Source: Vitrella brassicaformis CCMP3155 (Eukaryota > Protista > Chromerida). Taken from it: a stretch of DNA of 63,463 nt. The notes below the pieces were generated by a model. It was given only the letters and a program-made list of their open reading frames with translations. It was not told the DNA's origin and did not search any database. Position numbers and translations under genes: made by a program. Below, piece after piece: positions 1-63,463 of this stretch. The first letter of the stretch is position 1. Each line of letters starts with the position of its first letter. The stretch spans positions 1-63,463 of the forward strand of contig CDMY01000503.1 of NCBI GenBank assembly GCA_001179505.1. Reading direction: 5' to 3'.

Positions 1-6
1 TGTCAG

Positions 7-1736
7 GATTGCCAGCTTGGCAAGACGAACCACTGCGAGCTTGTGAGCTAGGGTAGATTGCTGTGCAACGGAGAGAGAGAGGAGAAGACAAGGAAAGACA
101 AGGAAAGCATTCTGAGGAGACACGACCTTATCAGCCATCACCGAAGTGAGATCTGTGTTGACCACCCTTCATGATGCCATACATGGAGAGATCCTCTATT
201 CAGCTAACTACAGGAAAGGTCCTCACCGGCCTTTTCGCACACTTAGCAGATTGGCCATCAACACACAGACAGACAGACAGACAGAAAAGGTCGACAGACG
301 TGTGTGCCGTCGGTGTTACAACCAACTGCACACACACACCCAGACGCAGCCATCATGCCATGCACGCTGTCGACGTGTGCATCTTGCGTGCGCGGTGCGT
401 GTGTGTACAAACGTCGCGGTTGGATGTGTGGATGGTGAATTATTGCTGCTGCTGACGTCTCTACACGTCTTGTGAACCAACGACCTGCACACAGACACAC
501 CGACAAAGCAATCTCCCCATTCGCGTGCACTTGCATCTCTGACTTGCATCTGTGGTGCATGTGCTCTGAAACCCGCCTCTCCACCCGCAAAAAGCCAAGC
601 CTCACTGCAACGATCGGCAAATGCGAGCTTAGAGATGCGAAAGGAAGGAGGGAACGCAAAGATGCGCAGCAGAGAGGAAGGCCGCACACCCATCGTGGGA
701 ATGTGGATCGAAAAGATGTTGACTCAGATTCGTCCGCCGCAGCCGCAGCTGGAACCAGACCAGCTGTGTGAACGAGTGCTCAAGCTCAGCCCGGTGGACG
801 AAGAAGAAACGAAAATCTGCGATACCGTCAACGGTGCGCACCGCATGCAGCCACACACAGACGGACTGACTGACTGACTGTATGCACGTGTGACGGACTT
901 GATGATGGACTTTCTCCTCTTTGGACTGCAGCCACCATGCCCATATGGCGTTCGATGACGGTGAGCGACCCACAGCAGACCAGACCATCGAGGGCATCCG
1001 AAGAGAGCACATGGATGGATGGATGGACGCGTCTGTATATGTGTGTATGTCTGTGTGTTGTCTGTCGTGCGTGCAGGAGGAAGAGAAGGAGGCCGTGCTG
1101 GAGCAGTTTAGGGAATTCCCAGGTAGGTATCCACATCCACCCAGTGAACGGCTGCATGCCTCATGTGGTCATATGTGCCTGCGTGTGTGTGTGTGTGTGT
1201 GTGTGTATCCAGAATATGCCAGTGAGCAGCACCTCACACACAACATTATCAACACAGACCATTCCCCGCTTTCTGACTGCCCGGCCGGGTATGCCTGTCT
1301 GCCGCAGCTCTCAGCGACGCGCAGAAAGAGGCATTGGGGGACCTGGCCGCTGTGTACAACAGCTGTGCGGCCATCGAGCTCCTTGAGAGGAAGGCTGCAG
1401 CTGCTGCACGACTACCACACAACAGACTGATACGGTGAGTGTGTGTGGGGGTCCGGCCGGTGGGTGTCTTTGCTGCCTGCCTCAGTCAGTCGCCCACCGT
1501 GTGCGCCTGCCTGCGTGTGTGCGTGCAGGTACTTGAGTGACACCTTCAGGTCCCTTCTGTCGTGCACTTCTCCCTCAGCTGAAGCCCCCGCTGCCCCTGA
1601 CGGACCCCTTGAGGAGGAGGAGGAGCTATCGCCCACCGACACACACGTGCACACGGAGCGGTCAGTCAGGTGTAGGAGGCAGCAGAGTAAGCCTGACGAC
1701 AGTAGTAGCAGGAGGCCTCTGCTGCCCGCCAGATAG
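7..1736 (+). CDS. Hypothetical multi-exon protein, 5'-partial (runs off window start)
   Basis: Coding-looking blocks separated by GT..AG microsatellite introns: ~690-833 (MWIEKMLTQIRPPQPQLEPDQLCERVLK), ~1076-1121 (EEEKEAVLEQFREFP), ~1211-1430, ~1530-1635, last block ending at TAG 1736. No recognisable domain; exon chain not fully resolved. Confidence 0.45.
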
Positions 1737-2316
1737 AACAAGGCAAGATTTCCAGACTGACAGACAGACGGACAGACAGACAGTCACATTAGTGGCGGCG
1801 GGCGGACAGTCAGTCGCAAGGCCAGTAGCTGTCCAGACAGGGGCTGGACTGGTTTTTGAGTCAGGGTGGGTGCTGGCTGCATGGGGGATGAGAGTGATGG
1901 AATGAATGGTCTATACTGACTGAGTCAGGTAGTTCGATTGTCGGACTCTGACCCAACAGACGTCTTGTGTCGCGCTGCTCTGTACATCGCTCGTTTGTTA
2001 TTGCTACGCATCGGTGCAGTCCCCCGGGCGCTCGTCTGTGCGATATATGGGCCAACACGCCCTCGACACACACGCACACACGCACGAAGCGAGGAAGGGA
2101 TAGCTACTGAGGCACGCAGAGAGACAGCCAAGCACCAGGGGAGGGCACGATTGGTAGCCATCATACCTGCGTCTCCCTCACATGATATATATATATATAT
2201 ACACACACACACAGGTCAACCCCCTGGGTGAGTATGTCACACATACAGACGCCCTCGACACTCAAAGCCGCCCAGAACAACGCAGAAAAGAGTCAGCCAG
2301 TCAGTCAGTCAGTCGC

Positions 2317-3985
2317 TCAGAACTGAAAAAGTGTAGCTATTTGGCTGATCAGCTGGTTAGCAGCGGAGGTGAGGCGGAGGTTCTCGGCACGCAGAGAGAG
2401 CTCAATGCTGCCGACAGACAAGGCCACTCGATAGCTGCACACATACAACAGACAGACAGGTGAACACACGACGCCTTTCCTCTCGTGTGTGACGCCCTCT
2501 CCCTCACTCACCGCGTGACGTCACTCTTGTTGCCGTCGGTCTTGGGCGGCAAAACGGCCGTGATCTTGCCCTCAAGACCATTGTATTCCGGCCGGGTCAC
2601 CACACCACACACCCACACGTCACTCTGGACGCCAAACGACACACCAGACCTGACACACACACACACACACAGACCAACAGGACACTCACTCACTGACTCA
2701 CTGGTGCATTGTCCTCTTCCTGAGTCATCCCACCCACCCACCCGATCTGTTGGCGCGTCACGCGCGAGATGGACTTCTGACAGCCGGTGACCCGGGCGTC
2801 GGCGTGGCGCAGAACCGCTCGCGCGTCCTCCACGTCTCTGTCCCACTTGAAGGCCTCTGCTATCGCCTCGGGTGTCTTGTGGACGGTGGCCACGCGCTTC
2901 CAGGCCTTTTCCAGCTCATCCCGAGCCGCGAAAAGCCCAAATTGGAAGATGGTCTGATGCTCCTGCAGCTTTTCGAGGGTGTCGAGGTTGTCGGGGTTGA
3001 TATAGGGGGCGAGGCCGGTGAATGCTTGCACAGAACAGTAGTTGGCGAGCCAGGTGGCGACAGTGCCGTCCGCCTCCTCGACGCTCACATTGCGGAACGG
3101 GCCGCCCTCAGGCTCCGGGCTGAGGGTGGGCGAGGGTGTTGTGGGCCTCTGAATCCGCTCAAAGAGAGTGCACTTCTGCAAACACATACACATACACAGA
3201 CACATACACACCGACGGAGCCGTCCGTCCGTCCGCTCACTCGCTCACTTTGCGGCAGACAGGGCAAGGAAAGCTTCCATCATGTAGCGAAGAGATCATGG
3301 TGCCGCGTGTCGTCATGTTCTTGAGATCTGACCAAGAAGATACCTCGCCCTTCAGGCACTGCAGCCAGTCAGCCAACCAACCAACCAACCAACAAAGCAC
3401 TCAGGCAGGCACGTCTGTGTTCATTCGCGCATTTCCTCACCTCAAAGCAGAAATAGTGATTGCATTTCATCGTCACGAGGTCCGTCTTGCCGGCGAACGG
3501 TTCGCAGCAGATGAGGGATGGTGTAGCGCTTGGGCAGCGTGTAGACCACCGTAGCCATTGACGAACGAACTGCTGCACACAAGCAGCCGACGCACAGCTA
3601 TACGTTAGGGGATAGTGGACGGCATGTGCAACCGTCACCTGATGACGAGCGTGATGCGGCGGCCGACGAGAGGCGAAAGCAAAACCGAACCTGACAGCCA
3701 CCTGCCGACGGACACACACCCTGCCACACACATACACACACACGCATGGAATGCCACACGAGGATCCATGCGTCGTGCACGTGTGTCCGATCTCACCTGC
3801 TGGCTGCGGAGTCCGACGCAGCCCAGCAGCACTTGCACAACGCGCTGACAGTCAGCGCACATGACATCTCTTTTTGCCACAAAAGAGCACGCACACATCG
3901 GCGGATGGGTACGTGGACCCGCCTTTGCATCACTCGTGCATTGCTTTACCTGATAGACAAGCGATGGAATCGGCGCAATTCTTGA
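2317..3985 (-). CDS. RING-finger-like protein (putative E3 ubiquitin ligase), multi-exon; start uncertain
   Basis: Joining exons ~3441-3570 and 3248-3358 gives ICCEPFAGKTDLVTMKCNHYFCFE|CLKGEVSSW...FPCPVCRK, a C3HC4-like pattern. Downstream exons ~2760-3180, ~2510-2630 and 2317-2413 are open and phase-compatible where checked. Confidence 0.7.
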
Positions 3986-4056
3986 GCTCCCTTCTCGTGA
4001 CCTTCTCGTACCCTTCTCAAAGACGATACCGAGAAGTCAACAGCATGTGGCGTGCA

Positions 4057-4128
4057 GCTTCCATAGCTCAGTGGTAGAGCGTACGCTTAGTAAGCGTAAG
4101 GCCGTGAGTTCGAAACTCACTGGAAGCT
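4057..4128 (+). tRNA. trnT(AGT): tRNA-Thr, anticodon AGT, intronless
   Basis: Full cloverleaf: acceptor GCTTCCA/TGGAAGC, D arm GCTC/GAGC, anticodon arm TACGC-TTAGTAA-GCGTA, T arm GTGAG-TTCGAAA-CTCAC. A T4 run (Pol III terminator-like) follows at ~4130. Confidence 0.97.
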
Positions 4129-4686
4129 CTTTACTGCTGTCGCTGGTGATAGTGTTTGTTTGACTGACCTGTGACTCTCCGTGTTTGTCTGACCATCTCT
4201 CTTTTGTCGAGTCATGCTTCCGCCATAGCTAGACCTCAAGATTTGTTTTCCATTCTTTGTCATCGGTTCCTGGCCGGCCAGGTGAAGGAGTGACTGACTG
4301 TCAGCCTGGCTGGCATCCTGGAATCGTGTCACAACGTATGTGCCGATCCGATCGGCTCACGGTGTGTGTAGAAGCCCGCGACCACAAATATCCGCCCGTG
4401 ACAATCATGCATATCTGTCTGTCTCTGTCAAACCACCTCATGCAATTCCCTCCTCCCTCCCTCCCTACTCACTCCCACTCGACTCGGCCGCATAAATGCC
4501 GTCTGTCTGCATTCATTGTGTGTACGTGCTTGAAAGTAACCTCAACGAATCATTCATTCACTCACTCGCTCGCTCATTCTTACAAATACACAAACAAAAC
4601 ACATTACACTCATACGTGGGTGGCCCTCACTCACCTACAGGCGAACATCTGTCTGGTGGTATCTATAGTACAGACCCCTCCCTCCC

Positions 4687-6314
4687 TCACCCCCTGCTGT
4701 CTGTTTCGTTCCCCCTCGTCGAGAGCGATTTCAAGCCCCTGAAGTGCGGCTTGAGCGGCACACCGGATGCCGCAGGCGCCAACAGGCCACTGCTGTGCTC
4801 ACTCGTGCTGGACACCCGGCCGTCATGTGACGAGTGGGCAGACATGCCCCCGTCCTGCCTGACAGCAGCCGAACCCGCATCGAGAAACCGCCGCTGCAGA
4901 CCACTGCCCTCATTGCTGTCGTGGTTCGCCGTGGGCGGCGGCTGGTCAACCACCGAGGTTGACAGGTAGTTGCCCATGCGCCAGTAGAGCCGCTCGTGAA
5001 TTGCCCTCCCTTGCGAGATCCTCTTGTGCCGGTGCACTGGGCTGGGCACACTGGCGGCCGGATGGGGACGTGACGGCGAGGGTGCAGAGGGGAGGGCACC
5101 GATGGGTGGCATCGACGGCGGCAGGGGCGGCCGACTGTGCCGGTGCGGGGCCTCGCGATGATCCGCCCTCCTCCCAGTGCTCACCACAGGGGACAGATCG
5201 CCCACAATCCTCGGGAGAGCTATAGAGGCCACGTCGGCACGCTGAGGAGAAGAACGGTCCGCCGAGTGCCGCCGACGCCGGGCATCACTCATGAGTGGGA
5301 AGGTATGGTTGAGAATCGGGCTGGCATCGGGTGCATCCGTCCACCGCGGTGCGGGGCTGGCGGGGGTAGATCTGGCAAGCCGCCACGGTGCCAGCTGCGG
5401 TGAGGACAGCAGTGAGGGAGAGGGGGACTGGTCGCCAGCAGCAACCAAGGCTTCGAACAGCTGCAGACACACACAGAGGCATCACACGATACTGGCTTGG
5501 TGACCGTGTCATGTTTGTACCTGTTTTGCTTCGCGGAACGGAATCCCTTGTGAGCTGCTGGCAGGTGAGGGCGCCTCCCCACAGTCGGTGCCGGTGCGGC
5601 AGCTCTCGGCGCCCTCCGATTTCCGCCGCTCTCTGGGCCTGGGTGGGTCCATCTGCCGCTGCTGCGGTGGTGACCCGCTGGCGCGCCCCCTCTCCCACAA
5701 CATGCGCTGAAGCAGAGGGATGAAGCTCTCGGACGAGCGGTCTTCGCCACGGATCTTCTCGTAGAGGCGGGAGAACACCTTGTCCCTGTCAGAGGCCTTC
5801 TTGGACGAGTAGAGGCGCATGTAGTGCTCTATCATCTCTATGTGGTGCTGCTCCCGCTGGGTGCGAAAGAACAGCTGCTCCTGACTCACAGACACGCAGC
5901 CACCAACCAACACGCACACATCGGCGCTTGGGCATACACACAGCGAGGAGAGTGCTGTCTGGCGCACCAGGCTCTCAGTAGAGTTGGGATGCTGCAGCTT
6001 CTCGCGAGCCTTCGCGTGTTCTTCCCTCTCATGACGCGCTGCAGCACACAGTGGCAGATCCATCACGCCTTAGTGCCTCATGAATGCAATGAGTGCTCGT
6101 CTGTGTAACTAGGTGGCAAGTTGGCACCTTGATTCTGTTGCTGCTGGCGGAAGCCTTCGGGGTTGAGGGCGCTGGACGAGGTGTGCTCATCCTTCCGCTC
6201 GAACAGGGCCCTCAGCTTGCGGACGTCAGCTTTCTGCTCCTCCTCGCCATTGTCCTCGTCTTCCTCCGCATCGACACCCACATTGGCCTCATCACCACCG
6301 CCGTCAGCCATCAT
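4687..6314 (-). CDS. Hypothetical protein, about 4 exons; acidic/coiled-coil N-terminus and Pro/Ser-rich C-terminus
   Basis: Blocks 6314-~6110 (MMADGGGDEANVG...), ~6035-5980, ~5880-5520 (EQLFFRTQREQHHIEM...VFSRLYEK) and ~5460-4687, flanked by GT/AG and microsatellite introns. No family recognised. Confidence 0.6.
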
Positions 6315-6507
6315 CCATATCTCTATTCAGCCCTTTTTGCTGATCGCCAACATTTGCGAGCTATGTAGGGCGGCAGATCTTGGCGTGTCAAGGAGAGCGA
6401 AGAAGAGGCTGCAGACGTGTGTAGCAGCAAGTAGGAAGCACGATGGCAGCACAAAGGCTGACAGCTTGATTTTCGTTGCTGTGCTTGCTGCGGTTGTTGT
6501 TGGCAGG

Positions 6508-8792
6508 ATGGCAGGGGCAGTCGTGGAGCTGGGCGAATACATCGTCAGGGGTCAGTCAGAACGCGCAGAGCACAGCAACACAAGAAGGATGGACACGTGA
6601 GCCTTTCTTCCCTCTCTCTCTTCTCATTCTGTGTTGCATCTGCCCACCCACCCACCCATCCTCCTTCACTCACTCACTGTCCACACAGAGTCTCACAATC
6701 CCGAGAATCTGCATGCGGTCGAGTTGGCCGACGAGATGAACAACATCCTGACGGCCATGAAGCTGGCGTGCAAGGTCATCAACCGGGAGATATCCAAGGC
6801 CAACACATACGGGGTGGACACCACCAGGTCGGGGCTCGCAGAGGACATGCCCTCACTCGCCAACAGGCGCTTCCTCGACGCCATGGTCAACAGAGAGGTC
6901 AGTGAGTGAGTGGGTGAGTAGAGAGGGGGGCGTCCTGTGACCACGAATCGACTTGTGTGCCTTGCGCGTCTGTCTTAGGTGGTTGCGGGCATTGCCACAG
7001 CGTTCCTTGACGACTTTGTGGCCATCCCCAACTGCAAAAACAAGGGGTGAGGGGCAACCCAGGACACACAGCAGGCATGCACAGTGAACAAACAAGAAAG
7101 ACACTTCTGATGCTTTCTTTGTCTCGATCAACAGGTTGGTGCTGCTGATCCATCCGCTGGACGGCAGTCGGCAGATCGATCTCAACGTGTCGGTCGGGAC
7201 GCTATTCTCCATCTACAAGAGGTTAACACTGCGCAGCACAGCACAATGACACTTACGAGGGCCAAGGGGCCACGTATCGGGGTGTGTTGATTGATTGCTT
7301 CAGAGTGACCAAGAAGGGCGACCCCGTTGAGTTGCGTGACTTCCTACAGCCGGGGTGCAACCAGGTGTGCGCCGGATACGTCATCTATGGCTCATCAACC
7401 ATGATGGTATGTATCCCAAGCACACACACACACACACACACATGCTTAAAAGCAGCCCTTCCCCACTCTCTGTTTGGCCGCTGATATGTGCAGGTGTTCA
7501 CGATGGGCAAGGGCGTCACCGGATTCACTCTCGTGAGCAACTCATGCCATATGCCGACACTGACACCCCCCCTCACCCACACCTACTCATTGAGTCTCTT
7601 CATGGGCATGGGTGGGATGCGTGTGTGCATGTAGGACCCGAGTCTGGGGACGTTGTATCTGTCCCATCCGCGCGTCAAGATCCCCCAGGACGGCAAAATC
7701 TACTCGGTCAACGGCGGCAAACGCAGGAGATTCCCAAAGGGCGTCACCGAATACATCGGTAGGAGGGCAGGGCAACAAACACACGGACGGGAGAGCAGCG
7801 GATGGATGGACCCTATGTGTGTGAGCGTCTGTGTGTGATCAGATTACTGCCAGGATCGTGCATTCTCTCTGCGCTACATCGGGTCGCCCATCGCAGGTCA
7901 CCCACACAGGAGGGACCACAGGGGGGGAGCGAACGGTGGCTTCATGTGCCTGTGCACGTGTGCGTGTGTGTGGATCAGATTTCCACCGGAACTTGCTCAA
8001 GGGCGGCATCTACGTAAGATCGATGGACACATCGACATGGCCTTTCTGTACTGCCCGCCAGAATATTCAGCTATCTCCCTTTCTGTGATCCTTCCTGTGT
8101 GTTTAGATCTATCCCCCCGTGAGCCATCCACACACAACATCTGTGGCTGTCGCACCACACAACGCAAAAACCACACAGCCAACAATACCCTCTGTTCGTC
8201 GGCCATTCGTATTGTTTGTGTGCAGACGTTTGTGGACCCGAAGCCGTCTGTGTCGATGGTGTTTCAGTGCAACCCCCTCTCATTCCTTGTCGAACAGGCC
8301 GGAGGCAAAGCCAGCGACGGGTGGGGTGGGTGGGGGGGCAAACACGACACGGACGAATGGATGGATGCATTGTGGTGACCCTTGTATGTCATATCGATGT
8401 GTGTGTGTGTGTGTGTGTGTGGTGTCAGGTTCACGCGCATCCTGGACATCGAGCCGACGGCACTGCACGACCGCATCCCATTCATCTGCGGTGGGTCAAC
8501 GACTTGGGGCGTGTCGAGCCATTGCATGCATCCATTTGTGTGTGAGCGTCTGTGTCTGTGTGTGTGTGTGTGCGTCAGGGAGCCCACTGATGGTCGAGAA
8601 GGCCGAGGGTTTCATGGCCAGAAGTGAGCGAGACACACACAGATGCACACAGACACCCACAATCGATGGATGTAACGGATTCTGCTGTCGCGCCCCCCTG
8701 CACCTGTGTGTGTGTGTGTCTGTGTCGCAGAGAAGATGGCCGACGGTGGCTGGTGCTTCTCGAGGCAGCCGGCGGTCAACGGTAAGAAATGA
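6508..8792 (+). CDS. fbp: Fructose-1,6-bisphosphatase class I homologue (E. coli/Bacteroidetes-like lineage), probably catalytically inactive; about 14 exons
   Basis: Spliced product contains [23 protein letters not shown], [46 protein letters not shown] and [23 protein letters not shown], collinear with E. coli Fbp. No N-terminal targeting extension seen. Confidence 0.92.
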
Positions 8793-9361
8793 GGTGTCAG
8801 CCGCTCGTCCCTCTTCAATCCATTTTTCTCCGAAATGCAAGACAAGACGAGACGATGCGGCCACACATCCAATGGATATGCGGTGGCCTTGTGACGTGAT
8901 GCCTGGACTGGCAGGGAGGGAGGGATGGGGGAATGGAAGCCGAGTGCCTGTCGTGTGCACTTGTCTGCTGCCTATTTTTGACATGCATGCGAGCCTGTGT
9001 GCCATTACGTCTGTGTGCGTGTTGGAGGGCATTATTTCTCATCGGGGGGCTTATTTCCTGGCGTGGCGACAAGGGCATCGCGATGCGGTTGGGCGTGTCC
9101 ACGTTGGATAGTATGTGGCTGGCGAACCGACCTGTGTACAATTTTGACTGACTCAATGGACAGAGTCATGGAAAGCGTCACCACGATGTCCATCCAGTAC
9201 AGCCGATGATGACCGACCTAAAGGAAGACATAACGATGCCGAAATAATGCCTGACTGACTGACTGACTGCATCCAGCACACATCGGTCGATCAAGATAGA
9301 GGCACATGCACACTGCGAAAGCACATGCACTAATCGCCAACACCAGCACCAACACAAAAAC

Positions 9362-12300
9362 TTACTCTCCACTACCCTCCTCTGTCGGAGCAATCCCAAG
9401 CCACTTCTGTATCCTCTCTAATAGGCTCATGAAGAAGGGCGGCGACGGATTCGACAGCACATCTGACATCGGGGGCTTGGGAATGGCCTCAGTATGCAGG
9501 GTCGCCTCGGGGAACGCCCTCCTGAACCGCCTCAAATCTGTCATCAGAGCCTCTTTCTTCCTTCTGCGTCTCTCGTCAGGCCCTTCAGCTGTTCCCGCAT
9601 ATTCAGCCATGGCCTTGACCTTCCTCTCCTCCCCCTCTCCATAGAGATTCCTCCTCGTCCTCAGCGAGACCTCCCTCACAGTCGACATATCTTCGGTGCG
9701 GACTTCGAACATATCCTCATCTCGCTTCTGCCACTGCTGGGCGATGTGGTGGTCGTGTCTCCGCCTGAAGGCCGCCTGGCGAGTGTCCTCGGCTATGTCG
9801 GGCAGCCGTGTGGGCACGTAGATGTTTCTGGGCATGTGGTACTCGTATTCCTGCAGGTAGAGGGCGGCTGCATGCACTGCCAAGCGAGTCAGCTCCTGAC
9901 ACAGGCATAAACACAGCAGCAGGACAAGTAGGAGCTTCCGTGTAGCCCGTCTCTTCCAGGTCGTTACCTTGGTGGGGTCTTCTTCAGGCTGTGCCTCCTC
10001 TCTCTGTGGCAGCAGGCTCATGTCGGTGTCTCGCTCATCCGGGAACCGCAGCACACTGTTTGCCCATGCATACGGGATGCGGTGCCGCACGTCAGCGTCG
10101 ATCAGCTGCTCTACTGGCGTCTCTCCTCCCTCCTCACCCCCTTCATACGGTGCCGTATCCCCCTCGCCATCCCCTTCTTGTTTGAATCCCATGGGATCGT
10201 CGTGGTACAAATCACGTACATTGAGCATCACCTCGTCCAGGATGTCCCGCAGGGGAGACAGCACATCGTAGGATGGTGAGAGGCCCGCCGACTGCAGGTA
10301 TTCGACGTAAGCTTCCACACTGTCCATCGACCATATCCGCGGGTCCAGGGTCAGCCGCAAAAGACACGCAAACGCCTGTAGTTGATGAGTGAATCGCACA
10401 TATACAGCAGAGAGGGAGACATAAGGGATTGTGGTACCGACTCACCTTTTTCAGCTCCATTTTCGGCCCTGCGTTGTCAAGGGCATGCTGAAGGTTGTTC
10501 AGGGGACCTGAGCGCATACAAAGAGGGATGCAGCACATGAGTCGAATCGAGTATGCCGCAAGCGCACCTTGAGAGACGCCAAGTTTCTCGAGCACCACAA
10601 GGGCCTTCCTGCTCATCGGCCGTGTCCTGAGGTTCCACTTCAGCCTGGAGCCCCTCCTCCTCCATCAATGCCGCCGCCTGCTCGTCAATGCGAGTGGGCC
10701 ATTCTGCACCCTCTCCCTCCTGGCCTTCGCTGTAGAAAGGCAAATGGCCAGATAAATGAGACACTGAGATACAAGCCAAAAGGTGTCCTACGTCTGTATC
10801 AATGCCCTCGGGCATAAGCATTGGGGCGTCGGGGGCCAGGTCGACCTTGCGAATGGCCCTCCCGACATAGTGGAGATATGGCAGCCGCTCCAGCAGGCGG
10901 ACAACGATTCGTTGAGCGCGCAAGAGAAAGCTGCAAAAGAAGAGGAAGCCCAGGGGAGTGCGCTATGAAGTGTGTTCGACGCCGCTTACCCCATTTCAAG
11001 AGCTAGTGCGAGCACATGGGCTCCAAATACGGTCCAGAGGATGACGGCCACGGTGTAGCTGATGCCCTCCTGAGTGTGAGTCTGCCACGATAAGCTGAAG
11101 AAGAAACCGCCAAACTCGGCCGATATCAGACCAAACACTCGGCACCTGCTCGCATGGATCAAGAGACACAAACACGAAGAAATGGGTCGATACTAAGACT
11201 GCCCGCATGATGCACGTACCCTTCCAGAAGAGCCAGCAGATGACGGTGCATTGGGGCAAACGGAGCAATACTGCCGCACGGAAAGAAAGTACACACTCAC
11301 GTGTGCAGACCACTTTCGTATGCCTCACTTGATGAGTATGAGCGCATATGCGATGGTGAGTGTCATCCCCGCCACCCACTGTGCAGCCCTCCGCTCCTCA
11401 GAGTAGAACACCACTATCAGCAGCAGCCGGTGAACCAGGACGAGGGCTAGGTGAACTGGCCAGGCGGATACTCCTGGTAACCCTGCCACACCCATCCCAC
11501 AAATGCACGCCACCTGAACGAACACAGAACAGAAGGTGAGAAATCGTCTTCGCGTTTCGTTGGTTGTCGCTTTCCTTACTTGTCGTCAGCAGCCATTGTG
11601 TTGCGGTATCTGGCGAGGATGGCTATGTGTATGGTGGGAATGAGGACAGTCCAGATAAACAGGCCGGCGTACGCATAGGTGACCACTCCACCGTGGGGGT
11701 CCTGACCACACAACTGGACGGACAGACGGACAGCGAGACATGCTATCGGAGCATCTTATGTACGCACGTGTCTCTCTTTTCATCTTTACCCTGTCAAAAT
11801 CCGGCACTAAATGCACCTCATCGGTCGACGTCAGCCGCCGACAGCGAAACACCTCTATAAAATACCTGAGCAACCATAACAAACAAGGCCCGTCCGATTC
11901 ATACGAACAAGCAGTTGCGCACCTGGTGAGCATAGCATAGCACGAGTACAGGAGCAACAGGAAGGCCCCACACGTGACCACACGATACCTCAGCCTCTCC
12001 CTCTGACGCCTCTTCATACCCGTCGCCCCGCCACCCTCCCCCTCACCCCCAGCCTCAAGCCGCCGCCGCCTCATCCACTGACGCTCCTTACGCGCAAAGG
12101 GGAAGGCGAACGGAGGCACCAGGGGCGTCCCGGACTCCTTAATGGCGTGTCGAACGACATATGAAGATGCCACTGCTGCCGCCATGGCAGCAAGGGCAAG
12201 GGGAAAGAATGCGGTGATCTGGACTTTGGTCAGGAAGGGAGAGCCGCCATCCGACGGCTGCAGGGGAGACAAATGCACCTTAGTGAGAAAAACAGGTGTC

Positions 12301-13892
12301 CCCGTATCTGTGTGTGCAGGATAATTACTGAGATGAAGCAGTCGAGAGAGTCGATGAGGGACGTGATGAGGCTCACACTCATGATGGTCGAGCCGGCAAC
12401 GGGGAAATTCGCCGTCATCGGCCTGCAAACAAGCGCAACATTGCCGGCAGTCCTTTGCTGTCCGCTCACCCACCTGAGTGTGCTGACGTCTTGCATGAAG
12501 TCGATAAATCCCCGCACCACGCACAGCACACGACTGAACTGTTCACCGCTGTGTGACGTCTCCTCCATCTCCCCAACAGACCAGTAGGCCAATGTCGCCA
12601 AGCCAATCGCCAGTGCGAGAAGAAGCCCGATGGCTGCGAGGCCCTGCAGCCCTTCACACGACTCACAGAGTGCGGCTGGCTTAGAGAGGGGCGGACGGTG
12701 CCCTGACGCACACTGCACTAAGGGAAGAAACACAAAAGGACTCACAGAGGCTGTATGCATGGATCGAATGTGTGATGAAAGGTGCCTCACCTGAGCACAG
12801 AGGACTCCCTGGCGCCCGTCAGCACAGCTGCTGTTGGCGAGGCACGCCGCCCTTATCGGACACGTCTCGCGGTAATCATACTGCGCCTTTGGGCCCAGCG
12901 TAGAACACAGCCTCTCCTGCAGCGATGGCTCTTGCCTCTCCGTGGCATTCGGCCCACTTGTCGCATTCTGTCCACTATCTGTGTCTCCGGTGGCGTTGAA
13001 CTCTGCACAGTATGCTCTGAGTGTCCAGAACCCAAGGTAGTCGTCTTCAGGTCCGGTTGCACGGCAGTATTCGCCAGCCGTACATCGCTCGCAGCCTCCC
13101 CCCGCCCCCCTCTTGTACCCACTCGCACAGTAGCAATCATCAGCAATTGTCGCTCCTCGCTTGCCCGTCACTGATCGATCAAGAAACAAGAGCAGCACCA
13201 ATTGTGCGTGTCTAGAGCACTCAGTCATGACGCACCTGTGTTTGGCCCGCATGTCTGGCATGCAGCAGTGGCCGTCTCCCCGCTCCAGGTGCCATCAGGG
13301 CATAAGAGACATTCGTCAATGTCGGCAGCCCCAGTCTGTGAGTACTTCCCCTCGCCGCACGGGTAGCACACGCCGTCTCTCCAGTACCTGCCTCCGGGAC
13401 AAGGCAGGCAGCCGACCTCTGTGGGTGCAAGGCCCTCACTGCAGTTGAAGGATGAACAGGCGTCCGCGTTTGTCTCGGCGAGAGACGCGTTGCCAGGAAG
13501 ACTGTCACAGCACACACACGTTTATGTCACAGTGGCACTGTGGCCCATTACGCACAAGCAGATATCAAGCGCCGGACGGGGAGGCGATGGCTGTGAGGAT
13601 TCATTCGCACTCTGGAGATACCTGACGACGGACAGACGGGGAGTGCCCGCATGGATGTCTGCGTGGCCTGTCTCGCTTTGTCTCACCTTGTCCCATGCGC
13701 CGCCTCCCCGTGCTCATCCCATTCGAACAGGCCTGAAGTGCCCCCAGATGGCGCCAATCGAAGGGCCTTGACACTCACTTCAGACGCAGGCAAGTTGGAC
13801 GCAGGAATGGCGTACTCGGGAAAGGGGGCCGGCCTATGGCCATGTGCACCACCGATAACAGCTGCAAGGGCTACTAAAGAAGCTTTGAGCAT
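9362..13892 (-). CDS. Signal peptide + Cys-rich (GCC2/GCC3/TNFR-like) ectodomain + about 9-10 TM helices + long cytosolic tail (CRMP-like receptor)
   Basis: N-terminus MLKASLVALAAVIGGAHG. Cys repeats at 13225-13500 and 12790-13170 (CLPCPGGRYW..CYPCGEGKYS..CLLCPDGTWS). TM exons between 12650 and 11000 with IDFMQ, LVPDFDRVxC and PF..LE-type motifs. C-terminal exons 10900-9362. The join into a single gene is inferred. Confidence 0.7.
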
Positions 13893-14345
13893 GGTTCCCC
13901 GGCAACGCGAAGCGCGGTGCGTGCAGCTCGCAAACCCGGATCTCTCCATGATGCTTTACTCCCTTCATGCGAACGTAGGCATCCGAAACTTCTTTCGATT
14001 CATGTTGATTTGTCTGCTGTTCTGTTTGCTTCTTCTCTCCCCTTCCCCACCCTCCCAAACACACGGCAACGCAGAACCAACGAGGGAGAGACATGACTAT
14101 AACGACACAGCCACATCAGCAGATTCAGCACAAAACACAGGCACCAGAAGCGACACAAGGCAGGAAAGGAAGCAGCCAGCCATTCGTCTCACTTCAGGCC
14201 CGGCGTGCATGCAAACTATCAGGCCAGGCACACGAGGAACATGCGAAAAGGGGCCGGTCAATCGAGACACACAGACGGATGAAAAGATGCGACAGTCATC
14301 CTTGTCCGCATGGATAGCTGCCTTTGCAATCGTTGGCGGCTTCAG

Positions 14346-15333
14346 TCATTTCCGTCGCTGCTCGAGCTCGTCTAATATGTCTTCAATGTTTTCGTCGGCT
14401 GCTGGTGCTGGTGCTATCGCGCTCTCTCCTGTCTTCTCCACATCGATGGCCGCTTGACGCTCGCCGTCGTGGGGTGCTGGGGCCTCGTTACCGTCGGCAG
14501 GAGGAGTCAAAATTGCTCCTTCCGTCGGCAAAATGTTGTCCAGCTTGTCCTCTTTCGACTCGACAGGGGGGCCCCACCAAGTTTTGCCAATCCCGCAGTC
14601 ATAGATGAGTAAGATCAGCGTACTGGCTCCAACCGCACACCCAAAAAGAATGCCTACGCCACCAACCCCGTCGTCTGTCAATGGAGTTGTCTCTGAGGAG
14701 AAATCGATCACACGTTTATCTTCTTTGCATGCCTGTGGCGAAGAAAATAAGGGAAGAAAAACAGAAGAAAGAGAAAACGTTTCGTTGCCTTTTTCGTACC
14801 TTTTCTTGAGGGTTGAAAGGCATGAATTGTCCCAGAATCTTGTCGATCTCGCTTTGAATGACGGCCTCGGCAATCATTTGATTCATCGCAGCGACCACGG
14901 GAGCTTGATCCTAGATGTATGCAGAATGCACAATACAGCATGCGTCAGCGAGATTTCTGAGCGAGTCCATGAAATTACCATGCCGCTTCTCCAGGGAATT
15001 GCGTACTGAATGATGCTGAGAGGATGGCCGATTGTTTTGAGGTCGCAGAGTTTTCGGTCCGATAGCTCCCCTCTGAAGTGTACGTCCGCCCCAACGGACG
15101 CATTGCAGCCCCCTTTTAGAATCTCTTTCAGGCTCTCCTCTGGGCTGATACATATTGAGTGAGAATCGATGAAGCATGATATGATTATAATCTGTCTCCC
15201 ACCTTCTCACTGGTTTTTTCCCGATGTCGTTGTAATGTCTTCCTAGCCATGCCTCCTCCCAACGCGTCCAGTAGCAGATGTGTGTATATTTTGAAAGACT
15301 TGGATTGGGCGGTCGTAGATCATCTATTGACTT

Positions 15334-15371
<38 letters not shown>

Positions 15372-16680
15372 TCACCACTCTCTCACCCACTTTTTCGATC
15401 AGCTACCGGTACCGTGATTCGCCCCTCCCCCTGAGTGGTAAGGAAGGCTGCTAGGTTTGCCGTCCACGCCGCGAGAATCATCAGGACAAAGAAGGAGAAG
15501 CCCACTTGTAAGAACCGACCTAATGACATATAAAAACAGAAGAAGTGACATAAGAGAGCAAAGTATGGCTTTGTGGAGACCAGCCCAAGTCTTCGGTGAA
15601 TGGCCTTGGACTTGAGTGAAACTGGTAATCGTGTGCCATGATGATACTCCGATTTGCTTCAAAGTCGAAAATCTGTCGCGATATATAAGCATGTCTTCTT
15701 CTTTCTGCTGTTCAAACCACCACATGGTGACAGCGAAGAGAACGAGGACGGTAACAATCAGACCCCATGCACCACCCGTGAAGGGACCGAAAGGAAGTGC
15801 CATAGCATTGACATCCTCAAACCCTGAGTGTTTCGCAACCAACACTCGACCGGCTGGAACCTGTTGAAACGCCTGTATGTATGTGAAGAAGACTACATTC
15901 GGCTCTTACGTGGGGAGTCAGAAAGTGCACTCGGTCCATGTATTGTGAGTCCAAAAATACAGACTCCAGCGCACAATCGTATTGCGGAGTGGTCGATGGG
16001 TTGAGATAATACAGGATTTGTGTCCAGTGGTCTGCGTCGCTGTCCGTCTGATTGGCGTCTGGATCCGCAACTCTTTCGTTGACGGCGTACAGCCTGAAGT
16101 TAGCACCGCTTTCGTCAGCAATCCATTTCATCAGCCTAACAAGGAGACATACAAAGACGAACAAGACAGCACACGTTCTCTTGTTTGTGCTTAAGAAATT
16201 GAAGAAATGGTGTCACCTGATGTTGACGCCCTTTAGATTGTCAGTGACGTCCATACGCTCGTCAATACCCATGGCCTCGAGTGAGCCGATAAGGCCGGAG
16301 ACGTCTGTGCGTTCTTCAGGGATGGTATAGAATTTGTTGACCGCGTGGCGCAGCCAATATGCCGACCTGGAGTCTCCGCGAAACCACGTGATAAAGCAGT
16401 TGATGTCTCGGCCTCGGAGGACAGCACGGGGATCCTCGACGAGGCCAGTAGTGGAGTTGAGGTGGTCAAGGTAGCTGTCAGCTGGGACCCCTGAGGGCCC
16501 TGCTTCTGTGGTGCGTTCGGGGCTCGTACTCAGCGTTGTGCTGAGATCAGGCGTGGACGACGTCGTGGACGTGCTGAGATCAGGCGTGGACGTGCTGAGA
16601 TCAGGGCTCTCAGTGCTGGTGGTCTGGGCGAAAGCAACCCTGAGGAGGGAGCTCAGCAGCAGGAAATGAAGCGGCGGCAT
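14346..16680 (-). CDS. Ionotropic glutamate receptor-like channel, copy A (signal peptide, S/T stalk, S1-M1-P-M3-S2-M4; no ATD)
   Basis: M3 gate motif ILAAWTANLAAFLT (~15445-15485), re-entrant loop SWHTITSFTQVQGHSPKTWAG, M1 with preceding PF motif, S2 ending YAIPW...EIDKILGQF, and M4 GVGILFGCAVGASTLILLIY. Confidence 0.85.
16525..16612 (-). repeat. Coding tandem repeat (PDLSTST-like, about 21 bp) in the S/T-rich stalk of iGluR-like copy A
   Basis: GACGTGCTGAGATCAGG/GTGCTGAGATCAGG recurs three times on the + strand; copy B has two related units. Confidence 0.7.
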
Positions 16681-16859
16681 CTCGGAGTCTGCTCAAATTG
16701 GGGCTGCAGGGGCGCGGACGCTGAGTGTGCCGGAGAAAGGAGAAGATGGGGGAAGTGGGGGCGATCGCAAATCTGCGAGCTCAAATGCGAAAGAGAGGCA
16801 TCGGCTCCAGTGACTCCAGTCGCCTGGTTAGGGACACAACAAGCCAAGGCATTGCTAGT

Positions 16860-17390
16860 ATGGATGATCCCAAGCCAGATCCGATGCGCTTCTGTCAGGC
16901 CATCGACAGCCGTGTGGACCAGATGCAGACCGCCGGCGCTTCATCCCCTGACCGCAATACCGCATCAGCGCTGCCAACTACCGACACCGCTCCCCTCTCC
17001 TCGCAGCACGAAGATCCAGCAGACGACGATACGAAGACGGGTGCAGCTGACGATGCGCCAGCGCACGGAGAAGTCAGCAGCAACGGGCCAACCGAGGCAG
17101 CAGCTGCCGCCATGAATGCGAGGAAGGCGTTCAGGCGCTTCACCAGTGGCGTGGAGCTCGAAGGCCATGCGGCCACCACGTCCTTGGACCACCTGGAGAT
17201 AAGCAACGGTGCGAGAGATGAGTCGCCCTTTCCCATCCCGCTGCCCAATGACGGCGCCAGCAGAGTGACTCTGGATGTCGTCGAGTCGTCAGACGAGGAG
17301 TTGGCTGTCAGCAACACTGAGGCAAGGCTGAAAGACGAGTCGGCCAACGCCGCACAAAGGCTTTCCGCCTCTGCAATGAGGTCAGAGTGA
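16860..17390 (+). pseudogene. Truncated duplicate of exon 1 of the K+ channel gene at 20302 (176-aa ORF, N-terminal cytosolic part only)
   Basis: 16860-17351 is nearly identical to 20302-20800 (MDDPKPDPMRFCQAIDS...KDESANA). It then diverges into AQRLSASAMRSE* and no TM exons follow. Confidence 0.85.
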
Positions 17391-17881
17391 TGTCAACACG
17401 AGGAGACGCAACCAATCTGTCTGGTTGTGAGCAGGCATCAGTTGATTTCGTACCCCTGCTGGGAGGGGGGTGGCTTTTTGTTGGAATGTTGCTGCAGTTC
17501 TATTCTGCGAGGCATTTCTTTGGTTTGTGTGGCATGTATGCCTCTGTCTTTCTTTGAGTGCGAGCCTTCACTCAATGTTTTCTGCATGCGCCCCTGAGTG
17601 CATCGAATGCGCGTGAACTTTACGGCATGATTTGAATGATTCATTGCTGATGGTCATTCCCACAGTAAAAGAGCCAAAACAACATGAGAGCGCCACATCA
17701 GCACAAAACACGGTCAAGAGACAGAAGGGGAGGGGGAGCGGGGGAGATATCAAAAATAGCACAAGAGGCCACTTACGCAACACTTGCGCACCACAGCAGC
17801 TTGCGCATAAGACAGCCGAAACACACCGGCTGGAGAGATGTACCAGTGCATGTGACATGGAAGAAGAGCAGTAGTTGTGAA

Positions 17882-20082
17882 TTAGACGCTTGATGGTTGC
17901 TCTTTCTCGATATGTATGGCACTCGCCCCCTCATCAGCGCGAGCAGTCTGTGTTTGGTCGACGCAAAGTGCCTCCCCATCCTGGACACGCAATGTCTCTT
18001 TGTCATCGCCTGGAGAAGCCAAAGCGCCGCTTCCTCGTTCTTCTCCTTCTTGTGGCTGTATGCTGTCCAGCTTGTTTTGCTTCGCGTCCTTGTCGAAAAT
18101 GTAGAAGACGAAAAAGCTGAGAATCCAAGCGATGCCAAAAGCAATAAGTTTTCCGCCGATCCCTTGGCCGTTCAACGCCTCAGCCTCTGAGTCGTCGCTT
18201 CCGCCTTGGTCACATACCTAAGGCCAAAGAAAAGAAGAATGGTATAGGTGCTTGGTCTTTTTGCTTTTTTCACACTGACATCGTGCTGAGGGTTGTAAGG
18301 CATGAATTCCGCCAAAATCTTGTCAATCTCGCCTCCTGCGTTTGCCTCAGCAATCATTTGATTCATCGCAGCGACCATTGGGGCTTGGTCCTAAACCCAA
18401 GTCAAATACAGTATGTTTCACCTGAGTGACTACATAAAGTTACCGCGCCGCTTCTCCAGGGGATTGCATACTGAATGACATTGAGTGTTTGCCCAATCAT
18501 ATTGAGCTTGCAAATCCTGGAATCTGACAGCTGGCTTCTAAAATGCACGTCTGTGGCGATGGCAACATTGCACTTTCCTTGCAGAATCCCCCAGAGACTC
18601 ATCCTGGGACTAATCCGTTAGATGTTGATCGATGTGACAGAAAGAAAGAGACATGAAGGATGAAACAATAGACTCGGTATCATCTTATATGTCCCTCGGT
18701 ACTTTGTGAACGTCCTTATACTGGCTTTCCAGCCATTCCCTCTCCCAGGGGCTGTAGCACATCCTCAAATCTGTCCCGAGGTTTCTCACGTCTTCTATGG
18801 ACTGAACAAAAGCAGAACAATACCGTGCAAACCCCCTGCTGTCTTAAACAGTTGGCCTTACTTTGATCTTTTGCTCTGTTTGGGTGTTTGTAAGAAACGC
18901 AGTCAAGTTTGCCGTCCAGGCTGCGACGATCAGCACCACAAACAAGGCGAAGCCCACCTGCAAGAACCGACCTAATCACATAGAAAACTAGGACTGCTCT
19001 GACTGTGAGATGATTGGTTTCTTCCTACCAGCCCATGTGTTCGGCGTATGACCATCAAGCTGGGTGAAAGTTGTTATGGTAAGCCATGATGATTTTGCCA
19101 GCCTTGCCAAAGGATCTTTATGTTCGATCATCTCTTCTTGGTTCCATTCGAAGAGACACATTGAGACCGCATAGTAGAGGATGCTGACAGCAATTATCGT
19201 CCATGCTTCCCAAGAGAAAGGGGCGAAGGGAAGCCCAAGGGCGTTGACAGCTTTCTTCACTGGTCCCAACACAACTAAGACACGGCCGGCAGGAACCTGC
19301 ATAGACAAGAAAGCAAAGGGAGGAAAATTATCGACGCGGTCCGAGTGAAGAAGTTCTATTCGGCTCGTACGTGGGGAGTCAGGAAGCGCACTCGGTCCAT
19401 GTATTGTGAGTCCAAAAATACAGACTCCAGTGCACAATCGTATTGTGGAGTGGTCGGTGGATTGAGATGGTAAAGAATCTGCCTCCAATAATCTGGATCA
19501 GTCTGCGAAGAGTTGTTTGGATCGCTCTCTGGATCCGCAGCTCTTTCGTTGACGGCGTACAGCTTGAGGTTGGCATTGGTTTTAAAGGCAATCCATTTCA
19601 TCAGCCTAACGAAGAGACGCCATATATATGTGTCATGCGGAGTATGGATATTACCTGAGGTTGACGCCCGTCAGAATGTGTGTAACATCGATGCGCTCAT
19701 CAACATCCATCTGGATAAACTCCCGAATCTGATCCTCGACATCAACGTGATCTTCCGCGACACCATGAAATTTGTTGACCGCATAGCGCAGCCAATATGC
19801 CGACCTGGAGTCTCCGCGAAACCACGTGATAAAACACTTGATGTCTCGGCCGCGGAGGACAGCACGGGGATCATCGACGAGGCCAGTAGTGGAGTTGAGG
19901 TCGCCCAGGTAGCTGTCAGCTGGGTCTTCAGAAGGCCATTCGGTTGATGTTGGCTCGGGGCTGGTACTCAGCGTGGTGCTGAAGTCAGGCGTGGACGTGC
20001 TGAGATCTGGGCTGTCAGTGCTGCTCGTCTGGGCGGAAGCGGCGCTGAGGAAGGTCAGCAGCAGGAAATGGAAAGGCAGCAT
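17882..20082 (-). CDS. Ionotropic glutamate receptor-like channel, copy B
   Basis: Same exon layout as copy A: WTANLTAFLT (~18890-18925), SWLTITTFTQLDGHTPNTWAG, QYAIPWRSG, EIDKILAEF, and M4 KLIAFGIAWILSFFVFYIF. One splice junction (~18610-18730) is ambiguous. Confidence 0.82.
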
Positions 20083-20301
20083 ATCCGGAGCGCTGCGGAC
20101 GTTGAGTGAGGGGGCTGCCGGGGGGCGGACGCAATAAACACACCGCGCTCGACAGAGGAGAGGGGCCGCAGACCTGTCGGGGAGCGGGGGATCACCGCGC
20201 GCTTGGGCGAGCAGTTTCACGGACTGCGCGCTTTCTCGTTTGAAAGCGAAAGAGCGGATGGCTCGCCTGGTTTAGACACAGCAAGCCAAGCCATCGCCAG
20301 T

Positions 20302-23300
20302 ATGGATGATCCCAAGCCAGATCCGATGCGCTTCTGTCAGGCCATCGACAGCCTTGTGGACCAGATGCAGACTGCAGCCGCCGGCGCTTCATCCCCTGAC
20401 CACAACACCGCATCAGCGCCGCCAACTACCGACACCGCTCCCCTCCCCTCGCAGCACGAAGATCCAGCAGACGACGATACGAAGACGGCTGCAGCTGACG
20501 ATGGGCCAACACACGGAGCAGTCAGCAGCAACGGGCCAACCGAGGCAGCAGCTGCCGCCATGAATGCGAGGAAGGCGTTCAGGCGCTTCACCAGTGGCGT
20601 GGAGCTCGAAGGCCATGCGGCCACCACGTCCTTGGACCACCTGGAGATAAGCAACGGTGCGAGAGATGAGTCGCCCTTTCCCATCCCGCTGCCCAATGAC
20701 GGCGCCAGCAGAGTGACTCTGGATGTCGTCGAGTCGTCAGACGAGGAGTCGGCTGTCAGCAACACTGAGGCAAGGCTGAAAGACGAGTCGGCCAACGCCG
20801 TCCACGGACACGTCAAGTGGGGGGCTTCGGGCACACAGGAGCCCACCGGTCGAGAAACGCCCAACTCTGACTCGTTCAGCCGTCTGAACGAGAAGTCTGG
20901 TGCCCGTTTCCTGCCGATGGGTGGGCAGATCGGTGCTGACGATGAAGAGCGGAAGGACCGTCTGCCGCGGGGTGTGATACTGCCCGACCACCGGCTGCTG
21001 TGGGACCTGCTCATGATACTGCTCATATACTGGCAGACACTGTACATTCCTTATGGTCAGTGGGAGGCGAAGGGACTGGGAGAGATGGAATGTTCATTGT
21101 CACTCTTGTGTGTGTGTGTGTGTGTGTGTTGTGTGTGCAGACATAGCCTTTAGTTCTCCGTCGGATGACGTACGCATTAATTCGTGGGACATCGTGGAGT
21201 ACTGCCTCGACTTCCTATGGCTCATCGACATATTCCTCAACTTCCTCACCGGTACCTCCGCATGGCACACCTCCATTCATCCATCCAATCTCTCATGTGT
21301 GAATGCCATTCAGCGTACTACAATGACGAGCAGGTTCTGATAGTCAACAGGCAGCGAATAGCAATACACTACCTGCACACATGGTTTCCCATCGGTACGG
21401 AGAGCCACACAGCCACACACGAGCTGACAGAATCCTCTTCGCACATGTTCTTATCGGTGCTCAGATTTCATCGCCATCGTACCGTGGTCGTTGATTATTC
21501 AAGACTCCGACTACTCGTCCTCGCCCAAGCTCATCCGCTTTGTGCGATTCGCTAAGTACCTCAAATTCCTCCGACTGCTGAGGATACTCAAACTACGGTA
21601 ACCAATCCAGAAATGCACGTGTCGGCGTGAATCCATTCATCCACCCGTCCTTCTCTCGCTTGGTCTGGGGATGTGTGTGCGTGGTCAGTCAATTGGTCAA
21701 CCGCGTCCGCGAGCTGGTGGACTTCCGGGTAAGTGCCCATCACTGGCTGACTGAATGTCCCAGCGTCTGTCTGTTGCCATCTCTGTCTGTCTGTCTGTCT
21801 GTAGTTCCTCCCTATCGTCGTTGAGGCGGTGAAGTTGAGCGCCGTGCTTATTGTCGTCAGCCACTGGAATGCATGGTCAGTGAGGGACGAAACACGCCAC
21901 AGCCCACAATCACCGTGTCGTGTCGTTACCCTTGTCAGTTTGTTTTGGTTGGTGGGGACCCTCACGAGCGAGACGGCCATCGGCCAGGACACACCGGTCG
22001 ACACGTGGATCGAATCAAACGAGCTGCAGGGGCTCACCAGCTTCGGAAAGTAAACACACAAACACACACAAACACACACATACCGAGAGGAGGCCCAAAT
22101 GCGCCCATCCGTTTACGCATGGCCGCCTCATCCAGGTACATAGCGACTCTGTATTGGTCGATTACAACGCTCTCGACGGTTGGCTATGGCGACCTGACGC
22201 CATACAACACCATCGAGCGCATATGGGTGGTCATCGTCATGATTGTGGGCGTGGCCGTCTTTGCCTACATGATATCCAACATTGCATCCATGGCCGTCCG
22301 CTTCTCCGAGTACAAGAATGAAATGGCCAAGAAATACGAAGACATCAATGGGTGAGCACAGACAGACACGGGAAGAAAGAAAAGAGGCGAGCCATACAGC
22401 GCCGATGTCTCCCTTCCTCCCTCTCTGTCTGCAGGTTTCTGCGGGACCGCAACATCTCCCCGGAGCTTCGCTCGCGCATCAAGCGCTTCATGGCGTATCG
22501 TCTGGACAACGACTATGTCACCAAGGTCGAGAACCAGATGAACGAGATGCTGAGCGACCCCCTCAAGGGCGAAGTGGCCTACGAGCTGTACAACGAGACA
22601 CTCAGGATATTCCCCCTATTCGAAGACTGCAAGAAAACGGTCTGTGAGAGGGAGGGGAGGGGAGGGAGACGCACTTACAGCAGAACGTGCCCATCTCCTG
22701 TCTGTGTGTCGTCTTTGTGTGCTGTGTGTGTAGGTGATGACGCATTTGTGCCGTAAGGTCAAGAAGCGGCTGCTGGCTCGCGGCGATGTGTTCCTGCACG
22801 AAGGCAAGTGGTGCACGTCGATGTTCTTCCTGGTCAAGGGACGCCTTCACGCCACACGAAAGAAGAAAAACGCAGACGACGGAAGTGAGCGGCAGTAATG
22901 CACCCAGCATATACAGCACCGCATTATGCCATTCGTGTGTGGCATGGGTGGATGGCTGTATTGTATCAGCTTCTGGGGGGCTTCACGAGGACCTGTTGGC
23001 GCCTTGCTACATCGCAGCCCGCAGCCTGTTCATGGACTACGTCATGCACTACTCGTTCCACTGCGCCACCTTCTGCGAGATCGTCGAGATCCAGAAGGAG
23101 GACTTCTACGACATACTGCGGATATTCCCCAAGCTCAGGAAACCATTCGCCGTCATCGCAGAGCAGGTGAGTTGGGGGAGGACACGACGACAAGACAAGA
23201 GAACAAGGAAGGCCAACACACGGACACACGGACATTGCCCTTTGTCAATCCCTAGGTGAAGAATGGGGATTACACGAGCCTTGACCGTCACTGCGACACG

Positions 23301-23967
23301 TGCGGACGCGCCCGTCACCGCACCCAGGACTGCCCCTTCGCCCTGGAGGACCAGCAGGACGACAGCTGCTGCTGCCCCGGCACGCGACGGCGGATCAGGG
23401 ATGCCGTAGTCAACTACTGCAAGAGAGCCCAGGCCAAGATCCGCCAGACCACTTATGAGAGGGACTCATCCATCATCGCCATCAGCGAAGACTACGACAG
23501 GTGAGGAGGAAGAGAGGGATGGGGGGGCCGATGGGGACATGGGACGGCCACCATACATAGATCGTCGCTGATTCTCACGTCTGTCTGTCTGTTATCCTTG
23601 GCTTATCATCAGGATATGGTCGTCGGGTCTGCCATCCGATCGCCAGCAGAGCACCGAAACAGACGCCAACGAGCCTATCACCACCAATGGCAAGGACAAC
23701 AGCACCAGCAAGGCTAACAAGCAGCAGCAGCAGGGGGACGGTTCGTGGGTGTTCCGGAGCCTCACGCGCATCGTCACGCCATCAGGCGGGACCACAGGAC
23801 GAGGCATGTCTGATGACGCCTTCGACTCCAGCTACAGCAGCCGGGCCAGCACAGGGGCCGCCGTCGTCAACAGGCAGCAGACACTGACACTCAAGGAGGG
23901 AGGCGGTGAGGGCAGGGAGGCGGGCAAGCCCGTCTACCCAGACATACCAAGCGAGTTCCTCAACTGA
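20302..23967 (+). CDS. Voltage-gated K+ channel of the CNBD/KCNH (EAG/HCN-like) superfamily, 6 TM + C-linker + CNB(H)D
   Basis: S1 LWDLLMILLIYWQTLYIPY; S2-S3 DFLWLIDIFLNFLT..TWFPIDF; S4 IRFVRFAKYLKFLRLLRILKL; pore YWSITTLSTVGYGD; C-linker FLRDRNISPELRSRIKRF; CNBD start GDVFLHEG..SMFFLVKG. About 13 exons. Confidence 0.93.
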
Positions 23968-25630
23968 TTTGAGATGGCAGGAAGGCAGGCCGGCAGGTTG
24001 GAGGGATAAGCGTGGGGCTGCGGACGCAGGTTTTGTTCTCGTCTTGTCTTACTGTGTGTTTGCGTCGTGTCTTCTGTTCGTGTCGGTGAGTGCATCGAGA
24101 TGCCGGGCGCCACCGCGCACCGCCATTGCGGACAGTGGTGGTGTGCCGTCGTTCTGGGTGTCTTGATGGCTGTCCCGGCATAGCAGAATGACCGACCGAC
24201 TGACCGACCGACTGACCGATAGAGGGATGGGATGTGATCGGGCGTGGGGTTCGGGTGCGTTGTGTTGGTGTCATTGCCCAGTACGGTAGAGGGGTGCGGT
24301 GCATTCATTCATAACTGCAATGGTGACGGGCACTTTTTATTGCCTCAGTCAGCAGGTCACTGAGCACACATGGATGGATGCGGGCCGTTTTGGTCCGCCA
24401 GTCTGGCTGGGCCTTCCTACATCCCTGCCTGCACGAGTGCCCTCACCCGTTTTGACGTACCCACTCCGACAGGCAGGCAGGCAGGCAGGCAGACATTCCT
24501 GTCAAGAGATGCGGCAGCTGGTGTGTGTCTTTTATCATCGAAGGGGTATTATCTATCGCATCGAAGGGTCCTTTTTATCTAGCCGGGAGCAGTCGCATCC
24601 GTCCACTTCTGTGTGTATGTCTTTATCGCTTCATCATGCATGTGCCTATACATGGGGTGGGGGGGCGGGAGGGGCAAGGAAGAGAATTGACGTGCGTGAT
24701 CATTTTTTCGTGCGTCAGTCAGCAGCCGTCGGGTGTCTGTCTTGTCTGCCTGTCATTCGTCTGTCAGTGCCGAGAGCCATCCATGCTTCTGGCAACTTTA
24801 AGGCTCCACACGCACATGGCCGGCCGGGTGTTTTTATCTGTGCCTTGCAGCCTACCTTCCTACTCTGTGTACATGTGTGACGTTCGTGTGCTCGAGGTCG
24901 CTGATCACTGATGGATGCATGTGTGTGTGTGTGCATTTGGTCGTCGATCTGCCTGGTGACGGGCGTGGCGTTGCGGTGCGTGTGTAGCGGCCGGCGAGTG
25001 TTGGTGTCCTGTCTGACTGGGCAGAGTCATTGTACGCGGCTTACACTTTCTCCTTACTGGGGGTGGGTACTGCTACGGGGGGAGCAAGGGACAGCCGAAG
25101 CTGAACTCTCTCAGTGTCTGTGAGATCCATCCGTAGCTTACATCACCACCGACGGACTCCGTGTTTCTCTGCATCATCATGCCGAGAGACACCAAGTTGG
25201 TTGGGGGGAGGGAAAGCTGCAGATGGATGCCACAGGGCACGACAGCTGCTCGTGCATGGACCATGAGAGAGACTTGCTTGCAACAGATGTGACAGCGTAT
25301 ATGAGGAGGATGGCTTATACCAGTCATCGGCTGTGGTGATGTCGACTACGTCTCAGGAACGCTGTAGTCTCAGGAACGCTGACTCGTCGTTTCTGAGACC
25401 TGGTCAACATTACCACAGCACATGAATGGCCGGGGCCATCTGCAATGACCGCTTTATATGGACCCTTGACACGTGCATTAACACCCGAGCAACCACACAG
25501 ACCTTTGTATCACCAACACACACGCGTTTTCAGCAGAGTGTCTCGACATCCACAAATAAGCGTCAGGGGCTTACAACACGTCGCATCTACGCATACATAG
25601 CGTCTTCAACTCTACAAACATCACGCCTCC

Positions 25631-27868
25631 TTAAGACACCTCACCCACTGCTTTGCTCCCTTCCTTCGCCCCACCAGCAGCAACATCGCCGCCCTCCCCA
25701 CCAGTGGCAGCAGCACCAGCAGCCCCAGCCACAGGTGGGGGCTCACCAGCAGCCCGGGCCGCCGGCGGGGGCTCCTCCTTCTTCACCTCTCCTACTTGCG
25801 CAGCACCCACAACCTCGTCAGCGGCCGTGTCAGGCGCGCTATTGATTGGCTGCTCGGGCGCCTTCGCCACCTTTCCCTCCTCGGCCGCTGCTTTGTCAGG
25901 CTGGTTGCCGGGCTCCTCCTCTGGTTCACCCCCGCCCTCCTCGTGGGGATGTTGCGCCTCCTCGTTGTTGCCCTCCTCCGGCTGCTCGTCCGCATCCTCA
26001 TTCCGCACCTCGTGTAGGATCTCGACGCCCTCAGGCGCATCACCATCACCGCCGCCGATGTGCACCGACAGCCCGGGGGCGATTGGAATGGCGCCGTCGC
26101 GTCCCGCATGCAGGACGGCTGCCCCTCTGCTGCCTGGGACGCCCAGCAGTGAGATGACGAAGCCAGCGTCGTCTGCCTCCTTGGCGCGGATGTCCTCGGC
26201 CTTGGCCAGCACCGTGATGTTCCACAGCGAGCCGACATGAGGCTGACCCCTGAAGCAACCAAACAGGAAGGAATGATGATTTGTTGTTATGTACTGCTAC
26301 CATGTGGTTCTCCCGCATACCTTCTGCCGAAGGCCATGAGAGTGGCCTCGAAAGCGATCAAGTCACCTGCACGCAGAGGAAGAGAAAGACAACAGCTCAT
26401 CGTAAGCAATCTATTCTTCAACTCTCTGCTGCTCACTGACCCACCGAGCGTCAGGTCCGACACCTGTCGATTCAGGTCACTGGAGAACATCAGACCTGAC
26501 ACACCCATCCCAACAGCCAGTGAGGGGCGAGGGCGTTGTGGTTGTTGCTCTGTGTGCGTGTATGGGCGCCCAAGGGCGCATGTGCGGATGCCTACCAAGG
26601 TCAGGGACGTGGTGCAGGGCCGGGAACTGGGGCGGATTCATCTCGACGTAGAGGATGTTCTTCGTCCACAAACCTGACACAAACAAACAAACGACACTCA
26701 ATATGCATGCTGCTTTGTTGCGCCCTTCGGTGTGACCTTCTCTGATCTTCGCGACGCTTCCCTCCCATGTGACTGTCCGGCCCTTGAAAAGATCGTTGAA
26801 GGCCGTAGTGGCGTGGATCGGGTTGCCCAGGTAGCTACGATAACTACACACACGAGAAACGGCACATACACGCATTTATAATATCTGCACGGATCAGGTC
26901 GTAGTTTGGCCATTCTCACCCGCAGTGGCTGATAAAGTCGTGCCACGTCCTTTCCGTCGGAGGACCTGCACACAATGGGCCAACGCACCATACGCCATTC
27001 AACCATCCGTATGTGGGTCTTTGCTTGTGCGTCTGCGGACCTCTCTCGATCTCTTCTCTCATCAAGAAGAAGCCGGTCCACCTCAGCAAGGCAAACACGA
27101 ATATCAGGCCCAGGATAATGCCCAGCGTCGCCACGTATCGCCTCGCCAACACCACTGCACAGCCGCCACATCGAAAAGTCATCACCTGACACACGCACAC
27201 ACAGGGACAGAGCGCGGTCACGTGTGTGTCGCCTGTGGGTGTGCCGATGATGCCCACCTCTTTCTTGAATGAGGGGAACTGGATGCGCTGTTTTCGGGCT
27301 ATTGTGTTGATGCACCGAGGGCAAAAATGAACGGAGTCCTGACAGACAAACGACACAGACCATTCGTCCCTCATCGGTGCTTGCGTGTGTCCTCCTGGTT
27401 GTGTGTTGGTTGCCTGGAATATGGGCCAGAGGAAGGGTATGACGCAGAAGGCCGGCCATCCCACCACAATGACAATCACAAACGACATCAGAAAGGTCAC
27501 CCAACTGTTCTGCAGCTCAACATGGGTCACCACATGCTGACCATACGAACAAACACCGAAGCGCATCAGTACGGAGCGCGGTGGCTGCACGAGGCGCCTG
27601 TGTGTGCGTCTACCTGAGTGCAGTAGGGGCACCAGCACTTGACAGGCTGATCACCGAACTCGACGCTCTGATTCGGATCCTCAGGAGCTGATCACCCGAT
27701 GACGACAACAGATGGCAGTAGACAATGGCAGCGATGGCCATACCTTCCGGTTTTCACGTGCATGTGCTTGCGTCATGCCGCCTAGAGCGTACCTGGATCA
27801 ACACTGAACGCGAATGGTCCTCGAGACCACGTGGTACCACGAGCGCGAGGCTCAGCGTCCAAATCCAT
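25631..27868 (-). CDS. LITAF-like zinc-ribbon domain membrane protein with additional TM, C-terminal domain and acidic tail
   Basis: Spliced PVKCWCPYCTQ|HVVTHV..hydrophobic stretch..|DSVHFCPRC fits the split CxxC...HxCxxC LITAF signature. Start MDLDAEP at 27868 joins in phase 1 to APEDPNQ; last exon ends at TAA 25631. Confidence 0.8.
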
Positions 27869-28299
27869 TGTGCGCCAAGCCAGTCAACCCTGAAACACTT
27901 GGATAATCCCACTCCGGAAAGATCTAAGCGCGTGTCAAAAGCGCGTCGAGAAATCGCGTCGAGAAGCACCTACGCGAGCTCAAATCCGTCTCTCTTCAGT
28001 TTTTATTTTCCATCTCGTACAAGCTTCCAGCTGCTCCAGCGACGCCACAGCTCTTCCTTCTGTGCATCGGGTCGCCGTTTTTAGCCCACGGCCTCTCTCC
28101 CCATCAGACATGTCGGCCTGTGCGAGGGCCTGTGCCAAGCCACCCGCTGCCGACTGTCGTCGTTCCCCTGGAAATCCTCTTCGAGAATTGCGTCCTCCTT
28201 CAACTTGTGCACGTGCAACCTTCACAAAAAGGTACAGTGAGCATTCTCGTCTGTCCATCCACACGCGAGCAATTTCTTCTTCATTGTTCTTTGTCCGCC

Positions 28300-31200
28300 A
28301 ATTTCACTTTGTCCAGTTCATCCGTCACTGTCCAGCACTGTCTTCGAGGTTTGAGTCCTACAGGAGTCAGGGGAATCTGCCTCAACAGTTACAGCTGCAA
28401 CTGCACGAGACGAAAGCCCTCGCAAAGGAGAAGTACACACGGTAAGCCGTCTCGTCTGCCCATCCACACATTGTCAAGCCTCACACACGAGCGATTTGCA
28501 CCATCTGCTTCCTGCTTGAGTCTGCCTGCCGTCACAGTGTTGGAGCGAAGCGGCAATGACCTGCAAATTCTGTCGAACCGGATCTAAAGACGTCATACAT
28601 CTGCATATCATACATTTGTATCATGCGTGTGTGTGCAGCCATTGAATCGATGGATTTCTTTGAAGGGAAGGTGGCTGGTGAGGGCCGAGTCCGAGAGACA
28701 AGAGCTCTTGATAACGGTGAGCACTGCTCACTCGCTGGGCGCCAACAGCCATACAAGAATGCAGACAGACCTTTGTGTGCGCATCATGACACCCCTTTGT
28801 GTCACGTCATTCCCTCTAAGCGTTCACGGCAGCCAACCAACCACATCACCACGACGACCAGCAGCAGCAGCAGAAGGTACGAATAAATGATTCCACACAT
28901 CTCACCACACAGCCATCCGTTCGTATCGTCTCCTTATGACTTTCTGTCTGTCTGTCTGTCTGTCTCTCTGTCTCTCTGTGTGTGTATTCAGGCGACTGAC
29001 TGGCCGTGGGCTGGTCTGTTGGTGCACGCATTTTTGGGGTATGTCTCATTTGGATCGAATCATGATAGACTGTTCCCACCGACATGCCGCCCGATCCCGA
29101 CGGAAGATCCTTTGCCGGCTGGAGACGCTCGTGATTGCGGTAAGGAGGTCGGAGGGCGGGTGGGCGGGAGAGGAGGAGGGAGCGAAACCTAGTGCCTTGC
29201 GCTGGCGTTGTGCTTTCAGAAAGAGTTCAGGTCTGTAAGGAAAGAGCCGATGCTGCGGAAATATTCATCACCAGTGTCGGCTCACGGGCGGTGGTGGGAG
29301 AGGCTTTATCAAACGCAAACTGTCAGCGCCAAGGTAAATGTCAGCGGTCATCAGACACCCAGTAGACACGAGCCGGAGACACCAAGGAGACCCAGCCGGA
29401 AGACAAGCTCAAGAAGCCCATCGACCGTGACCGCAGAAGGAGAGGCGAGAAGCCCCTCCTGACCGACGACTTCAGGCGTCTCGTCGAGCCAATGAAGACA
29501 CCATTTGGGCCATCTGTTTGCTGTGTGCAGTGATGCTGAGTACCTGAATCTGGTCAAGTTCAAGAATATGACTGACGACCCCTACTTGGCCACGGCGAAC
29601 TCGAGGGCTGTTTCTTGCTGCTTATCATTGGTCTTGTCGGGCCCGTATCGAGGCGACCGAGGTACGCCTCATTCGGATCGAATTATGACAAACACATTAA
29701 GCTGACATTATGTGTTCAGAAGGAGTTCAACGACACGAAGAAACAGCCAATGCTCCGACGGCATTCTGCCCCACAGGTATGCACACGGTCACGTTATTTT
29801 CCCCCCTTGTCATGCCATCCCCTCGTCTTCTTGCCATTTCTAGGCCATCCTATCCAAGCGGTTAGTTGATCGGGCTCTGACTCTCTGTCGCATACACACT
29901 GTGTCTCTACGTGTTATGTGTGTCTCAGTTGGTGCTGACGGCACTGTCGAAATATCGCCGGCAGCCCGTTACTGCATCAAAGAAGCCGATATTATCGTGG
30001 CCCTCTACAAGGGCATCACTAAACTCCTCAAGGCCAAGGAAGACAAACTCGCCAAGAAGGCCACCATCGACGGCAGCATCGAGACGGGCACGCCACTCCT
30101 GGCCCAGCATACCTCTCGTCGGCGAAGTGGTGAGCTTCTTCCAGATTGAGAGGGTGGAGGGGGGAGGGGATAGGGCGGTCCACCTAGAGAGCAAGAAAAG
30201 GGCCACCCACAGTGCTGTCCCTTCATCTGCAAAGCCGTGGTGGGACGAACTATATCACACACAAACTGAGAGCAGCAAGGTAAAAGTCAGCGTCCATCGA
30301 TTGAAGATTCAGTCTTTGTTATTGATCTTGTCAGGCGCGTGTAGAGGAAACCAAGGCACGTCTCATTTGGAACAAGCCATGAGAAAAACATCACTTCTTG
30401 CGGTGGCCTTGTTTCTTCAGAAACAGTTCAAAGACGTGAAGAAAGCCCCGATGCTACGCCGACACTCCGCCTTGGACGTATGCACACTATCACATTGCTT
30501 TCCCTCACTGTCATACCACTCCCTCATCTTCTTTCCACTTTCAGGCCCTCCTCTCCAAGCGCATTGTCGAGCGGGCGTCAGAAAAGCGCCGCCATTCAGC
30601 GCCAGCAGTAAGCATTGGCACACGTTTTGTCGAGTATGGTCCCTCATGTGATATACTCGCTTCCAGGCCGTTGACCCCGACCACCACCAGGAGCAGCAGC
30701 AACAGCAGGAGCCCTTCCAGGCCGTTGACCCCGACCACCACCAGGAGCAGCAGCAGGAGCAGCAGCAGCAGGAGCAGCAGGAGCAGAACCGCAGGCAGCA
30801 GAAGGTACGGATAAATGACTCTACACATCTCACCACGCAGCCACGCTTTCGTACTGTCTCGTCGTGACTTTGTATCTGTCTGTCTGTCTGTCTGTGTCTG
30901 TCTGTGCGTATGTATTCAGCGCACGGGCAGTCCCTGGGTGGACGCCCTGCTGCTGGTGGGTTTCGTTTTCTCGCCCCAGTCGATTACATGTAAGGCCCCC
31001 CAGAGGTCGATAAAGGAGCTCAACAAGGCCAGCAGAGGTATGCACACTGTCATTTTCCCTGCTGTCGTTGAGGCTCCACTGTTGTTCAGGCAAGCGCCGC
31101 CACTTGTTGTTCAGGCTGGTGCTGTGGAGCGGCCACATGTGGCCGGCCCTCAAGGGGACTGCTTCAAGCCTTTCTTCAGCCGATCGCTACCTGCATTTTA

Positions 31201-32200
31201 TATCGTCGGCAGTGCATCTACTCCCATACGTTTGCCTTCTTCTCTTACTCCTGGAGCAGCTCACGTCCACACAGAAACAGCCCATGCTCCGCCGACACTC
31301 TGCTCCAAATGTATGCACACTATAACATTACTTTCCCCGATCTTCTTTCCACTTGCAGGCCATCTTGTCAAGGACGCTGGTCCAGCATGAGGTCGCAAAA
31401 CGCCGCCAGTCGGCCCCAGTGGTGAGCGTTGAGATACGTTCATAATCGAGAATGGTCCATGATATGATTTACTCCAGTTCCAGAGCAGACCAGTATAACC
31501 ACCAGCAGCAAGAGCAGCAAAAGCAGCAGACGGTATGAAAGAATGAAAGAAAAGGCGAGAATGACTGTATGTGTGGGAGGGGCTGTTGTGCATGTGCCCT
31601 GCAGCCGATCGCTACCTACTTTTTATATCGGTCGGCAGTGCATCCACCTGCAAAGCATGAAGAGTACCCCAAAGTTGATCTCTCAATTGAATCGATGGAT
31701 TTCCTTAAACGAAGTGGCTGGCGATGGCTCCGAGGGACAAGAGCTTGTCATAACGGTGAGCACTGCTCACTCGCTGGATGCCAACAGCGATGAAAGCACG
31801 CATGCAGACCCTTGAGTGCGCATCATGTCATCCCTTTGTGTGTCATGTCGTTCTCTCTAAGCGTTCGCGGCAGCGGTAAACAAGAAACAGCAGCCGCTGG
31901 ACCACCACCACCAGCAGCAGCAGCAGGAGGAAGAGCAGAAGGTACGAATGGACTCCACATATATCAACCACACAGCCATCCTTTCGTTGTGTCTCCTTGT
32001 CTGTAATCAGAACAAGGGCTGGCCGTGGGTGGACCCCATCCTACTCACATGCTGGCTGCTGACGCCCCCGGGCGTCGATGATCTTTTCATCGGCTTCTGC
32101 GGCGCCAGAAACTGCGATGTCGTGCGATGTCGTGCGATGTCGTGCGATGAGAAGTTGCTCCGATTCGATCGCAAGGGAGCTGAATGATTGGATCATGGCT
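28300..32200 (+). pseudogene. Tandem partial/degenerate paralogues of the 3' half of the gene at 41533-43575 (WWxxLY, ERIKAIK-type microexon, RRHSAP exons, poly-Q/H exon, PW..D..LL terminal exon)
   Basis: Exons and their flanking introns recur at ~28830-29075, 29220-29370, 29625-29870, 30235-30980, 31260-31545 and 31870-32110. Several copies have mutated splice sites, indels or stops. A 29930-31000 segment may be intact. Confidence 0.6.
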
Positions 32201-32229
32201 TGCCGGCCTTTTTGTGTTGTCGATGTGTG

Positions 32230-35200
32230 TGTCCTGCCTCGGACGGTCCCATGCTTTTGACAATCGTTGAATGGGACCGAGAGCTGCAGCCGAGCGTGCT
32301 GTCGACCGATTGGCGCCCATCAAGAAGGAGATTGCCATCGACCCAGACTCCGTCGCCAGGAGCCCTCCCTCGCCGCAACACTCCCGCTCACATCAGGCTG
32401 TTCAAGACCGACACAATCACCAGTCTGGTAAGGCTTCGAGAAGAGGACGGGCCCTGGCGACGTAGAGAGGTGACCTCTGCGTCTTGCTGGGTGGTTGTTC
32501 AGGTTCGGAAGAAAACCACCCGCCTGGAAAGCAAGGCAAGCCGTCAGATGACTGCTGGACGTAGACGGACTCACTCCAAAGTCAATGTGAATTCCTCCTT
32601 CAGGACCTGTGGCTCAAGGGCACCCCCCAGCAGCGGCGGCATTCAGCCCGCGAGGTACCCATACGCATGTGGCGCCTGTGGCGAGACACTACTATCGAGT
32701 GTTCACTTGTTGTTCAGGCTCGCGGCAAGACCTCAACGGACACGGCCAGCGGCCGACGGTACTCTGCCCCCGAGCGCCATCCAGCGCCACCGGCACTCAA
32801 GGGCGGAGAGGAGAGGGGCATCGACGTCGGGGGCTCGGCCGCTGCTGCAGCCATGTCTACCCACTCGGGGGCGGGGAGGGTGGCAGGGCAGATATCGCTG
32901 TCTACATCTTATATCCGGCGTGTCTTTTTTCCCACACCGATTGTGTCCGCTGGAGGGCGTGTTTAAGAGGGTGTCTCTTAACAAGGACAGTCTCTCTTCA
33001 AGAAGGGCTTAAGGCACATCAAAACCGAGCCCTGCTAAGGTGCCACTCATCACCAGAGGTACGCGCGCTACAAACCTACTTTGCCTCGTCTTCTTTTCAT
33101 TTGCTGGCGATTCGGGCACAGAGGTTAGCTGGATATTCAAATGTGGTCAGCCTGACACACAATGCATCCCTCCGGCCATTCTGTGTCTCCCCACCTTTGT
33201 CAGACGATCCAAAGGTGCGGAGACACGTCCAATGCATGGATGCTGAGTACTGTATGACTCAAGGCATGGATCCTTGCATCTCTGCTTTTCCTTGTCTGTG
33301 ATTGCAGGATTTGCGCCAGCAGCTGGAGAAGAAGGACAAGGAGTTGTGCAACATTGCAAACCTCAAGGAGGTGGCCGGGCTGGAGGCCCTCGATGAGTAC
33401 AAGAAAAGTGTGCCAACCAGGAGAGAGCCCTCTCCACCATTCGCAGCCAGCTGGTCGAGTGCGAAGCCGAGAACGACTCACTCAAACGGCAAATCAAGGA
33501 CATGGACCGTGATCGGTGAGGAAAGTCTTGAATGAAGGGTTACCCTACTCTGTGACAGTTCGTATGACAGTAACACACGAGAGGGGATGAACGGACAGCC
33601 ACCCCGTTCCCCTGTGTGAGCTTGTCTGTGTGTGGGGGGTGGTTGTTCAGGTGCTTTCGCAGGCCAATGTCACTCATTTCTCTTGGTCTCCCCAGATGTT
33701 CCCAGGCTCGTGTTTGCTTTTGGGACGGAGAAGGCGATGAATGAGGCGCTCATTCGCGAAGTGCACTACCAACAGGGACTCATGGAAATGATGAACCCCC
33801 ACGGCTATGACCGCAGCACTGACGCGTAAGGCAGAATTCTGACTCCGGGTCTTCCCTGGTCTTCACGCGTTCTTCGGCTCTTGGAATCCACCCTCTCTCT
33901 TTCCGAGGTAAGCCCACCATTTGAAATTCCTCCCTTCTCCCCCTTCCCTCCCCTTCCCTTCCCTCCCCTCCCACACACAAACACACAAGCACTGCTTTGT
34001 TTCGTTCTTCTCCTGGTTTACTGTGTTTGCCGTGTTTCTGCAGGAGTTTTCCTAAGACTGCGATGAAAAAGACAAAGAAGTCAAAGAACTCCACATTCAT
34101 CGCAGAAGGGATATACAAGTGACATGCGTGGATTGAACGCAAAAGGCTCTTTCATATGTTCTTGTCTGATCTGCCCGCGTGTGTGTTTTCATAGAAGTGG
34201 AACGAGATTGACGAGGACAGAAAGCCCACCGAGGCCGACAAGAAGCAGCAGGTGGGTGAGTGGGTGGGTGGTGCACCTGGCCTCATGCTGCCTTGCGTTT
34301 CGGCCTTTCGTGCAGCCACCCAGGGCCTCAGCGCCTCGCCCAGCCACGGAGGCAGGTGCGTTCATGTCAAAAGAGAAGGGACGGCTTGATTATCACACTG
34401 TGTCATCTGTCAGGCCTATCTTTAAGAGAGCTGCAGCCGAGCATCCGTGTGGACCGATTGGCGCCGCTGAAGAAAGAGATCACTGTCGACTGCAAATTTG
34501 CCTCCAGGAGCCCTTCCTCGCCCGACACACCCGCACACATCCGCCTCTACAAGACAGACACGATAAACAGTTTGGTAAGGGTCCAGAAGGGTGTGGCAGG
34601 TAGCGACGTACAAATGTGACTCTTGCGTCTTGCTGAGGTGTCATTCAGATTCGAAAGGAGATCATACGACAAGAGACCAAGGGAAGCCCTCAAATTAGTG
34701 CTGGACGTAGGATATGTCGCGGCATCGTATTTTTCCTCTGTGGCCATGACATAGGAGATTGCCATCGACCCAGACTCCCTCGCCAAGAGCCCTCCCTCGC
34801 CGCCCGACACCCCCGCTCACGTCCGGCTGCACAAGACCGACACCACGACGAGTATGGTAAGGCCTCGAGAAGAGCACGGGAGCTGGCGACGTAGAGAGGT
34901 GACCTCTGCGTCTTGCTGGGGTTGTTGTTCAGGTTCGGAAGGAAATCATTCGTCTGGAGAACAAGGCAAGCCGTCAGATGACTGCTGGACGTACACGGAC
35001 TCACTCTAACGTCAATGTGAATTCCTCCTTCAGGACCACCTGTGGCTCAAGGGCACCCCCCAGCAGCGGCGGCATTCAGCCCCCGAGGTACCCATACGCA
35101 TGTGGCGCCTGTGGCGAGACACTACTATCGAGTGTTCACTGGTTGTTCAGGCCCGTGTCAAGACGTCAAGCGCCATGGCCAGCGGCCGACGGCACTATGC

Positions 35201-35460
35201 CCCCGAGAACCATCCAGCGCCACCGCCACTCAAGGGCGAACAGAAGAACGGCATCGACGTCGAAGGGTCGTTCGCTGGTGCCGCTGCCATCGCTGGGGAG
35301 GGGGGCGAGAAGAAGGAGGCTGAAGAGACTGCTCCGGCTGGTGCTGAGGCGGCTGGGGGTGAGGGTATGCCACTGCACGCTGTCGAGGGCGAGATGAAGC
35401 CTGGGGGGCATGCCGCCGCACCCGGGGCCACGCTGAGGCAAGCTTTCAGATTACTGCTAG
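32230..35460 (+). pseudogene. Duplicated coiled-coil/Ser-Pro-rich gene segments (32230-32850 is a copy of ~34400-35290), with frameshifts
   Basis: Shared exons VDRLAPxKKEI..DTPAHxRLxKTDT, VRKxxxRLExKASRQMTAG, LWLKGTPQQRRHSA and ARxKTS..SGRRxxAPE. The 32.3-kb copy lacks 2 nt relative to the 34.8-kb copy. The coiled-coil exon 33309-33506 has a frameshift at 33404-33407. Confidence 0.6.
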
Positions 35461-35820
35461 ACGTACATGATTCTTTGGCATCGTATCTTCCCTCTGTGTC
35501 CGCAGAGCTTCAGATATACAGACACCAAGGCGGGGATGTGGAGTGAGGGAAGCGGCGGACAGCGTGGCTCCAAGGCCGCTGCTGCGTTCTTTCTTTATCC
35601 TATCGCTACCTACATTTTATATCCGTCGGCAGTGCATTTACTTGCGAAGCGTCCAGAGTGTGTATGGGTGTATGAGCGTGTCCTAAAGTCGATGTCTCAA
35701 GCAAGCACGGTGAGCACAGAGAGCGGCAAAAAGTAGGTGCTCAACAACCTCGAAGACAGGGGAAAATTATTCTTGTCTTTCTCTCGTCATGAGTTTGTAT
35801 TGTGTGTGTCTGTCCTTCAG

Positions 35821-38800
35821 ATGGACTATGAAGGCATAAGAGACACTTGCCAAGATTCTTACGCGCTAAGAGAGAGAGGTAAGTAAGCGATCACTACCAC
35901 GGCAGACATTCGTGCCAACATGCCTTCGTTTGTGTGCGGCTTGGGCTGAGGGTAGAGGTCAGGCAGTAGCCGTATCCCACTCAGAGGAGGCTGAAAGCCT
36001 TAGGCATCAAGACGAGCGGGGCACAATGAGTTGGTTGCAACGAGGTGGGGATGCCGACGACACAACAAGCATTCCCTCGTTCCCTTCTGGCTGTCTGGCT
36101 GTATGTGCAGCTCACCATTCAGTACCAGCAGCTGAAGTCGCGCTCTGCCGGGCTGTGGGACAGGGTTCGTGAGATCCTGCTCATAGTCTCATCGAGAAGA
36201 ACAAACAGTACATACACTTCTTTCCTGGACACGGGGGGGTGGGCGCTGACAGAGATGCTGACAGAGATGCTCGGGGGCGAGTGCCGAGAGAACGGGGTGA
36301 GCAGAAAATCAGTCGCACGCATGTGCGTGTGTACTGACGTACCTTCCTTTGCGTGCAGACCAAACTGGAAAAGAGCAGCGTTGCGAGTTCGAGGCCAAGA
36401 CGAATGGAAGACGACGACTGAGGTAAGACGAAGACAAGCAGACCACATTGCGCCCATCCATATATGTGTGCGAATGTCACCCTCTCTAATATGTCTGTGA
36501 GCAGACCTGGCGGAAGCGCCAACAGGAGGCCGACGAGAAGCACGAAGCGGACATCCAAAGGTGTGCGTATTTCACTGGTGTTCGAATCAGGGCAGGAAGG
36601 CAGCTCTGTAACTCTTCCCTCTCTCCCTTAATGCAGACTGACGAAGAAAAAGGACGACTTCAGGATCCAAGTGCAGGTGTACAACTTTGCTTTCACGGAG
36701 GAACGGCAGCAGAGAACTTCGCTACAGGTGGGACACTGATGGATTTCCAATGCAAGTGCGCCTTCATTTGTGTGCAGGAACAGTTGACACAGCAGGAGAC
36801 GGCGTTCGAGGAAACGACAGATGACATGGAGCGGCGGATTGACGTGAGACGCACACACACAGACCACACACATGGATCCTTGTCTGTATGCACTCATGTC
36901 TCTTGGCCCCTTCCCTATCTGTGGGTGAGCAGGAGCTTCATCAGCAGCGGCAGCCGACTGAAGCATCCAGCTGGCGGCACACCCACTCGGGGCGGGGAGG
37001 GTGGCAGGGCAGATATCGCTGTCTACATTTTATATCCGGCGTGGCCTTTTTCCCGACACCGATTTTGTCCGCGATGGCACATCTCTCCTTCTCTCTCTCT
37101 CTCTCTCTCTGTGCGTGTGTGTGTGGCTGCTTATCAGACTTTTGAGACATCTTACTGCTTCGGCGCTTTTCCTCCTCTGTTTGTTGTGTCCCTACTCGCT
37201 GTTTGCTATGACAGCGGAGCAAGGTGAGCACCATCACTACTTTCCCTCCACCTTGCTGCGACGTTGATGCTGGTGCTTGTGCTGGGGGTGTGTCTGTGTG
37301 TGCAGGCTGCTTTCAAAACCTTACGTAGACCTCTATCACCCAAGCCAATCGGTGAGCCGAATGAATGCAGACACGAGAGGCAAATGTGAAGGGGCGGCGG
37401 CAGTCACTGCGTGTGTGCCATGTGTCTTCATTCAACCCTGCGTAGTTGATTGCGTCGTCTGGTGCGACGCCGCTGAGGACTCCAAGACCGATCCACTCTT
37501 GTATGGTTGTTCGACATCAAATAGTAAGTACACAAGAAGGAGGGGCTAGGTACTGTATACATGTGTGTTTCTCTGGGTGTGTTTTTCAGCCGCCACGATG
37601 TCCACCGGAATCGACGTATTCTTCCAACGTATACTCATGTGGGGAACGCGTGCTTCTCAGAATACGTTGGCGGAGCTGAGGAGCGAGAAGAGGCGCACTT
37701 TTGCACTAGAGGCGAGTGCACAGGTGAGTAACTAGATGAGTGAGCTCCGGCCATATTTACTCTTTCTGAAGGAGTTGAAGGAGCAGCTAGAGGAGAGAAA
37801 CCAGCAGTTGCTAGCTATGGGGAACAAATGTGCCGACCACGAGAGCCTTTCCGCCGCTCGCATCGAGCTCATCCAGTGCAAGTCAGAGAACGACTCACTC
37901 AAAAAGCAACTCAAGGATTTGGACGGCAAATGGTGAGGAGGGGATGAGAGGGAGGGAGGGAGAGGGAGTCAATGAGGCAGCCTTTTGGTGCAGCTGAATG
38001 TCATGCCCCGCAATCGTGAGCTGGAAGAGATGTGGTCATCTCCTTGGTGTGTATGTGCGTGTGTGTGCGTGTTTGTAGACGTGTTGGCAGTAAGGGAGGC
38101 CCTACCCAACCCCCTTGCGCAAGTTCCGTCAGTTCGACGTGGTGAGAATTGCCTGCTCGAAAGAACTCCGGCACGCACCAGCCTGTATATGTGAGTGCTC
38201 TGCCTCAGCCGGACCTCGAGCAGAGGTGCAGGGCAAGGGGTGTCCCGGCGTGGATTAAACCACAGAGAGAGAGCAGCCGAAAGGTACAGATTATATTTCC
38301 CACGAAAGCAACACCAAAAGCATCAGGTGTCCATTGCGTGTTGCAGGCGATTCTGATAGATCGGGCAAATTCGAGGAGCTGGGTGAGGAAAAGAGGCGCA
38401 ATCGGCAGCTAGAGGCTCAGACACAGGTCTGTAGAGAGGAATGCAGCCCGGTGAACATCCCTGCATATCTGCTCTGCAGTCCGTGCATCCTCCGGCAGCG
38501 ACTACCGAGCGCTGTTCTGGTAGAATTGTGCCTCTGGAGATCCGGTTTCTTTGACTTTCTCTTTCCTCCCCCGTCCAACCCGCCCCGCCTCGCCCCGCCT
38601 CGCCCCGTCCCGCCGCCCGTGCCTCGATGGCGACGTCAGACGACGTACGCGGCTCCCTCTCCCGAGAGAGCACCATGAGCAACACGCAGGTGGGAACGAT
38701 CAAGGACACCCCAAGGAGAGGGACAGCCAACACGCTGTGGGTGTGGGGATGAGTGCGTCACAGGCCAGGACGGATTACGATCAGCTCAAGACACGCTACG

Positions 38801-40100
38801 ACGGCCTGTGGGAGACGATTGAGGTGAGACAACTATGCACCCATCCATTTTATGTGTGCATCTCACCTTGTCTGCGAGCAGACCCTGCGAAAGCATCAGC
38901 AGGAGGCCGGCAAGATCCTTGCACAGGGCTCTGCCTGCCTGTGTCCTGTGGGGATTGCAGGAGCTGGGTGAGCAGTGGGGAAACACGGACAAGTAGTGCG
39001 CACCATGGCCACCCTCAAGGGGGCCCTCCAAGAACTTCCAGGTACAGAGTTGGTACCAGAGAACGCATTCATGCGTCCTTGTCTGTTCTGCCTGCGCGTA
39101 TGCACAGGAACGATCAGGAGCACCAGAGACAGCAGGTGGGTGGTGATGCATTGACTGGCATGTTCTTGAGTTCAGCCAAGATTGCGATGTCTTTCTTCAG
39201 TCCATCGTTGTCTACATTTTATATCAATCGAGGGTGCCTCTTTATGGAAGAGTTGCGGAAACGCGTCAAGATGCGCCCTTCTGGTGAGTCGACGAGGTGA
39301 GAATGGCATTTACTCCCGATTGCTGTCGCACCTCAGACCATGGATCATCAACCCATTTACGCAGTACAACCGTTCACCAGTTGCAACAGTCTGACTATCT
39401 CGGCTGAGTAACCCCCCCCCCCCCCCCCCCCCCCNNNNNNNNNNNNNNNNNNNNNNNNNNNNNNNNNNNNNNNNNNNNNNNNNNNNNNNNNNNNNNNNNN
39501 NNNNNNNNNNNNNNNNNNNNNNNNNNNNNNNNNNNNNNNNNNNNNNNNNNNNNNNNNNNNNNNNNNNNNNNNNNNNNNNNNNNNNNNNNNNNNNNNNNNN
39601 NNNNNNNNNNNNNNNNNNNNNNNNNNNNNNNNNNNNNNNNNNNNNNNNNNNNNNNNNNNNNNNNNNNNNNNNNNNNNNNNNNNNNNNNNNNNNNNNNNNN
39701 NNNNNNNNNNNNNNNNNNNNNNNNNNNNNNNNNNCCCCCCCCCCCCCCCCCCATCAATTCCCCTTCGGGTCCCTTTACTCGGGCAGTGAAATCTCGTCCC
39801 GCCGCCCAACTTTGAACGTCCCCCATCCAAGCAAATAATGTCGGACGTGGTGCTTTCCGCCGCTCGCATTGAGCTTGTCGAATGGCACGACAGAAAACAC
39901 GCGTCTTCTTTTCATCAGAACGGAGAGAAGAGGCGCGCTTTCCAACTGGAGGCGAGTACCCAGGTGAGTAACTAGATGACTGAGCTCCGGTCATATCTAC
40001 TCTTCCTGCCTGCCTGCGTGCTTGCAGGAGCTGAAGAAGCGGCCTGCCCGCAACCGTGCTCTGGGGCAAGGAAACCTCCACACACCCACCGCCACCCCTG
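35821..40100 (+). pseudogene. Further coiled-coil paralogue fragments (two or three partial copies)
   Basis: Paired exons: YQQLKSRSAGLWD (36110) / YDQLKTRYDGLWE (38760); TWRKRQQEA (36505) / TLRKHQQEA (38881); 37680-37790 duplicated at ~39920-40040; ELKEQLEERN..ENDSLKKQLKDLD (37775-37932) is homologous to 33309-33506. Confidence 0.5.
39412..39752. other. Assembly gap (300 N, 39435-39734) flanked by poly-C runs (C23 left, C18 right)
   Basis: Directly visible in the sequence. Confidence 0.98.
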
Positions 40101-41003
40101 TGTGATGCACACGTATGCATACGTGTGGCTGACTGACTAGTGAGAGCCGCAGACAGAAACAGAGAGGAGAGCAGTGGGGGTGGGGCGGGGGGGACGCAGA
40201 GAGGAGAGCAAAGGGGGGAGAAAGGTTCCATGTGTGCATGCGTCTGTATCCGTCGATCGCTGCTGCGTCACTCTCTTACCAGCTGACTGCTGCCCCCTAC
40301 ACTCACCCTCACACTCGCTGCCGTGCATTCCATCCCATTGTCCATCGTCCGTCTACCCATCTACCCATCTACCCATCCATCCGCAGGTCTGCCTCTGCCC
40401 CTTCTTGCTACTTGCCACTTGCGTGTCCTCTGTCGCCCGTCTCGTGTCTCACAGACAAACACACACACACACACACCACGTCGCTGTCGGGGCGGGACTC
40501 GTCAGGGGCTTGGGAAGGGTGTATACGAGGGCATTGGGGCTTGTCTCAGCTCATTGCTGCCTGCATTTTATATCCGTCGGCTGTGCTTCTCGCTCGTGAC
40601 TGTCGGCCAGCGGGTGAATGGGCGAGTGGGTGGATGGATGTGTGTGAGCCAGGGACGAGGAAAGGCACGAATGGTGGCGTCCTGTGATGAACAAATGGGC
40701 GCATTGCAGACAAGAACAGAGCTGCTGTGTGTCTCCATTTCCTTCATCATTCAGGAGCTCTCATGGTTTAGAAGGAAAAGCATGCAGTAGATTGGGTGGC
40801 ATGCATGCGTAGACCGATGTATGCGAATTCGGATGTGAAACAGCAAGCACTGCTGCAGTCAGCCAACTGGTGTGGAGACAGCCTGAGGAACACATTCAGA
40901 CGTACGCCCCCAGGGACCCTCATTCCGAGTGGCACGTCCTCTTCCTTTTTCCCACTTTTCTCCCATCGCTCCCTTTCGCATCATCCCCTTTTCGTTGCCC
41001 CCT

Positions 41004-41550
41004 GAGGAGACTGCATCGCCTCCCTCCCGCACAACGTCGTTGAGGAGACTGCATCCCCTCCCTCCCCCCAACATCGTGAGGAGACTGCATCGCCTCCCTC
41101 CCGCACAACGTCGTTGAGGAGACTGCATCCCCTCCCTCCCCCCCAACATCGTGAGGAGACTGCATCCCCTCCCTCCCNNNNNNNNNNNNNNNNNNNNNNN
41201 NNNNNNNNNNNNNNNNNNNNNNNNNNNNNNNNNNNNNNNNNNNNNNNNNNNNNNNNNNNNNNNNNNNNNNNNNNNNNNNNNNNNNNNNNNNNNNNNNNNN
41301 NNNNNNNNNNNNNNNNNNNNNNNNNNNNNNNNNNNNNNNNNNNNNNNNNNNNNNNNNNNNNNNNNNNNNNNNNNNNNNNNNNNNNNNNNNNNNNNNNNNN
41401 NNNNNNNNNNNNNNNNNNNNNNNNNNNNNNNNNNNNNNNNNNNNNNNNNNNNNNNNNNNNNNNNNNNNNNNNNNNNNTCCCCTCCCTCCCCCCCAACGTC
41501 GTGAGAAGACTGCATCCCCTCCCTCCCCCCCGATGTCGTCGGAGACTCAG
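41004..41550 (+). repeat. Minisatellite of alternating 38-bp and 36/37-bp units (GAGGAGACTGCATC[G/C]CCTCCCTCCC...), interrupted by a 300-N gap (41178-41477)
   Basis: Units start at 41004, 41042, 41078, 41116 and 41153, with partial units after the gap. There are no unique spacers. Confidence 0.92.
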
Positions 41551-43575
41551 TCGAACTTGGTACTAAGCGGCGTCCGCGGCAGCGAGGGCCCCGGCCACCG
41601 GCCGCACAGCAACGATGGGGAAGTCAACATCCCCATCAGAACGGCCACCAACGAGAGGGGGACCGCCGTCGGACAACTGATGGACGTACGCCAGACAAAG
41701 ACACACAAACGGACGTGACACTCACACGAGGGTAATTGTCGGTTGATGGGGGTCCTTTGTTTCACCGCGTGTGTGTTCCCAGAAGGTAGGCCTCAGCAAG
41801 CGCAGCTCCCAGGAGATCCAAGAACGTCGCAAGGCCAACCTGCAACGAGCTGAAACACTCGTGGTATGCCTCCCTCCCCACCTCCAGAGCTCTTCGTCAG
41901 CCCCACCCACTCATTTGCGCCCACCCCTTTTTCTTCCTGCCTTCCTTCCTTCCTGTCGTCTGTCTGTCTGTCTGTCTGAAGAAGCTGCGCATTGAGGGCA
42001 TCAAGGACAAGAATGAGGGCAAGCTCGACGCAGCGGAGGAGCGTCGCAAAACGAGATTGCCAAGAAGGCTGAGCACGAGAAGAAGAAGGATGACAAGCGG
42101 CAGCAGGTCATCGAGCGGGCCAAGGAGCTCGAGAGACAGAAGCAGGAGGAGATAGAGAACAAGCAGGCCGGCAAGCTCGATGAAGCAGAGCAGCGGAGGA
42201 AGAAGCAGCTCGAGGACAGGGTCAAGCGCATGGCAGAGCTCGCTGCCACCGAGGAACACGTCCAACGCGCGGCTGAGATTCAGCAAAAGAAGGTCGAACA
42301 GATCGTTTCCAAGACGGCAGGTAAGTGGGTGGGCGAGTGAGTCAGAAAGTGACACGATCGTTACATCTGTGTGTCTGTCGGTGTGTGCTTCGCGCAGGGA
42401 AGCTGGATGCCGCCGAACAGCGCCGCCTGGACCTTCAGGCTCAAGTGGCCAAGCACCTGGCCGAGCTAGCCGACGCCGAGGCGCAGGTCAAGAAGGCAGA
42501 GGCAATGGAGCGGGCACGCAAGGAGGACATCATGGTGGGCACCCAGCGCAGAAAGCTGACCAACTGTGTGCACCCGTATCTCGTGTCTCGCTCTGTCTGT
42601 GAATCAATGTGCAGAAGAGACGGCTGGAGCACCTAGAGAAGGAGAAGGAGCGCATGCGAGAGCTTGGACTGACGGAGGAGATCGAGAAAATTGCCAAGGA
42701 GATCGAAGAGATGAAGGTAAAGGCCATGATCGTAAGCAAAACGCACTCTCGATCGTTGATGCCGTATCTGGCTCATGCTTTCTGCCCTCTGCCTTCCTAC
42801 CTGTTCGTCTGTGTGTGTCTGTGTGCGTGTGCAGGACAAGACCGACGGCAACCTGGATGCAGCCGAGTGGTGGGAGCGACTCTACGGGAAGAAGACAAAG
42901 TGCACCAAGGTAAATGTCAGCGGCCATCAGACCACCAGTAGCGTCTATCAATTTAAGATTCCGGCTTTGTATTGATCTTGTCAGGAACGTATAAAGGCCA
43001 TCAAGGTATGCCTCATTCGGATCGAATCACGATAGACACATTACTCCTTGAGCTGACCTTGTGTGTTCAGAAAGAGTTCAAGGGCACCAAGAAAGAGCCC
43101 ATGCTGCGAAGGCATTCTGCCCCACTGGTATGCACACTGCTTTTCCTCATCGTCCTGCCGCCCTCTCGTCTTCTTGCCACTTCTAGGCCATCATATTCGA
43201 GAGTCTAATCGAGCATGCGGTGCCGAGACGCCGCCACTCGGCCCCATCAGTAAGCACTGGCACACGTTATGGTCGAGTGTGGTACATCATGTGATTTACT
43301 CCCCTTCCAGGCTGCTGACCATGACCACCACCACCACCACCAGCAGCAGGAGCAGCAGGATCAGCAGCAGCAGCAGCACCAGCAGAGGCAGCACAAGCAG
43401 CAGAAGGTATGAATCCATACACATCGCGGAGAAGCGCACTCTCCTTCTCCGTTGTCCTTGGCAGCCGGGTGCCCCGTGGTTCGATGGCTTCCTCTTGTTC
43501 GCGTGGCTGATGTCCCCCCCAGGGGCCGATCTCTTTTGGATCGGCCTCTGGGAGGGACGCAACAGTGCATGCTGA
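41533..43575 (+). CDS. Stathmin-like repeat coiled-coil protein with RRHSAP motifs, His/Gln-rich exon and hydrophobic C-terminal tail; one apparent frameshift (42048-42051)
   Basis: About 11 exons with canonical GT-AG junctions. Three GKLD[AE]AE[EQ]RR repeats lie 51 and 50 aa apart after restoring one A. Ends PGAPWFDGFLLFAWLMSPPGADLFWIGLWEGRNSAC*. Confidence 0.7.
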
Positions 43576-45869
43576 ATTTCGTCTCTCACTCAAGCCATGC
43601 GGTGCGGGTTCACTTACTGACTGGATCGATGGCTGGCTGCCTGCCTACAGCTTGCGTGTGGCTGCATGTGGCTGACTAGCTTACCTACCTAGCTTACCTC
43701 ACTCACCCCACTCGGTCAATTTGCCTTGAAGTTCTGTTTTTTCTGCCTGCCTTAGCTGGCTACTTGTACTTCCGTACACACATGACATGGTGTGGTGATC
43801 CATCTGTCGGTCCCATGCCATTGCGGATCGATTCGACTTCATTTCTCCCTTCTCCTTTTTCTCTCCGTCGGTGTGGTGTTTGTTTGTCTGTAAGGGAAGG
43901 AACGAATGGCCGAGACGGTCGGGCAGCTGGGTTGTCTGGCTGCCTGGCCACCTGTCTGTCTTTGTGTCTGGCTGGCTGGATTGACGGCGGGAGGGTTGCT
44001 TCGTCGACGTGGTGTCCGAACAACAATCCAATCGCCACGCGTGTCTGTGTTTGACGTCCGTCTGTAAGTCTACTGACTTAGGAGGAATGGCGTGTGTGCG
44101 CTGCGGGGGACGGCGGGTGCATGGCTGGTGTCCTACGGCCACCCCCAGCCACCTTACAGGCCGATGGAATGGCATCTGTGAGTGCTGGTTGCGGGAGGAC
44201 GTGACACACCGACATGGCCTGTTCTCGAGACACAAAGCCGCGGCATTGTCCCAAAAAGGTGGGGTGGGGGGGGCGGGATTGTGTCTAATTTTCTGCCTGG
44301 ATGGGATAGGTGGATGGCTTCGCTGTTGTAAGGAGACGCCATTGGCGGGCATGTCTGTCTCGCCTATTTTTCGCCCTACAAGCAAGTCCCGTTATTGCGT
44401 GTCTGCGATGGGGTGGGAAGGGGTGCGAGGGTGGCATAGCAGTTGTGTATGTACGGCCTTTGAAGAGATGAGTGAGTGAGTATCTTTCCGGCTGGCTGGT
44501 TGGCTGGCCAGGTGGGTGCGTGTGGGTCCGCCACATCGCAGCTCGTGTCTGCACGTTGACGGTTCGATGGATGGATGGATGGATGGACCCTGCACGGCTG
44601 CCTGGCTGCTTACAGACAGACAGACAGACAGACAGGGTGGGTGGGTGGGTGGGTGAGTGCATGTGGTGACTGGTGTGGAGTGTGCGTGTGGATACGTTCT
44701 TTGGCTTCCCGTGTTTTCGTGTTTTCGTGTGTGTGTGTGTGTGTGTGTTTTTTTCAATGCATTCGTGTGAGGAACCGAGGGAGGGAGGGTTGTGTGTGTG
44801 GGTGTCCTAGTGCAGACATTCAGCCGGCAGAGGACAAGCGATCGACCGAGGCGGAGACAGACAGACAGACAGGTGACTCGCACTCTGGCTTCAGCTTAGC
44901 GGCCCTAGCTGCGGCCATTTCTCCCTCCCTCCCTCGCTGCCTTTGCTCTCCTCCTTACTTGCAAGAGAATGTTTGACACACGCTGGTCACGTCGCTGGAA
45001 AGACGGACGCTTGGATGCTTGGATGGATGCTCGTAGTCTCCCCCCTCCCTCCCTCTGTCTCCCTCTCTCTCCCCCTCTCTCTCTAATGCTGCTGACCGAC
45101 TTGCTGCGGTTGTTATCACTCACCCGCTCGGCTCGCTCCCTTTAGTAGCTCCCCTTAAGGCCCGCCCACTGCATATGACACCAACCGTCTGTCTGTCTGC
45201 CTGTCTGTCTGCCTGTCTGTCTGCCTCTGCCCATGTTTTTTTAGGCGGCTGGCTGGCTGAACGAACGGCCCCTTCTTCTCTCCTTCATGCATTCATATGG
45301 CTGCAGGCAGGCGGGCAAGCAGACACACGGGGGGGTGCAAGGGAGAAACCAAAGAAAGAAAGAAATAGGGAAGGAGTGGCCGACACTCCAGACACTCCAG
45401 ACCTTCCAGACACTCACTCAGTATGCGTGCACGAGGTTCCCAGTCATTTGCTGCTTACTTGCTTGCCTGCTTGTGCCTGAGTGCCATCTGCCTGCCTGTC
45501 TGCCTCTTCCCCTCCCTCCCTCCCTCTCCTGTCTGTCTGCCTGCCTGCCAGTTGACCAGCCTCCCTTGACTCGTTGATGTGTTCATACGGTCGGTGCCTG
45601 GATGCGTGTGCGTATGAAATCAATTAATGCCTCATGACATGTCATGGTCTCTAACCCACCTCACATCCACACGACAAGCACAGAAAACACGAGGGAGGGC
45701 CCCTGTCGATTAGCTCGGAAAAAACGAAGAGGCAGGCGACATATAAAGGCACCACACCCACACCCACCAGTCAACCAATTACATCTGCACAGGCAGGCAC
45801 GCAGCCCGATTGTTGGATGGTGTCTCTCTATCTATCTATCCGGCCAATACCATGGCTTTGTAACACGAA

Positions 45870-46390
45870 CTAGCGGCTGCGTGTGTGTTATATGAGCAAA
45901 CACCAAAGCAGTCTTTGAAGGAGTGATGTGAAGGTCGCGACTGCTTTCAAACATCCCTCTTTCACTTACGCCGAATTCATGCTCAGCTGTCCCGATGTGA
46001 TGGTGCAGGGCTGCTGCTAGCTGCGGACAGGAAGAATGGAACGCACAATGGACTGGGTTGGGTGAGGGCGAGCGCTCTTTCCTGAATTCTGCTGGCGAAA
46101 GATGCATCCAGTTCTCTTGCGTCTCTTCTCTTAGCATCGTGATACATGAGCAACCGAGGGAGGACTCTGACACTCAAGTTCAATAGTGGGGACAACTAGC
46201 TGGGACAAAACAGCTAGCGACATCATGATGTGTGTGCAGTAATTCGCCTGGTGTCCACTCGCCATGAACAGATGTTTGCGCATTAATTCGAGTTCAAAGG
46301 AGCGCTCAATCTCAACCAAAACATGTCGGTCTGCGTCTCTGTCTGTCTGTCTGTCTGTGTGTCTGCGCTGCTTGACCATCACTCTCAGCC

Positions 46391-46421
<31 letters not shown>

Positions 46422-46838
46422 AGCGGCAGGGAAAGAGGATGCATGTGCGTCTCTTCCCCCTCCCCCGCTCTCTCTTTCTTGCTCTGCCTCACTCACCTCG
46501 GCCTCTCCTCGTGGTGCTGGTTCTGCTGGCTGGACGGTTGGGGCCTTGAAGAGGACCGTCAGCAGAGTGAGTCCCTTCCACAGCCCGGCGAAGGCAGCGA
46601 AGAACACGGCCTCGCGCCAAGTTGCGTTGAAGACGGTCGACGGCAGCGCGAAGAAGGCTATCGGCTCCTGCACCAGACTTGCAGCACATCCATCAGGCCA
46701 CATGATCATTGTCCATCCCCTTCATCCATCGGTGTGTGTGTGTGTACGAGTGCGATGAGGGGGAAGAGGCGCGGCATCAACGCGTGGACGGCGTAGCTGG
46801 CAGCTGCACATAAGACACACAATTCACACAGACTCACA

Positions 46839-46873
<35 letters not shown>

Positions 46874-48650
46874 ACGAGTGGCCCATGTCATTGAGTGCAC
46901 ACAAACCAGACACAATGAAGAGCACTGACAAGGCCCCTCTTAGCGATCTGCTGATGTTCTCATGTGAACAAAACCGATGCACCTACACATGGCACACGTG
47001 TCTGTCTGTCTGTCTGTCTGCCGACCATTAGCGACGGCAGCAGCAGAAAGTACCCCACACACGCCGTCTTGGGCTGCAAACACGCACACACACACACACA
47101 CACACATTGGTGTGTCCGTCCATGTGGTGTCTCGGTGCTCACTTGGACGGTGAGCAAGCCGATGACCCCCAGTGGATTGCGCATGAGCCAGCAGACACCC
47201 TGGTACACGAGGTTGATGAAGGCCGCCGCGACAAACGACATGACCACTTCAACGTTGATGGCAGACGTGTCGCGCAGCCGGCCCACCAACAACACACCCA
47301 CACCTGCACAAATGCACACACAGCATACACGTTTCCATGTCTATGGCTGTGTCTCTGTGTGTGTCTGACCGGCGAGGAGGGCGAGGACGATGGTAAGTGC
47401 CACGTCGAGCGAGTGAACGGCGTCGAGGAGGTTGATGCCAACGATGAGGACGATGTAGAAGACACTCAGGCTGGCACTCACGCTGAGGAAGACTTGCTCT
47501 TTCAGCACCTCCAAGAGTGTCTCACCTAAAATCACACAGAGACACAAGGAGACATATGGCCAATGTGCGTGTGTGTGTTTCCTCATCTTGTGTGGCCGGC
47601 CACTGACCAAGAAGGCCTGCGAGTAGGAAGTAGATGATGCTTGAGACGGAGACGACGATCAGCACCACCGTGTACGCGAGGATGGCGTACTGCGGTGGAT
47701 GCACCACGGCTGACACGACAAAGAAACACAATTGAACAAACACGACCGATCGTTTCCTCCCGTCCCCTGCTCTCCAACGAGTTACCTTCTTGCGGTTCGA
47801 CGATAGCCTTGGGCAGTCCTGGTCGGGGATATGACGAGAGCTCCGCGGCTTTGCGTTCCTCTGGCAGCTCTTGCATGATGTATTGGACCTTCGGCTGCGG
47901 CTGCAACACACGCTCGCCCTTCACAACCACACGGTTGCCCACCAGCTCGCCCTCCACTCCTTTCTTCTCCTGACATACACATAAACACACAGAGACATGG
48001 CTCGGCTGTGGCTGGCTGTCTGTCTGTCTGTGTGTCGGTTGTCTTGCCTCTCCAGGAGGTGGCGCGAACTCGGCCACGCCCAACTGCTCGTCGCTCGGCA
48101 TGACGAACTCCTCAATGCCAGCTGCATTTGAGTGAGACACCGCACAAGAGACACACACGTGGAATGAATGAGATGGATTGTTTGTTTGTCTCTGACTGAC
48201 ATTTGAATGGTTTCGGGAAGTGTCCGTCTTCAAAGCCGCTCATCAGTGTTTCCATCGCTCGTTCGTATGAGATCGGCGGGCTCGGCTTGAGCATGGCCTT
48301 GTACTCCTCATCTGAAATGCCCATCTCCGCGCGTGTTATGAGGGTCTTGACGGGCGTGCCGGGCGGGGGCGGGGAGCCGATGTAGGCGGCATACGGCTTG
48401 GGGTAGGGGTTGCTCTTGGCGGCCAGCGGCTTGGCGGTGAGCGCCAAGAAAATGAGGAGAAGAGTCATGATCATGAGAGAGACGCTTGACACAGTCAAGC
48501 CGTCAATCTGTCAAAGAGAACGTGAGACGCAGTGAATGAATGATCGAGATTGTGTTCCACACGTACATTGATTGTCCGTTGATCCTACATTTGACCTCGC
48601 GTGTATGTTTGCTTTGCAACACACGCACCCACACGTTGAGTCATGGCCAT
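45870..48650 (-). CDS. Hypothetical multi-pass membrane protein (at least 12 exons); both ends uncertain
   Basis: Hydrophobic exons at ~48400-48500, 47600-47710, 47370-47525, 47140-47305, 47030-47075, 46760-46805 and 46500-46680, separated by GT(GC)-AG microsatellite introns. No family recognised. Confidence 0.6.
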
Positions 48651-48813
48651 GATCATTAAGCAGCCGTATCAATGTCGGTCAACCACACACAGCTGTCGGT
48701 CTGTACACCACTGATTCAATCCACAGCTGTCGCCCCCTCTCTCTAGCATATCTTGCCATCCGCCCTCCCTCTCCGCCTATCTGGTCGAGTCGATAGCTCA
48801 GCCGGCGGCCGAC

Positions 48814-50388
48814 TCACGAAGGGCTGCTGATCTTGCCCGCTGATGGACACAGCGAGCTGATCGGACACTCGCCGCACTTGGGTGACCGCGTCACGCAGAT
48901 GTTCTGGCCCAGGCCGATGAGAAGCAGCGGCAGCGGGATGCGCAAGTCCACCGGCACCCACCTGGAGCGCAGCGGCAACAGTACGCACACACAGTGATGG
49001 GTGCAAAGACAAGGAGATCGTCAGTGTCCGCCCTCTTTACCCTTCGAGCGCTTTGCGCGTCTGCTCGGCGTGTTTGGTGTTGCACCACTTCAGCCGGTTG
49101 GCCACCCGGTGTGCGTGCGTGTCAACGACGATGCCGCTGTCCTGCTGTCCAAACGACACGGACTGCACCAAGTAGGCGATCTGCACAAATAAATCGACAC
49201 ACGACACACAGAGTCTGCACTGGAGGGTGCTCTGCCTTCCTGGTGTGTGTGCTGACGTGACGCACCTTTGGTCCGACCCCCGGTAGCTCTTTGAGCGAGT
49301 TGGCATCGCTGGGCACCTGTGACCGATACCTTTCCTTGATCAGACGACCACACTCCTGCAGTGCAAACACACACCCAACTTGACACACACACTCAACTTG
49401 AAAATATATCAATGCACATGGGATGATGGAAGGACAGCTGACTGACGTCCTCTGCTTGCCTTTATGTGTTTGGCCTTGGTCTTGTAGAAGTTGCACTGAC
49501 GCACACAATCCTCTATGTCATCCAGAGGAGCCTCCTGAACACACACACCACACACGGCCACTCTCGGCCCGTGGACCACCTGTTCATCTAAATTAAAGGA
49601 CTGCCTGTGTAGAAACATACGTACGTATATGAAGTCGACATTGACATCCCCGCCAGGCGATCTGTCTTTGAGCGTCTGCATGGCCCTGAGGGCCACCTCG
49701 TCCCTGCACTGCACCGACAGGATGCACGCCACCAGAGCCGTGAAGTGCGGCGTCGACACGCCATCAGACTGAAGGCCGACGAGAAAAGCGTGGAAGTCAT
49801 CGACCGTCGCTGCATTCTCATATCGATACTCCTGCAACCTTTGCACACACACACACAGACAGGAAGGAGAGATGCTGCCGGTCACGCGCATACACAAATG
49901 CATGTGTTATGCTCTCACTTGCTAACGATTTCCTTCCAGTTGTCAGGCGCCGCCGAGTCGTCAAGTGGCTCGAGGCTGTCCACGTCGATAGAGAAGTTCT
50001 TCTCCCGCAGCCGATCACGCTCCGACAACACTGAGCTCCCTGCACACGCAACACACACGGCACACCGATGCATGCTGTCGTCCATCGATGCGGAATGCCC
50101 TATGCACTGGTGAGATCTACACCTACCCTTGTCGGCAGCCTTCGGCATCTTTGGCGCACTTGCCTCCTCCTCCTCCTCCTCCTCCTCCATCTGGACCGTC
50201 AGCTTCTCCGCCTTTGGCTTCGCTGGTGACCCACTGCCGCCGCTCCTGTCTGTTCTCGCCTTCTTCAACGGCCGCCTGCCCAGAGATCTATCTGACGGCT
50301 GCGGCGGGTCGCCTCCCTTTTGGTACGCAAACTGCGCGAAGAAATCATCCAGCTTCCTGCTCTCTTCACCATTGTCCCCGTCGTCCAT
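48814..50388 (-). CDS. NTH1: Endonuclease III-like DNA glycosylase/AP lyase (HhH-GPD, 4Fe-4S)
   Basis: LVACILSVQCRDEV, NFYKTKAKHIK, HhH LKELPGVGPK|IA with the catalytic Lys, VDTH with the catalytic Asp, and the Fe-S motif C-X6-C-X2-C-X5-C (CVTRSPKCGECPISSLC). Acidic/basic N-terminal extension. Confidence 0.95.
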
Positions 50389-50595
50389 TGTCTGTGTCAA
50401 AACGATGGCAATCCGGCTCACCGCCAGCTTTCGGGTTCCACATTCCGTAAAACCGCTCTCTCTCTCGCAAATCCCTGCCACTCACTTTCCCCCCCAGTGG
50501 ACTGCGTCGTGAGGATCCAGTGTGTTCTGCACTGAACCTGCAGTGGTAAAACGTCTGGCTGTTTCCCTTTCCCTGGCCCCAAGTCGCTGGAGAGG

Positions 50596-52336
50596 ATGGG
50601 TGTGGACGATGAGGTTGACTTTGTGGAGGGCGAGATGGAGGTGGACGAGGCCGCGGCCGAGGGGGGGCAGCAGGAGGAGGAAGAGGAGGAGATACCCGAA
50701 CTCACCGAGGAAGATATCATCGACCGGTCAGTCAGCCAGCCGCGTGCAGGAGACGGGGGAACACACAGACAGACACAGCGGGCGGGTGGAGGGAGAAACG
50801 TATGTGTTCATTGGGTCATTTGTCTCCCCTTTTGTCTGTCTGTCTTTGTCTGCTTGTCAGGCTGAATGTGGAGGATTTGCTTGAGGAGGGCATGGAGGGG
50901 GTGGGGGAGTTCTTTGTCAACTCGTCCAACTTCGTCCGCATGGGCTTGGTGCCTGCGGATGAGCCCGAGAGCGAGCCGCTGGCCTTCAAGTACTTCACCA
51001 AGCAGGAGGCCATGCAGGAGGTCCAAAGAGTGGGATTCAACTCAGACTGGCACGAACACTCGGACGTCCTCAAGGTGGGTCACCGGTATGAGCCACAGGC
51101 GGACAGAAAGAGCAGCCCTTTGGTGTCATCAGAAATGGTCGTTGGAGCACCTGCTGCTGATACGTGACCCCAACCGCATCTACGGGCAAAACTACGCCTG
51201 GCCACACACACCCAAAGCGTTTCAAATGCTCAAACAAGTATCAACCAGAGAGGGGTTGCCGTCAATCTGCGCCACAAAGCCTGGTCTCTCTCCTTCGGTC
51301 AGCGGATAGACGAGTTGAAGCAGAAGGTGGTGGACGACTACTATGCGCAGATGAAGGGCGGCCGGGCTGGGGAGGGGGAGGAAGAGGCAGAGGGCGCCGA
51401 AGCCGTCGATGAAGATGCCCACATCGTGGTCAAGGACGAGCCCATCGCTCCCCAGCCATGGCAATCCGACACGGCAGAGGAGACGGCTCGTGAGGTGGCT
51501 CTGCTGCATCTGCCGGGGGAGGAGGGTGTGGATGGTGGCAAAGTGAGCCGGCGTCGGTATAAGGTGGTCATCAGCAGGAAGAGACAGCACTTCGGTGCTC
51601 AGATGCGGTTCAACGACTCTGCTGAGAACATCCACTCGTGCAGGCCGCAGAAGGACCCCAACTACGCCCTTCATCGGAAGGAGCTCCACCTGGGCATACA
51701 GGCGGTGCCCACCTACTGCCAGCAGAACACACAGACACCCTGGTTCAGACCTGTCAACTCCAGCTCACAATACAACTCCGATGACTTCCTAGTACACTGC
51801 ACATATCATCCATCAGCAATCCAATCCGCTGTCCCGCCCACAAGACCCACAGACACGTATGCCCCCTCTGTTTATTGGTGCGTGCAGAATCAGGATTTAT
51901 ACAGCGAGAAGGAGCTTGAGAGACTCAATGAGTTCCTGTCGAGGGTGGCTTGGGGGTGAGTGAGTGACTAAGGGGCAGACAGGAAGGAAACAAACGGTCG
52001 CGTTGGCGCCTCGTTTGGCCTTGTGTCAGTGTGGAGGAGGCTCTGCAGCAGAATGAGACATTCGACATATACCAAGACGAATTTGCTAACCTAGGTCGGC
52101 AGACACACCGAGCCCATCCGTCGATATGTACATACGTCTCTCTCACTCTTTCCTGTGGTGTGGTGTGCTCAGGTGATGATGATTTGGGTGTTGGTGCTCG
52201 CAGTTCAGCGAGCATTCGCGAGGTGCGCAACTTCCACGATTTGACCTACTCGAAGTCAAAGCTGCTGGCGTCCATCGACTGGCTTCCGGGGTGGGCGGGC
52301 ACGCGGCTTGTGTGGATTGCCGGGAGAGACATGCAT

Positions 52337-52370
<34 letters not shown>

Positions 52371-55031
52371 TGTGTGTGCAGGTCGACGACTATCGTGGCT
52401 GTGTCATGCATCGAGAATATGACGTTTGACGAGCAGGCTGAGCTGTCGGGCAAGGTATATAAGGCCAGGAGCATGCCCCTCTGCTCATGTGTGGATGAAT
52501 GGTGTGTGCCAGGGTAACACGGCTGTGGTGCTAGTATGGTCATTTCACGACTTCATCATCCCCCAAGCCGTCCTCGTCTCACTATCGGTCCGCACACACA
52601 CATACAGACACGAGTGTGTAGCTCCCTGGATGTGTGGGTGTGTGCAAAATGCAGGATGTGAGTGTGATTCGTTTCAACCCCCAGACGCCAAACCTCCTCA
52701 TTGGCGGATGCAACTCGGGACAGGTGCACACCTGCACACGCGACATATGGTGCACAAGTCTGTATGGATGGTATCTCCTTGCGTATGTGTGGGTGTCGTG
52801 TGTGCAGCTGGTGATGTGGCGCATCGACAGTTCGCTCATCGGCGGTGCGGGTGGCCAAAACGTCTCAAGACAAAACACCATTGAGGACGACAGATGTACG
52901 TATGCGTGGATGCGAGCAATGGAGGAGGAAACTCACAGGAAAGGCGGCCTGTCTGTCTGTCTGTCTGTCTGTCCGTTCTCTATTCAGCTGGCGGCATTCC
53001 CCATGTGCATCAGCTGATCGCCTCCTCGATTGACGAATCGCACAAGAAAACCGTCACCGGCATACAGTCAGTCAACACACCACACACAGCAAATCCATTC
53101 ATCCATCCATCCATCCATCTCTCTGCGCCTGGCTGACTGATGGTCCCCTGTTTTGTCTGTGCACACACACAGGTGGGTGCCTGAGGGCATCGAATTTGAG
53201 AAAAGGGGCCGAGTAAGCACACATGACACACACGGCCACCACCGGAGGATGGCGTGGTGCATCCCTGATAATGATGTTGTGTCGTGTAGATGTCTTACAA
53301 GAAGGAGTCTGTCGGCCTCAAGTACGTGATATCCATCGCAGGCGACGGCCAGCTGCTCATCTGGGACCTCAACCAGGCCCTGCAAAATGTCAGCAGTGCA
53401 CAGAGATGACCCTCTCCATTGACACCACACGCACGGCTCTGTGTGTGCCATCACATCAGTACAGCGAGCCGGATTTCGTGTGGAGGCCAATTTTTCATGT
53501 GCAGCTGCAGAGACAAGACTCGGGTACACTACACGCACGTTGCTGGCTGGATGGATGGATGGATTGTCCATCCAATCCACCTATTGGTTGGTTTAGGTAC
53601 CGAGATGGGCTGCTGTGACCTGCTGCTGCCCCACTGCGACCCGGCCGACTTCTCGTGCTACTTCATCAGTGCGACGGTACACACACACACACACGCAGAG
53701 CTCAGGGTGAGAGACATGGTCTGCAGATGCGTCTCGTCCCTGTGTGAATGCATTAATGCGTGTGTAGGAGGAGGGCGAGCTCATATACGGCGACTGGGGG
53801 GCCAAGGGAGAGGAGGACAGAAAACCCGAATACGTCAAAAAACTCCTCAAGGCAACAAAGAGCACACGAGAGATACACACACACACAACTCAAGCGCCAG
53901 ACGGCCTTACCTTGTTCACCTACTGTCGACCATCCATCCATCCATCAGGCGTCCAAGTCGTTTCGCCCTACGGTTGCGCTGGAGCGGTCCCCCTTCTTCC
54001 CCTCTGTGATGCTGACGGTGACCGACTGGGCATTCTACCTCTGGCGGGAGGGGACATCACACCCAATATTCACCTCGCAAAGGCAGGGCCCCACCCACAG
54101 CACTGCACATGAGACGAGACACACACTCGGCGACATATGCGTCTCTCTCTCTCTCTGTGTGTGCAGTTCTCCATCTCATTTTGCGACTGGCGTGTGGAGC
54201 ACCTCCCGGCCCGGCGTGTTGTATTTGGGCCGGATGGACGGCATTTTGGAGATATGGGACTTCTGCGACCAGTCGCACAAGCCCTCACTCACGCACACAG
54301 TCACCTCCGTCGCCATCACGTCACTCGCCTTCCAAAAGACCTCCAAGAAGCCAGACGCACTCGCACAGCTGGTGGCTTCAGTCGGCAGAATCATTGCCTG
54401 CCTGCCTGGACGGACGGATGTGTGTATGTGTGTGTGTGTGGGTGCATTGCAGGCGGTGGGTGACGAGAACGGCAACCTGCACATCCTTGCCCTGCCCAAG
54501 AACCTCACCAAACAGGTCAGTCAGTCAGCCTGCCTGCCTGCCTGCCTTCCAGGGAGACGCACAGACACAAATTATATATGTCATGTTTGCGGGTCGGTGT
54601 GCGTGCAGGCTGGCAACGAGATGCGTACGATGTCGGATTTCTTTGCCCGTGAGGACTCGCGCGTCGAGTACTGCCAGGCCAAACTCACCGACCTCAGACA
54701 GGTCGAAACACACCACACACACCCACACCCACACGAGACACCCCTCCCTCTGTGTGTGTGTGTGTAGATGGCTGAGGAGTTGGAAAAGAAGAAACAGATG
54801 GACGGAGAACTCATGGAAATCACAGAAATCGTAAGCAGCATGCGTGTGTCACGCTGTGCCATGCTGTTCGTGCGCCTGTGTGCATGTCATGTTGTCTGTC
54901 ATGTGTGTCCTCAGCGGGACGATGAGGACAAGTTGCTGGAGAGGGCGGAGGCGGAGTACAGGGCGCTTGAGAAACAATTCAAGGAGGCACTCGGGCTCTC
55001 TGACGAACCGCCCAACGGGGGCACACAGTAG
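50596..55031 (+). CDS. DNAI3: Axonemal inner-arm dynein intermediate chain, WDR63/DNAI3 (IC140) type, WD40; about 20 exons
   Basis: VEEALQQNETFDIYQDEF, IRFNPQTPNLLIGGCNSGQ, SIAGDGQLLIWD, ERSPFFPSVMLTVTDW, WSTSRPGVLYLGRMDGILEIWDFCDQSHKP, VGDENGNLHILALPKNL and a C-terminal coiled coil. The subfamily call is from motif recall. Confidence 0.85.
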
Positions 55032-56089
55032 ACACACACACGCAGGCAGGCAGACAGGCTCACGGCCATGCCATGGACGGGCTGGTTGTTTGAATCAATC
55101 CATCGATGTGATGTCTGTGTGTATGGTTGCATGATCGATTTGACAGACAGACGTGTAGCTGGGCTGGTACATGTCTGTCTGTCTCTGCGTGATTGAGCGC
55201 TTGACGTGACGACTAATCAGTTACCTTCCCCGCCCACTCATTGGTGTCCCCAGCTTTTTGTGTGTGTGTCAAACCATGCACATGATGCAAAGATGACCAA
55301 TCAAAGCGTTCCCAGCCGCCGTCCGCTATGCATTCCAGTCAGTCAGTCGGCCAGTGGGCCAGTCAGTCAGTCCAACCCCTCCACCCCACCCCACACACAC
55401 AGATGGGCAAATGGCAGCTATACCACTCCACTCCACTCCACACACGCCACAGATGAAGGAAGGAAGCCAGCCGGACACGAAAAAGAGTCAGTAGGGGAAG
55501 AAAGAGACTAGAGTGAGTGAGTAGAGTAGAGCAAGTGAAAGACCCCTCCCACTCTCTCATGAGACCAAAAACACCGCTCTCGACAGACAGCCAGCCAGCC
55601 AGCCAGCCTCTAGCTAGAGCAAGTAGACACCCCAACGAACGAACACCCACCCACGATCCATCCAGCCATGCAGCAAGTCGTAGCACTTGAAAAATCAATT
55701 GCCCGACCGGCCCGGCCCGCACGTTGGTCATCTTGTCCTTCCCTCACTTGGACCTCACTTGGAGAGGCCCAGTCTGAAGAGGCCCGCCCAGTCGGGTCCA
55801 AGCGAGGCACACAGACCCACCAACGTGCAGGCGGTAGTGTGAATGAATGGCTATGAATCAGTCAGTGTATATAATGCCCCAAACCGCCGCGGAAGAACAG
55901 CCAACAAACACTTGACAGCCACGCGTCGCACCACACGCCACCACACACACATGGCAAGACGAAACAAGACACGGGCAGCAATTCGTAGGTAGGTGTGTGT
56001 AGTAGATAGGAAGTGTGACTGACGCGGTGGTTTGGCGTCTGTCTGTGTTTCTCTGTATTGTATGTGGCGGGCCGGGTGTGGTGTTAGAT

Positions 56090-57108
56090 TCACTTCTTGG
56101 GCGATGCGGCTTTCCTCCGCTCGATGTACGGCTCCAACTTCGTCTGCAGATCCTCTGCACACACAACACAATCACACACGCGCCGCAGAGACATTCATGA
56201 CACGTTGAGGGGACCAGTCCATTCCATCCACTGCTGTGTGTGCGCTGAGCGTACGTACCATCTTCGATTTCGATGGCTTCCTGTCTGACTTCCTCCAACT
56301 CGGCCAAGCTCATGTCCTCATACGTGAACTTGCCAGTGGCCCTGTCGNNNNNNNNNNNNNNNNNNNNNNNNNNNNNNNNNNNNNNNNNNNNNNNNNNNNN
56401 NNNNNNNNNNNNNNNNNNNNNNNNNNNNNNNNNNNNNNNNNNNNNNNNNNNNNNNNNNNNNNNNNNNNNNNNNNNNNNNNNNNNNNNNNNNNNNNNNNNN
56501 NNNNNNNNNNNNNNNNNNNNNNNNNNNNNNNNNNNNNNNNNNNNNNNNNNNNNNNNNNNNNNNNNNNNNNNNNNNNNNNNNNNNNNNNNNNNNNNNNNNN
56601 NNNNNNNNNNNNNNNNNNNNNNNNNNNNNNNNNNNNNNNNNNNNNNNCCCCCCCCACACATCCATCAAGCTGTCTACCTGCGTCCAATAATGCGTTGGTG
56701 TCGTTCGAGTGCGCGATCGCTCTCCCAGAAGGAGTCGCGTTTGTCGTCGCCCGTCTTGCTGCCCGTGGCCCCGATGATGGACACAGGCGTGGCACCCGCC
56801 ACGTCAGCAGTCGTCACATCGGCGTCCTCGGCCTTGTGCGAGTGAGACACCGTCACCCCACCACCTGGCTTCAAATCACCGATCTCTGTCATAGCGCATG
56901 CACACACAGACAGACAGGAGAGGGAATATGCGACAGGGGTGCGTGTTCATCGTGTTGGTGATGCGTGTGTGTGTGTGTGTGTACCCTCTGGCCGCATAGA
57001 GCTGAGTGTGACGCTGCTTCGGCGGCCACCGCTGTCACGGCGCCCGCTGGCGGCACTGCTGTCAGTGGCACCACTCTCACGACGATCTGCACACACCACA
57101 CCGCACAA

Positions 57109-57140
<32 letters not shown>

Positions 57141-57953
57141 AGATACAGACTGCTGTGTCCCAACCTGTTTCTCTCCCCCCCCCGGACCATCTTCGGTATC
57201 CTTCTTGGAGTCCTCAACGCGTTCCAGCGACTGTGTGTCGCGTATGGACTCGACGTAGTCGTCCTGGAGTGTGTCGAGCTCCTCCTTGGACAGACGAATG
57301 AACCCAGTGGGGTGACGGTTCTTGATCAGCGACCCGCGCCGCTGCCGGCGATTCGGGTCGTCAAAAGTGGGATCCTCCAAACGGTCCTGCACACACACAC
57401 ACACCAGCATTGCATTCACAGGGGAGGGCAAGCCAAGGGGCATAGCGTAGCTTGTGCCTCTCACGACAGAGACAGACGGACATACATACGTGTATTTCTT
57501 CTGCCCCGGCGAATTCGACGCTGCTGCCGTGTCTGACGTAGAAGCGCTGACCGTGCGGCCCCACCAGGCGGCCGGGGCTGCCGGGCGAACCGTCAGGCTC
57601 CAGCCGCTGACGAACACTGACAATGAAACACACACACACACACACACATCACAGGGATGCTTGGGCTCCTCCATCCATCCATCCATCCCTCCTTGTGTCT
57701 ATCCATCGGTGGCTGGCTGACCCAGTGGTAGGTTGCGCAGAGCCAGTGGTGGGTGACTTGGCCGATGACCGTCCGGTAGAGTCGTCCATCTCGCTCTCGT
57801 CCTCGTCAGCACCTCGGTTCTTGGCCGTGTTGTGCTCCGTCACCATGTCCGACGAGACGGCCAAGTGGATGAAGCCAGTGGGGGTGCGCTTCACACCTGA
57901 GGCAGTCAGTGGACCACATAGACACACATAGCGAATGTGGCGTGACCTCCCTA

Positions 57954-57986
<33 letters not shown>

Positions 57987-60900
57987 TGGGCTGACTGACT
58001 GACCGCCTTTTTCCCCGGTGCCTTCCTGTGCGTCGATTTGTACGCCCTTTTGTTTCTTGATGAGTGCGACGGCCTGTTTGATGGGCATGACCTGGCCGTC
58101 AACGATGACCTCCTGGCTGTCGTCCTCCAGCTCCTCCTCAGTGTTGTACACACGGTCTCGCTCGTCGCCGTCCAATCCCTGAAAGGTGTGGTCGCTCGCT
58201 GATTGATGTGATTGATGTGACGTAGCCATCACATCACACGCACACACAGTCAGACACAGACAGACAGACAGACAGACAGAGAGTGGGTGAGAGAGGGTGA
58301 TGCGTGTGTGTGTGTGTGTGATGTGCACATGTATACATTTGATGCGAATGAATCCAGTGGGTCGTCTGGTCTTCAGTTTGGATGGCTTCTCCTCCTGCTC
58401 CTCCTGACTCCCTGAGGCTGATCCACATACATATTATCACACACACACACAAATCGTATGGACTACCTCATCGTGCATGCTGTAGTCTGTCCTCACTGCC
58501 TGACCTTTCTTTGACTGACCTTTGACTTTTTCCTTAGCCCCCTGTCCGATGACGGAGGCCTGGCTGTCGAACTGCAGGTTGCCGCCGCCAGCCTTGCGGC
58601 TGATGGCCTCAGTGATGACCACCGGCACGGAGCCGCCGGGCCCCTTGGATGGGCCGGTGATGCCGAGCCCCACGTGCTGCGCCTGCTGCAGCTGCACCTG
58701 CTGACGCACCTGGGCATCTTGCTGGGACGGGGGGCCCTCCGATGTCGGTGGCGACCCGCCCTTGGGGAACTCCTGCAGCTCCTCCAGCTGGGACCCAGAT
58801 CTGTGGGGACCCATACACACATACACACACACCGATGGAGGACACAAGAAGGAAATAATGGCTGGCTGGTGGTGTCGTTGTCACGTACCGGAATGCGACG
58901 CGCTGTTGTCCCCTGGGTGTTCTGCGGCCATCGGCGTCGGACGCCTGCAACTCGTTGGGCGGCACCGGCAGCAAACTGAACCGAGGAACGAATGAACGAA
59001 TGAATGCATCACACACCCACACATAAATAACCTGCCCATACATGTCTCGTGCGTACCCCTCGGCAGGGACAGCAGGTGCGGGTGATGGTTCGCGCACCCC
59101 GTCGCCCGGCGCCGCAGCGGCCCTCTGCTGGCCACCACCCTGCTGCTGCTGCTGCATGGCGAGCCCGGCGGCCTGTGGGAAGCCGAATAGCGGGTGAGGG
59201 ACCATGGGAGCCATCATGGGCATCATGGGCATCATCATGGCGGGGTTGTACCCCGGGGTGGCGTGTGGCGGTGGGGGGAGGTTGTAGTTGTAGTTGAAGT
59301 GGAAATTGCTGTTGGGCTGCCCAGGGCCGGGGGGGCTGTTGTCGCTGCCCGGAGAGGGCGAGGCGTCGAGTGCGAATGGGAAGGGCGAGTAGGGCGGCTG
59401 GGGGGGATACCCCAAGGCGTCCTCCTCTGGGATGGGCTCGTTCGTCCCCATCGCTGGGCCGCCCATCATACCCATTGGGGCGCCATACATCAACTGAGGA
59501 ACAAACACAACACAACATCAGCAGTCGGTGTCTCTTTCCCTCTGCTTTGCCAGTGATCTCATTGGCTGCCAACATACATTTTTGCCGTTGCGTCCCGGCG
59601 CCCCGGCCCGCTGCTGTCCGCCCTGCACGGCCTGCTGCCCCACTCTAGCGGCCTGCACGTCGCTGGGGAGGTGGTAGTGGTAGTGGTACTGGTATGACGC
59701 GCTCCGCTGGTCCTGCCCGTTGGCCGCCCCCAGGCCGTTGGCGCCCATGTCCTCCTTGGCGGGCGGCAGCTGGCCCTCACGACCCGCCGGACCAAAGGGA
59801 CGGGGCACTGAACGCGGCGACGAGAGGGGCGATGCACCGAAGTCGATGAGGTTGAGGTCCAGGTCGGGGTAGGCGTAGTTGGAACGATTCGCAAACACAC
59901 GACGGCTCTGATATATTGACACACGGAGGAAGCGAAATACAATCAATGGCTGGTGTGTCTGTCGGCTGTCTGGCTACAGTACAGTCAGTGGCTACTGACT
60001 GACTGACAGACAGACCTTGAAAGGGTAGCTGTATGCTTGCATGTGAGGAGACGCGCTGCTGGATCGCCTGCGAGGAATCTCGTTGCCGGCGCTCAGAGAG
60101 AGCGGCTGGTGGGGGTGCGGCGGCGGAGGAGCTATGTCAAACAGCCCACCGGGCAAACTGCGCCTGTGTATATATATTGCAGACAGACAGACAGACAGAA
60201 GGTGAGGATGAATGGGATGGCATGGGTTCACCACACCGACACATCGGTGGGTACAGTACCTACCGGCGGGACTGTCCGTTGTCGTCTGCCGCCTCCCCCT
60301 GTGAGAGGTTGGCGATCATCTGCTCCACGCCCGCACGACGCTGCAACAACTTGCCGCTCTGAAGGCACACACACACACACACACAGACACAGACACATGC
60401 GGCAGATGACTGACCTACGTGGCTGTGTGTGGGTGTCGATTGGTGTGAGTTGGTGTGCAGTGTTGTGGTGCAGTGCAGTGCAGTGCGGCCGGACCATACC
60501 ATCCAAGAAGCCGTGACGAGAAGCTGCTGCAGTCGGGTGATGAAGGCGTGCAGACAAAACAATATCGCACCCAACTCCTGCACAACAAACAAAGAAACGC
60601 CCACACACGTGTGTGGTGCATCCCTTAATGCATCCCTCCCCGCCTTGCCCGGCTTCTGGACCTTTGATTTCTCCAGCTCCTGGTCTGGAAATCTGGCGAC
60701 CTCCTGGAACAACGCCTCGTTGAAATGCTTGCTGTGGACAACACACACACACACACACACACACGAGTGAGTTGAGTCGCTCGTTGTGCGGGTGTGTGTG
60801 CCCGCCCATATCTGTTTCCTTCTTACATGCCCTCGCTGGAGAGTTTCTGTATGTATGCCAACTCAGTTGCGAGCTTGAGGATGGTTAGCTGGCTCTGCTG

Positions 60901-61323
60901 GAAGTTCTCGATGCTGTAAAACGACGTGCCGCGCAGCGGGGCGTGGCTCAAGTTGTACAGGTCCTGATACAGTAGACACACAAGTGAAGTTGGACACACA
61001 CGACACGACATGACACACAGATTGATTGATTGACATACACACGAGCGGATGGATGACGTGAGAATGCACGCCTCTCCCTCCCTCCCTCCCTCCCTCCCTC
61101 CCTGCCCGGCTTGTTGTCTCTTTATTTCCCTGACCTTGAGTCTGTCTTCTATGGGTCGTTCCTCTTCCCCAATCACGCGCTGCCCCGGGACGTTGGTCGA
61201 GGTCACAGGCGGGGGCGACGAGGGCATCGAGGGGCCGGCTGGCGGCGGGCTGCCCTCACCACCACCAGACGAACCCTTGGCGGCCGGCGCTGCCGGAGGA
61301 GGGGCCTTCCCACGGCTCGACAT
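56090..61323 (-). CDS. Large hypothetical low-complexity protein (at least 15 exons, spans a gap); small N-terminal helical region, then Pro/Gln-rich and acidic regions
   Basis: Start MSSRGKAPPP at 61323; exons LYNLSHAPLRGTSFYSIENFQQ, HFNEALFQEVARFPDQ and ELGAILFCLHAFITRLQQLL; ends ERRKAASPKK* at 56090. It could be two genes; not all junctions were checked. Confidence 0.55.
56348..56647. other. Assembly gap (300 N) inside the minus-strand gene
   Basis: Directly visible; a C-run lies on the right flank. Confidence 0.98.
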
Positions 61324-62200
61324 GAGCTGCTCGGGCTATCCAACGAAGAAAAAGGCGCACCGGATGCTCCTCTCACTCGAATGAATGCTCCTGTGACTCG
61401 TGCGCGTCGTAGAAAACTGCTGCCCTGAGGGAAGCTTGCATACCCTTTGCGAGCTTTGAACTCGCAAGATTTGGCACAAGGAAGGAAGTGTTGGGAGAGG
61501 ATGGCTGACCTCCCGGTGTGTATGTGACGCCACTGGGTTTTCTCATCTGGACAAAACTGGCCTGACTCGGAAGAGGACTGGAGATCTTTCAGCTTCAACC
61601 CCCCCTGTGGCGTTGGTTGAGGACAGCAAGCAAGGTGGGCAGACAGACACACGACACCTGGGGGAGGGGGCAGGAGGGGCGAGGGTGGGCGCTGTGACGA
61701 GAATGGGGGACTGATGAGATGGTCTCGCGTGTGTCCGTTGTGTTGCTTGCTGCAGGGAGGGAGGGATCTTTGAGTGAGGACGGATCAGCTAAGGTGGGTG
61801 ACACATAAGAGGAAGGGGTGCGCCCCGCCGGTGGGGTCAGTTTGGCATCACGTCTCTCGCCGCTCTGCGTTGTGTGTGTTGCAGACACGTGTGTTGTGTG
61901 TCAGTCAGTCAGTCGGTCGGTCATCGGTGGCTGCCAACATCCCATAGTGCTCTCTGGACTAGTCTGAAATAGCACCTCTCTACCTCTATCTACCGACCTA
62001 GCTTCCTACCTGTCTGTCTGCCTGCCTGCCTGATCCTCTGTTTCCCCCATCCATCGGCGTGGCCTGCCCTTATCGCTGCGTTGCGTGGGTTCATCCTTTC
62101 CTTGTCTCTCTCTTATTTCTATCGTTCCATCGTCCCTTCCCTCCATCCGCCCGCCCCGCCCGCCCTTTCGGCCGGTAGCGGAGTGTGGGGGGTCCGTGCG

Positions 62201-63463
62201 ATGCCTGTGCCCCTCCCGTCTCACCTCTCGCCCACTATCAACCTCCCTTCAGCAGGATCTATCTGCCAACAAGACGACAAACAGCAGCAGCAGCAGCAGC
62301 AGAGCCAGCAGCAACAGCAGGCAGCTATAGCAGCAGCAGCGAGTGGCGGCGGCGTGACGCCCTTCTCGTGGGAGAGACAGGCCAACAACCCCTCCTTCAT
62401 ACCCATGGACTTTCAGTCACAGCAACAGCAACAGCAACAGCCTCCCCGGGGTGCGGGCGACACGGGCAACCATCGGCAGCCAGCGGGTGCGTCCCCCAGC
62501 CACACAAACAGCTCGTCCAGTTCGGCCACCGGGGTGATGCAGCCCTTCACCGGCCCACCACACACGGGCTCATCCCACAACGGCACTACTGGCACCCTGC
62601 AGCAGCAGCCGCCATCTGGTGGTGGAGGTGGGGGTGGTGACCATGACCGACAGCAGCTGCTCCTCGATCTACTGGCGGCCGGGGGCGCGGGCGCACTCGG
62701 AGGCGACAACAATCACCAGCAGCAGCAGGACATCACCACTACCGACAGGGCCACCGGTGCCATCCCCCCGGGGCTTGACCTGGATGCGCCCGTCGAGCGG
62801 ATCACTGCCCGTCAGCTGCTGTCTCTGCTGACCGAGGCGGCCAAGGCGTCCTCAAGCCCCCAGCCGCCGGCCATCGGGCAGCAGCAGGGATACAGTGGTG
62901 CACAGACGACCGGCTATATGCAGCAGCAGACACTGCAGACCGAAGGTACACACACACACATGCCACACACAGATACAATGTCAATGTGTGTGTGTGTGTG
63001 TGTCAGGCGTGTCGTCTCTGGCGCCAGGATCAGGCCTGGGTCGAGGCCTTCGGCCGCTGCAGTCGGCTGGGCGTCCAGGGCAGGCGCCCACGGCCCTTTA
63101 CGTGGACCCCTGGACGCCCACCGCCCCGGCCTACACCACCGAGCCACCGCCCCTGATGGCCACGCCACCCAACGTGGCCACCGGGGCTGGCGGACTCACA
63201 GCCAGGCCATGGCATGGGACACCCGCAGGACAGAAGCGCAAGGATCAGACACCCATGGTCAGTCAGTCAGCACACAACAGAGGCAGAGACAAGACAACGG
63301 GTAGAACACGGTGGCCATAGTATGTCTCTCCCTGTGTGTGTGTGTGTGTGTGTTGGGTTTAGGAGGAGTTTCTCAACAACGATCGCTACGCGGGCAGCAG
63401 TGCCACCCCATCAGCATCGCAGCAGCAGGTGTATGCCAGTGGCACCACCACCACCACCACCCC
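62201..63463 (+). CDS. Gln/Gly/Pro-rich protein, 3'-partial (possible regulator N-terminus)
   Basis: Exon 1 to 62945 with poly-Q runs, intron 62946-63006, exon 63007-~63257, and next exon from ~63363 (EEFLNNDRY). The start could also be MDFQ at ~62405. Confidence 0.6.

What the first reader, a model, noticed from the sequence alone, without database searches (positions are those of the whole stretch)
8624..63006. Self-complementary microsatellite introns: (AC)n after the donor, (GT)n before the acceptor - candidate structure-guided splicing system
Seen: many short introns carry a CA-type repeat right after GT and the complementary TG-type repeat right before AG, usually in place of a polypyrimidine tract. 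Examples: 62946-63006 (GT-ACACACACACACA...TGTGTGTGTGTGTGTGTGT-CAG); 54702-54767; 53677-53767; 8624-8730 (GAGACACACACAG...CTGTGTGTGTGTGTGTCTGTGTCGC); minus-strand 56886-56984 and 58199-58336. I rarely saw the reverse order (TG then CA) inside introns. Known: fish introns with 5' AC and 3' GT repeats fold into hairpins that bridge the splice sites and reduce dependence on U2AF2. Inference: an alveolate may have evolved the same mechanism independently, possibly genome-wide. Counter-examples exist (the intron near 22050-22136 has CA only; many have TG only). TG upstream and CA downstream of an exon could also pair across it and promote skipping or circularisation.
Basis: partly seen in the sequence, partly recalled or inferred. 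Interest (0 to 1): 0.85.

Follow-up and report, generated by a model that had tools for sequence, protein, structure and literature searches.

The report
Polarised CA/UG repeats in Vitrella introns
In this alga (Vitrella brassicaformis) short introns are CA-rich at the start and UG-rich at the end, where a pyrimidine tract normally sits, but the two repeats occur independently of each other, so a fish-like hairpin splicing system is possible only as a by-product and is not shown.

Summary
The window is contig CDMY01000503.1 of Vitrella brassicaformis CCMP3155.

**Observation: confirmed.** I tested it on 54 transcript-verified GT/GC-AG introns (median 86 nt).
- AC hexamer within 40 nt of the 5' splice site: 19 introns. 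Reverse orientation: 5.
- GT hexamer within 40 nt of the 3' splice site: 37 introns. Reverse orientation: 2.
- Along the intron, A falls from 33% to 9% and T rises from 11% to 44%.
- The UG tract ends a median of 11 nt from the acceptor, in an AG-free zone, where a pyrimidine tract would be.

**Hairpin interpretation: only partly supported.**
- Both arms co-occur exactly as chance predicts: 13 observed, 13.0 expected.
- Long arms never coincide: 0 observed, 1.8 expected.
- An intron's own arms pair no better than arms swapped between introns.
- Predicted folding energy is only 6% better than dinucleotide shuffles (mean z -0.49).

**Best reading.** There are two independent positional composition rules. 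The U/G-rich tract acts as the pyrimidine-tract equivalent. Bridging hairpins arise incidentally in about a quarter of introns.

**Context.**
- Introns meeting the fish definition are about tenfold commoner here (24% against at most 2.3%).
- They are absent from Amoebophrya orthologues.
- I found no published report.
- The scan noted the same pattern on at least ten other pieces of this genome. None that I saw was followed up.

The parts
46846..61392 (.). Stretch covered by spliced transcript contigs L002 and L003. It holds four genes on alternating strands and 53 transcript-verified introns: 49 GT-AG and 4 GC-AG.
   Evidence: DNAI3-like protein P0001 maps exactly with 22 introns
54702..54767 (+). 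Both-arm intron (66 nt): CA-rich 5' part and a 15-nt (TG) run abutting the acceptor.
53677..53767 (+). Both-arm intron: 16-nt (CA) run directly after GT, short TG run before AG.
56886..56984 (-). Both-arm intron: 18-nt CA run after the donor, with TCTG/TG tract before the acceptor.
58199..58336 (-). Both-arm intron (138 nt) with imperfect CA arm and TCTG/TG arm.
60732..60826 (-). Both-arm intron with a 24-nt (GT) run. It is one of the few with MFE z below -2 and a predicted bridging stem.
57897..58003 (-). Intron with a 29-nt CA arm but only a 7-nt TG run. It shows that long arms are not matched. It starts with the donor motif repeated in tandem (GTCAGTCAGTCAG).
57087..57187 (-). UG-only intron: 24-nt TG run before the acceptor and no CA arm. 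This is the commonest class (24 of 54).
52291..52381 (+). UG-only intron: (CT)n followed by a 26-nt (GT) run abutting CAG.
51238..51302 (+). Intron with neither repeat (11 of 54 are like this). Its 3' end is still U/C/G-rich and A-poor.
56342..56677 (-). Intron that contains the assembly gap 56348-56647. The flanking exons are joined in the transcript.
61635..61884 (+). Two plus-strand introns (61635-61755 and 61794-61884) seen as joints in RNA contigs.
9896..11219 (-). Five annotation-derived introns of the 507-aa gene P0151. Their 3' tracts are more ordinary and U/C-rich, with few repeats, which shows heterogeneity between genes.
62946..63006 (+). It has GT..AG ends and a frame-compatible downstream ORF, but my RNA evidence does not cover it.
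8624..8730 (+). It has GT..AG ends and was not RNA-verified here.

Best explanation
These are ordinary U2-type GT/GC-AG introns of Vitrella brassicaformis. They are short (median 86 nt) and follow two independent positional composition rules.

**Rule 1 (shown).** The last 40-50 nt are A-poor, AG-free and U/G-rich. Most often this takes the form of (UG)n or (UCUG)n microsatellites that end about 11 nt from the acceptor.

**Rule 2 (shown).** The first 40 nt or so are U-poor and A/C-rich. In about one third of introns this takes the form of (CA)n-type microsatellites that start about 14 nt from the donor.

**Inference from position.**
- The U/G-rich tract is the 3'-splice-site-proximal recognition element, equivalent to the polypyrimidine tract. 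It lies in the AG exclusion zone between branch point and acceptor.
- AC/GT is the genome's dominant slippage-prone repeat class.
- Only the U-containing orientation is kept at the 3' end. Only the orientation that does not mimic that signal is tolerated near the 5' end.

**Consequence.** The two ends are complementary as classes. About a quarter of introns can therefore form an end-bridging CA:UG stem. That stem is a by-product, at most an optional helper, and not the device that defines these introns.
For: **Intron set.** 54 transcript-verified introns.

**Composition.**
- Gradient along the intron: A 33->9%, T 11->44%, C 31->15%.
- GT hexamer near the 3'ss in 37 of 54 introns against AC hexamer in 2. 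AC hexamer near the 5'ss in 19 against GT hexamer in 5.
- UG tract ends a median of 11 nt from the 3'ss. T+G is at least 60% of the last 30 nt in 45 of 54 introns. The longest pyrimidine run has a median of only 5 nt.
- AG observed/expected is 0.29 in the last 35 nt, and the nearest upstream AG is a median of 48 nt away.

**Independence of the two arms.**
- Both arms: 13 observed, 13.0 expected. Spearman correlations of arm strength are 0.06 and -0.16. Long-long pairs: 0 against 1.8 expected.
- GT-only introns (24) greatly outnumber AC-only introns (6).

**Folding.**
- Native against swapped arms: -21.5 against -20.8 kcal/mol, p 0.65.
- MFE z -0.49.
- Class-level complementarity: 5'x3' arms -21 kcal/mol, against -14.5 for 5'x5' and -13.4 for 3'x3'.
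- More long-range pairs than shuffles: 12.1 against 7.7.

**Repeat class and gene-to-gene variation.**
- AC/GT runs dominate the dinucleotide repeats: 47 + 41 runs, against 5-12 runs for each AG/CT-type unit, 3 for AT and none for CG.
- A gene elsewhere in the window has more ordinary U/C-rich tracts in the same place.
Against: - No binding or functional data exist. That the UG tract is read as a pyrimidine-tract equivalent is inferred from position only.
- The CA enrichment near the 5' end is left explained only by a tolerated-orientation argument. GT dinucleotides are not depleted there (observed/expected 1.14), so simple avoidance of decoy donors does not explain it.
- The sample is 54 introns from about five genes in 15 kb. 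A weak coupling (odds ratio up to about 3-4) would not have been detected.
- In fish, the same positional signature is experimentally tied to pairing (PMC4691745).
Confidence: 0.5

Rival explanations
1. Fish-like structure-guided splicing. In the introns that carry a CA arm (about a third), CA:UG pairing bridges the splice sites and functionally helps or replaces U2AF2-type recognition. On this reading the mechanism evolved convergently with teleost (AC)m-(GT)n introns.
For: - The positional signature matches that of zebrafish.
- 24% of introns meet the published definition, against 0.09-2.29% in fish.
- The both-arm subset (n=15) has MFE z -1.44 and 17.3 bridging pairs against 7.4 in shuffles.
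- Nearly every 3' end is UG-rich, so any CA arm finds a partner without needing extra co-occurrence.
Against: - There is no co-enrichment (13 against 13.0), no long-long pairs (0 against 1.8) and no arm-length correlation.
- Swapped arms pair as well as native ones, and end-to-end distance in the MFE structure is unchanged from shuffles.
- Two thirds of UG tracts have no CA hexamer partner.
- Pairing across exons is equally available (10 against 11.2 expected).
Confidence: 0.2
2. Two separate protein-binding elements. CA repeats near the donor act as an hnRNP L-type intronic enhancer. UG repeats near the acceptor are bound by a dedicated UG-binding RRM protein (TDP-43 or CELF type) rather than by U2AF.
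For: - The two tracts occur independently, each at a fixed distance from its own splice site.
- From established knowledge, CA repeats bind hnRNP L and UG repeats bind TDP-43 or CELF proteins in animals.
Against: - No protein evidence was obtainable here.
- The tracts are degenerate: UCUG, UUUG and CU runs serve in the same place. This fits a loose U-rich, A-poor requirement better than a sequence-specific site.
- In animals, UG tracts at 3' splice sites are usually inhibitory.
Confidence: 0.12
3. Largely neutral by-product. A high AC/GT slippage rate in non-coding DNA produces the repeats. The only selection is against A and AG in the branch-to-acceptor zone. The tracts carry no positive signal.
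For: - Strong AG exclusion (observed/expected 0.29).
- Repeats are 8- to 18-fold denser in introns than outside them.
- Tract length and presence vary a lot between introns and between genes.
Against: - AG avoidance alone would equally allow C-rich or CU tracts, yet T+G reaches 71% of the last 30 nt.
- It does not explain the U depletion (11-14%) and the CA excess at the 5' end.
Confidence: 0.15
4. Long (UG)n tracts fold into pUG quadruplexes that mark the introns or transcripts.
For: The pUG fold needs about 12 GU repeats (abstract of bioRxiv 10.1101/2025.10.28.685102). A few tracts reach that length.
Against: Only 3 of 54 introns have a TG run of 24 nt or more. Most tracts are 6-15 nt.
Confidence: 0.03

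Closest known systems
Teleost and lamprey (AC)m-(GT)n structured introns (Lin et al. 2016, Genome Res, PMC4691745)
   Same: AC repeats lie just downstream of the 5' splice site and GT repeats just upstream of the 3' splice site. The repeats stand where the pyrimidine tract would be. They are complementary and predicted to bridge the intron when both are present.
   Different: - In fish the arms co-occur far above independence, long with long. Here they are exactly independent.
- Fish introns are about one third more stable than dinucleotide shuffles. Here the gain is 6%.
- In fish the class is 0.09-2.3% of introns. Here 24% meet the definition, and 69% carry the GT arm alone or together with an AC arm.
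- Introns here are about 86 nt long, in a protist.
- No functional test exists here.
Amoebophrya introner elements with 8-20 nt inverted repeats joining intron ends (Farhat et al. 2021, PMC7789003)
   Same: This is also an alveolate lineage in which the 5' and 3' ends of the same intron are complementary and predicted to form a hairpin.
   Different: - Amoebophrya elements have non-canonical splice sites, direct repeats at the borders and repeated families, like transposons.
- Vitrella introns are canonical GT/GC-AG and show no family similarity beyond simple repeats.
- The Amoebophrya DNAI3 orthologues show no AC/GT polarity.
Atypical (GU)n 3' splice-site tracts of single human genes (apoA-II intron 2; the CFTR exon 9 (TG)m(T)n tract). 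Recalled from my own knowledge, not checked in a paper here.
   Same: A GU repeat occupies the position of the pyrimidine tract next to an acceptor.
   Different: These are isolated cases, usually weakening the site and needing enhancers or relief from TDP-43. Here it is the majority architecture of a genome's introns.
[quoted passage not shown] 1995, as cited in PMC4691745)
   Same: Intramolecular pairing shortens the effective distance between splicing signals.
   Different: The yeast helices are specific to individual introns, are not simple repeats and were demonstrated by mutation. Nothing of that kind is shown here.

Membership tests
(AC)m-(GT)n structured introns (Lin et al. 2016) | AC-repeat hexamers peak just downstream of the 5'ss and GT-repeat hexamers just upstream of the 3'ss | tested here: met
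   AC within 40 nt of the 5'ss in 19 of 54 introns (GT there in 5). GT within 40 nt of the 3'ss in 37 of 54 (AC there in 2).; anchored profile.
(AC)m-(GT)n structured introns (Lin et al. 2016) | AC and GT arms co-occur across the same intron above independence (long with long), and not across exons | tested here: not met
   Both arms 13 against 13.0 expected (odds ratio 0.99). Both at least 10 nt: 0 against 1.8. Spearman 0.06 and -0.16. Across exons 10 against 11.2. Whole window: one long-long neighbour pair. Power is limited to strong coupling.
(AC)m-(GT)n structured introns (Lin et al. 2016) | Markedly more stable than dinucleotide-preserving shuffles (about one third in zebrafish), forming a distinct structured class | tested here: inconclusive
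   All 54: -25.1 against -23.6 kcal/mol, mean z -0.49, 8 with z below -2. Both-arm subset: z -1.44. Native arm pairs equal swapped pairs.
(AC)m-(GT)n structured introns (Lin et al. 2016) | Repeats obscure or replace the polypyrimidine tract | tested here: met
   Longest pyrimidine run in the last 40 nt has median 5; longest [TG] run has median 9. The tract ends a median of 11 nt from the 3'ss.
(AC)m-(GT)n structured introns (Lin et al. 2016) | Splicing depends on the pairing (disruption and compensation) and not on U2AF2 | not testable with these tools
   Needs minigenes, structure probing or U2AF2 depletion.
Canonical U2-type spliceosomal introns | GT/GC-AG termini, with an AG exclusion zone upstream of the acceptor | tested here: met
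   50 GT-AG and 4 GC-AG among the 54 usable introns. AG observed/expected 0.29 in the last 35 nt.
Introner or MITE-like intronic elements (Amoebophrya, Micromonas, Aureococcus type) | Introns fall into sequence families with terminal inverted repeats and direct repeats or target-site duplications | tested here: not met
   All-against-all blastn of the 54 introns gives only 15-30 nt low-complexity matches. The arms are generic microsatellites that are interchangeable between introns.
pUG-fold RNA quadruplex | About 12 or more consecutive GU repeats | tested here: not met
   Only 3 of 54 introns have a TG run of 24 nt or more. There are nine such runs, in either orientation, in the whole window.

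The most novel reading that the evidence does not exclude
The class-level complementarity is itself the selected feature. On this reading Vitrella uses a degenerate CA:UG 'zipper' to pair the two ends of its short introns. It would have evolved convergently with teleost (AC)m-(GT)n introns, but be used genome-wide with reduced dependence on a U2AF2/pyrimidine-tract interaction. The lack of co-occurrence excess would then follow simply from nearly every 3' end already being UG-rich.
Probability: 0.18. Interest if true: 0.8.

Novelty: new variant of a known kind. Interest (0 to 1): 0.6.

Why it matters
**Taxonomic reach.** A positional AC/GT repeat signature at intron ends has been described only in teleosts and lamprey, where it affects at most about 2% of introns. 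Here the same signature appears in a photosynthetic relative of apicomplexans, at about ten times that frequency. A UG-type tract also replaces a recognisable pyrimidine tract in most introns.

**Two consequences, whichever mechanism holds.**
- Vitrella must recognise 3' splice sites through a U/G-rich, A-poor element. This raises a testable question about U2AF large-subunit specificity, or its replacement, in chromerids.
- The case is a natural control for the fish model. It shows that the polar signature can exist without arm coupling, so the signature alone is not evidence for structure-guided splicing.

**Practical point.** These tracts break short-read assemblies: contigs end at them. They also leave long spurious ORFs, which misled my simple ad hoc gene finder.

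Tried and rejected
**Home-made gene finder.** I wrote a dynamic-programming gene finder using codon or position-specific models plus short splice-site matrices. It recovered only 6-10 of the 13-16 confirmed introns exactly and drifted on self-training. I did not use it for any statistic.

**Coding-score strand map and ORF composition table.** Neither separated the strands. Repeat-rich introns contain few stop codons, so long ORFs occur in all frames.

**Pfam on 30 long ORFs.** This gave only three hits (DUF7630, LITAF, FBPase_C), because exons are short.

**tblastn with P0001.** It missed most exons. I replaced it with exact-match chaining.

**Comparison with the sister chromerid Chromera.**
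- Homologue searches with DNAI3 and the HhH-GPD protein returned no Chromera genomic protein.
- P0171 sits on an intronless contig.
- The question of whether the trait is shared by chromerids therefore stays open.

**Transcript walking leftwards and from P0151.** Neither found further transcript contigs, so RNA-verified introns come only from 46.8-61.9 kb.

**Paper search.** One search was wasted by a too-loose term setting.

**Explanations considered and rejected.**
- Introner or transposon origin of the arms: no families.
- pUG folds as a general explanation: tracts are too short.
- The annotation-free AC->GT order as proof that CA is localised to the 5' end. Once the UG tract abuts the acceptor, that order is partly forced by geometry. 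The anchored profile and the intron-based counts were needed to show the CA enrichment itself.


Full report
**Identity and evidence base**

The window is the complete contig CDMY01000503.1 of assembly GCA_001179505.1. A protein it encodes is named by NCBI as coming from Vitrella brassicaformis CCMP3155. The accession falls in the range given for that genome by Woo et al. 2015 (PMC4501334). GC content is 56%. AC and GT runs of at least 4 units (47 and 41) far outnumber every other dinucleotide repeat.

RNA evidence came in two steps.
- Laying RNA-derived contigs on 56700-62690 gave 13 junctions. All have GT..AG ends on their strand.
- An exon of a dynein intermediate-chain-like gene led to the organism's own 871-aa protein P0001. 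P0001 maps exactly to 50596-55028 with 22 uniquely placed introns.
- Looking up where P0001 is encoded returned two spliced transcript contigs, L002 (Logan ERR558152) and L003 (JGI 3300017297).
- L002 aligns to 46846-61392 in 54 blocks. That defines 53 introns: 49 GT-AG and 4 GC-AG.
- These include three introns I had predicted beforehand from the transcript length (336 nt in sum) and an open frame.
- With the two plus-strand introns, and without the intron that contains an assembly gap, 54 introns were analysed. Their median length is 86 nt and the range is 58-171 nt.

**Assembly gaps**

The transcript joins 56344 to 56677. The gap 56348-56647 therefore lies inside a minus-strand intron, and the sequence on both sides is continuous in the mRNA. 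The gaps at 39435-39734 and 41178-41477 lie outside my RNA coverage and remain unresolved. No tract pair or intron in any count spans an N.

Yes.

AC..GT is its own reverse complement, so the order can be tested without knowing gene strands. For neighbouring tracts of at least 3 units, the counts are as follows.

| Gap between tracts | AC->GT | GT->AC | Binomial p |
|---|---|---|---|
| 60 nt or less | 34 | 7 | 2.5e-5 |
| 100 nt or less | 39 | 13 | 4.1e-4 |
| 150 nt or less | 43 | 33 | 0.3 |

At the larger gaps, pairs that span exons come in and symmetry returns.

This order is partly forced once the GT tract abuts the acceptor, so I also counted on the verified introns, using the definition of the fish paper.

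| Hexamer and place | Introns (of 54) | Reverse orientation | p |
|---|---|---|---|
| AC within 40 nt of the 5' splice site | 19 | GT there: 5 | 0.004 |
| GT within 40 nt of the 3' splice site | 37 | AC there: 2 | 5.5e-10 |

The repeats are the visible part of a steep composition gradient. Dividing each intron into fifths, A falls from 33% to 9%, C falls from 31% to 15%, T rises from 11% to 44% and G rises from 25% to 32%.

Further support:
- Repeat hexamers are 8- to 18-fold denser in introns than in the exons and UTRs of the same stretch.
- Over the whole window, 65 of 110 tracts of at least 4 units, read in the UG sense, have an AG within 10 nt downstream. Only 23 have one within 10 nt upstream.
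- Anchoring on those 65 acceptors shows a CA-hexamer peak 50-100 nt upstream, where TG hexamers are rare.
The other two have GT..AG ends but lie outside my RNA coverage.

**What stands at the 3' end**

- The UG-type tract ends a median of 11 nt from the acceptor (interquartile range 4-15).
- T+G makes up 71% of the last 30 nt, and at least 60% in 45 of 54 introns.
- The longest uninterrupted pyrimidine run in the last 40 nt has a median of only 5 nt. The longest [TG] run has a median of 9 nt.
- AG dinucleotides are at 0.29 of expectation in the last 35 nt. The nearest upstream AG is a median of 48 nt away, which is more than half the intron.

It is degenerate. UCUG repeats, CU runs and U-rich G-containing stretches serve in the same place. 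The five annotated introns of another gene (P0151, 9.4-11.3 kb) have more ordinary U/C-rich tracts.

**Are the two arms coupled?**

No, within the power of 54 introns.

| Test | Result |
|---|---|
| Both arms present | 13 observed, 13.0 expected; odds ratio 0.99, Fisher p = 1 |
| Classes | GT only 24, AC only 6, neither 11 |
| Both runs at least 8 nt | 7 observed, 6.9 expected |
| Both runs at least 10 nt | 0 observed, 1.8 expected |
| Spearman, longest runs | 0.06 |
| Spearman, dinucleotide loads | -0.16 |
| GT arm upstream and AC arm downstream of the same exon | 10 observed, 11.2 expected |

In the whole window only one neighbouring pair of tracts of at least 5 units each has the intron-like AC-to-GT order and spacing. 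It lies at 62948-63003.

A strong, fish-like co-enrichment is excluded. A weak one (odds ratio up to about 3-4) is not.

**Folding (ViennaRNA)**

- Native introns average -25.1 kcal/mol, against -23.6 for dinucleotide-preserving shuffles. Mean z is -0.49 and median z is -0.26. Eight introns have z below -2 and one has z above 2 (Wilcoxon p 0.02).
- Zebrafish (AC)m-(GT)n introns are reported to be a third more stable than such shuffles.
- The polarity does redistribute pairs. Pairs between the first and last 40% of the intron number 12.1 against 7.7 in shuffles (p 3e-4), at the expense of local pairs.
- The graph distance between the two intron ends is unchanged (12.9 against 12.6).
- The duplex energy between an intron's own 5' and 3' arms (-21.5) equals that of arms swapped between introns (-20.8; p 0.65).
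- 5'x3' combinations are much better than 5'x5' (-14.5) or 3'x3' (-13.4).
- The complementarity is therefore a property of the two classes of ends, not of partners tuned to each other.
- The 15 introns with both hexamers have z -1.44 and 17 bridging pairs. The others are indistinguishable from shuffles (z -0.13).

**Most likely mechanism**

Shown:
- canonical GT/GC-AG introns;
- an A-poor, AG-free, U/G-rich 3' segment in nearly all of them;
- a U-poor, A/C-rich 5' segment, with CA repeats in about a third;
- independence of the two.

Inferred:
- The U/G-rich tract is the recognition element next to the acceptor, equivalent to the pyrimidine tract.
- AC/GT is the genome's main slippage-prone repeat class.
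- Its U-containing orientation is retained at the 3' end. The opposite orientation, which does not mimic that signal, is what survives near the 5' end.
- CA:UG stems then arise in about a quarter of introns as a by-product, and perhaps help.

I put this reading at about 0.5. The rivals are a functional fish-like bridging role for the CA-bearing subset (about 0.2), separate sequence-specific protein sites (about 0.12), and an essentially neutral by-product of slippage plus AG avoidance (about 0.15). pUG quadruplexes are marginal, because only 3 of 54 tracts are long enough.

**Comparison with what is known**

- *Fish and lamprey introns.* Lin et al. 2016 found the AC/GT signature mostly restricted to teleosts, and also present in lamprey. 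There, (AC)m-(GT)n introns are 0.09-2.29% of introns, with co-enrichment across introns but not exons, and with experimental dependence on pairing. By the same definition, 24% of the Vitrella introns qualify. The co-enrichment criterion fails and the stability criterion is met only weakly. The case shares the signature but should not be filed as a member of that class.
- *Amoebophrya introners.* Amoebophrya has introner elements with inverted repeats that join the intron ends. These have non-canonical splice sites and direct repeats and behave like mobile families (PMC7789003). The Vitrella introns show no families.
- *Orthologues as a control.* The DNAI3 orthologues were put through the same pipeline. 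They came from Amoebophrya A120 and from the assembly with the neighbouring accession, which is probably strain A25 (my inference). They have 18-21 introns of about 220-240 nt, flat composition, and 0-1 repeat hits. The trait is therefore not general to myzozoan alveolates.
- *Chromera.* I could not obtain a Chromera locus.

**Novelty**

Full-text searches found no paper that describes this architecture outside vertebrates.
- Searches combining Vitrella or Chromera with intron, repeat and splice terms found nothing.
- A search for repeat-bracketed introns in protists found nothing.
- None of the other 17 papers in the library that cite the fish study reports it.
- The chromerid genome paper mentions intron number and size only.

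Within this scan, at least ten first-reader notes on other pieces of the same genome describe the same pattern. I did not test those places, and none that I saw had been followed up. They suggest that the pattern is genome-wide but are not independent evidence.

**Verdict**

I class this as a new variant of a known kind: polarised AC/GT repeat introns in a protist, at high frequency, without arm coupling, and with the UG tract as the dominant, partner-independent element.

Noticed in passing
48122-48200(-), 50727-50860(+), 54516-54608(+), 57897-58003(-): Four introns begin with the donor motif repeated in tandem (GTCAGTCAG...), and 11 of 54 start with GTCAG. This offers alternative 5' splice sites 4 nt apart, which would shift the frame. 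It looks like a (CAGT)n microsatellite seeded on the donor consensus.
   Followed up: partly
47970-48047(-), 49356-49459(-), 53852-53948(+), 54083-54166(+): Four of 54 transcript-verified introns (7%) use GC-AG instead of GT-AG.
   Followed up: partly
46846-61392: A single 9.5-kb RNA contig (L002) runs through four genes on alternating strands: 354 aa (-), HhH-GPD 349 aa (-), DNAI3-like 871 aa (+) and 1028 aa (-). This implies overlapping or abutting UTRs, including a convergent pair within 54915-56155. The NCBI models for two of these genes differ in length from the transcript ORFs (389 against 354 aa; 1043 against 1028 aa).
   Followed up: no
57188-61325 (-): A gene of about 1028 aa encodes a strongly low-complexity protein rich in Q, G, P and A, with repeated short motifs (for example HYHYH and NFHFNYNYN). 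It has no Pfam family on record.
   Followed up: no
whole window: Repeat-rich introns contain few stop codons, so stop-free ORFs of 120-440 codons occur in all six frames (for example 53757-54764 runs through five introns). A simple ORF- and codon-based gene finder of my own failed here.
   Followed up: yes
56952-56991, 57096-57149, 57614-57700 and others: Short-read DNA and RNA contigs of public runs end at the intronic AC/GT tracts. The three N gaps of the contig may have the same cause; one of them is inside an intron.
   Followed up: partly
L008 and L010 (Amoebophrya DNAI3 loci): Only 3-5 of about 20 inter-exon gaps have GT/GC..AG ends within 3 nt. This agrees with the published abundance of non-canonical introns in Amoebophrya.
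   Followed up: partly
14346-20082 (-) and 20302 onward (+): The annotation shows two Lig_chan (ionotropic glutamate-receptor-like) genes of 507 and 385 aa, next to an 889-aa Ion_trans/cNMP-binding channel gene. This stretch has few AC/GT tracts and lower GC content (0.49-0.50).
   Followed up: no

What the first reader, a model, noticed from the sequence alone, without database searches (positions are those of the whole stretch)
6508..8792. Pseudo-FBPase: metal/catalytic residues lost, 6-phosphate pocket kept - possible sugar-phosphate sensor
Seen versus canonical class I FBPase (pig numbering, aligned by eye): KLD74V is replaced by DMPS; SEE (E97/E98) by TAF (6997-7005); D118PLDGS by HPLDGS (CAT at 7151); and K274LR276LLYE280 by SVSMVFQ (8247-8267). 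D121/G122, N212 (YSVN), R243/Y244 (RYIGS) and Y264 (IYP) are retained. The frame, all exons and the overall fold motifs are intact. Known: E97, D118, D121 and E280 coordinate the catalytic metals, while N212, R243, Y244 and Y264 bind the 6-phosphate. Inference: an enzymatically dead but conserved protein that may bind F6P, FBP or F2,6P2, or regulate an active FBPase in heterotetramers.
Basis: partly seen in the sequence, partly recalled or inferred. Interest (0 to 1): 0.75.

Follow-up and report, generated by a model that had tools for sequence, protein, structure and literature searches.

The report
Vitrella FBPase-I paralogue without catalytic centre
This is an expressed, correctly spliced Vitrella gene for a fructose-1,6-bisphosphatase look-alike that has lost almost all metal-binding catalytic residues; it is the orthologue of the already studied, poorly active "FBPase I" of Toxoplasma, so it is a new member of a known gene family, though that family's dead-looking active site has had little attention.

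Summary
Window 6508-8792 (+) holds a 14-exon, 345-aa gene, all introns GT-AG. Spliced contigs from four sequencing runs in three studies support it, including a 12-nt micro-exon.

The protein is 50% identical to E. coli class I FBPase and folds like it. Yet six of seven metal/base residues are replaced (D68, D74, E97, E98, D118, E280; only D121 stays), as are K274, R276 and the AMP-site residue Y113. The fructose-6-phosphate pocket is intact (N212, R243, Y244, Y264).

This is not a Vitrella oddity. The same changes define a monophyletic clade in chromerids and apicomplexans, including Toxoplasma TGME49_205380 ("FBPase I").
- Former metal-ligand positions vary freely within the clade.
- New residues are fixed (S274, S276, Q280, Q125, K215, G213, and a C-terminal K-x-x-DGGWCF tail).
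- dN/dS among three coccidian orthologues is 0.03-0.06.

Most likely it is a conserved, cytosolic, non-catalytic or nearly non-catalytic sugar-phosphate-binding paralogue. The essential, active Toxoplasma enzyme is the other paralogue, 247510 (CRISPR score -4.77).

The sensor and heterotetramer ideas remain untested. A secondary source reports some in-vitro activity for TgFBP1, which is the main caveat. The scan had no earlier finding on this gene.

The parts
6431..6506 (+). Intron in the 5' UTR (76 nt, GT..AG); the exon carrying the ATG starts at 6507
   Evidence: Joint 6430->6507 in spliced contigs of runs X1 and X2. An in-frame TAG at 6366-6368 with no ATG after it means 6508 is the start and there is no targeting extension.
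6508..6550 (+). Coding exon 1 (residues 1-14 plus one base); the N-terminus aligns to residue 1-9 of E. coli Fbp
6689..6897 (+). Coding exon 2: helices of the former AMP domain, the shortened catalytic loop, and D-M-P-S (6844-6855) in place of K72-L-D74-V
6979..7046 (+). Coding exon 3; T-A-F at 6997-7005 replaces S96-E97-E98
7135..7221 (+). Coding exon 4: H113 (7151-7153) for D118, D116 (7160-7162) = retained D121, R119-Q120 (7169-7174) for S124-N125
7304..7406 (+). Coding exon 5
7494..7532 (+). Coding exon 6
7635..7758 (+). Coding exon 7: N209-G210-G211-K212 (7710-7721) = N212 kept, E213->G, position 215 ->K
7843..7896 (+). Coding exon 8: R235-Y236-I-G-S (R243, Y244, G246, S247 kept)
7979..8013 (+). 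Coding exon 9 ([11 protein letters not shown], identical to E. coli)
8107..8118 (+). 12-nt micro-exon (I-Y-P-P; Y256 = Y264 kept); missing from the public gene model
   Evidence: The letters ATCTATCCCCCC lie between the two sides of joint 8013->8226 in all four runs. P0128 compared with P0244.
8226..8320 (+). Coding exon 11: S-V-S-M-V-F-Q at 8247-8267 replaces K274-L-R276-L-L-Y-E280
8429..8490 (+). Coding exon 12
8579..8623 (+). Coding exon 13
8731..8792 (+). Coding exon 14 with stop; clade-specific C-terminal motif K-M-A-D-G-G-W-C-F at 8733-8759

Best explanation
The gene encodes the Vitrella brassicaformis orthologue of apicomplexan "FBPase I" (Toxoplasma TGME49_205380, most likely TgFBP1; Chromera cytosolic FBP X2D8V6). 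This is a cytosolic paralogue of a bacterial-type (Flavobacteriia-like) class I fructose-1,6-bisphosphatase.

Shown here:
- The FBPase fold and the fructose-6-phosphate pocket are kept (N212, R243, Y244, Y264, G246, S247, D121).
- The three-metal catalytic centre is dismantled (D68, D74, E97, E98, D118, E280).
- The two basic residues on the active-site strand are gone (K274, R276).
- The catalytic loop is shortened and unconstrained, and the AMP site is lost (K112, Y113).
- The losses are shared by the whole clade. The clade is under strong purifying selection and has fixed a new set of residues around the old 1-phosphate site: S274, S276, Q280, Q125, mostly R/K at 124, K at 215, and G at 213.

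Inferred:
- The protein still binds a fructose phosphate or bisphosphate, but without metals, and hydrolyses it not at all or very slowly.
- The positive charge lost at 274 and 276 has been moved to positions 124 and 215.
- It therefore acts as a ligand-binding, non-catalytic partner or sensor in the cytosolic F6P/FBP node rather than as a gluconeogenic enzyme.
- Its output may run through oligomer contacts or through the clade-specific C-terminal K-x-x-DGGWCF tail.
For: Gene model and expression: 14 exons, all GT-AG. Spliced contigs from four runs in three studies match with no differing letters. The model is identical to P0244.

Family and fold: Pfam FBPase plus FBPase_C over the full length. 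50% identity to E. coli Fbp. AF2 model with pLDDT 87.5. Best structural match is E. coli FBPase 2GQ1, TM 0.82/0.91.

Residue losses: site table over 18 clade members and 9 canonical enzymes. Enrichment test p=0.0045 and p=0.0005.

Clade: monophyletic at 100/100 with a stem of 0.85 changes per site, placed next to Flavobacteriia enzymes; the internal order roughly follows the species tree. There is a score gap of >=499 bits for clade members against <=459 bits for bacteria.

Relaxed versus newly fixed positions:
- E97, E98, D118, D74 and the loop vary freely.
- G268P, K269S, L270V, R271S, L272M, Y274F, E275Q, N117Q and N209K (E. coli numbering) are fixed.

Selection: dN/dS is 0.03-0.06 among Toxoplasma, Neospora and Besnoitia.

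Toxoplasma link:
- TGGT1_205380 is 388 aa and carries the peptide TAELGTPNAGNK, which matches P0293/P0294.
- The other paralogue, TGME49_247510 (FBPase II), has CRISPR score -4.77.
- Olson 2020 states that FBPase II keeps five of six metal ligands.
- The essential TgFBP2 cannot be replaced by over-expressed TgFBP1, which has minimal in-vivo activity (review PMC7729029).

The score against the NCBIfam equivalog NF006778 is 364, below its cut-off of 368; a canonical relative scores 537.
Against: - No activity, metal-binding or ligand-binding measurement exists for the Vitrella protein.
- The review of Blume 2015 says TgFBP1 and TgFBP2 differ in Vmax, Km and AMP sensitivity. That implies recombinant TgFBP1 showed some FBPase activity and AMP inhibition, although this clade lacks both the metal ligands and Y113/K112. 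I could not read the primary paper, so neither its gene identifiers nor its expression host are confirmed.
- One database name for the 205380 protein is "fructose 1,6-bisphosphatase II" (P0294), which conflicts with the ToxoDB numbering.
- Every clade member keeps D121, Q280 and at least one acidic residue at positions 99-101, so a reduced or altered metal site is not excluded.
- I could not retrieve the FBPase II paralogue of Vitrella, so the existence of a partner enzyme in this genome rests on the literature for Chromera and Toxoplasma.
Confidence: 0.6

Rival explanations
1. It is still a working phosphatase (FBPase, SBPase or another sugar phosphatase) with a remodelled active site. It would use fewer metals or different ligands, for example His/Asn at 118, Gln280, D121 and an acidic residue at 99-101. 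It would be insensitive to AMP.
For: - The review of Blume 2015 reports kinetic constants for both Toxoplasma isoforms.
- D121, Q280, Q125 and K215 are invariant, and R/K at 124 is nearly so, as expected for a functional pocket.
- Each member has an acidic residue somewhere in 99-101.
- Very strong purifying selection.
Against: - The positions that would have to bind metal are not fixed within the clade: 97 is A/Q/E/M/S/K/I/T, 98 is F/S/P/M/H/A/C/V/L, 118 is H/N/T/A, and 74 is P/A/H/C/R/T/V. The acidic residue at 99-101 changes register from species to species.
- Chromera has Ala at 118.
- The catalytic loop is shortened and variable.
- The Toxoplasma orthologue shows minimal in-vivo activity and cannot rescue loss of FBPase II.
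- From general knowledge of pig FBPase mutagenesis (not tested here), single changes at E97, E98, D118, D74, E280 or R276 each cut kcat by orders of magnitude.
Confidence: 0.25
2. It is a decaying pseudogene or an annotation or splicing artefact, and the real mRNA encodes canonical residues.
For: The public gene model (P0128, 327 aa) is wrong around the active-site strand.
Against: - Spliced contigs from four runs match the genome exactly at all the sites in question.
- The frame is open across all 14 exons.
- Orthologues with the same changes occur in at least 13 protein clusters from chromerids to coccidia.
- dN/dS is 0.03-0.06.
Confidence: 0.01
3. It has no ligand-sensing role and serves only as a structural subunit, for example stabilising or localising the active FBPase II or another partner. 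The conserved pocket would be a by-product of fold constraints.
For: - Both Toxoplasma isoforms are cytosolic.
- Toxoplasma FBPase I was enriched in PPKL proximity labelling and is phosphorylated at T379 near the C-terminal tail.
- The clade has its own C-terminal motif.
Against: The residues that contact the sugar and 6-phosphate are invariant, and the newly fixed residues cluster on the active-site strand and the 1-phosphate loop rather than being spread over the surface. That pattern points to selection on the pocket itself.
Confidence: 0.12

Closest known systems
Toxoplasma gondii FBPase I (TGME49_205380 / TGGT1_205380; most likely TgFBP1 of Blume et al. 2015), with its Neospora, Hammondia, Besnoitia, Eimeria and Cyclospora orthologues
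   Same: - Same monophyletic clade, about 61% identity.
- Same replacements at D74, E97, E98, D118, K274, R276, E280, E213, N125 and Y113.
- Same C-terminal K-x-x-DGGWCF tail.
- No N-terminal targeting signal; the Toxoplasma protein is cytosolic.
   Different: - Vitrella has 14 exons against 5 in the coccidian genes.
- Its N-terminus is shorter: the coccidian proteins carry about 35 extra residues.
- It has His at 118, as Toxoplasma does, but A-F-L at 97-99 where Toxoplasma has M-M-E.
- The host is a free-living phototroph, so any stage-specific (bradyzoite) role does not transfer.
Chromera velia cytosolic FBP (X2D8V6 / AHK23667, Petersen et al. 2014)
   Same: Closest relative: 68% identity and sister in the tree, with the same signature. 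Petersen 2014 already described bacterial-derived cytosolic FBPs in Chromera and apicomplexans and an early duplication giving two apicomplexan subtrees.
   Different: Chromera has Ala at position 118 and a longer C-terminal tail. In the passages I could read, the 2014 paper treats it as a cytosolic FBPase isoenzyme and does not comment on the lost catalytic residues.
Escherichia coli type I FBPase (Fbp; PDB 2GQ1, 2OWZ, 2Q8M, 2QVR) and Flavobacteriia class I FBPases
   Same: 50-55% identity, the same two Pfam domains and the same fold (TM 0.82/0.91). The 6-phosphate and sugar-contact residues are identical.
   Different: The bacterial enzymes keep every metal ligand, K269/R271 (E. coli numbering), the full catalytic loop and the AMP-site Tyr. 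They lack the C-terminal tail.
Toxoplasma FBPase II (TGME49_247510, TgFBP2)
   Same: Paralogue from the same bacterial-type acquisition according to Petersen 2014; cytosolic.
   Different: FBPase II keeps five of six metal ligands (Olson 2020) and is essential (CRISPR score -4.77). It supplies the catalytic FBPase activity that FBPase I cannot replace. I could not retrieve its sequence or its Vitrella orthologue.

Membership tests
Class I fructose-1,6-bisphosphatase (enzyme, EC 3.1.3.11) | FBPase N-terminal plus C-terminal domains over the full length | tested here: met
   PF00316 E=2.4e-43 and PF18913 E=5.6e-43 on P0244. The exons map colinearly to the two domains.
Class I fructose-1,6-bisphosphatase (enzyme, EC 3.1.3.11) | FBPase fold | tested here: met
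   AF2 model with pLDDT 87.5 and pTM 0.88. Foldseek top hits are E. coli FBPase 2GQ1, 2Q8M and 2OWZ at TM 0.82-0.91.
Class I fructose-1,6-bisphosphatase (enzyme, EC 3.1.3.11) | Metal ligands and general base: D68, D74, E97, E98, D118, D121, E280 (pig numbering) | tested here: not met
   Only D121 is kept. The others are gap/G, P, A, F, H and Q.
Class I fructose-1,6-bisphosphatase (enzyme, EC 3.1.3.11) | 1-phosphate and 6-phosphate basic residues R276 and K274 | tested here: not met
   Both are Ser, and this holds across the whole clade.
Class I fructose-1,6-bisphosphatase (enzyme, EC 3.1.3.11) | Sugar and 6-phosphate pocket: N212, R243, Y244, G246, S247, Y264 | tested here: met
   All are identical in Vitrella and in every full-length clade member.
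Class I fructose-1,6-bisphosphatase (enzyme, EC 3.1.3.11) | Curated equivalog score (NCBIfam NF006778, cut-off 368 bits) | tested here: not met
   364 bits for Vitrella and 361-366 for Chromera and Hammondia, against 537 for a canonical relative.
Class I fructose-1,6-bisphosphatase (enzyme, EC 3.1.3.11) | Metal-dependent hydrolysis of fructose 1,6-bisphosphate | not testable with these tools
   This needs a biochemical assay. Only second-hand data on the Toxoplasma orthologue were available.
Apicomplexan/chromerid FBPase I clade (TGME49_205380 orthologues) | Groups with Toxoplasma 205380 to the exclusion of canonical enzymes | tested here: met
   Clade of 14 rows supported at 100/100. There is a profile score gap. 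The FBPase II clade could not be included in the tree.
Apicomplexan/chromerid FBPase I clade (TGME49_205380 orthologues) | Signature residues: S274, S/N276, Q280, Q125, G213, K215, no Asp at 118, and the C-terminal K-x-x-DGGW motif | tested here: met
   All are present in Vitrella.
Pseudoenzyme (conserved non-catalytic homologue of an enzyme) | Catalytic residues lost while the gene stays under purifying selection and is expressed | tested here: met
   Loss. dN/dS of 0.03-0.06 in coccidian orthologues. Conservation from chromerids to coccidia. Spliced transcripts. dN/dS for Vitrella itself was not computed, because the only close relative (Chromera, 68% identity) is too distant for a usable dS.
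Pseudoenzyme (conserved non-catalytic homologue of an enzyme) | Demonstrated lack of catalytic activity | not testable with these tools
   The literature on the orthologue is mixed: minimal in-vivo activity and no rescue, but kinetic constants are reported.

The most novel reading that the evidence does not exclude
FBPase I is an ancient, metal-free fructose-phosphate receptor that arose before chromerids and apicomplexans split. It would bind F6P, FBP or a related bisphosphate in the remodelled pocket and tune the cytosolic F6P/FBP cycle. It could do so by mixing into tetramers with the active FBPase II, or by engaging other partners through its conserved C-terminal tail. That would make it the first described FBPase-derived pseudoenzyme sensor.
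Probability: 0.3. Interest if true: 0.7.

Novelty: new member of a known kind. Interest (0 to 1): 0.45.

Why it matters
Toxoplasma needs a constitutively active FBPase (FBPase II) even when glucose is plentiful, and it keeps a second isoform whose role is unexplained. This analysis shows that the second isoform belongs to a clade that lost the catalytic metal centre before chromerids and apicomplexans diverged, yet has been held under very tight selection ever since, with a newly fixed pocket.

That turns "why two FBPases?" into a testable question: what does the pocket bind, and whom does the protein contact? A free-living, culturable alga (Vitrella or Chromera) offers a system in which to ask it.

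The analysis also corrects the public Vitrella gene model. That model deletes exactly the active-site strand that carries the diagnostic residues.

Tried and rejected
1. Getting the spliced protein into the search tools. MAFFT alignments of single-exon translations with E. coli Fbp (A1, A2) misplaced the short pieces. The search with A2 returned only Enterobacterales FBPases, so one of the three word searches was wasted.

2. What worked instead. An exhaustive phmmer search with exon 2 alone found Chromera and two other orthologues. Searches with P0121 and with the clade profile and the cluster look-ups then gave the exact 345-aa protein, P0244.

3. First structure prediction. With only the 12-row clade alignment it gave a poor model (pLDDT 55). 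It was redone with 70 rows.

4. FBPase II paralogue. I could not retrieve it for Vitrella, Chromera or Toxoplasma. The tree therefore lacks that clade, and the long stem of 0.85 changes per site may be shared with it.

5. Blume et al. 2015 is not held, and several literature searches for gene identifiers were fruitless. The assignment of the essential isoform to 247510 rests on the CRISPR score in the hyperLOPIT supplement. The row for 205380 was cut from the stored file.

6. Sidik 2016 and Hines 2007 are not held. Conservation of the E. coli anion (PEP/citrate) activator site was therefore not tested. My recollection that K30 and R80 belong to that site is a lead only; both are invariant in the clade.

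7. Pocket geometry was not analysed, because no tool returns model coordinates.

8. A tandem duplicate in the window was looked for and not found.
Full report
**Gene model and expression.**
The region 6508-8792 on the + strand holds 14 coding exons, all with GT-AG introns of 81-138 nt. Together they give a 1038-nt reading frame of 345 codons.

Logan contigs from four sequencing runs in three studies hold only the exon share of the sampled words. Laid on the window, they show every predicted junction, an extra intron in the 5' UTR (6431-6506), and the 12 letters of a micro-exon (8107-8118) between 8013 and 8226. No letters differ from the genome.

An in-frame TAG at 6366-6368, with no ATG after it, fixes the start at 6508. 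The N-terminus aligns with residue 1 of E. coli Fbp, so there is no targeting extension.

The translated model is identical to UniRef A0A7S1K6P6 (P0244, 345 aa, from a Vitrella transcriptome). The genome annotation CEM18557.1 / A0A0G4FUK6 (P0128, 327 aa, whose longest contig is this 63463-base window) skips the micro-exon and the first 42 nt of exon 11. It therefore lacks 18 residues, including the diagnostic strand.

**The observation.**
The protein carries both Pfam FBPase domains over its full length. It is 50% identical to E. coli Fbp over 320 columns, and E. coli FBPase is its best match among solved structures by sequence. An AlphaFold model built with a 70-row alignment has mean pLDDT 87.5 and matches E. 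coli FBPase 2GQ1 at TM 0.82/0.91.

Pig/human numbering was transferred through the printed E. coli-human alignment. The replacements are as follows.

| Canonical residue(s) | Vitrella |
|---|---|
| K72-L-D74-V | D-M-P-S |
| S96-E97-E98 | T-A-F |
| D118 | H |
| K274-L-R276-L-L-Y-E280 | S-V-S-M-V-F-Q |

D121, G122, N212, R243, Y244, G246, S247 and Y264 are kept.

- The catalytic loop is 6 residues shorter than in E. coli, and the D68 equivalent is gone.
- S124 is R, N125 is Q, E213 is G, and position 215 is K.
- The AMP-site pair K112-Y113 is G-L.

Of 160 columns invariant in nine canonical relatives, Vitrella keeps 109. It keeps only 1 of 7 metal/base positions (p=0.0045), or 1 of 9 when K274 and R276 are added (p=0.0005).

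**Not a Vitrella oddity.**
An exhaustive search with exon 2 alone found Chromera velia X2D8V6 and two other eukaryotic proteins. Searches with the Chromera protein and with a clade profile found 13 clusters that score 499-654 bits. The best bacterial enzymes, all Flavobacteriia-type, score no more than 459 bits.

The clade members are:
- Vitrella and Chromera;
- Toxoplasma, Hammondia, Neospora and Besnoitia;
- two Eimeria species and Cyclospora;
- Cardiosporidium (two copies);
- Rhytidocystis and Digyalum;
- two unnamed transcriptome assemblies and two Logan contigs.

A maximum-likelihood tree puts the 14 full-length members in one group (100/100) on a stem of 0.85 changes per site, next to Flavobacteriia FBPases. 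Vitrella and Chromera are sisters, and the coccidia are in species order. This agrees with Petersen et al. 2014, who reported bacterial-derived cytosolic FBPs in Chromera and apicomplexans and an early duplication into two apicomplexan subtrees.

**Pattern of constraint.**
Across the clade the former metal and base positions are changed and also unconstrained.

| Position (pig numbering) | Residues seen in the clade |
|---|---|
| 97 | A/Q/E/M/S/K/I/T |
| 98 | F/S/P/M/H/A/C/V/L |
| 118 | H/N/T/A |
| 74 | P/A/H/C/R/T/V |

The catalytic loop varies in both length and sequence. In contrast, a new set of residues is fixed:
- P-S-V-S-M-x-F-Q on the active-site strand (K274S, R276S/N and E280Q in all members);
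- N125Q;
- E213G (Ala or Ser in two members);
- Lys at position 215;
- mostly Arg or Lys at 124;
- a C-terminal K-x-x-D-G-G-W-C-F tail that bacteria lack.

The sugar and 6-phosphate contacts are invariant. Codon alignments of the Toxoplasma, Neospora and Besnoitia genes give dN/dS of 0.03-0.06. The clade is therefore under strong purifying selection on a pocket that no longer looks like a three-metal phosphatase site.

I read the gain of basic residues at 124 and 215, alongside the loss at 274 and 276 and the loss of four carboxylates, as a switch to metal-free binding of a phosphorylated sugar. That is inference.

**Link to experimental work.**
TGGT1_205380 ("fructose-bisphospatase I", 388 aa, chromosome VIIa, peptide TAELGTPNAGNK at 374-385) is the Toxoplasma clade member P0293/P0294.

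The other paralogue is TGME49_247510 ("II", 381 aa, cytosol). It has a CRISPR fitness score of -4.77, and Olson et al. 2020 say it keeps five of six metal ligands. The essential, catalytically required TgFBP2 of Blume et al. 2015 is therefore almost certainly 247510, which makes TgFBP1 the orthologue of the Vitrella gene.

A review summarises the Blume results:
- Both isoforms are cytosolic.
- TgFBP1 has only minimal demonstrable activity in vivo.
- Over-expressed TgFBP1 cannot rescue loss of TgFBP2.

This fits a non-catalytic or crippled protein. It also implies some in-vitro activity and AMP inhibition, which are hard to reconcile with the lost ligands and the lost Y113/K112. I could not read the primary paper. 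One database name for P0294, "fructose 1,6-bisphosphatase II", conflicts with the ToxoDB numbering and remains unexplained.

**Verdict.**
The reading as a conserved protein with a lost catalytic centre and a preserved 6-phosphate pocket is well supported. "Dead" is likely but not shown. The sensor and heterotetramer roles are untested.

The gene is the Vitrella member of a paralogue family already in the literature, so it is not a new kind of thing. As far as I could read, that literature does not spell out three points established here: the loss of the metal centre across the whole clade, the relaxed-versus-fixed pattern of constraint, and the error in the public gene model.

**Limits.**
- No FBPase II sequence could be retrieved, so the duplication could not be placed in the tree.
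- No coordinates were available for pocket geometry.
- dN/dS was measured only in coccidia.

Noticed in passing
window 8014-8267: The public Vitrella gene model (CEM18557.1 / A0A0G4FUK6, P0128, 327 aa) joins 8013 directly to 8268. It skips the 12-nt micro-exon 8107-8118 and the first 42 nt of exon 11, and so loses 18 residues (I-Y-P-P ... S-V-S-M-V-F-Q). Transcript contigs and UniRef A0A7S1K6P6 (P0244) support the 345-aa form.
   Followed up: yes
window 6431-6506: A 76-nt GT-AG intron lies in the 5' UTR, one base upstream of the ATG. It is seen in the spliced contigs of two runs.
   Followed up: partly
P0294 (Toxoplasma TGGT1_205380 protein): The same protein that ToxoDB calls fructose-bisphospatase I also carries the nr name "fructose 1,6-bisphosphatase II [Toxoplasma gondii]". 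This naming conflict could mislead anyone mapping TgFBP1 and TgFBP2 to gene identifiers.
   Followed up: partly
Toxoplasma orthologue (literature supplements, PMC10746186): TGGT1_205380 was enriched in proximity labelling with the phosphatase PPKL (0 against 19 spectral counts). It is phosphorylated at T379, just after the clade-specific C-terminal motif.
   Followed up: no
cluster of P0133 (P0245, P0246): Clade members are filed under bobwhite quail (Colinus virginianus OXB72416.1, flagged UNVERIFIED_CONTAM) and sperm whale (Physeter catodon XP_028344001.1). These are most likely apicomplexan contamination in those assemblies.
   Followed up: no
window 7411-7450, 7941-7976, 8389-8429 and other introns: Several introns of the gene carry (CA)n or (GT)n dinucleotide runs, and the read tool skipped these as repeats.
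   Followed up: no
window 6078-6314 (- strand): A divergently oriented 78-aa ORF rich in Asp and Glu starts about 200 nt upstream of the FBPase-like gene's leader. It may share a bidirectional promoter region with it.
   Followed up: no

Follow-up and report, generated by a model that had tools for sequence, protein, structure and literature searches.

The repeats of an uncharacterised gene of Vitrella brassicaformis CCMP3155 have stathmin as their closest known family, and the match, as read from the sequence, is weak but specific and goes beyond an effect of composition. The encoded repeat protein may reasonably be considered as a possible binder of tubulin or microtubules that is neither animal nor fungal, a proposal that is plausible but unproven. 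It is not assigned to the stathmin family here, because it stays below the Pfam threshold, which is the defining test. An initial annotation of this DNA had proposed stathmin-like tubulin-binding repeats in the gene; the likeness itself holds up in the ranking of Pfam families, in a profile search of the PDB, in shuffle controls and in ESM features, whereas the scores remain sub-threshold and the signal weakens or is lost in longer sequence context.

The window analysed is the entire contig CDMY01000503.1 (assembly GCA_001179505.1), 63,463 nucleotides long. The repeat gene occupies positions 41533-43575 on the + strand in 11 exons, separated by canonical GT-AG introns of 60-120 nt whose 3' ends are rich in pyrimidines and in GT. 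The coding sequence rebuilt with exon 3 as publicly annotated is identical to the deposited product (P0001, 386 aa), which was deposited as unnamed and uncharacterised and without a Pfam domain. The features of the gene are as follows.

41533..41685, + strand: exon 1, 51 codons from the ATG, equal to P0001 residues 1-51
41783..41863, + strand: exon 2, 27 codons, carrying ..KRSSQEIQERRK..
41982..42320, + strand: exon 3 in our reading, in phase with exon 2, with a pyrimidine-rich acceptor; holds repeats 1 and 2
42018..42050, + strand: repeat 1 motif GKLDAAEERRK, frame 0 (KLDAAEERRK from 42021), absent from the deposited protein
42048..42051, + strand: A4 run with one base apparently missing
42056..42320, + strand: exon 3 in the public annotation, with an atypical purine-rich acceptor; holds the remainder of repeat 1 and the entire repeat 2
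42170..42320, + strand: repeat 2, GKLDEAEQRRKK..., 50 residues, P0001 117-166 (KLDEAEQRRK from 42173, frame 2)
42398..42534, + strand: exon 4, equal to repeat 3, KLDAAEQRRLDLQAQVAKHLAE..., P0001 167-212
42615..42716, + strand: exon 5, equal to a degenerate repeat 4 that aligns to positions 7-40 of repeat 2
42835..42909, + strand: exon 6, fifth motif GNLDAAEWWERL, with the Arg pair lost
42985-43005, 43071-43127, 43187-43249 and 43311-43406, + strand: exons 7-10 (tail), with RRHSAP twice and a His/Gln-rich stretch
43465..43575, + strand: last exon, Trp/Phe-rich hydrophobic C-terminus ..PWFDGFLLFAWLMSPPGADLFWIGLW.., then the stop codon

Upstream of exon 1 lies an assembly gap of 300 N, from which it is separated by 56 nt.

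The GKLDxAExRR motif occurs three times, at 42018, 42170 and 42397/42400. In the third copy KLDAAEQRRL runs from 42400, and the codon for the leading Gly is split by a phase-1 GT-AG intron (42321-42397). Repeats 2 and 3 are separated by 150 exonic nucleotides, exactly 50 codons, and repeats 1 and 2 by 152 nucleotides, which equal 51 codons only with one base added in the A4 run at 42048-42051; the motifs and both distances thus confirm the initial description of three repeats lying 51 and 50 residues apart once one A is restored. The motif is peculiar to this gene within the window: the pattern [KN]L[DE]xAE was found four times in all six frames of the 63 kb, each time inside the repeat gene. 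An ungapped alignment of repeats 2 and 3 extends over 45 residues and scores 75, compared to a shuffle mean of 33 ± 6 (z 7.1), a score that none of 2000 shuffles reached. The units are ~38% identical to each other, and in the self-similarity of P0001 residues 79-271 the lag of 50 is the sole outstanding one (z 5.9). A Gly stands ahead of every unit.

Exon 5 is recognisable as a fourth, degenerate unit when compared with repeat 2 (z 5.8) and begins 39 aa after repeat 3, while the fifth motif, GNLDAAEWWERL, lies 45 aa beyond the fourth unit. The period of 50-51 residues is therefore limited to repeats 1-3. Eight residues are identical among the motifs and only two or three of their codons are; because identical residues mostly use different codons, the repeats are old, and all of them, repeat 1 too, have been conserved as protein. 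The motifs are followed by RRKN in repeat 1 (only with the added base), RRKK in repeat 2 and RRLD in repeat 3, so that the serine of stathmin RRKS is indeed missing from the repeats, as initially reported, and the RRHS sites are found in the tail, as two copies of RRHSAP.

The status of repeat 1 depends on how the A-run at 42048-42051 is read, where the missing base could stem either from the assembly or from a genuine frameshift. Without an added base, frame 0, which encodes repeat 1, passes into an Arg/Ser-rich reading and ends at a TAG stop (42151-42153). The deposited product avoids this frame break by joining the end of exon 2 at 41863 to an acceptor at 42054-55, but thereby removes repeat 1. 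This acceptor (..gagcgtcgcaaaacgag up to the junction) is purine-rich (..cgcaaaacgag), unlike all other acceptors of the gene. The alternative acceptor at 41980-81 is preceded by a (ctgt)n tract, and from 41982 onwards 23 codons can be read without a stop, continue the phase of exon 2 and contain the best copy of the motif. The flanks of repeat 1 (IEGIKDKNEG-KLDAAE) and of the fifth motif (IEEMKDKTDG-NLDAAE) also agree, sharing 11 of 16 positions. Given the acceptor, the open phase, the quality of the motif, the matching flank and the diverged codons, we argue that repeat 1 probably is coding now or was so until very recently.

The repeat region is highly charged (43% E+K+R, or 48% with D included) and contains 12% Ala and 8% Gln. 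From the single sequence, AlphaFold2 predicts one helix of 174 residues (P0001 56-229, mean pLDDT 84) and a second helix at 232-263; the long helix runs through both Gly positions, with slight dips of pLDDT where the Gly-led units meet. The Fourier spectrum of hydrophobic positions has no dominant peak at 3.5/7, and a canonical coiled coil was rejected in the absence of this hydrophobic periodicity. P0001 is thus predicted to share with stathmin a long helix (at least ~90 residues) that is not a coiled coil. A Foldseek comparison of the AlphaFold model with the PDB yielded no useful information, which is not surprising for a bare helix. A TCP11 fusion was also rejected, as the Pfam search revealed no TCP11 domain.

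A search with the Pfam Stathmin model (PF00836) had been proposed as the direct check; run on exon pieces, on the deposited P0001 and on parts of it, it gave a mixed outcome. Of 24,736 Pfam families, Stathmin scores highest with repeat 2 alone (16.0 bits, E 0.013), with repeat 3 alone (17.3 bits, E 0.0048; exon 4, E 0.011) and with repeats 2 and 3 together (P0001:110-215), where it matches in two stretches. This last score, 21.4 bits, is the best obtained and lies below the gathering cut-off of 24.7 bits; the piece was chosen by hand, and its E-value of 2.6e-4 does not by itself reach significance across a genome of ~25,000 proteins. Each single-repeat match covers profile positions 50-89, which correspond to the start of the first tubulin-binding repeat. 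When a three-row profile of the repeats was used to search 177,635 distinct PDB sequences, 20 of the 21 matches at E<=10 were stathmin or stathmin-4 (E 0.01-0.05), and the remaining one was a de novo designed repeat protein; myosin, tropomyosin and other charged helices were absent from these matches.

Direct comparisons point in the same direction. Repeat 3, the unit closest to stathmin, had initially been aligned to it with 13 of 23 positions matching; this agrees with the HMMER alignment to stathmin-4/RB3, where 15 of 32 residues are identical, 13 of them inside the span first chosen. The repeat 1 motif is identical to stathmin-4 in nine of ten residues. Shuffle controls against the RB3 segment gave z-scores of 7.2 for repeat 3, 4.5 for repeat 2 and 7.8 for the repeat 1 motif, and repeat 2, repeat 3 and RB3 fall into an ungapped three-way alignment with 11 identical positions. 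Among the ESM-Atlas feature neighbours of residues 117-216, 21 of the 30 family-bearing clusters carry PF00836, which by the calibration of this tool is only a lead.

The similarity has clear boundaries. It is confined to the opening ~34 of the ~50 residues in each unit, and in the shuffles against the RB3 segment no stathmin similarity was seen in the rest of repeat 1, in unit 4 or in the tail. The Stathmin score drops to 11.8-12.8 bits in the pieces 110-260 and 79-216, and this model found no match in P0001:50-250, in the 90-aa exon piece or in full-length P0001. In searches of the PDB, neither repeat 2 alone nor the 90-aa exon piece returned a stathmin, the 23-aa exon piece of repeat 1 had no matches, being too short a query, and repeat 3 alone scored no better with stathmin than with troponin I. 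Nor was a counterpart of the N-terminal capping region recognised: no Pfam alignment reaches profile positions 1-38, residues 1-78 are without a match, and exon 1 has no likeness to the stathmin N-terminal cap. Exon 2 has no significant similarity to the repeats; its string KRSSQEIQERRK is only loosely like the stathmin SxEEIQ lead-in, which a KRSS-QEIQ string also loosely recalls, and neither resemblance is significant. No significant grouping of conserved positions on a particular face of the helix was seen (p 0.28), and a single conserved helix face was therefore rejected.

Relatives of the gene were sought widely. A phmmer search with the 90-aa exon piece over 1.84 billion (1.84e9) representative proteins found only P0001 itself. 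Word-index searches returned nothing for the 90-aa exon piece, only the query for P0001, and nothing at E<=10 for a two-row alignment that included the repeat 1 motif, while a motif scan of metagenomes gave 600 pattern matches, of which none was confirmed. Chromera, apicomplexans, dinoflagellates and ciliates had been proposed as places to look for orthologues; at the sensitivity of these searches none is detectable in these groups, nor is any present among the 1.84e9 representative proteins. As no homologue was found, no family profile could be built. The repeat gene may well be specific to the Vitrella lineage, with a product consisting mostly of one extended, highly charged alpha-helix, ~175-200 residues long and not of the coiled-coil type, a conclusion we draw tentatively.

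Such a gene product could be nothing but a charged single helix or spacer, a rod, tether or tail scaffold that does not bind tubulin and that came to resemble stathmin by chance or convergence. We take this as a serious possibility, short of being probable. The protein is an orphan, its stathmin scores are all sub-threshold and depend on context, and single repeats match troponin I and a designed helix no worse than they match stathmin. The G-K-L-D-E-A-E string is a common helix-start motif, which also gave a match to an archaeal TRAX protein (phmmer, E 9e-4), the period is lost beyond repeat 3, and a look-elsewhere effect applies, many windows having been scanned by eye. However, a match driven by composition should draw in other charged helices, and stathmins were the only natural proteins that the repeat profile retrieved from the PDB. 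Likewise, two different repeats, matched in the same register, both have Stathmin as their first-ranked Pfam family, the ESM features agree independently, and a period of 50-51 residues, equal to the internal repeat of stathmin, would be an unlikely additional coincidence.

The same TRAX match suggests a different fold, in which the Gly-led ~50-residue units would be the antiparallel arms of a helical hairpin or bundle, TRAX/translin-like or TPR-like. Full-length P0001 matches Archaeoglobus fulgidus TRAX in the PDB over residues 90-247, and the Gly residues at unit boundaries, with their slight pLDDT dips, would fit such a fold. Nevertheless, the alignment depends on the same short AGK[LV][DE]EAEQ string, the Translin and TPR families are absent from the Pfam results even at E<=10, AlphaFold2 predicts a continuous helix across both Gly positions, and hydrophobic core periodicity is lacking. 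A TRAX-like bundle was rejected as a lone phmmer match with no family support, and we consider a folded bundle of any of these types highly improbable. Another alternative concerns the state of the gene and not the identity of the protein. If the loss of one base is real, the gene may be decaying, with repeat 1 dead and the product truncated or rescued by cryptic splicing. The deposited assembly itself contains the frame break, the annotation keeps the frame only through an atypical acceptor, and fragmentary copies of the tail exons upstream (29.2-32.1 kb), some with in-frame stops, suggest a family prone to turnover. Yet everything downstream of the break is open, the ten introns across the gene are canonical and their phases intact, the repeat 1 motif has been kept through synonymous changes, so that any break must be very recent, and homopolymer indels are common as assembly errors. 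A pseudogene therefore appears improbable to us.

As to function, our best reading is that of a divergent stathmin-like helix engaging one tubulin dimer per ~50-residue unit and either sequestering free tubulin or lying on a protofilament; it could be correct, and we put it forward with due reserve. The repeats with their spacing, their conservation as protein, the prediction of a long helix and the specific but sub-threshold likeness to stathmin are observed; the homology, any binding to tubulin and its stoichiometry, control by phosphorylation and association with membranes are inferred. Each unit begins with G-K-L-D-x-A-E-x-R-R and resembles the beginning of tubulin-binding repeat 1 in the stathmin-like domain, and the helix would run along head-to-tail tubulin heterodimers, whether free and curved or within a protofilament. 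With one unit of ~50 residues per 8-nm dimer, the annotated product would hold two dimers, and three if repeat 1 is coding; the three-dimer count put forward initially hinges on repair of the frame at 42048-42051. A fuller version, namely a true chromerid stathmin-like domain that is naturally multi-unit (at least three dimer-length repeats) and carries a C-terminal hydrophobic tail and tandem RRHSAP switches, seems to us rather unlikely.

The tail comprises, in this order, the RRHSAP sites, the His/Gln-rich stretch and the Trp/Phe-rich hydrophobic end. The two RRHSAP sites (P0001 291-296 and 312-317) are 21 residues apart, and each is on its own mini-exon. They fit the basophilic-kinase consensus RRxS and also the R-x-x-pS-x-P shape of 14-3-3 mode-1 sites; regulation of the protein through the tail might act via these two basophilic-kinase sites. 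The Trp/Phe-rich end, PWFDGFLLFAWLMSPPGADLFWIGLW, is conserved in the paralogous copies upstream and may associate with a membrane. Its best 19-residue Kyte-Doolittle mean is only 1.29, so that the C-terminus is not a clear transmembrane helix, and a clear transmembrane tail anchor was rejected on this account.

If the protein is a true stathmin-like domain, the origin of the family would be at least as old as the common ancestor of alveolates and opisthokonts, and the architecture would suggest a membrane-associated 8-nm "ruler" or a sequestering protein for cortical or flagellar microtubules in relatives of apicomplexan parasites. Apicomplexan cortical microtubules are unusually stable. Should the repeats be functional, the design of one helix with one repeat per tubulin dimer would be much older and more flexible in copy number, and a new class of microtubule regulators would be added in the lineage leading to apicomplexan parasites. 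If the homology is real, the protein would depart from known stathmins in its larger number of repeat units, in lacking a recognisable cap, in its different tail and in belonging to a new lineage. If the protein does not bind tubulin, it would be a useful warning that a charged helical repeat can closely mimic the signature of a family.

Stathmins are textbook tubulin-sequestering proteins. The stathmin-like domain is a long helix that lies along two head-to-tail tubulin dimers and carries an N-terminal hairpin cap (PMC11238091). Proteins dominated by this domain come almost exclusively from opisthokonts (Deng et al. 2024, PMC11238091), the known exceptions being two ciliate homologues and red-algal fusions of the stathmin-like domain (SLD) with TCP11, with none in Chlamydomonas (PMC11238091); the initial statement that stathmins are mainly described in animals thus needs a small correction, to mostly opisthokont plus these exceptions (PMC11238091). 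The literature that we surveyed contained no link of stathmin to chromerids, dinoflagellates or apicomplexans.

The Vitrella protein shares with stathmin/Op18 and RB3 (PF00836) a long uninterrupted helix, rich in E/K/R and not a coiled coil, and the repeat start KL(E/D)AAE(E/Q)RR.......K(H)LAE....E..V. The internal repeat of ~51 residues also has its equivalent, in repeats 2-3 (50) and, in the repaired frame, in repeats 1-2 (51). Unlike in stathmin/Op18 and RB3, no beta-hairpin cap and no sites of the Ser16/25/38/63 type were recognised in P0001, a Gly precedes each unit, and there are three to five units, whereas stathmin has two. The Vitrella protein also differs in its length of 386 aa, in its long C-terminal tail with phosphosites, a His/Gln stretch and a hydrophobic end, and in having no detectable orthologues.

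With STMND1 and the membrane-targeted STMN2-4, the Vitrella protein may have a general plan in common, in which a helix that binds tubulin is joined to an element for membrane targeting and is regulated by phosphorylation. These proteins are lipidated at the N-terminus, through MGCGPSQ or palmitoyl-Cys (PMC11238091), whereas the sole hydrophobic element of the Vitrella protein is C-terminal. Its N-terminus reads MSSETQ and so lacks Gly2; a dual lipidation of the STMND1 type was rejected, as P0001 starts with MSSETQSN and not MGCGPSQ. A nuclear localisation signal of the STMND1 type, sought as a PLRKPPARLKKLKIKK-like string, was not found in P0001 (motif definitions from PMC11238091).

The homologues outside opisthokonts, namely Stylonychia A0A078AYX6, Oxytricha J9F0M3 and the Rhodosorus SLD-TCP11 fusions (PMC11238091), pass the Pfam/InterPro threshold, whereas the Vitrella protein, compared with them by description only, does not. 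As stathmin-like domains do occur in alveolates and red algae, a chromerid member would be phylogenetically plausible. The engineered stathmin-like domains offer another comparison: according to a passage of PMC7491153 that cites Mignot et al. 2012, the number of tubulin dimers bound ranges from one to four in domains built from one to four repeat units. One of them, PDB 4f61 ("Stathmin-like domain R4"), is among the PDB matches of both repeat 3 and the repeat profile. The R1-R4 domains are artificial, carry the RB3 N-terminal cap, and consist of exact repeats whose number sets the number of dimers, whereas the Vitrella repeats are diverged and would bind tubulin only by analogy. Both share the tandem ~50-residue unit on one helix, and the Vitrella protein, if functional, would represent in nature what the engineered scaffolds for one to four dimers were designed to be.

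The public gene model enters its third exon through a purine-rich, atypical acceptor (window 42054-42056), thereby skipping 74 nt that hold a well-conserved copy, repeat 1, of the stathmin-like KLDxAE unit. By this choice of acceptor the annotation appears to work around a one-base frame break in the A-run at 42048-42051. The 5' side of the gene carries a C-rich tandem repeat and an assembly gap:

41003-41177 and 41478-41532: tandem repeat of a 38-nt unit, GACTGCATCCCCTCCCTCCCC..., flanking the gap
41178-41477: assembly gap of 300 N

The repeat enters the gap, and its unit reappears beyond it and stops directly 5' of the start codon. The gene's real 5' end and promoter are therefore uncertain.

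The tail of the deposited 386-residue product (P0001) contains two RRHSAP sites, 21 residues apart, each forming the end of a mini-exon:

P0001 291-296, region of window 43113-43130: RRHSAP site 1
P0001 312-317, window 43232-43249: RRHSAP site 2

Both fit the RRxS kinase consensus, and the motif also has the R-x-x-S-x-P shape of 14-3-3 mode-1 sites. At least three additional copies of the tail exon set are found upstream, comprising the following elements, all within 29178-32112 on the + strand:

WWERLY-type exon
KEFxxTKKxPMLRRHSAP
..RRHSAP..
His/Gln-rich exon
hydrophobic end, G.PW.D..LL..WL..PPG.D.LF.IG..G.RN

These copies preserve the mini-exon structure of the tail, with conserved intron starts, lack KLDxAE repeats and in some cases contain in-frame stops. 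They look like a local gene family or exon array that is prone to turnover.

When the full protein was searched against PDB with phmmer, residues 90-247 matched Archaeoglobus TRAX (E 9e-4), a strength comparable to the stathmin matches of single repeats. The string AGK[LV][DE]EAEQ drives this match, which lacks support at the family level and is probably spurious. In ESM Atlas neighbour queries with P0001 52-250 and 117-216, the closest clusters (scores 0.90-0.92) were unnamed eukaryotic proteins of 57-196 residues, with recorded members among diatoms, green algae and land plants. In one cluster, whose commonest recorded phylum is Chlorophyta, Pfam Stathmin (PF00836) occurs in 14% of the members. 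The distribution of short stathmin-like proteins in algae may thus be wider than the literature indicates.
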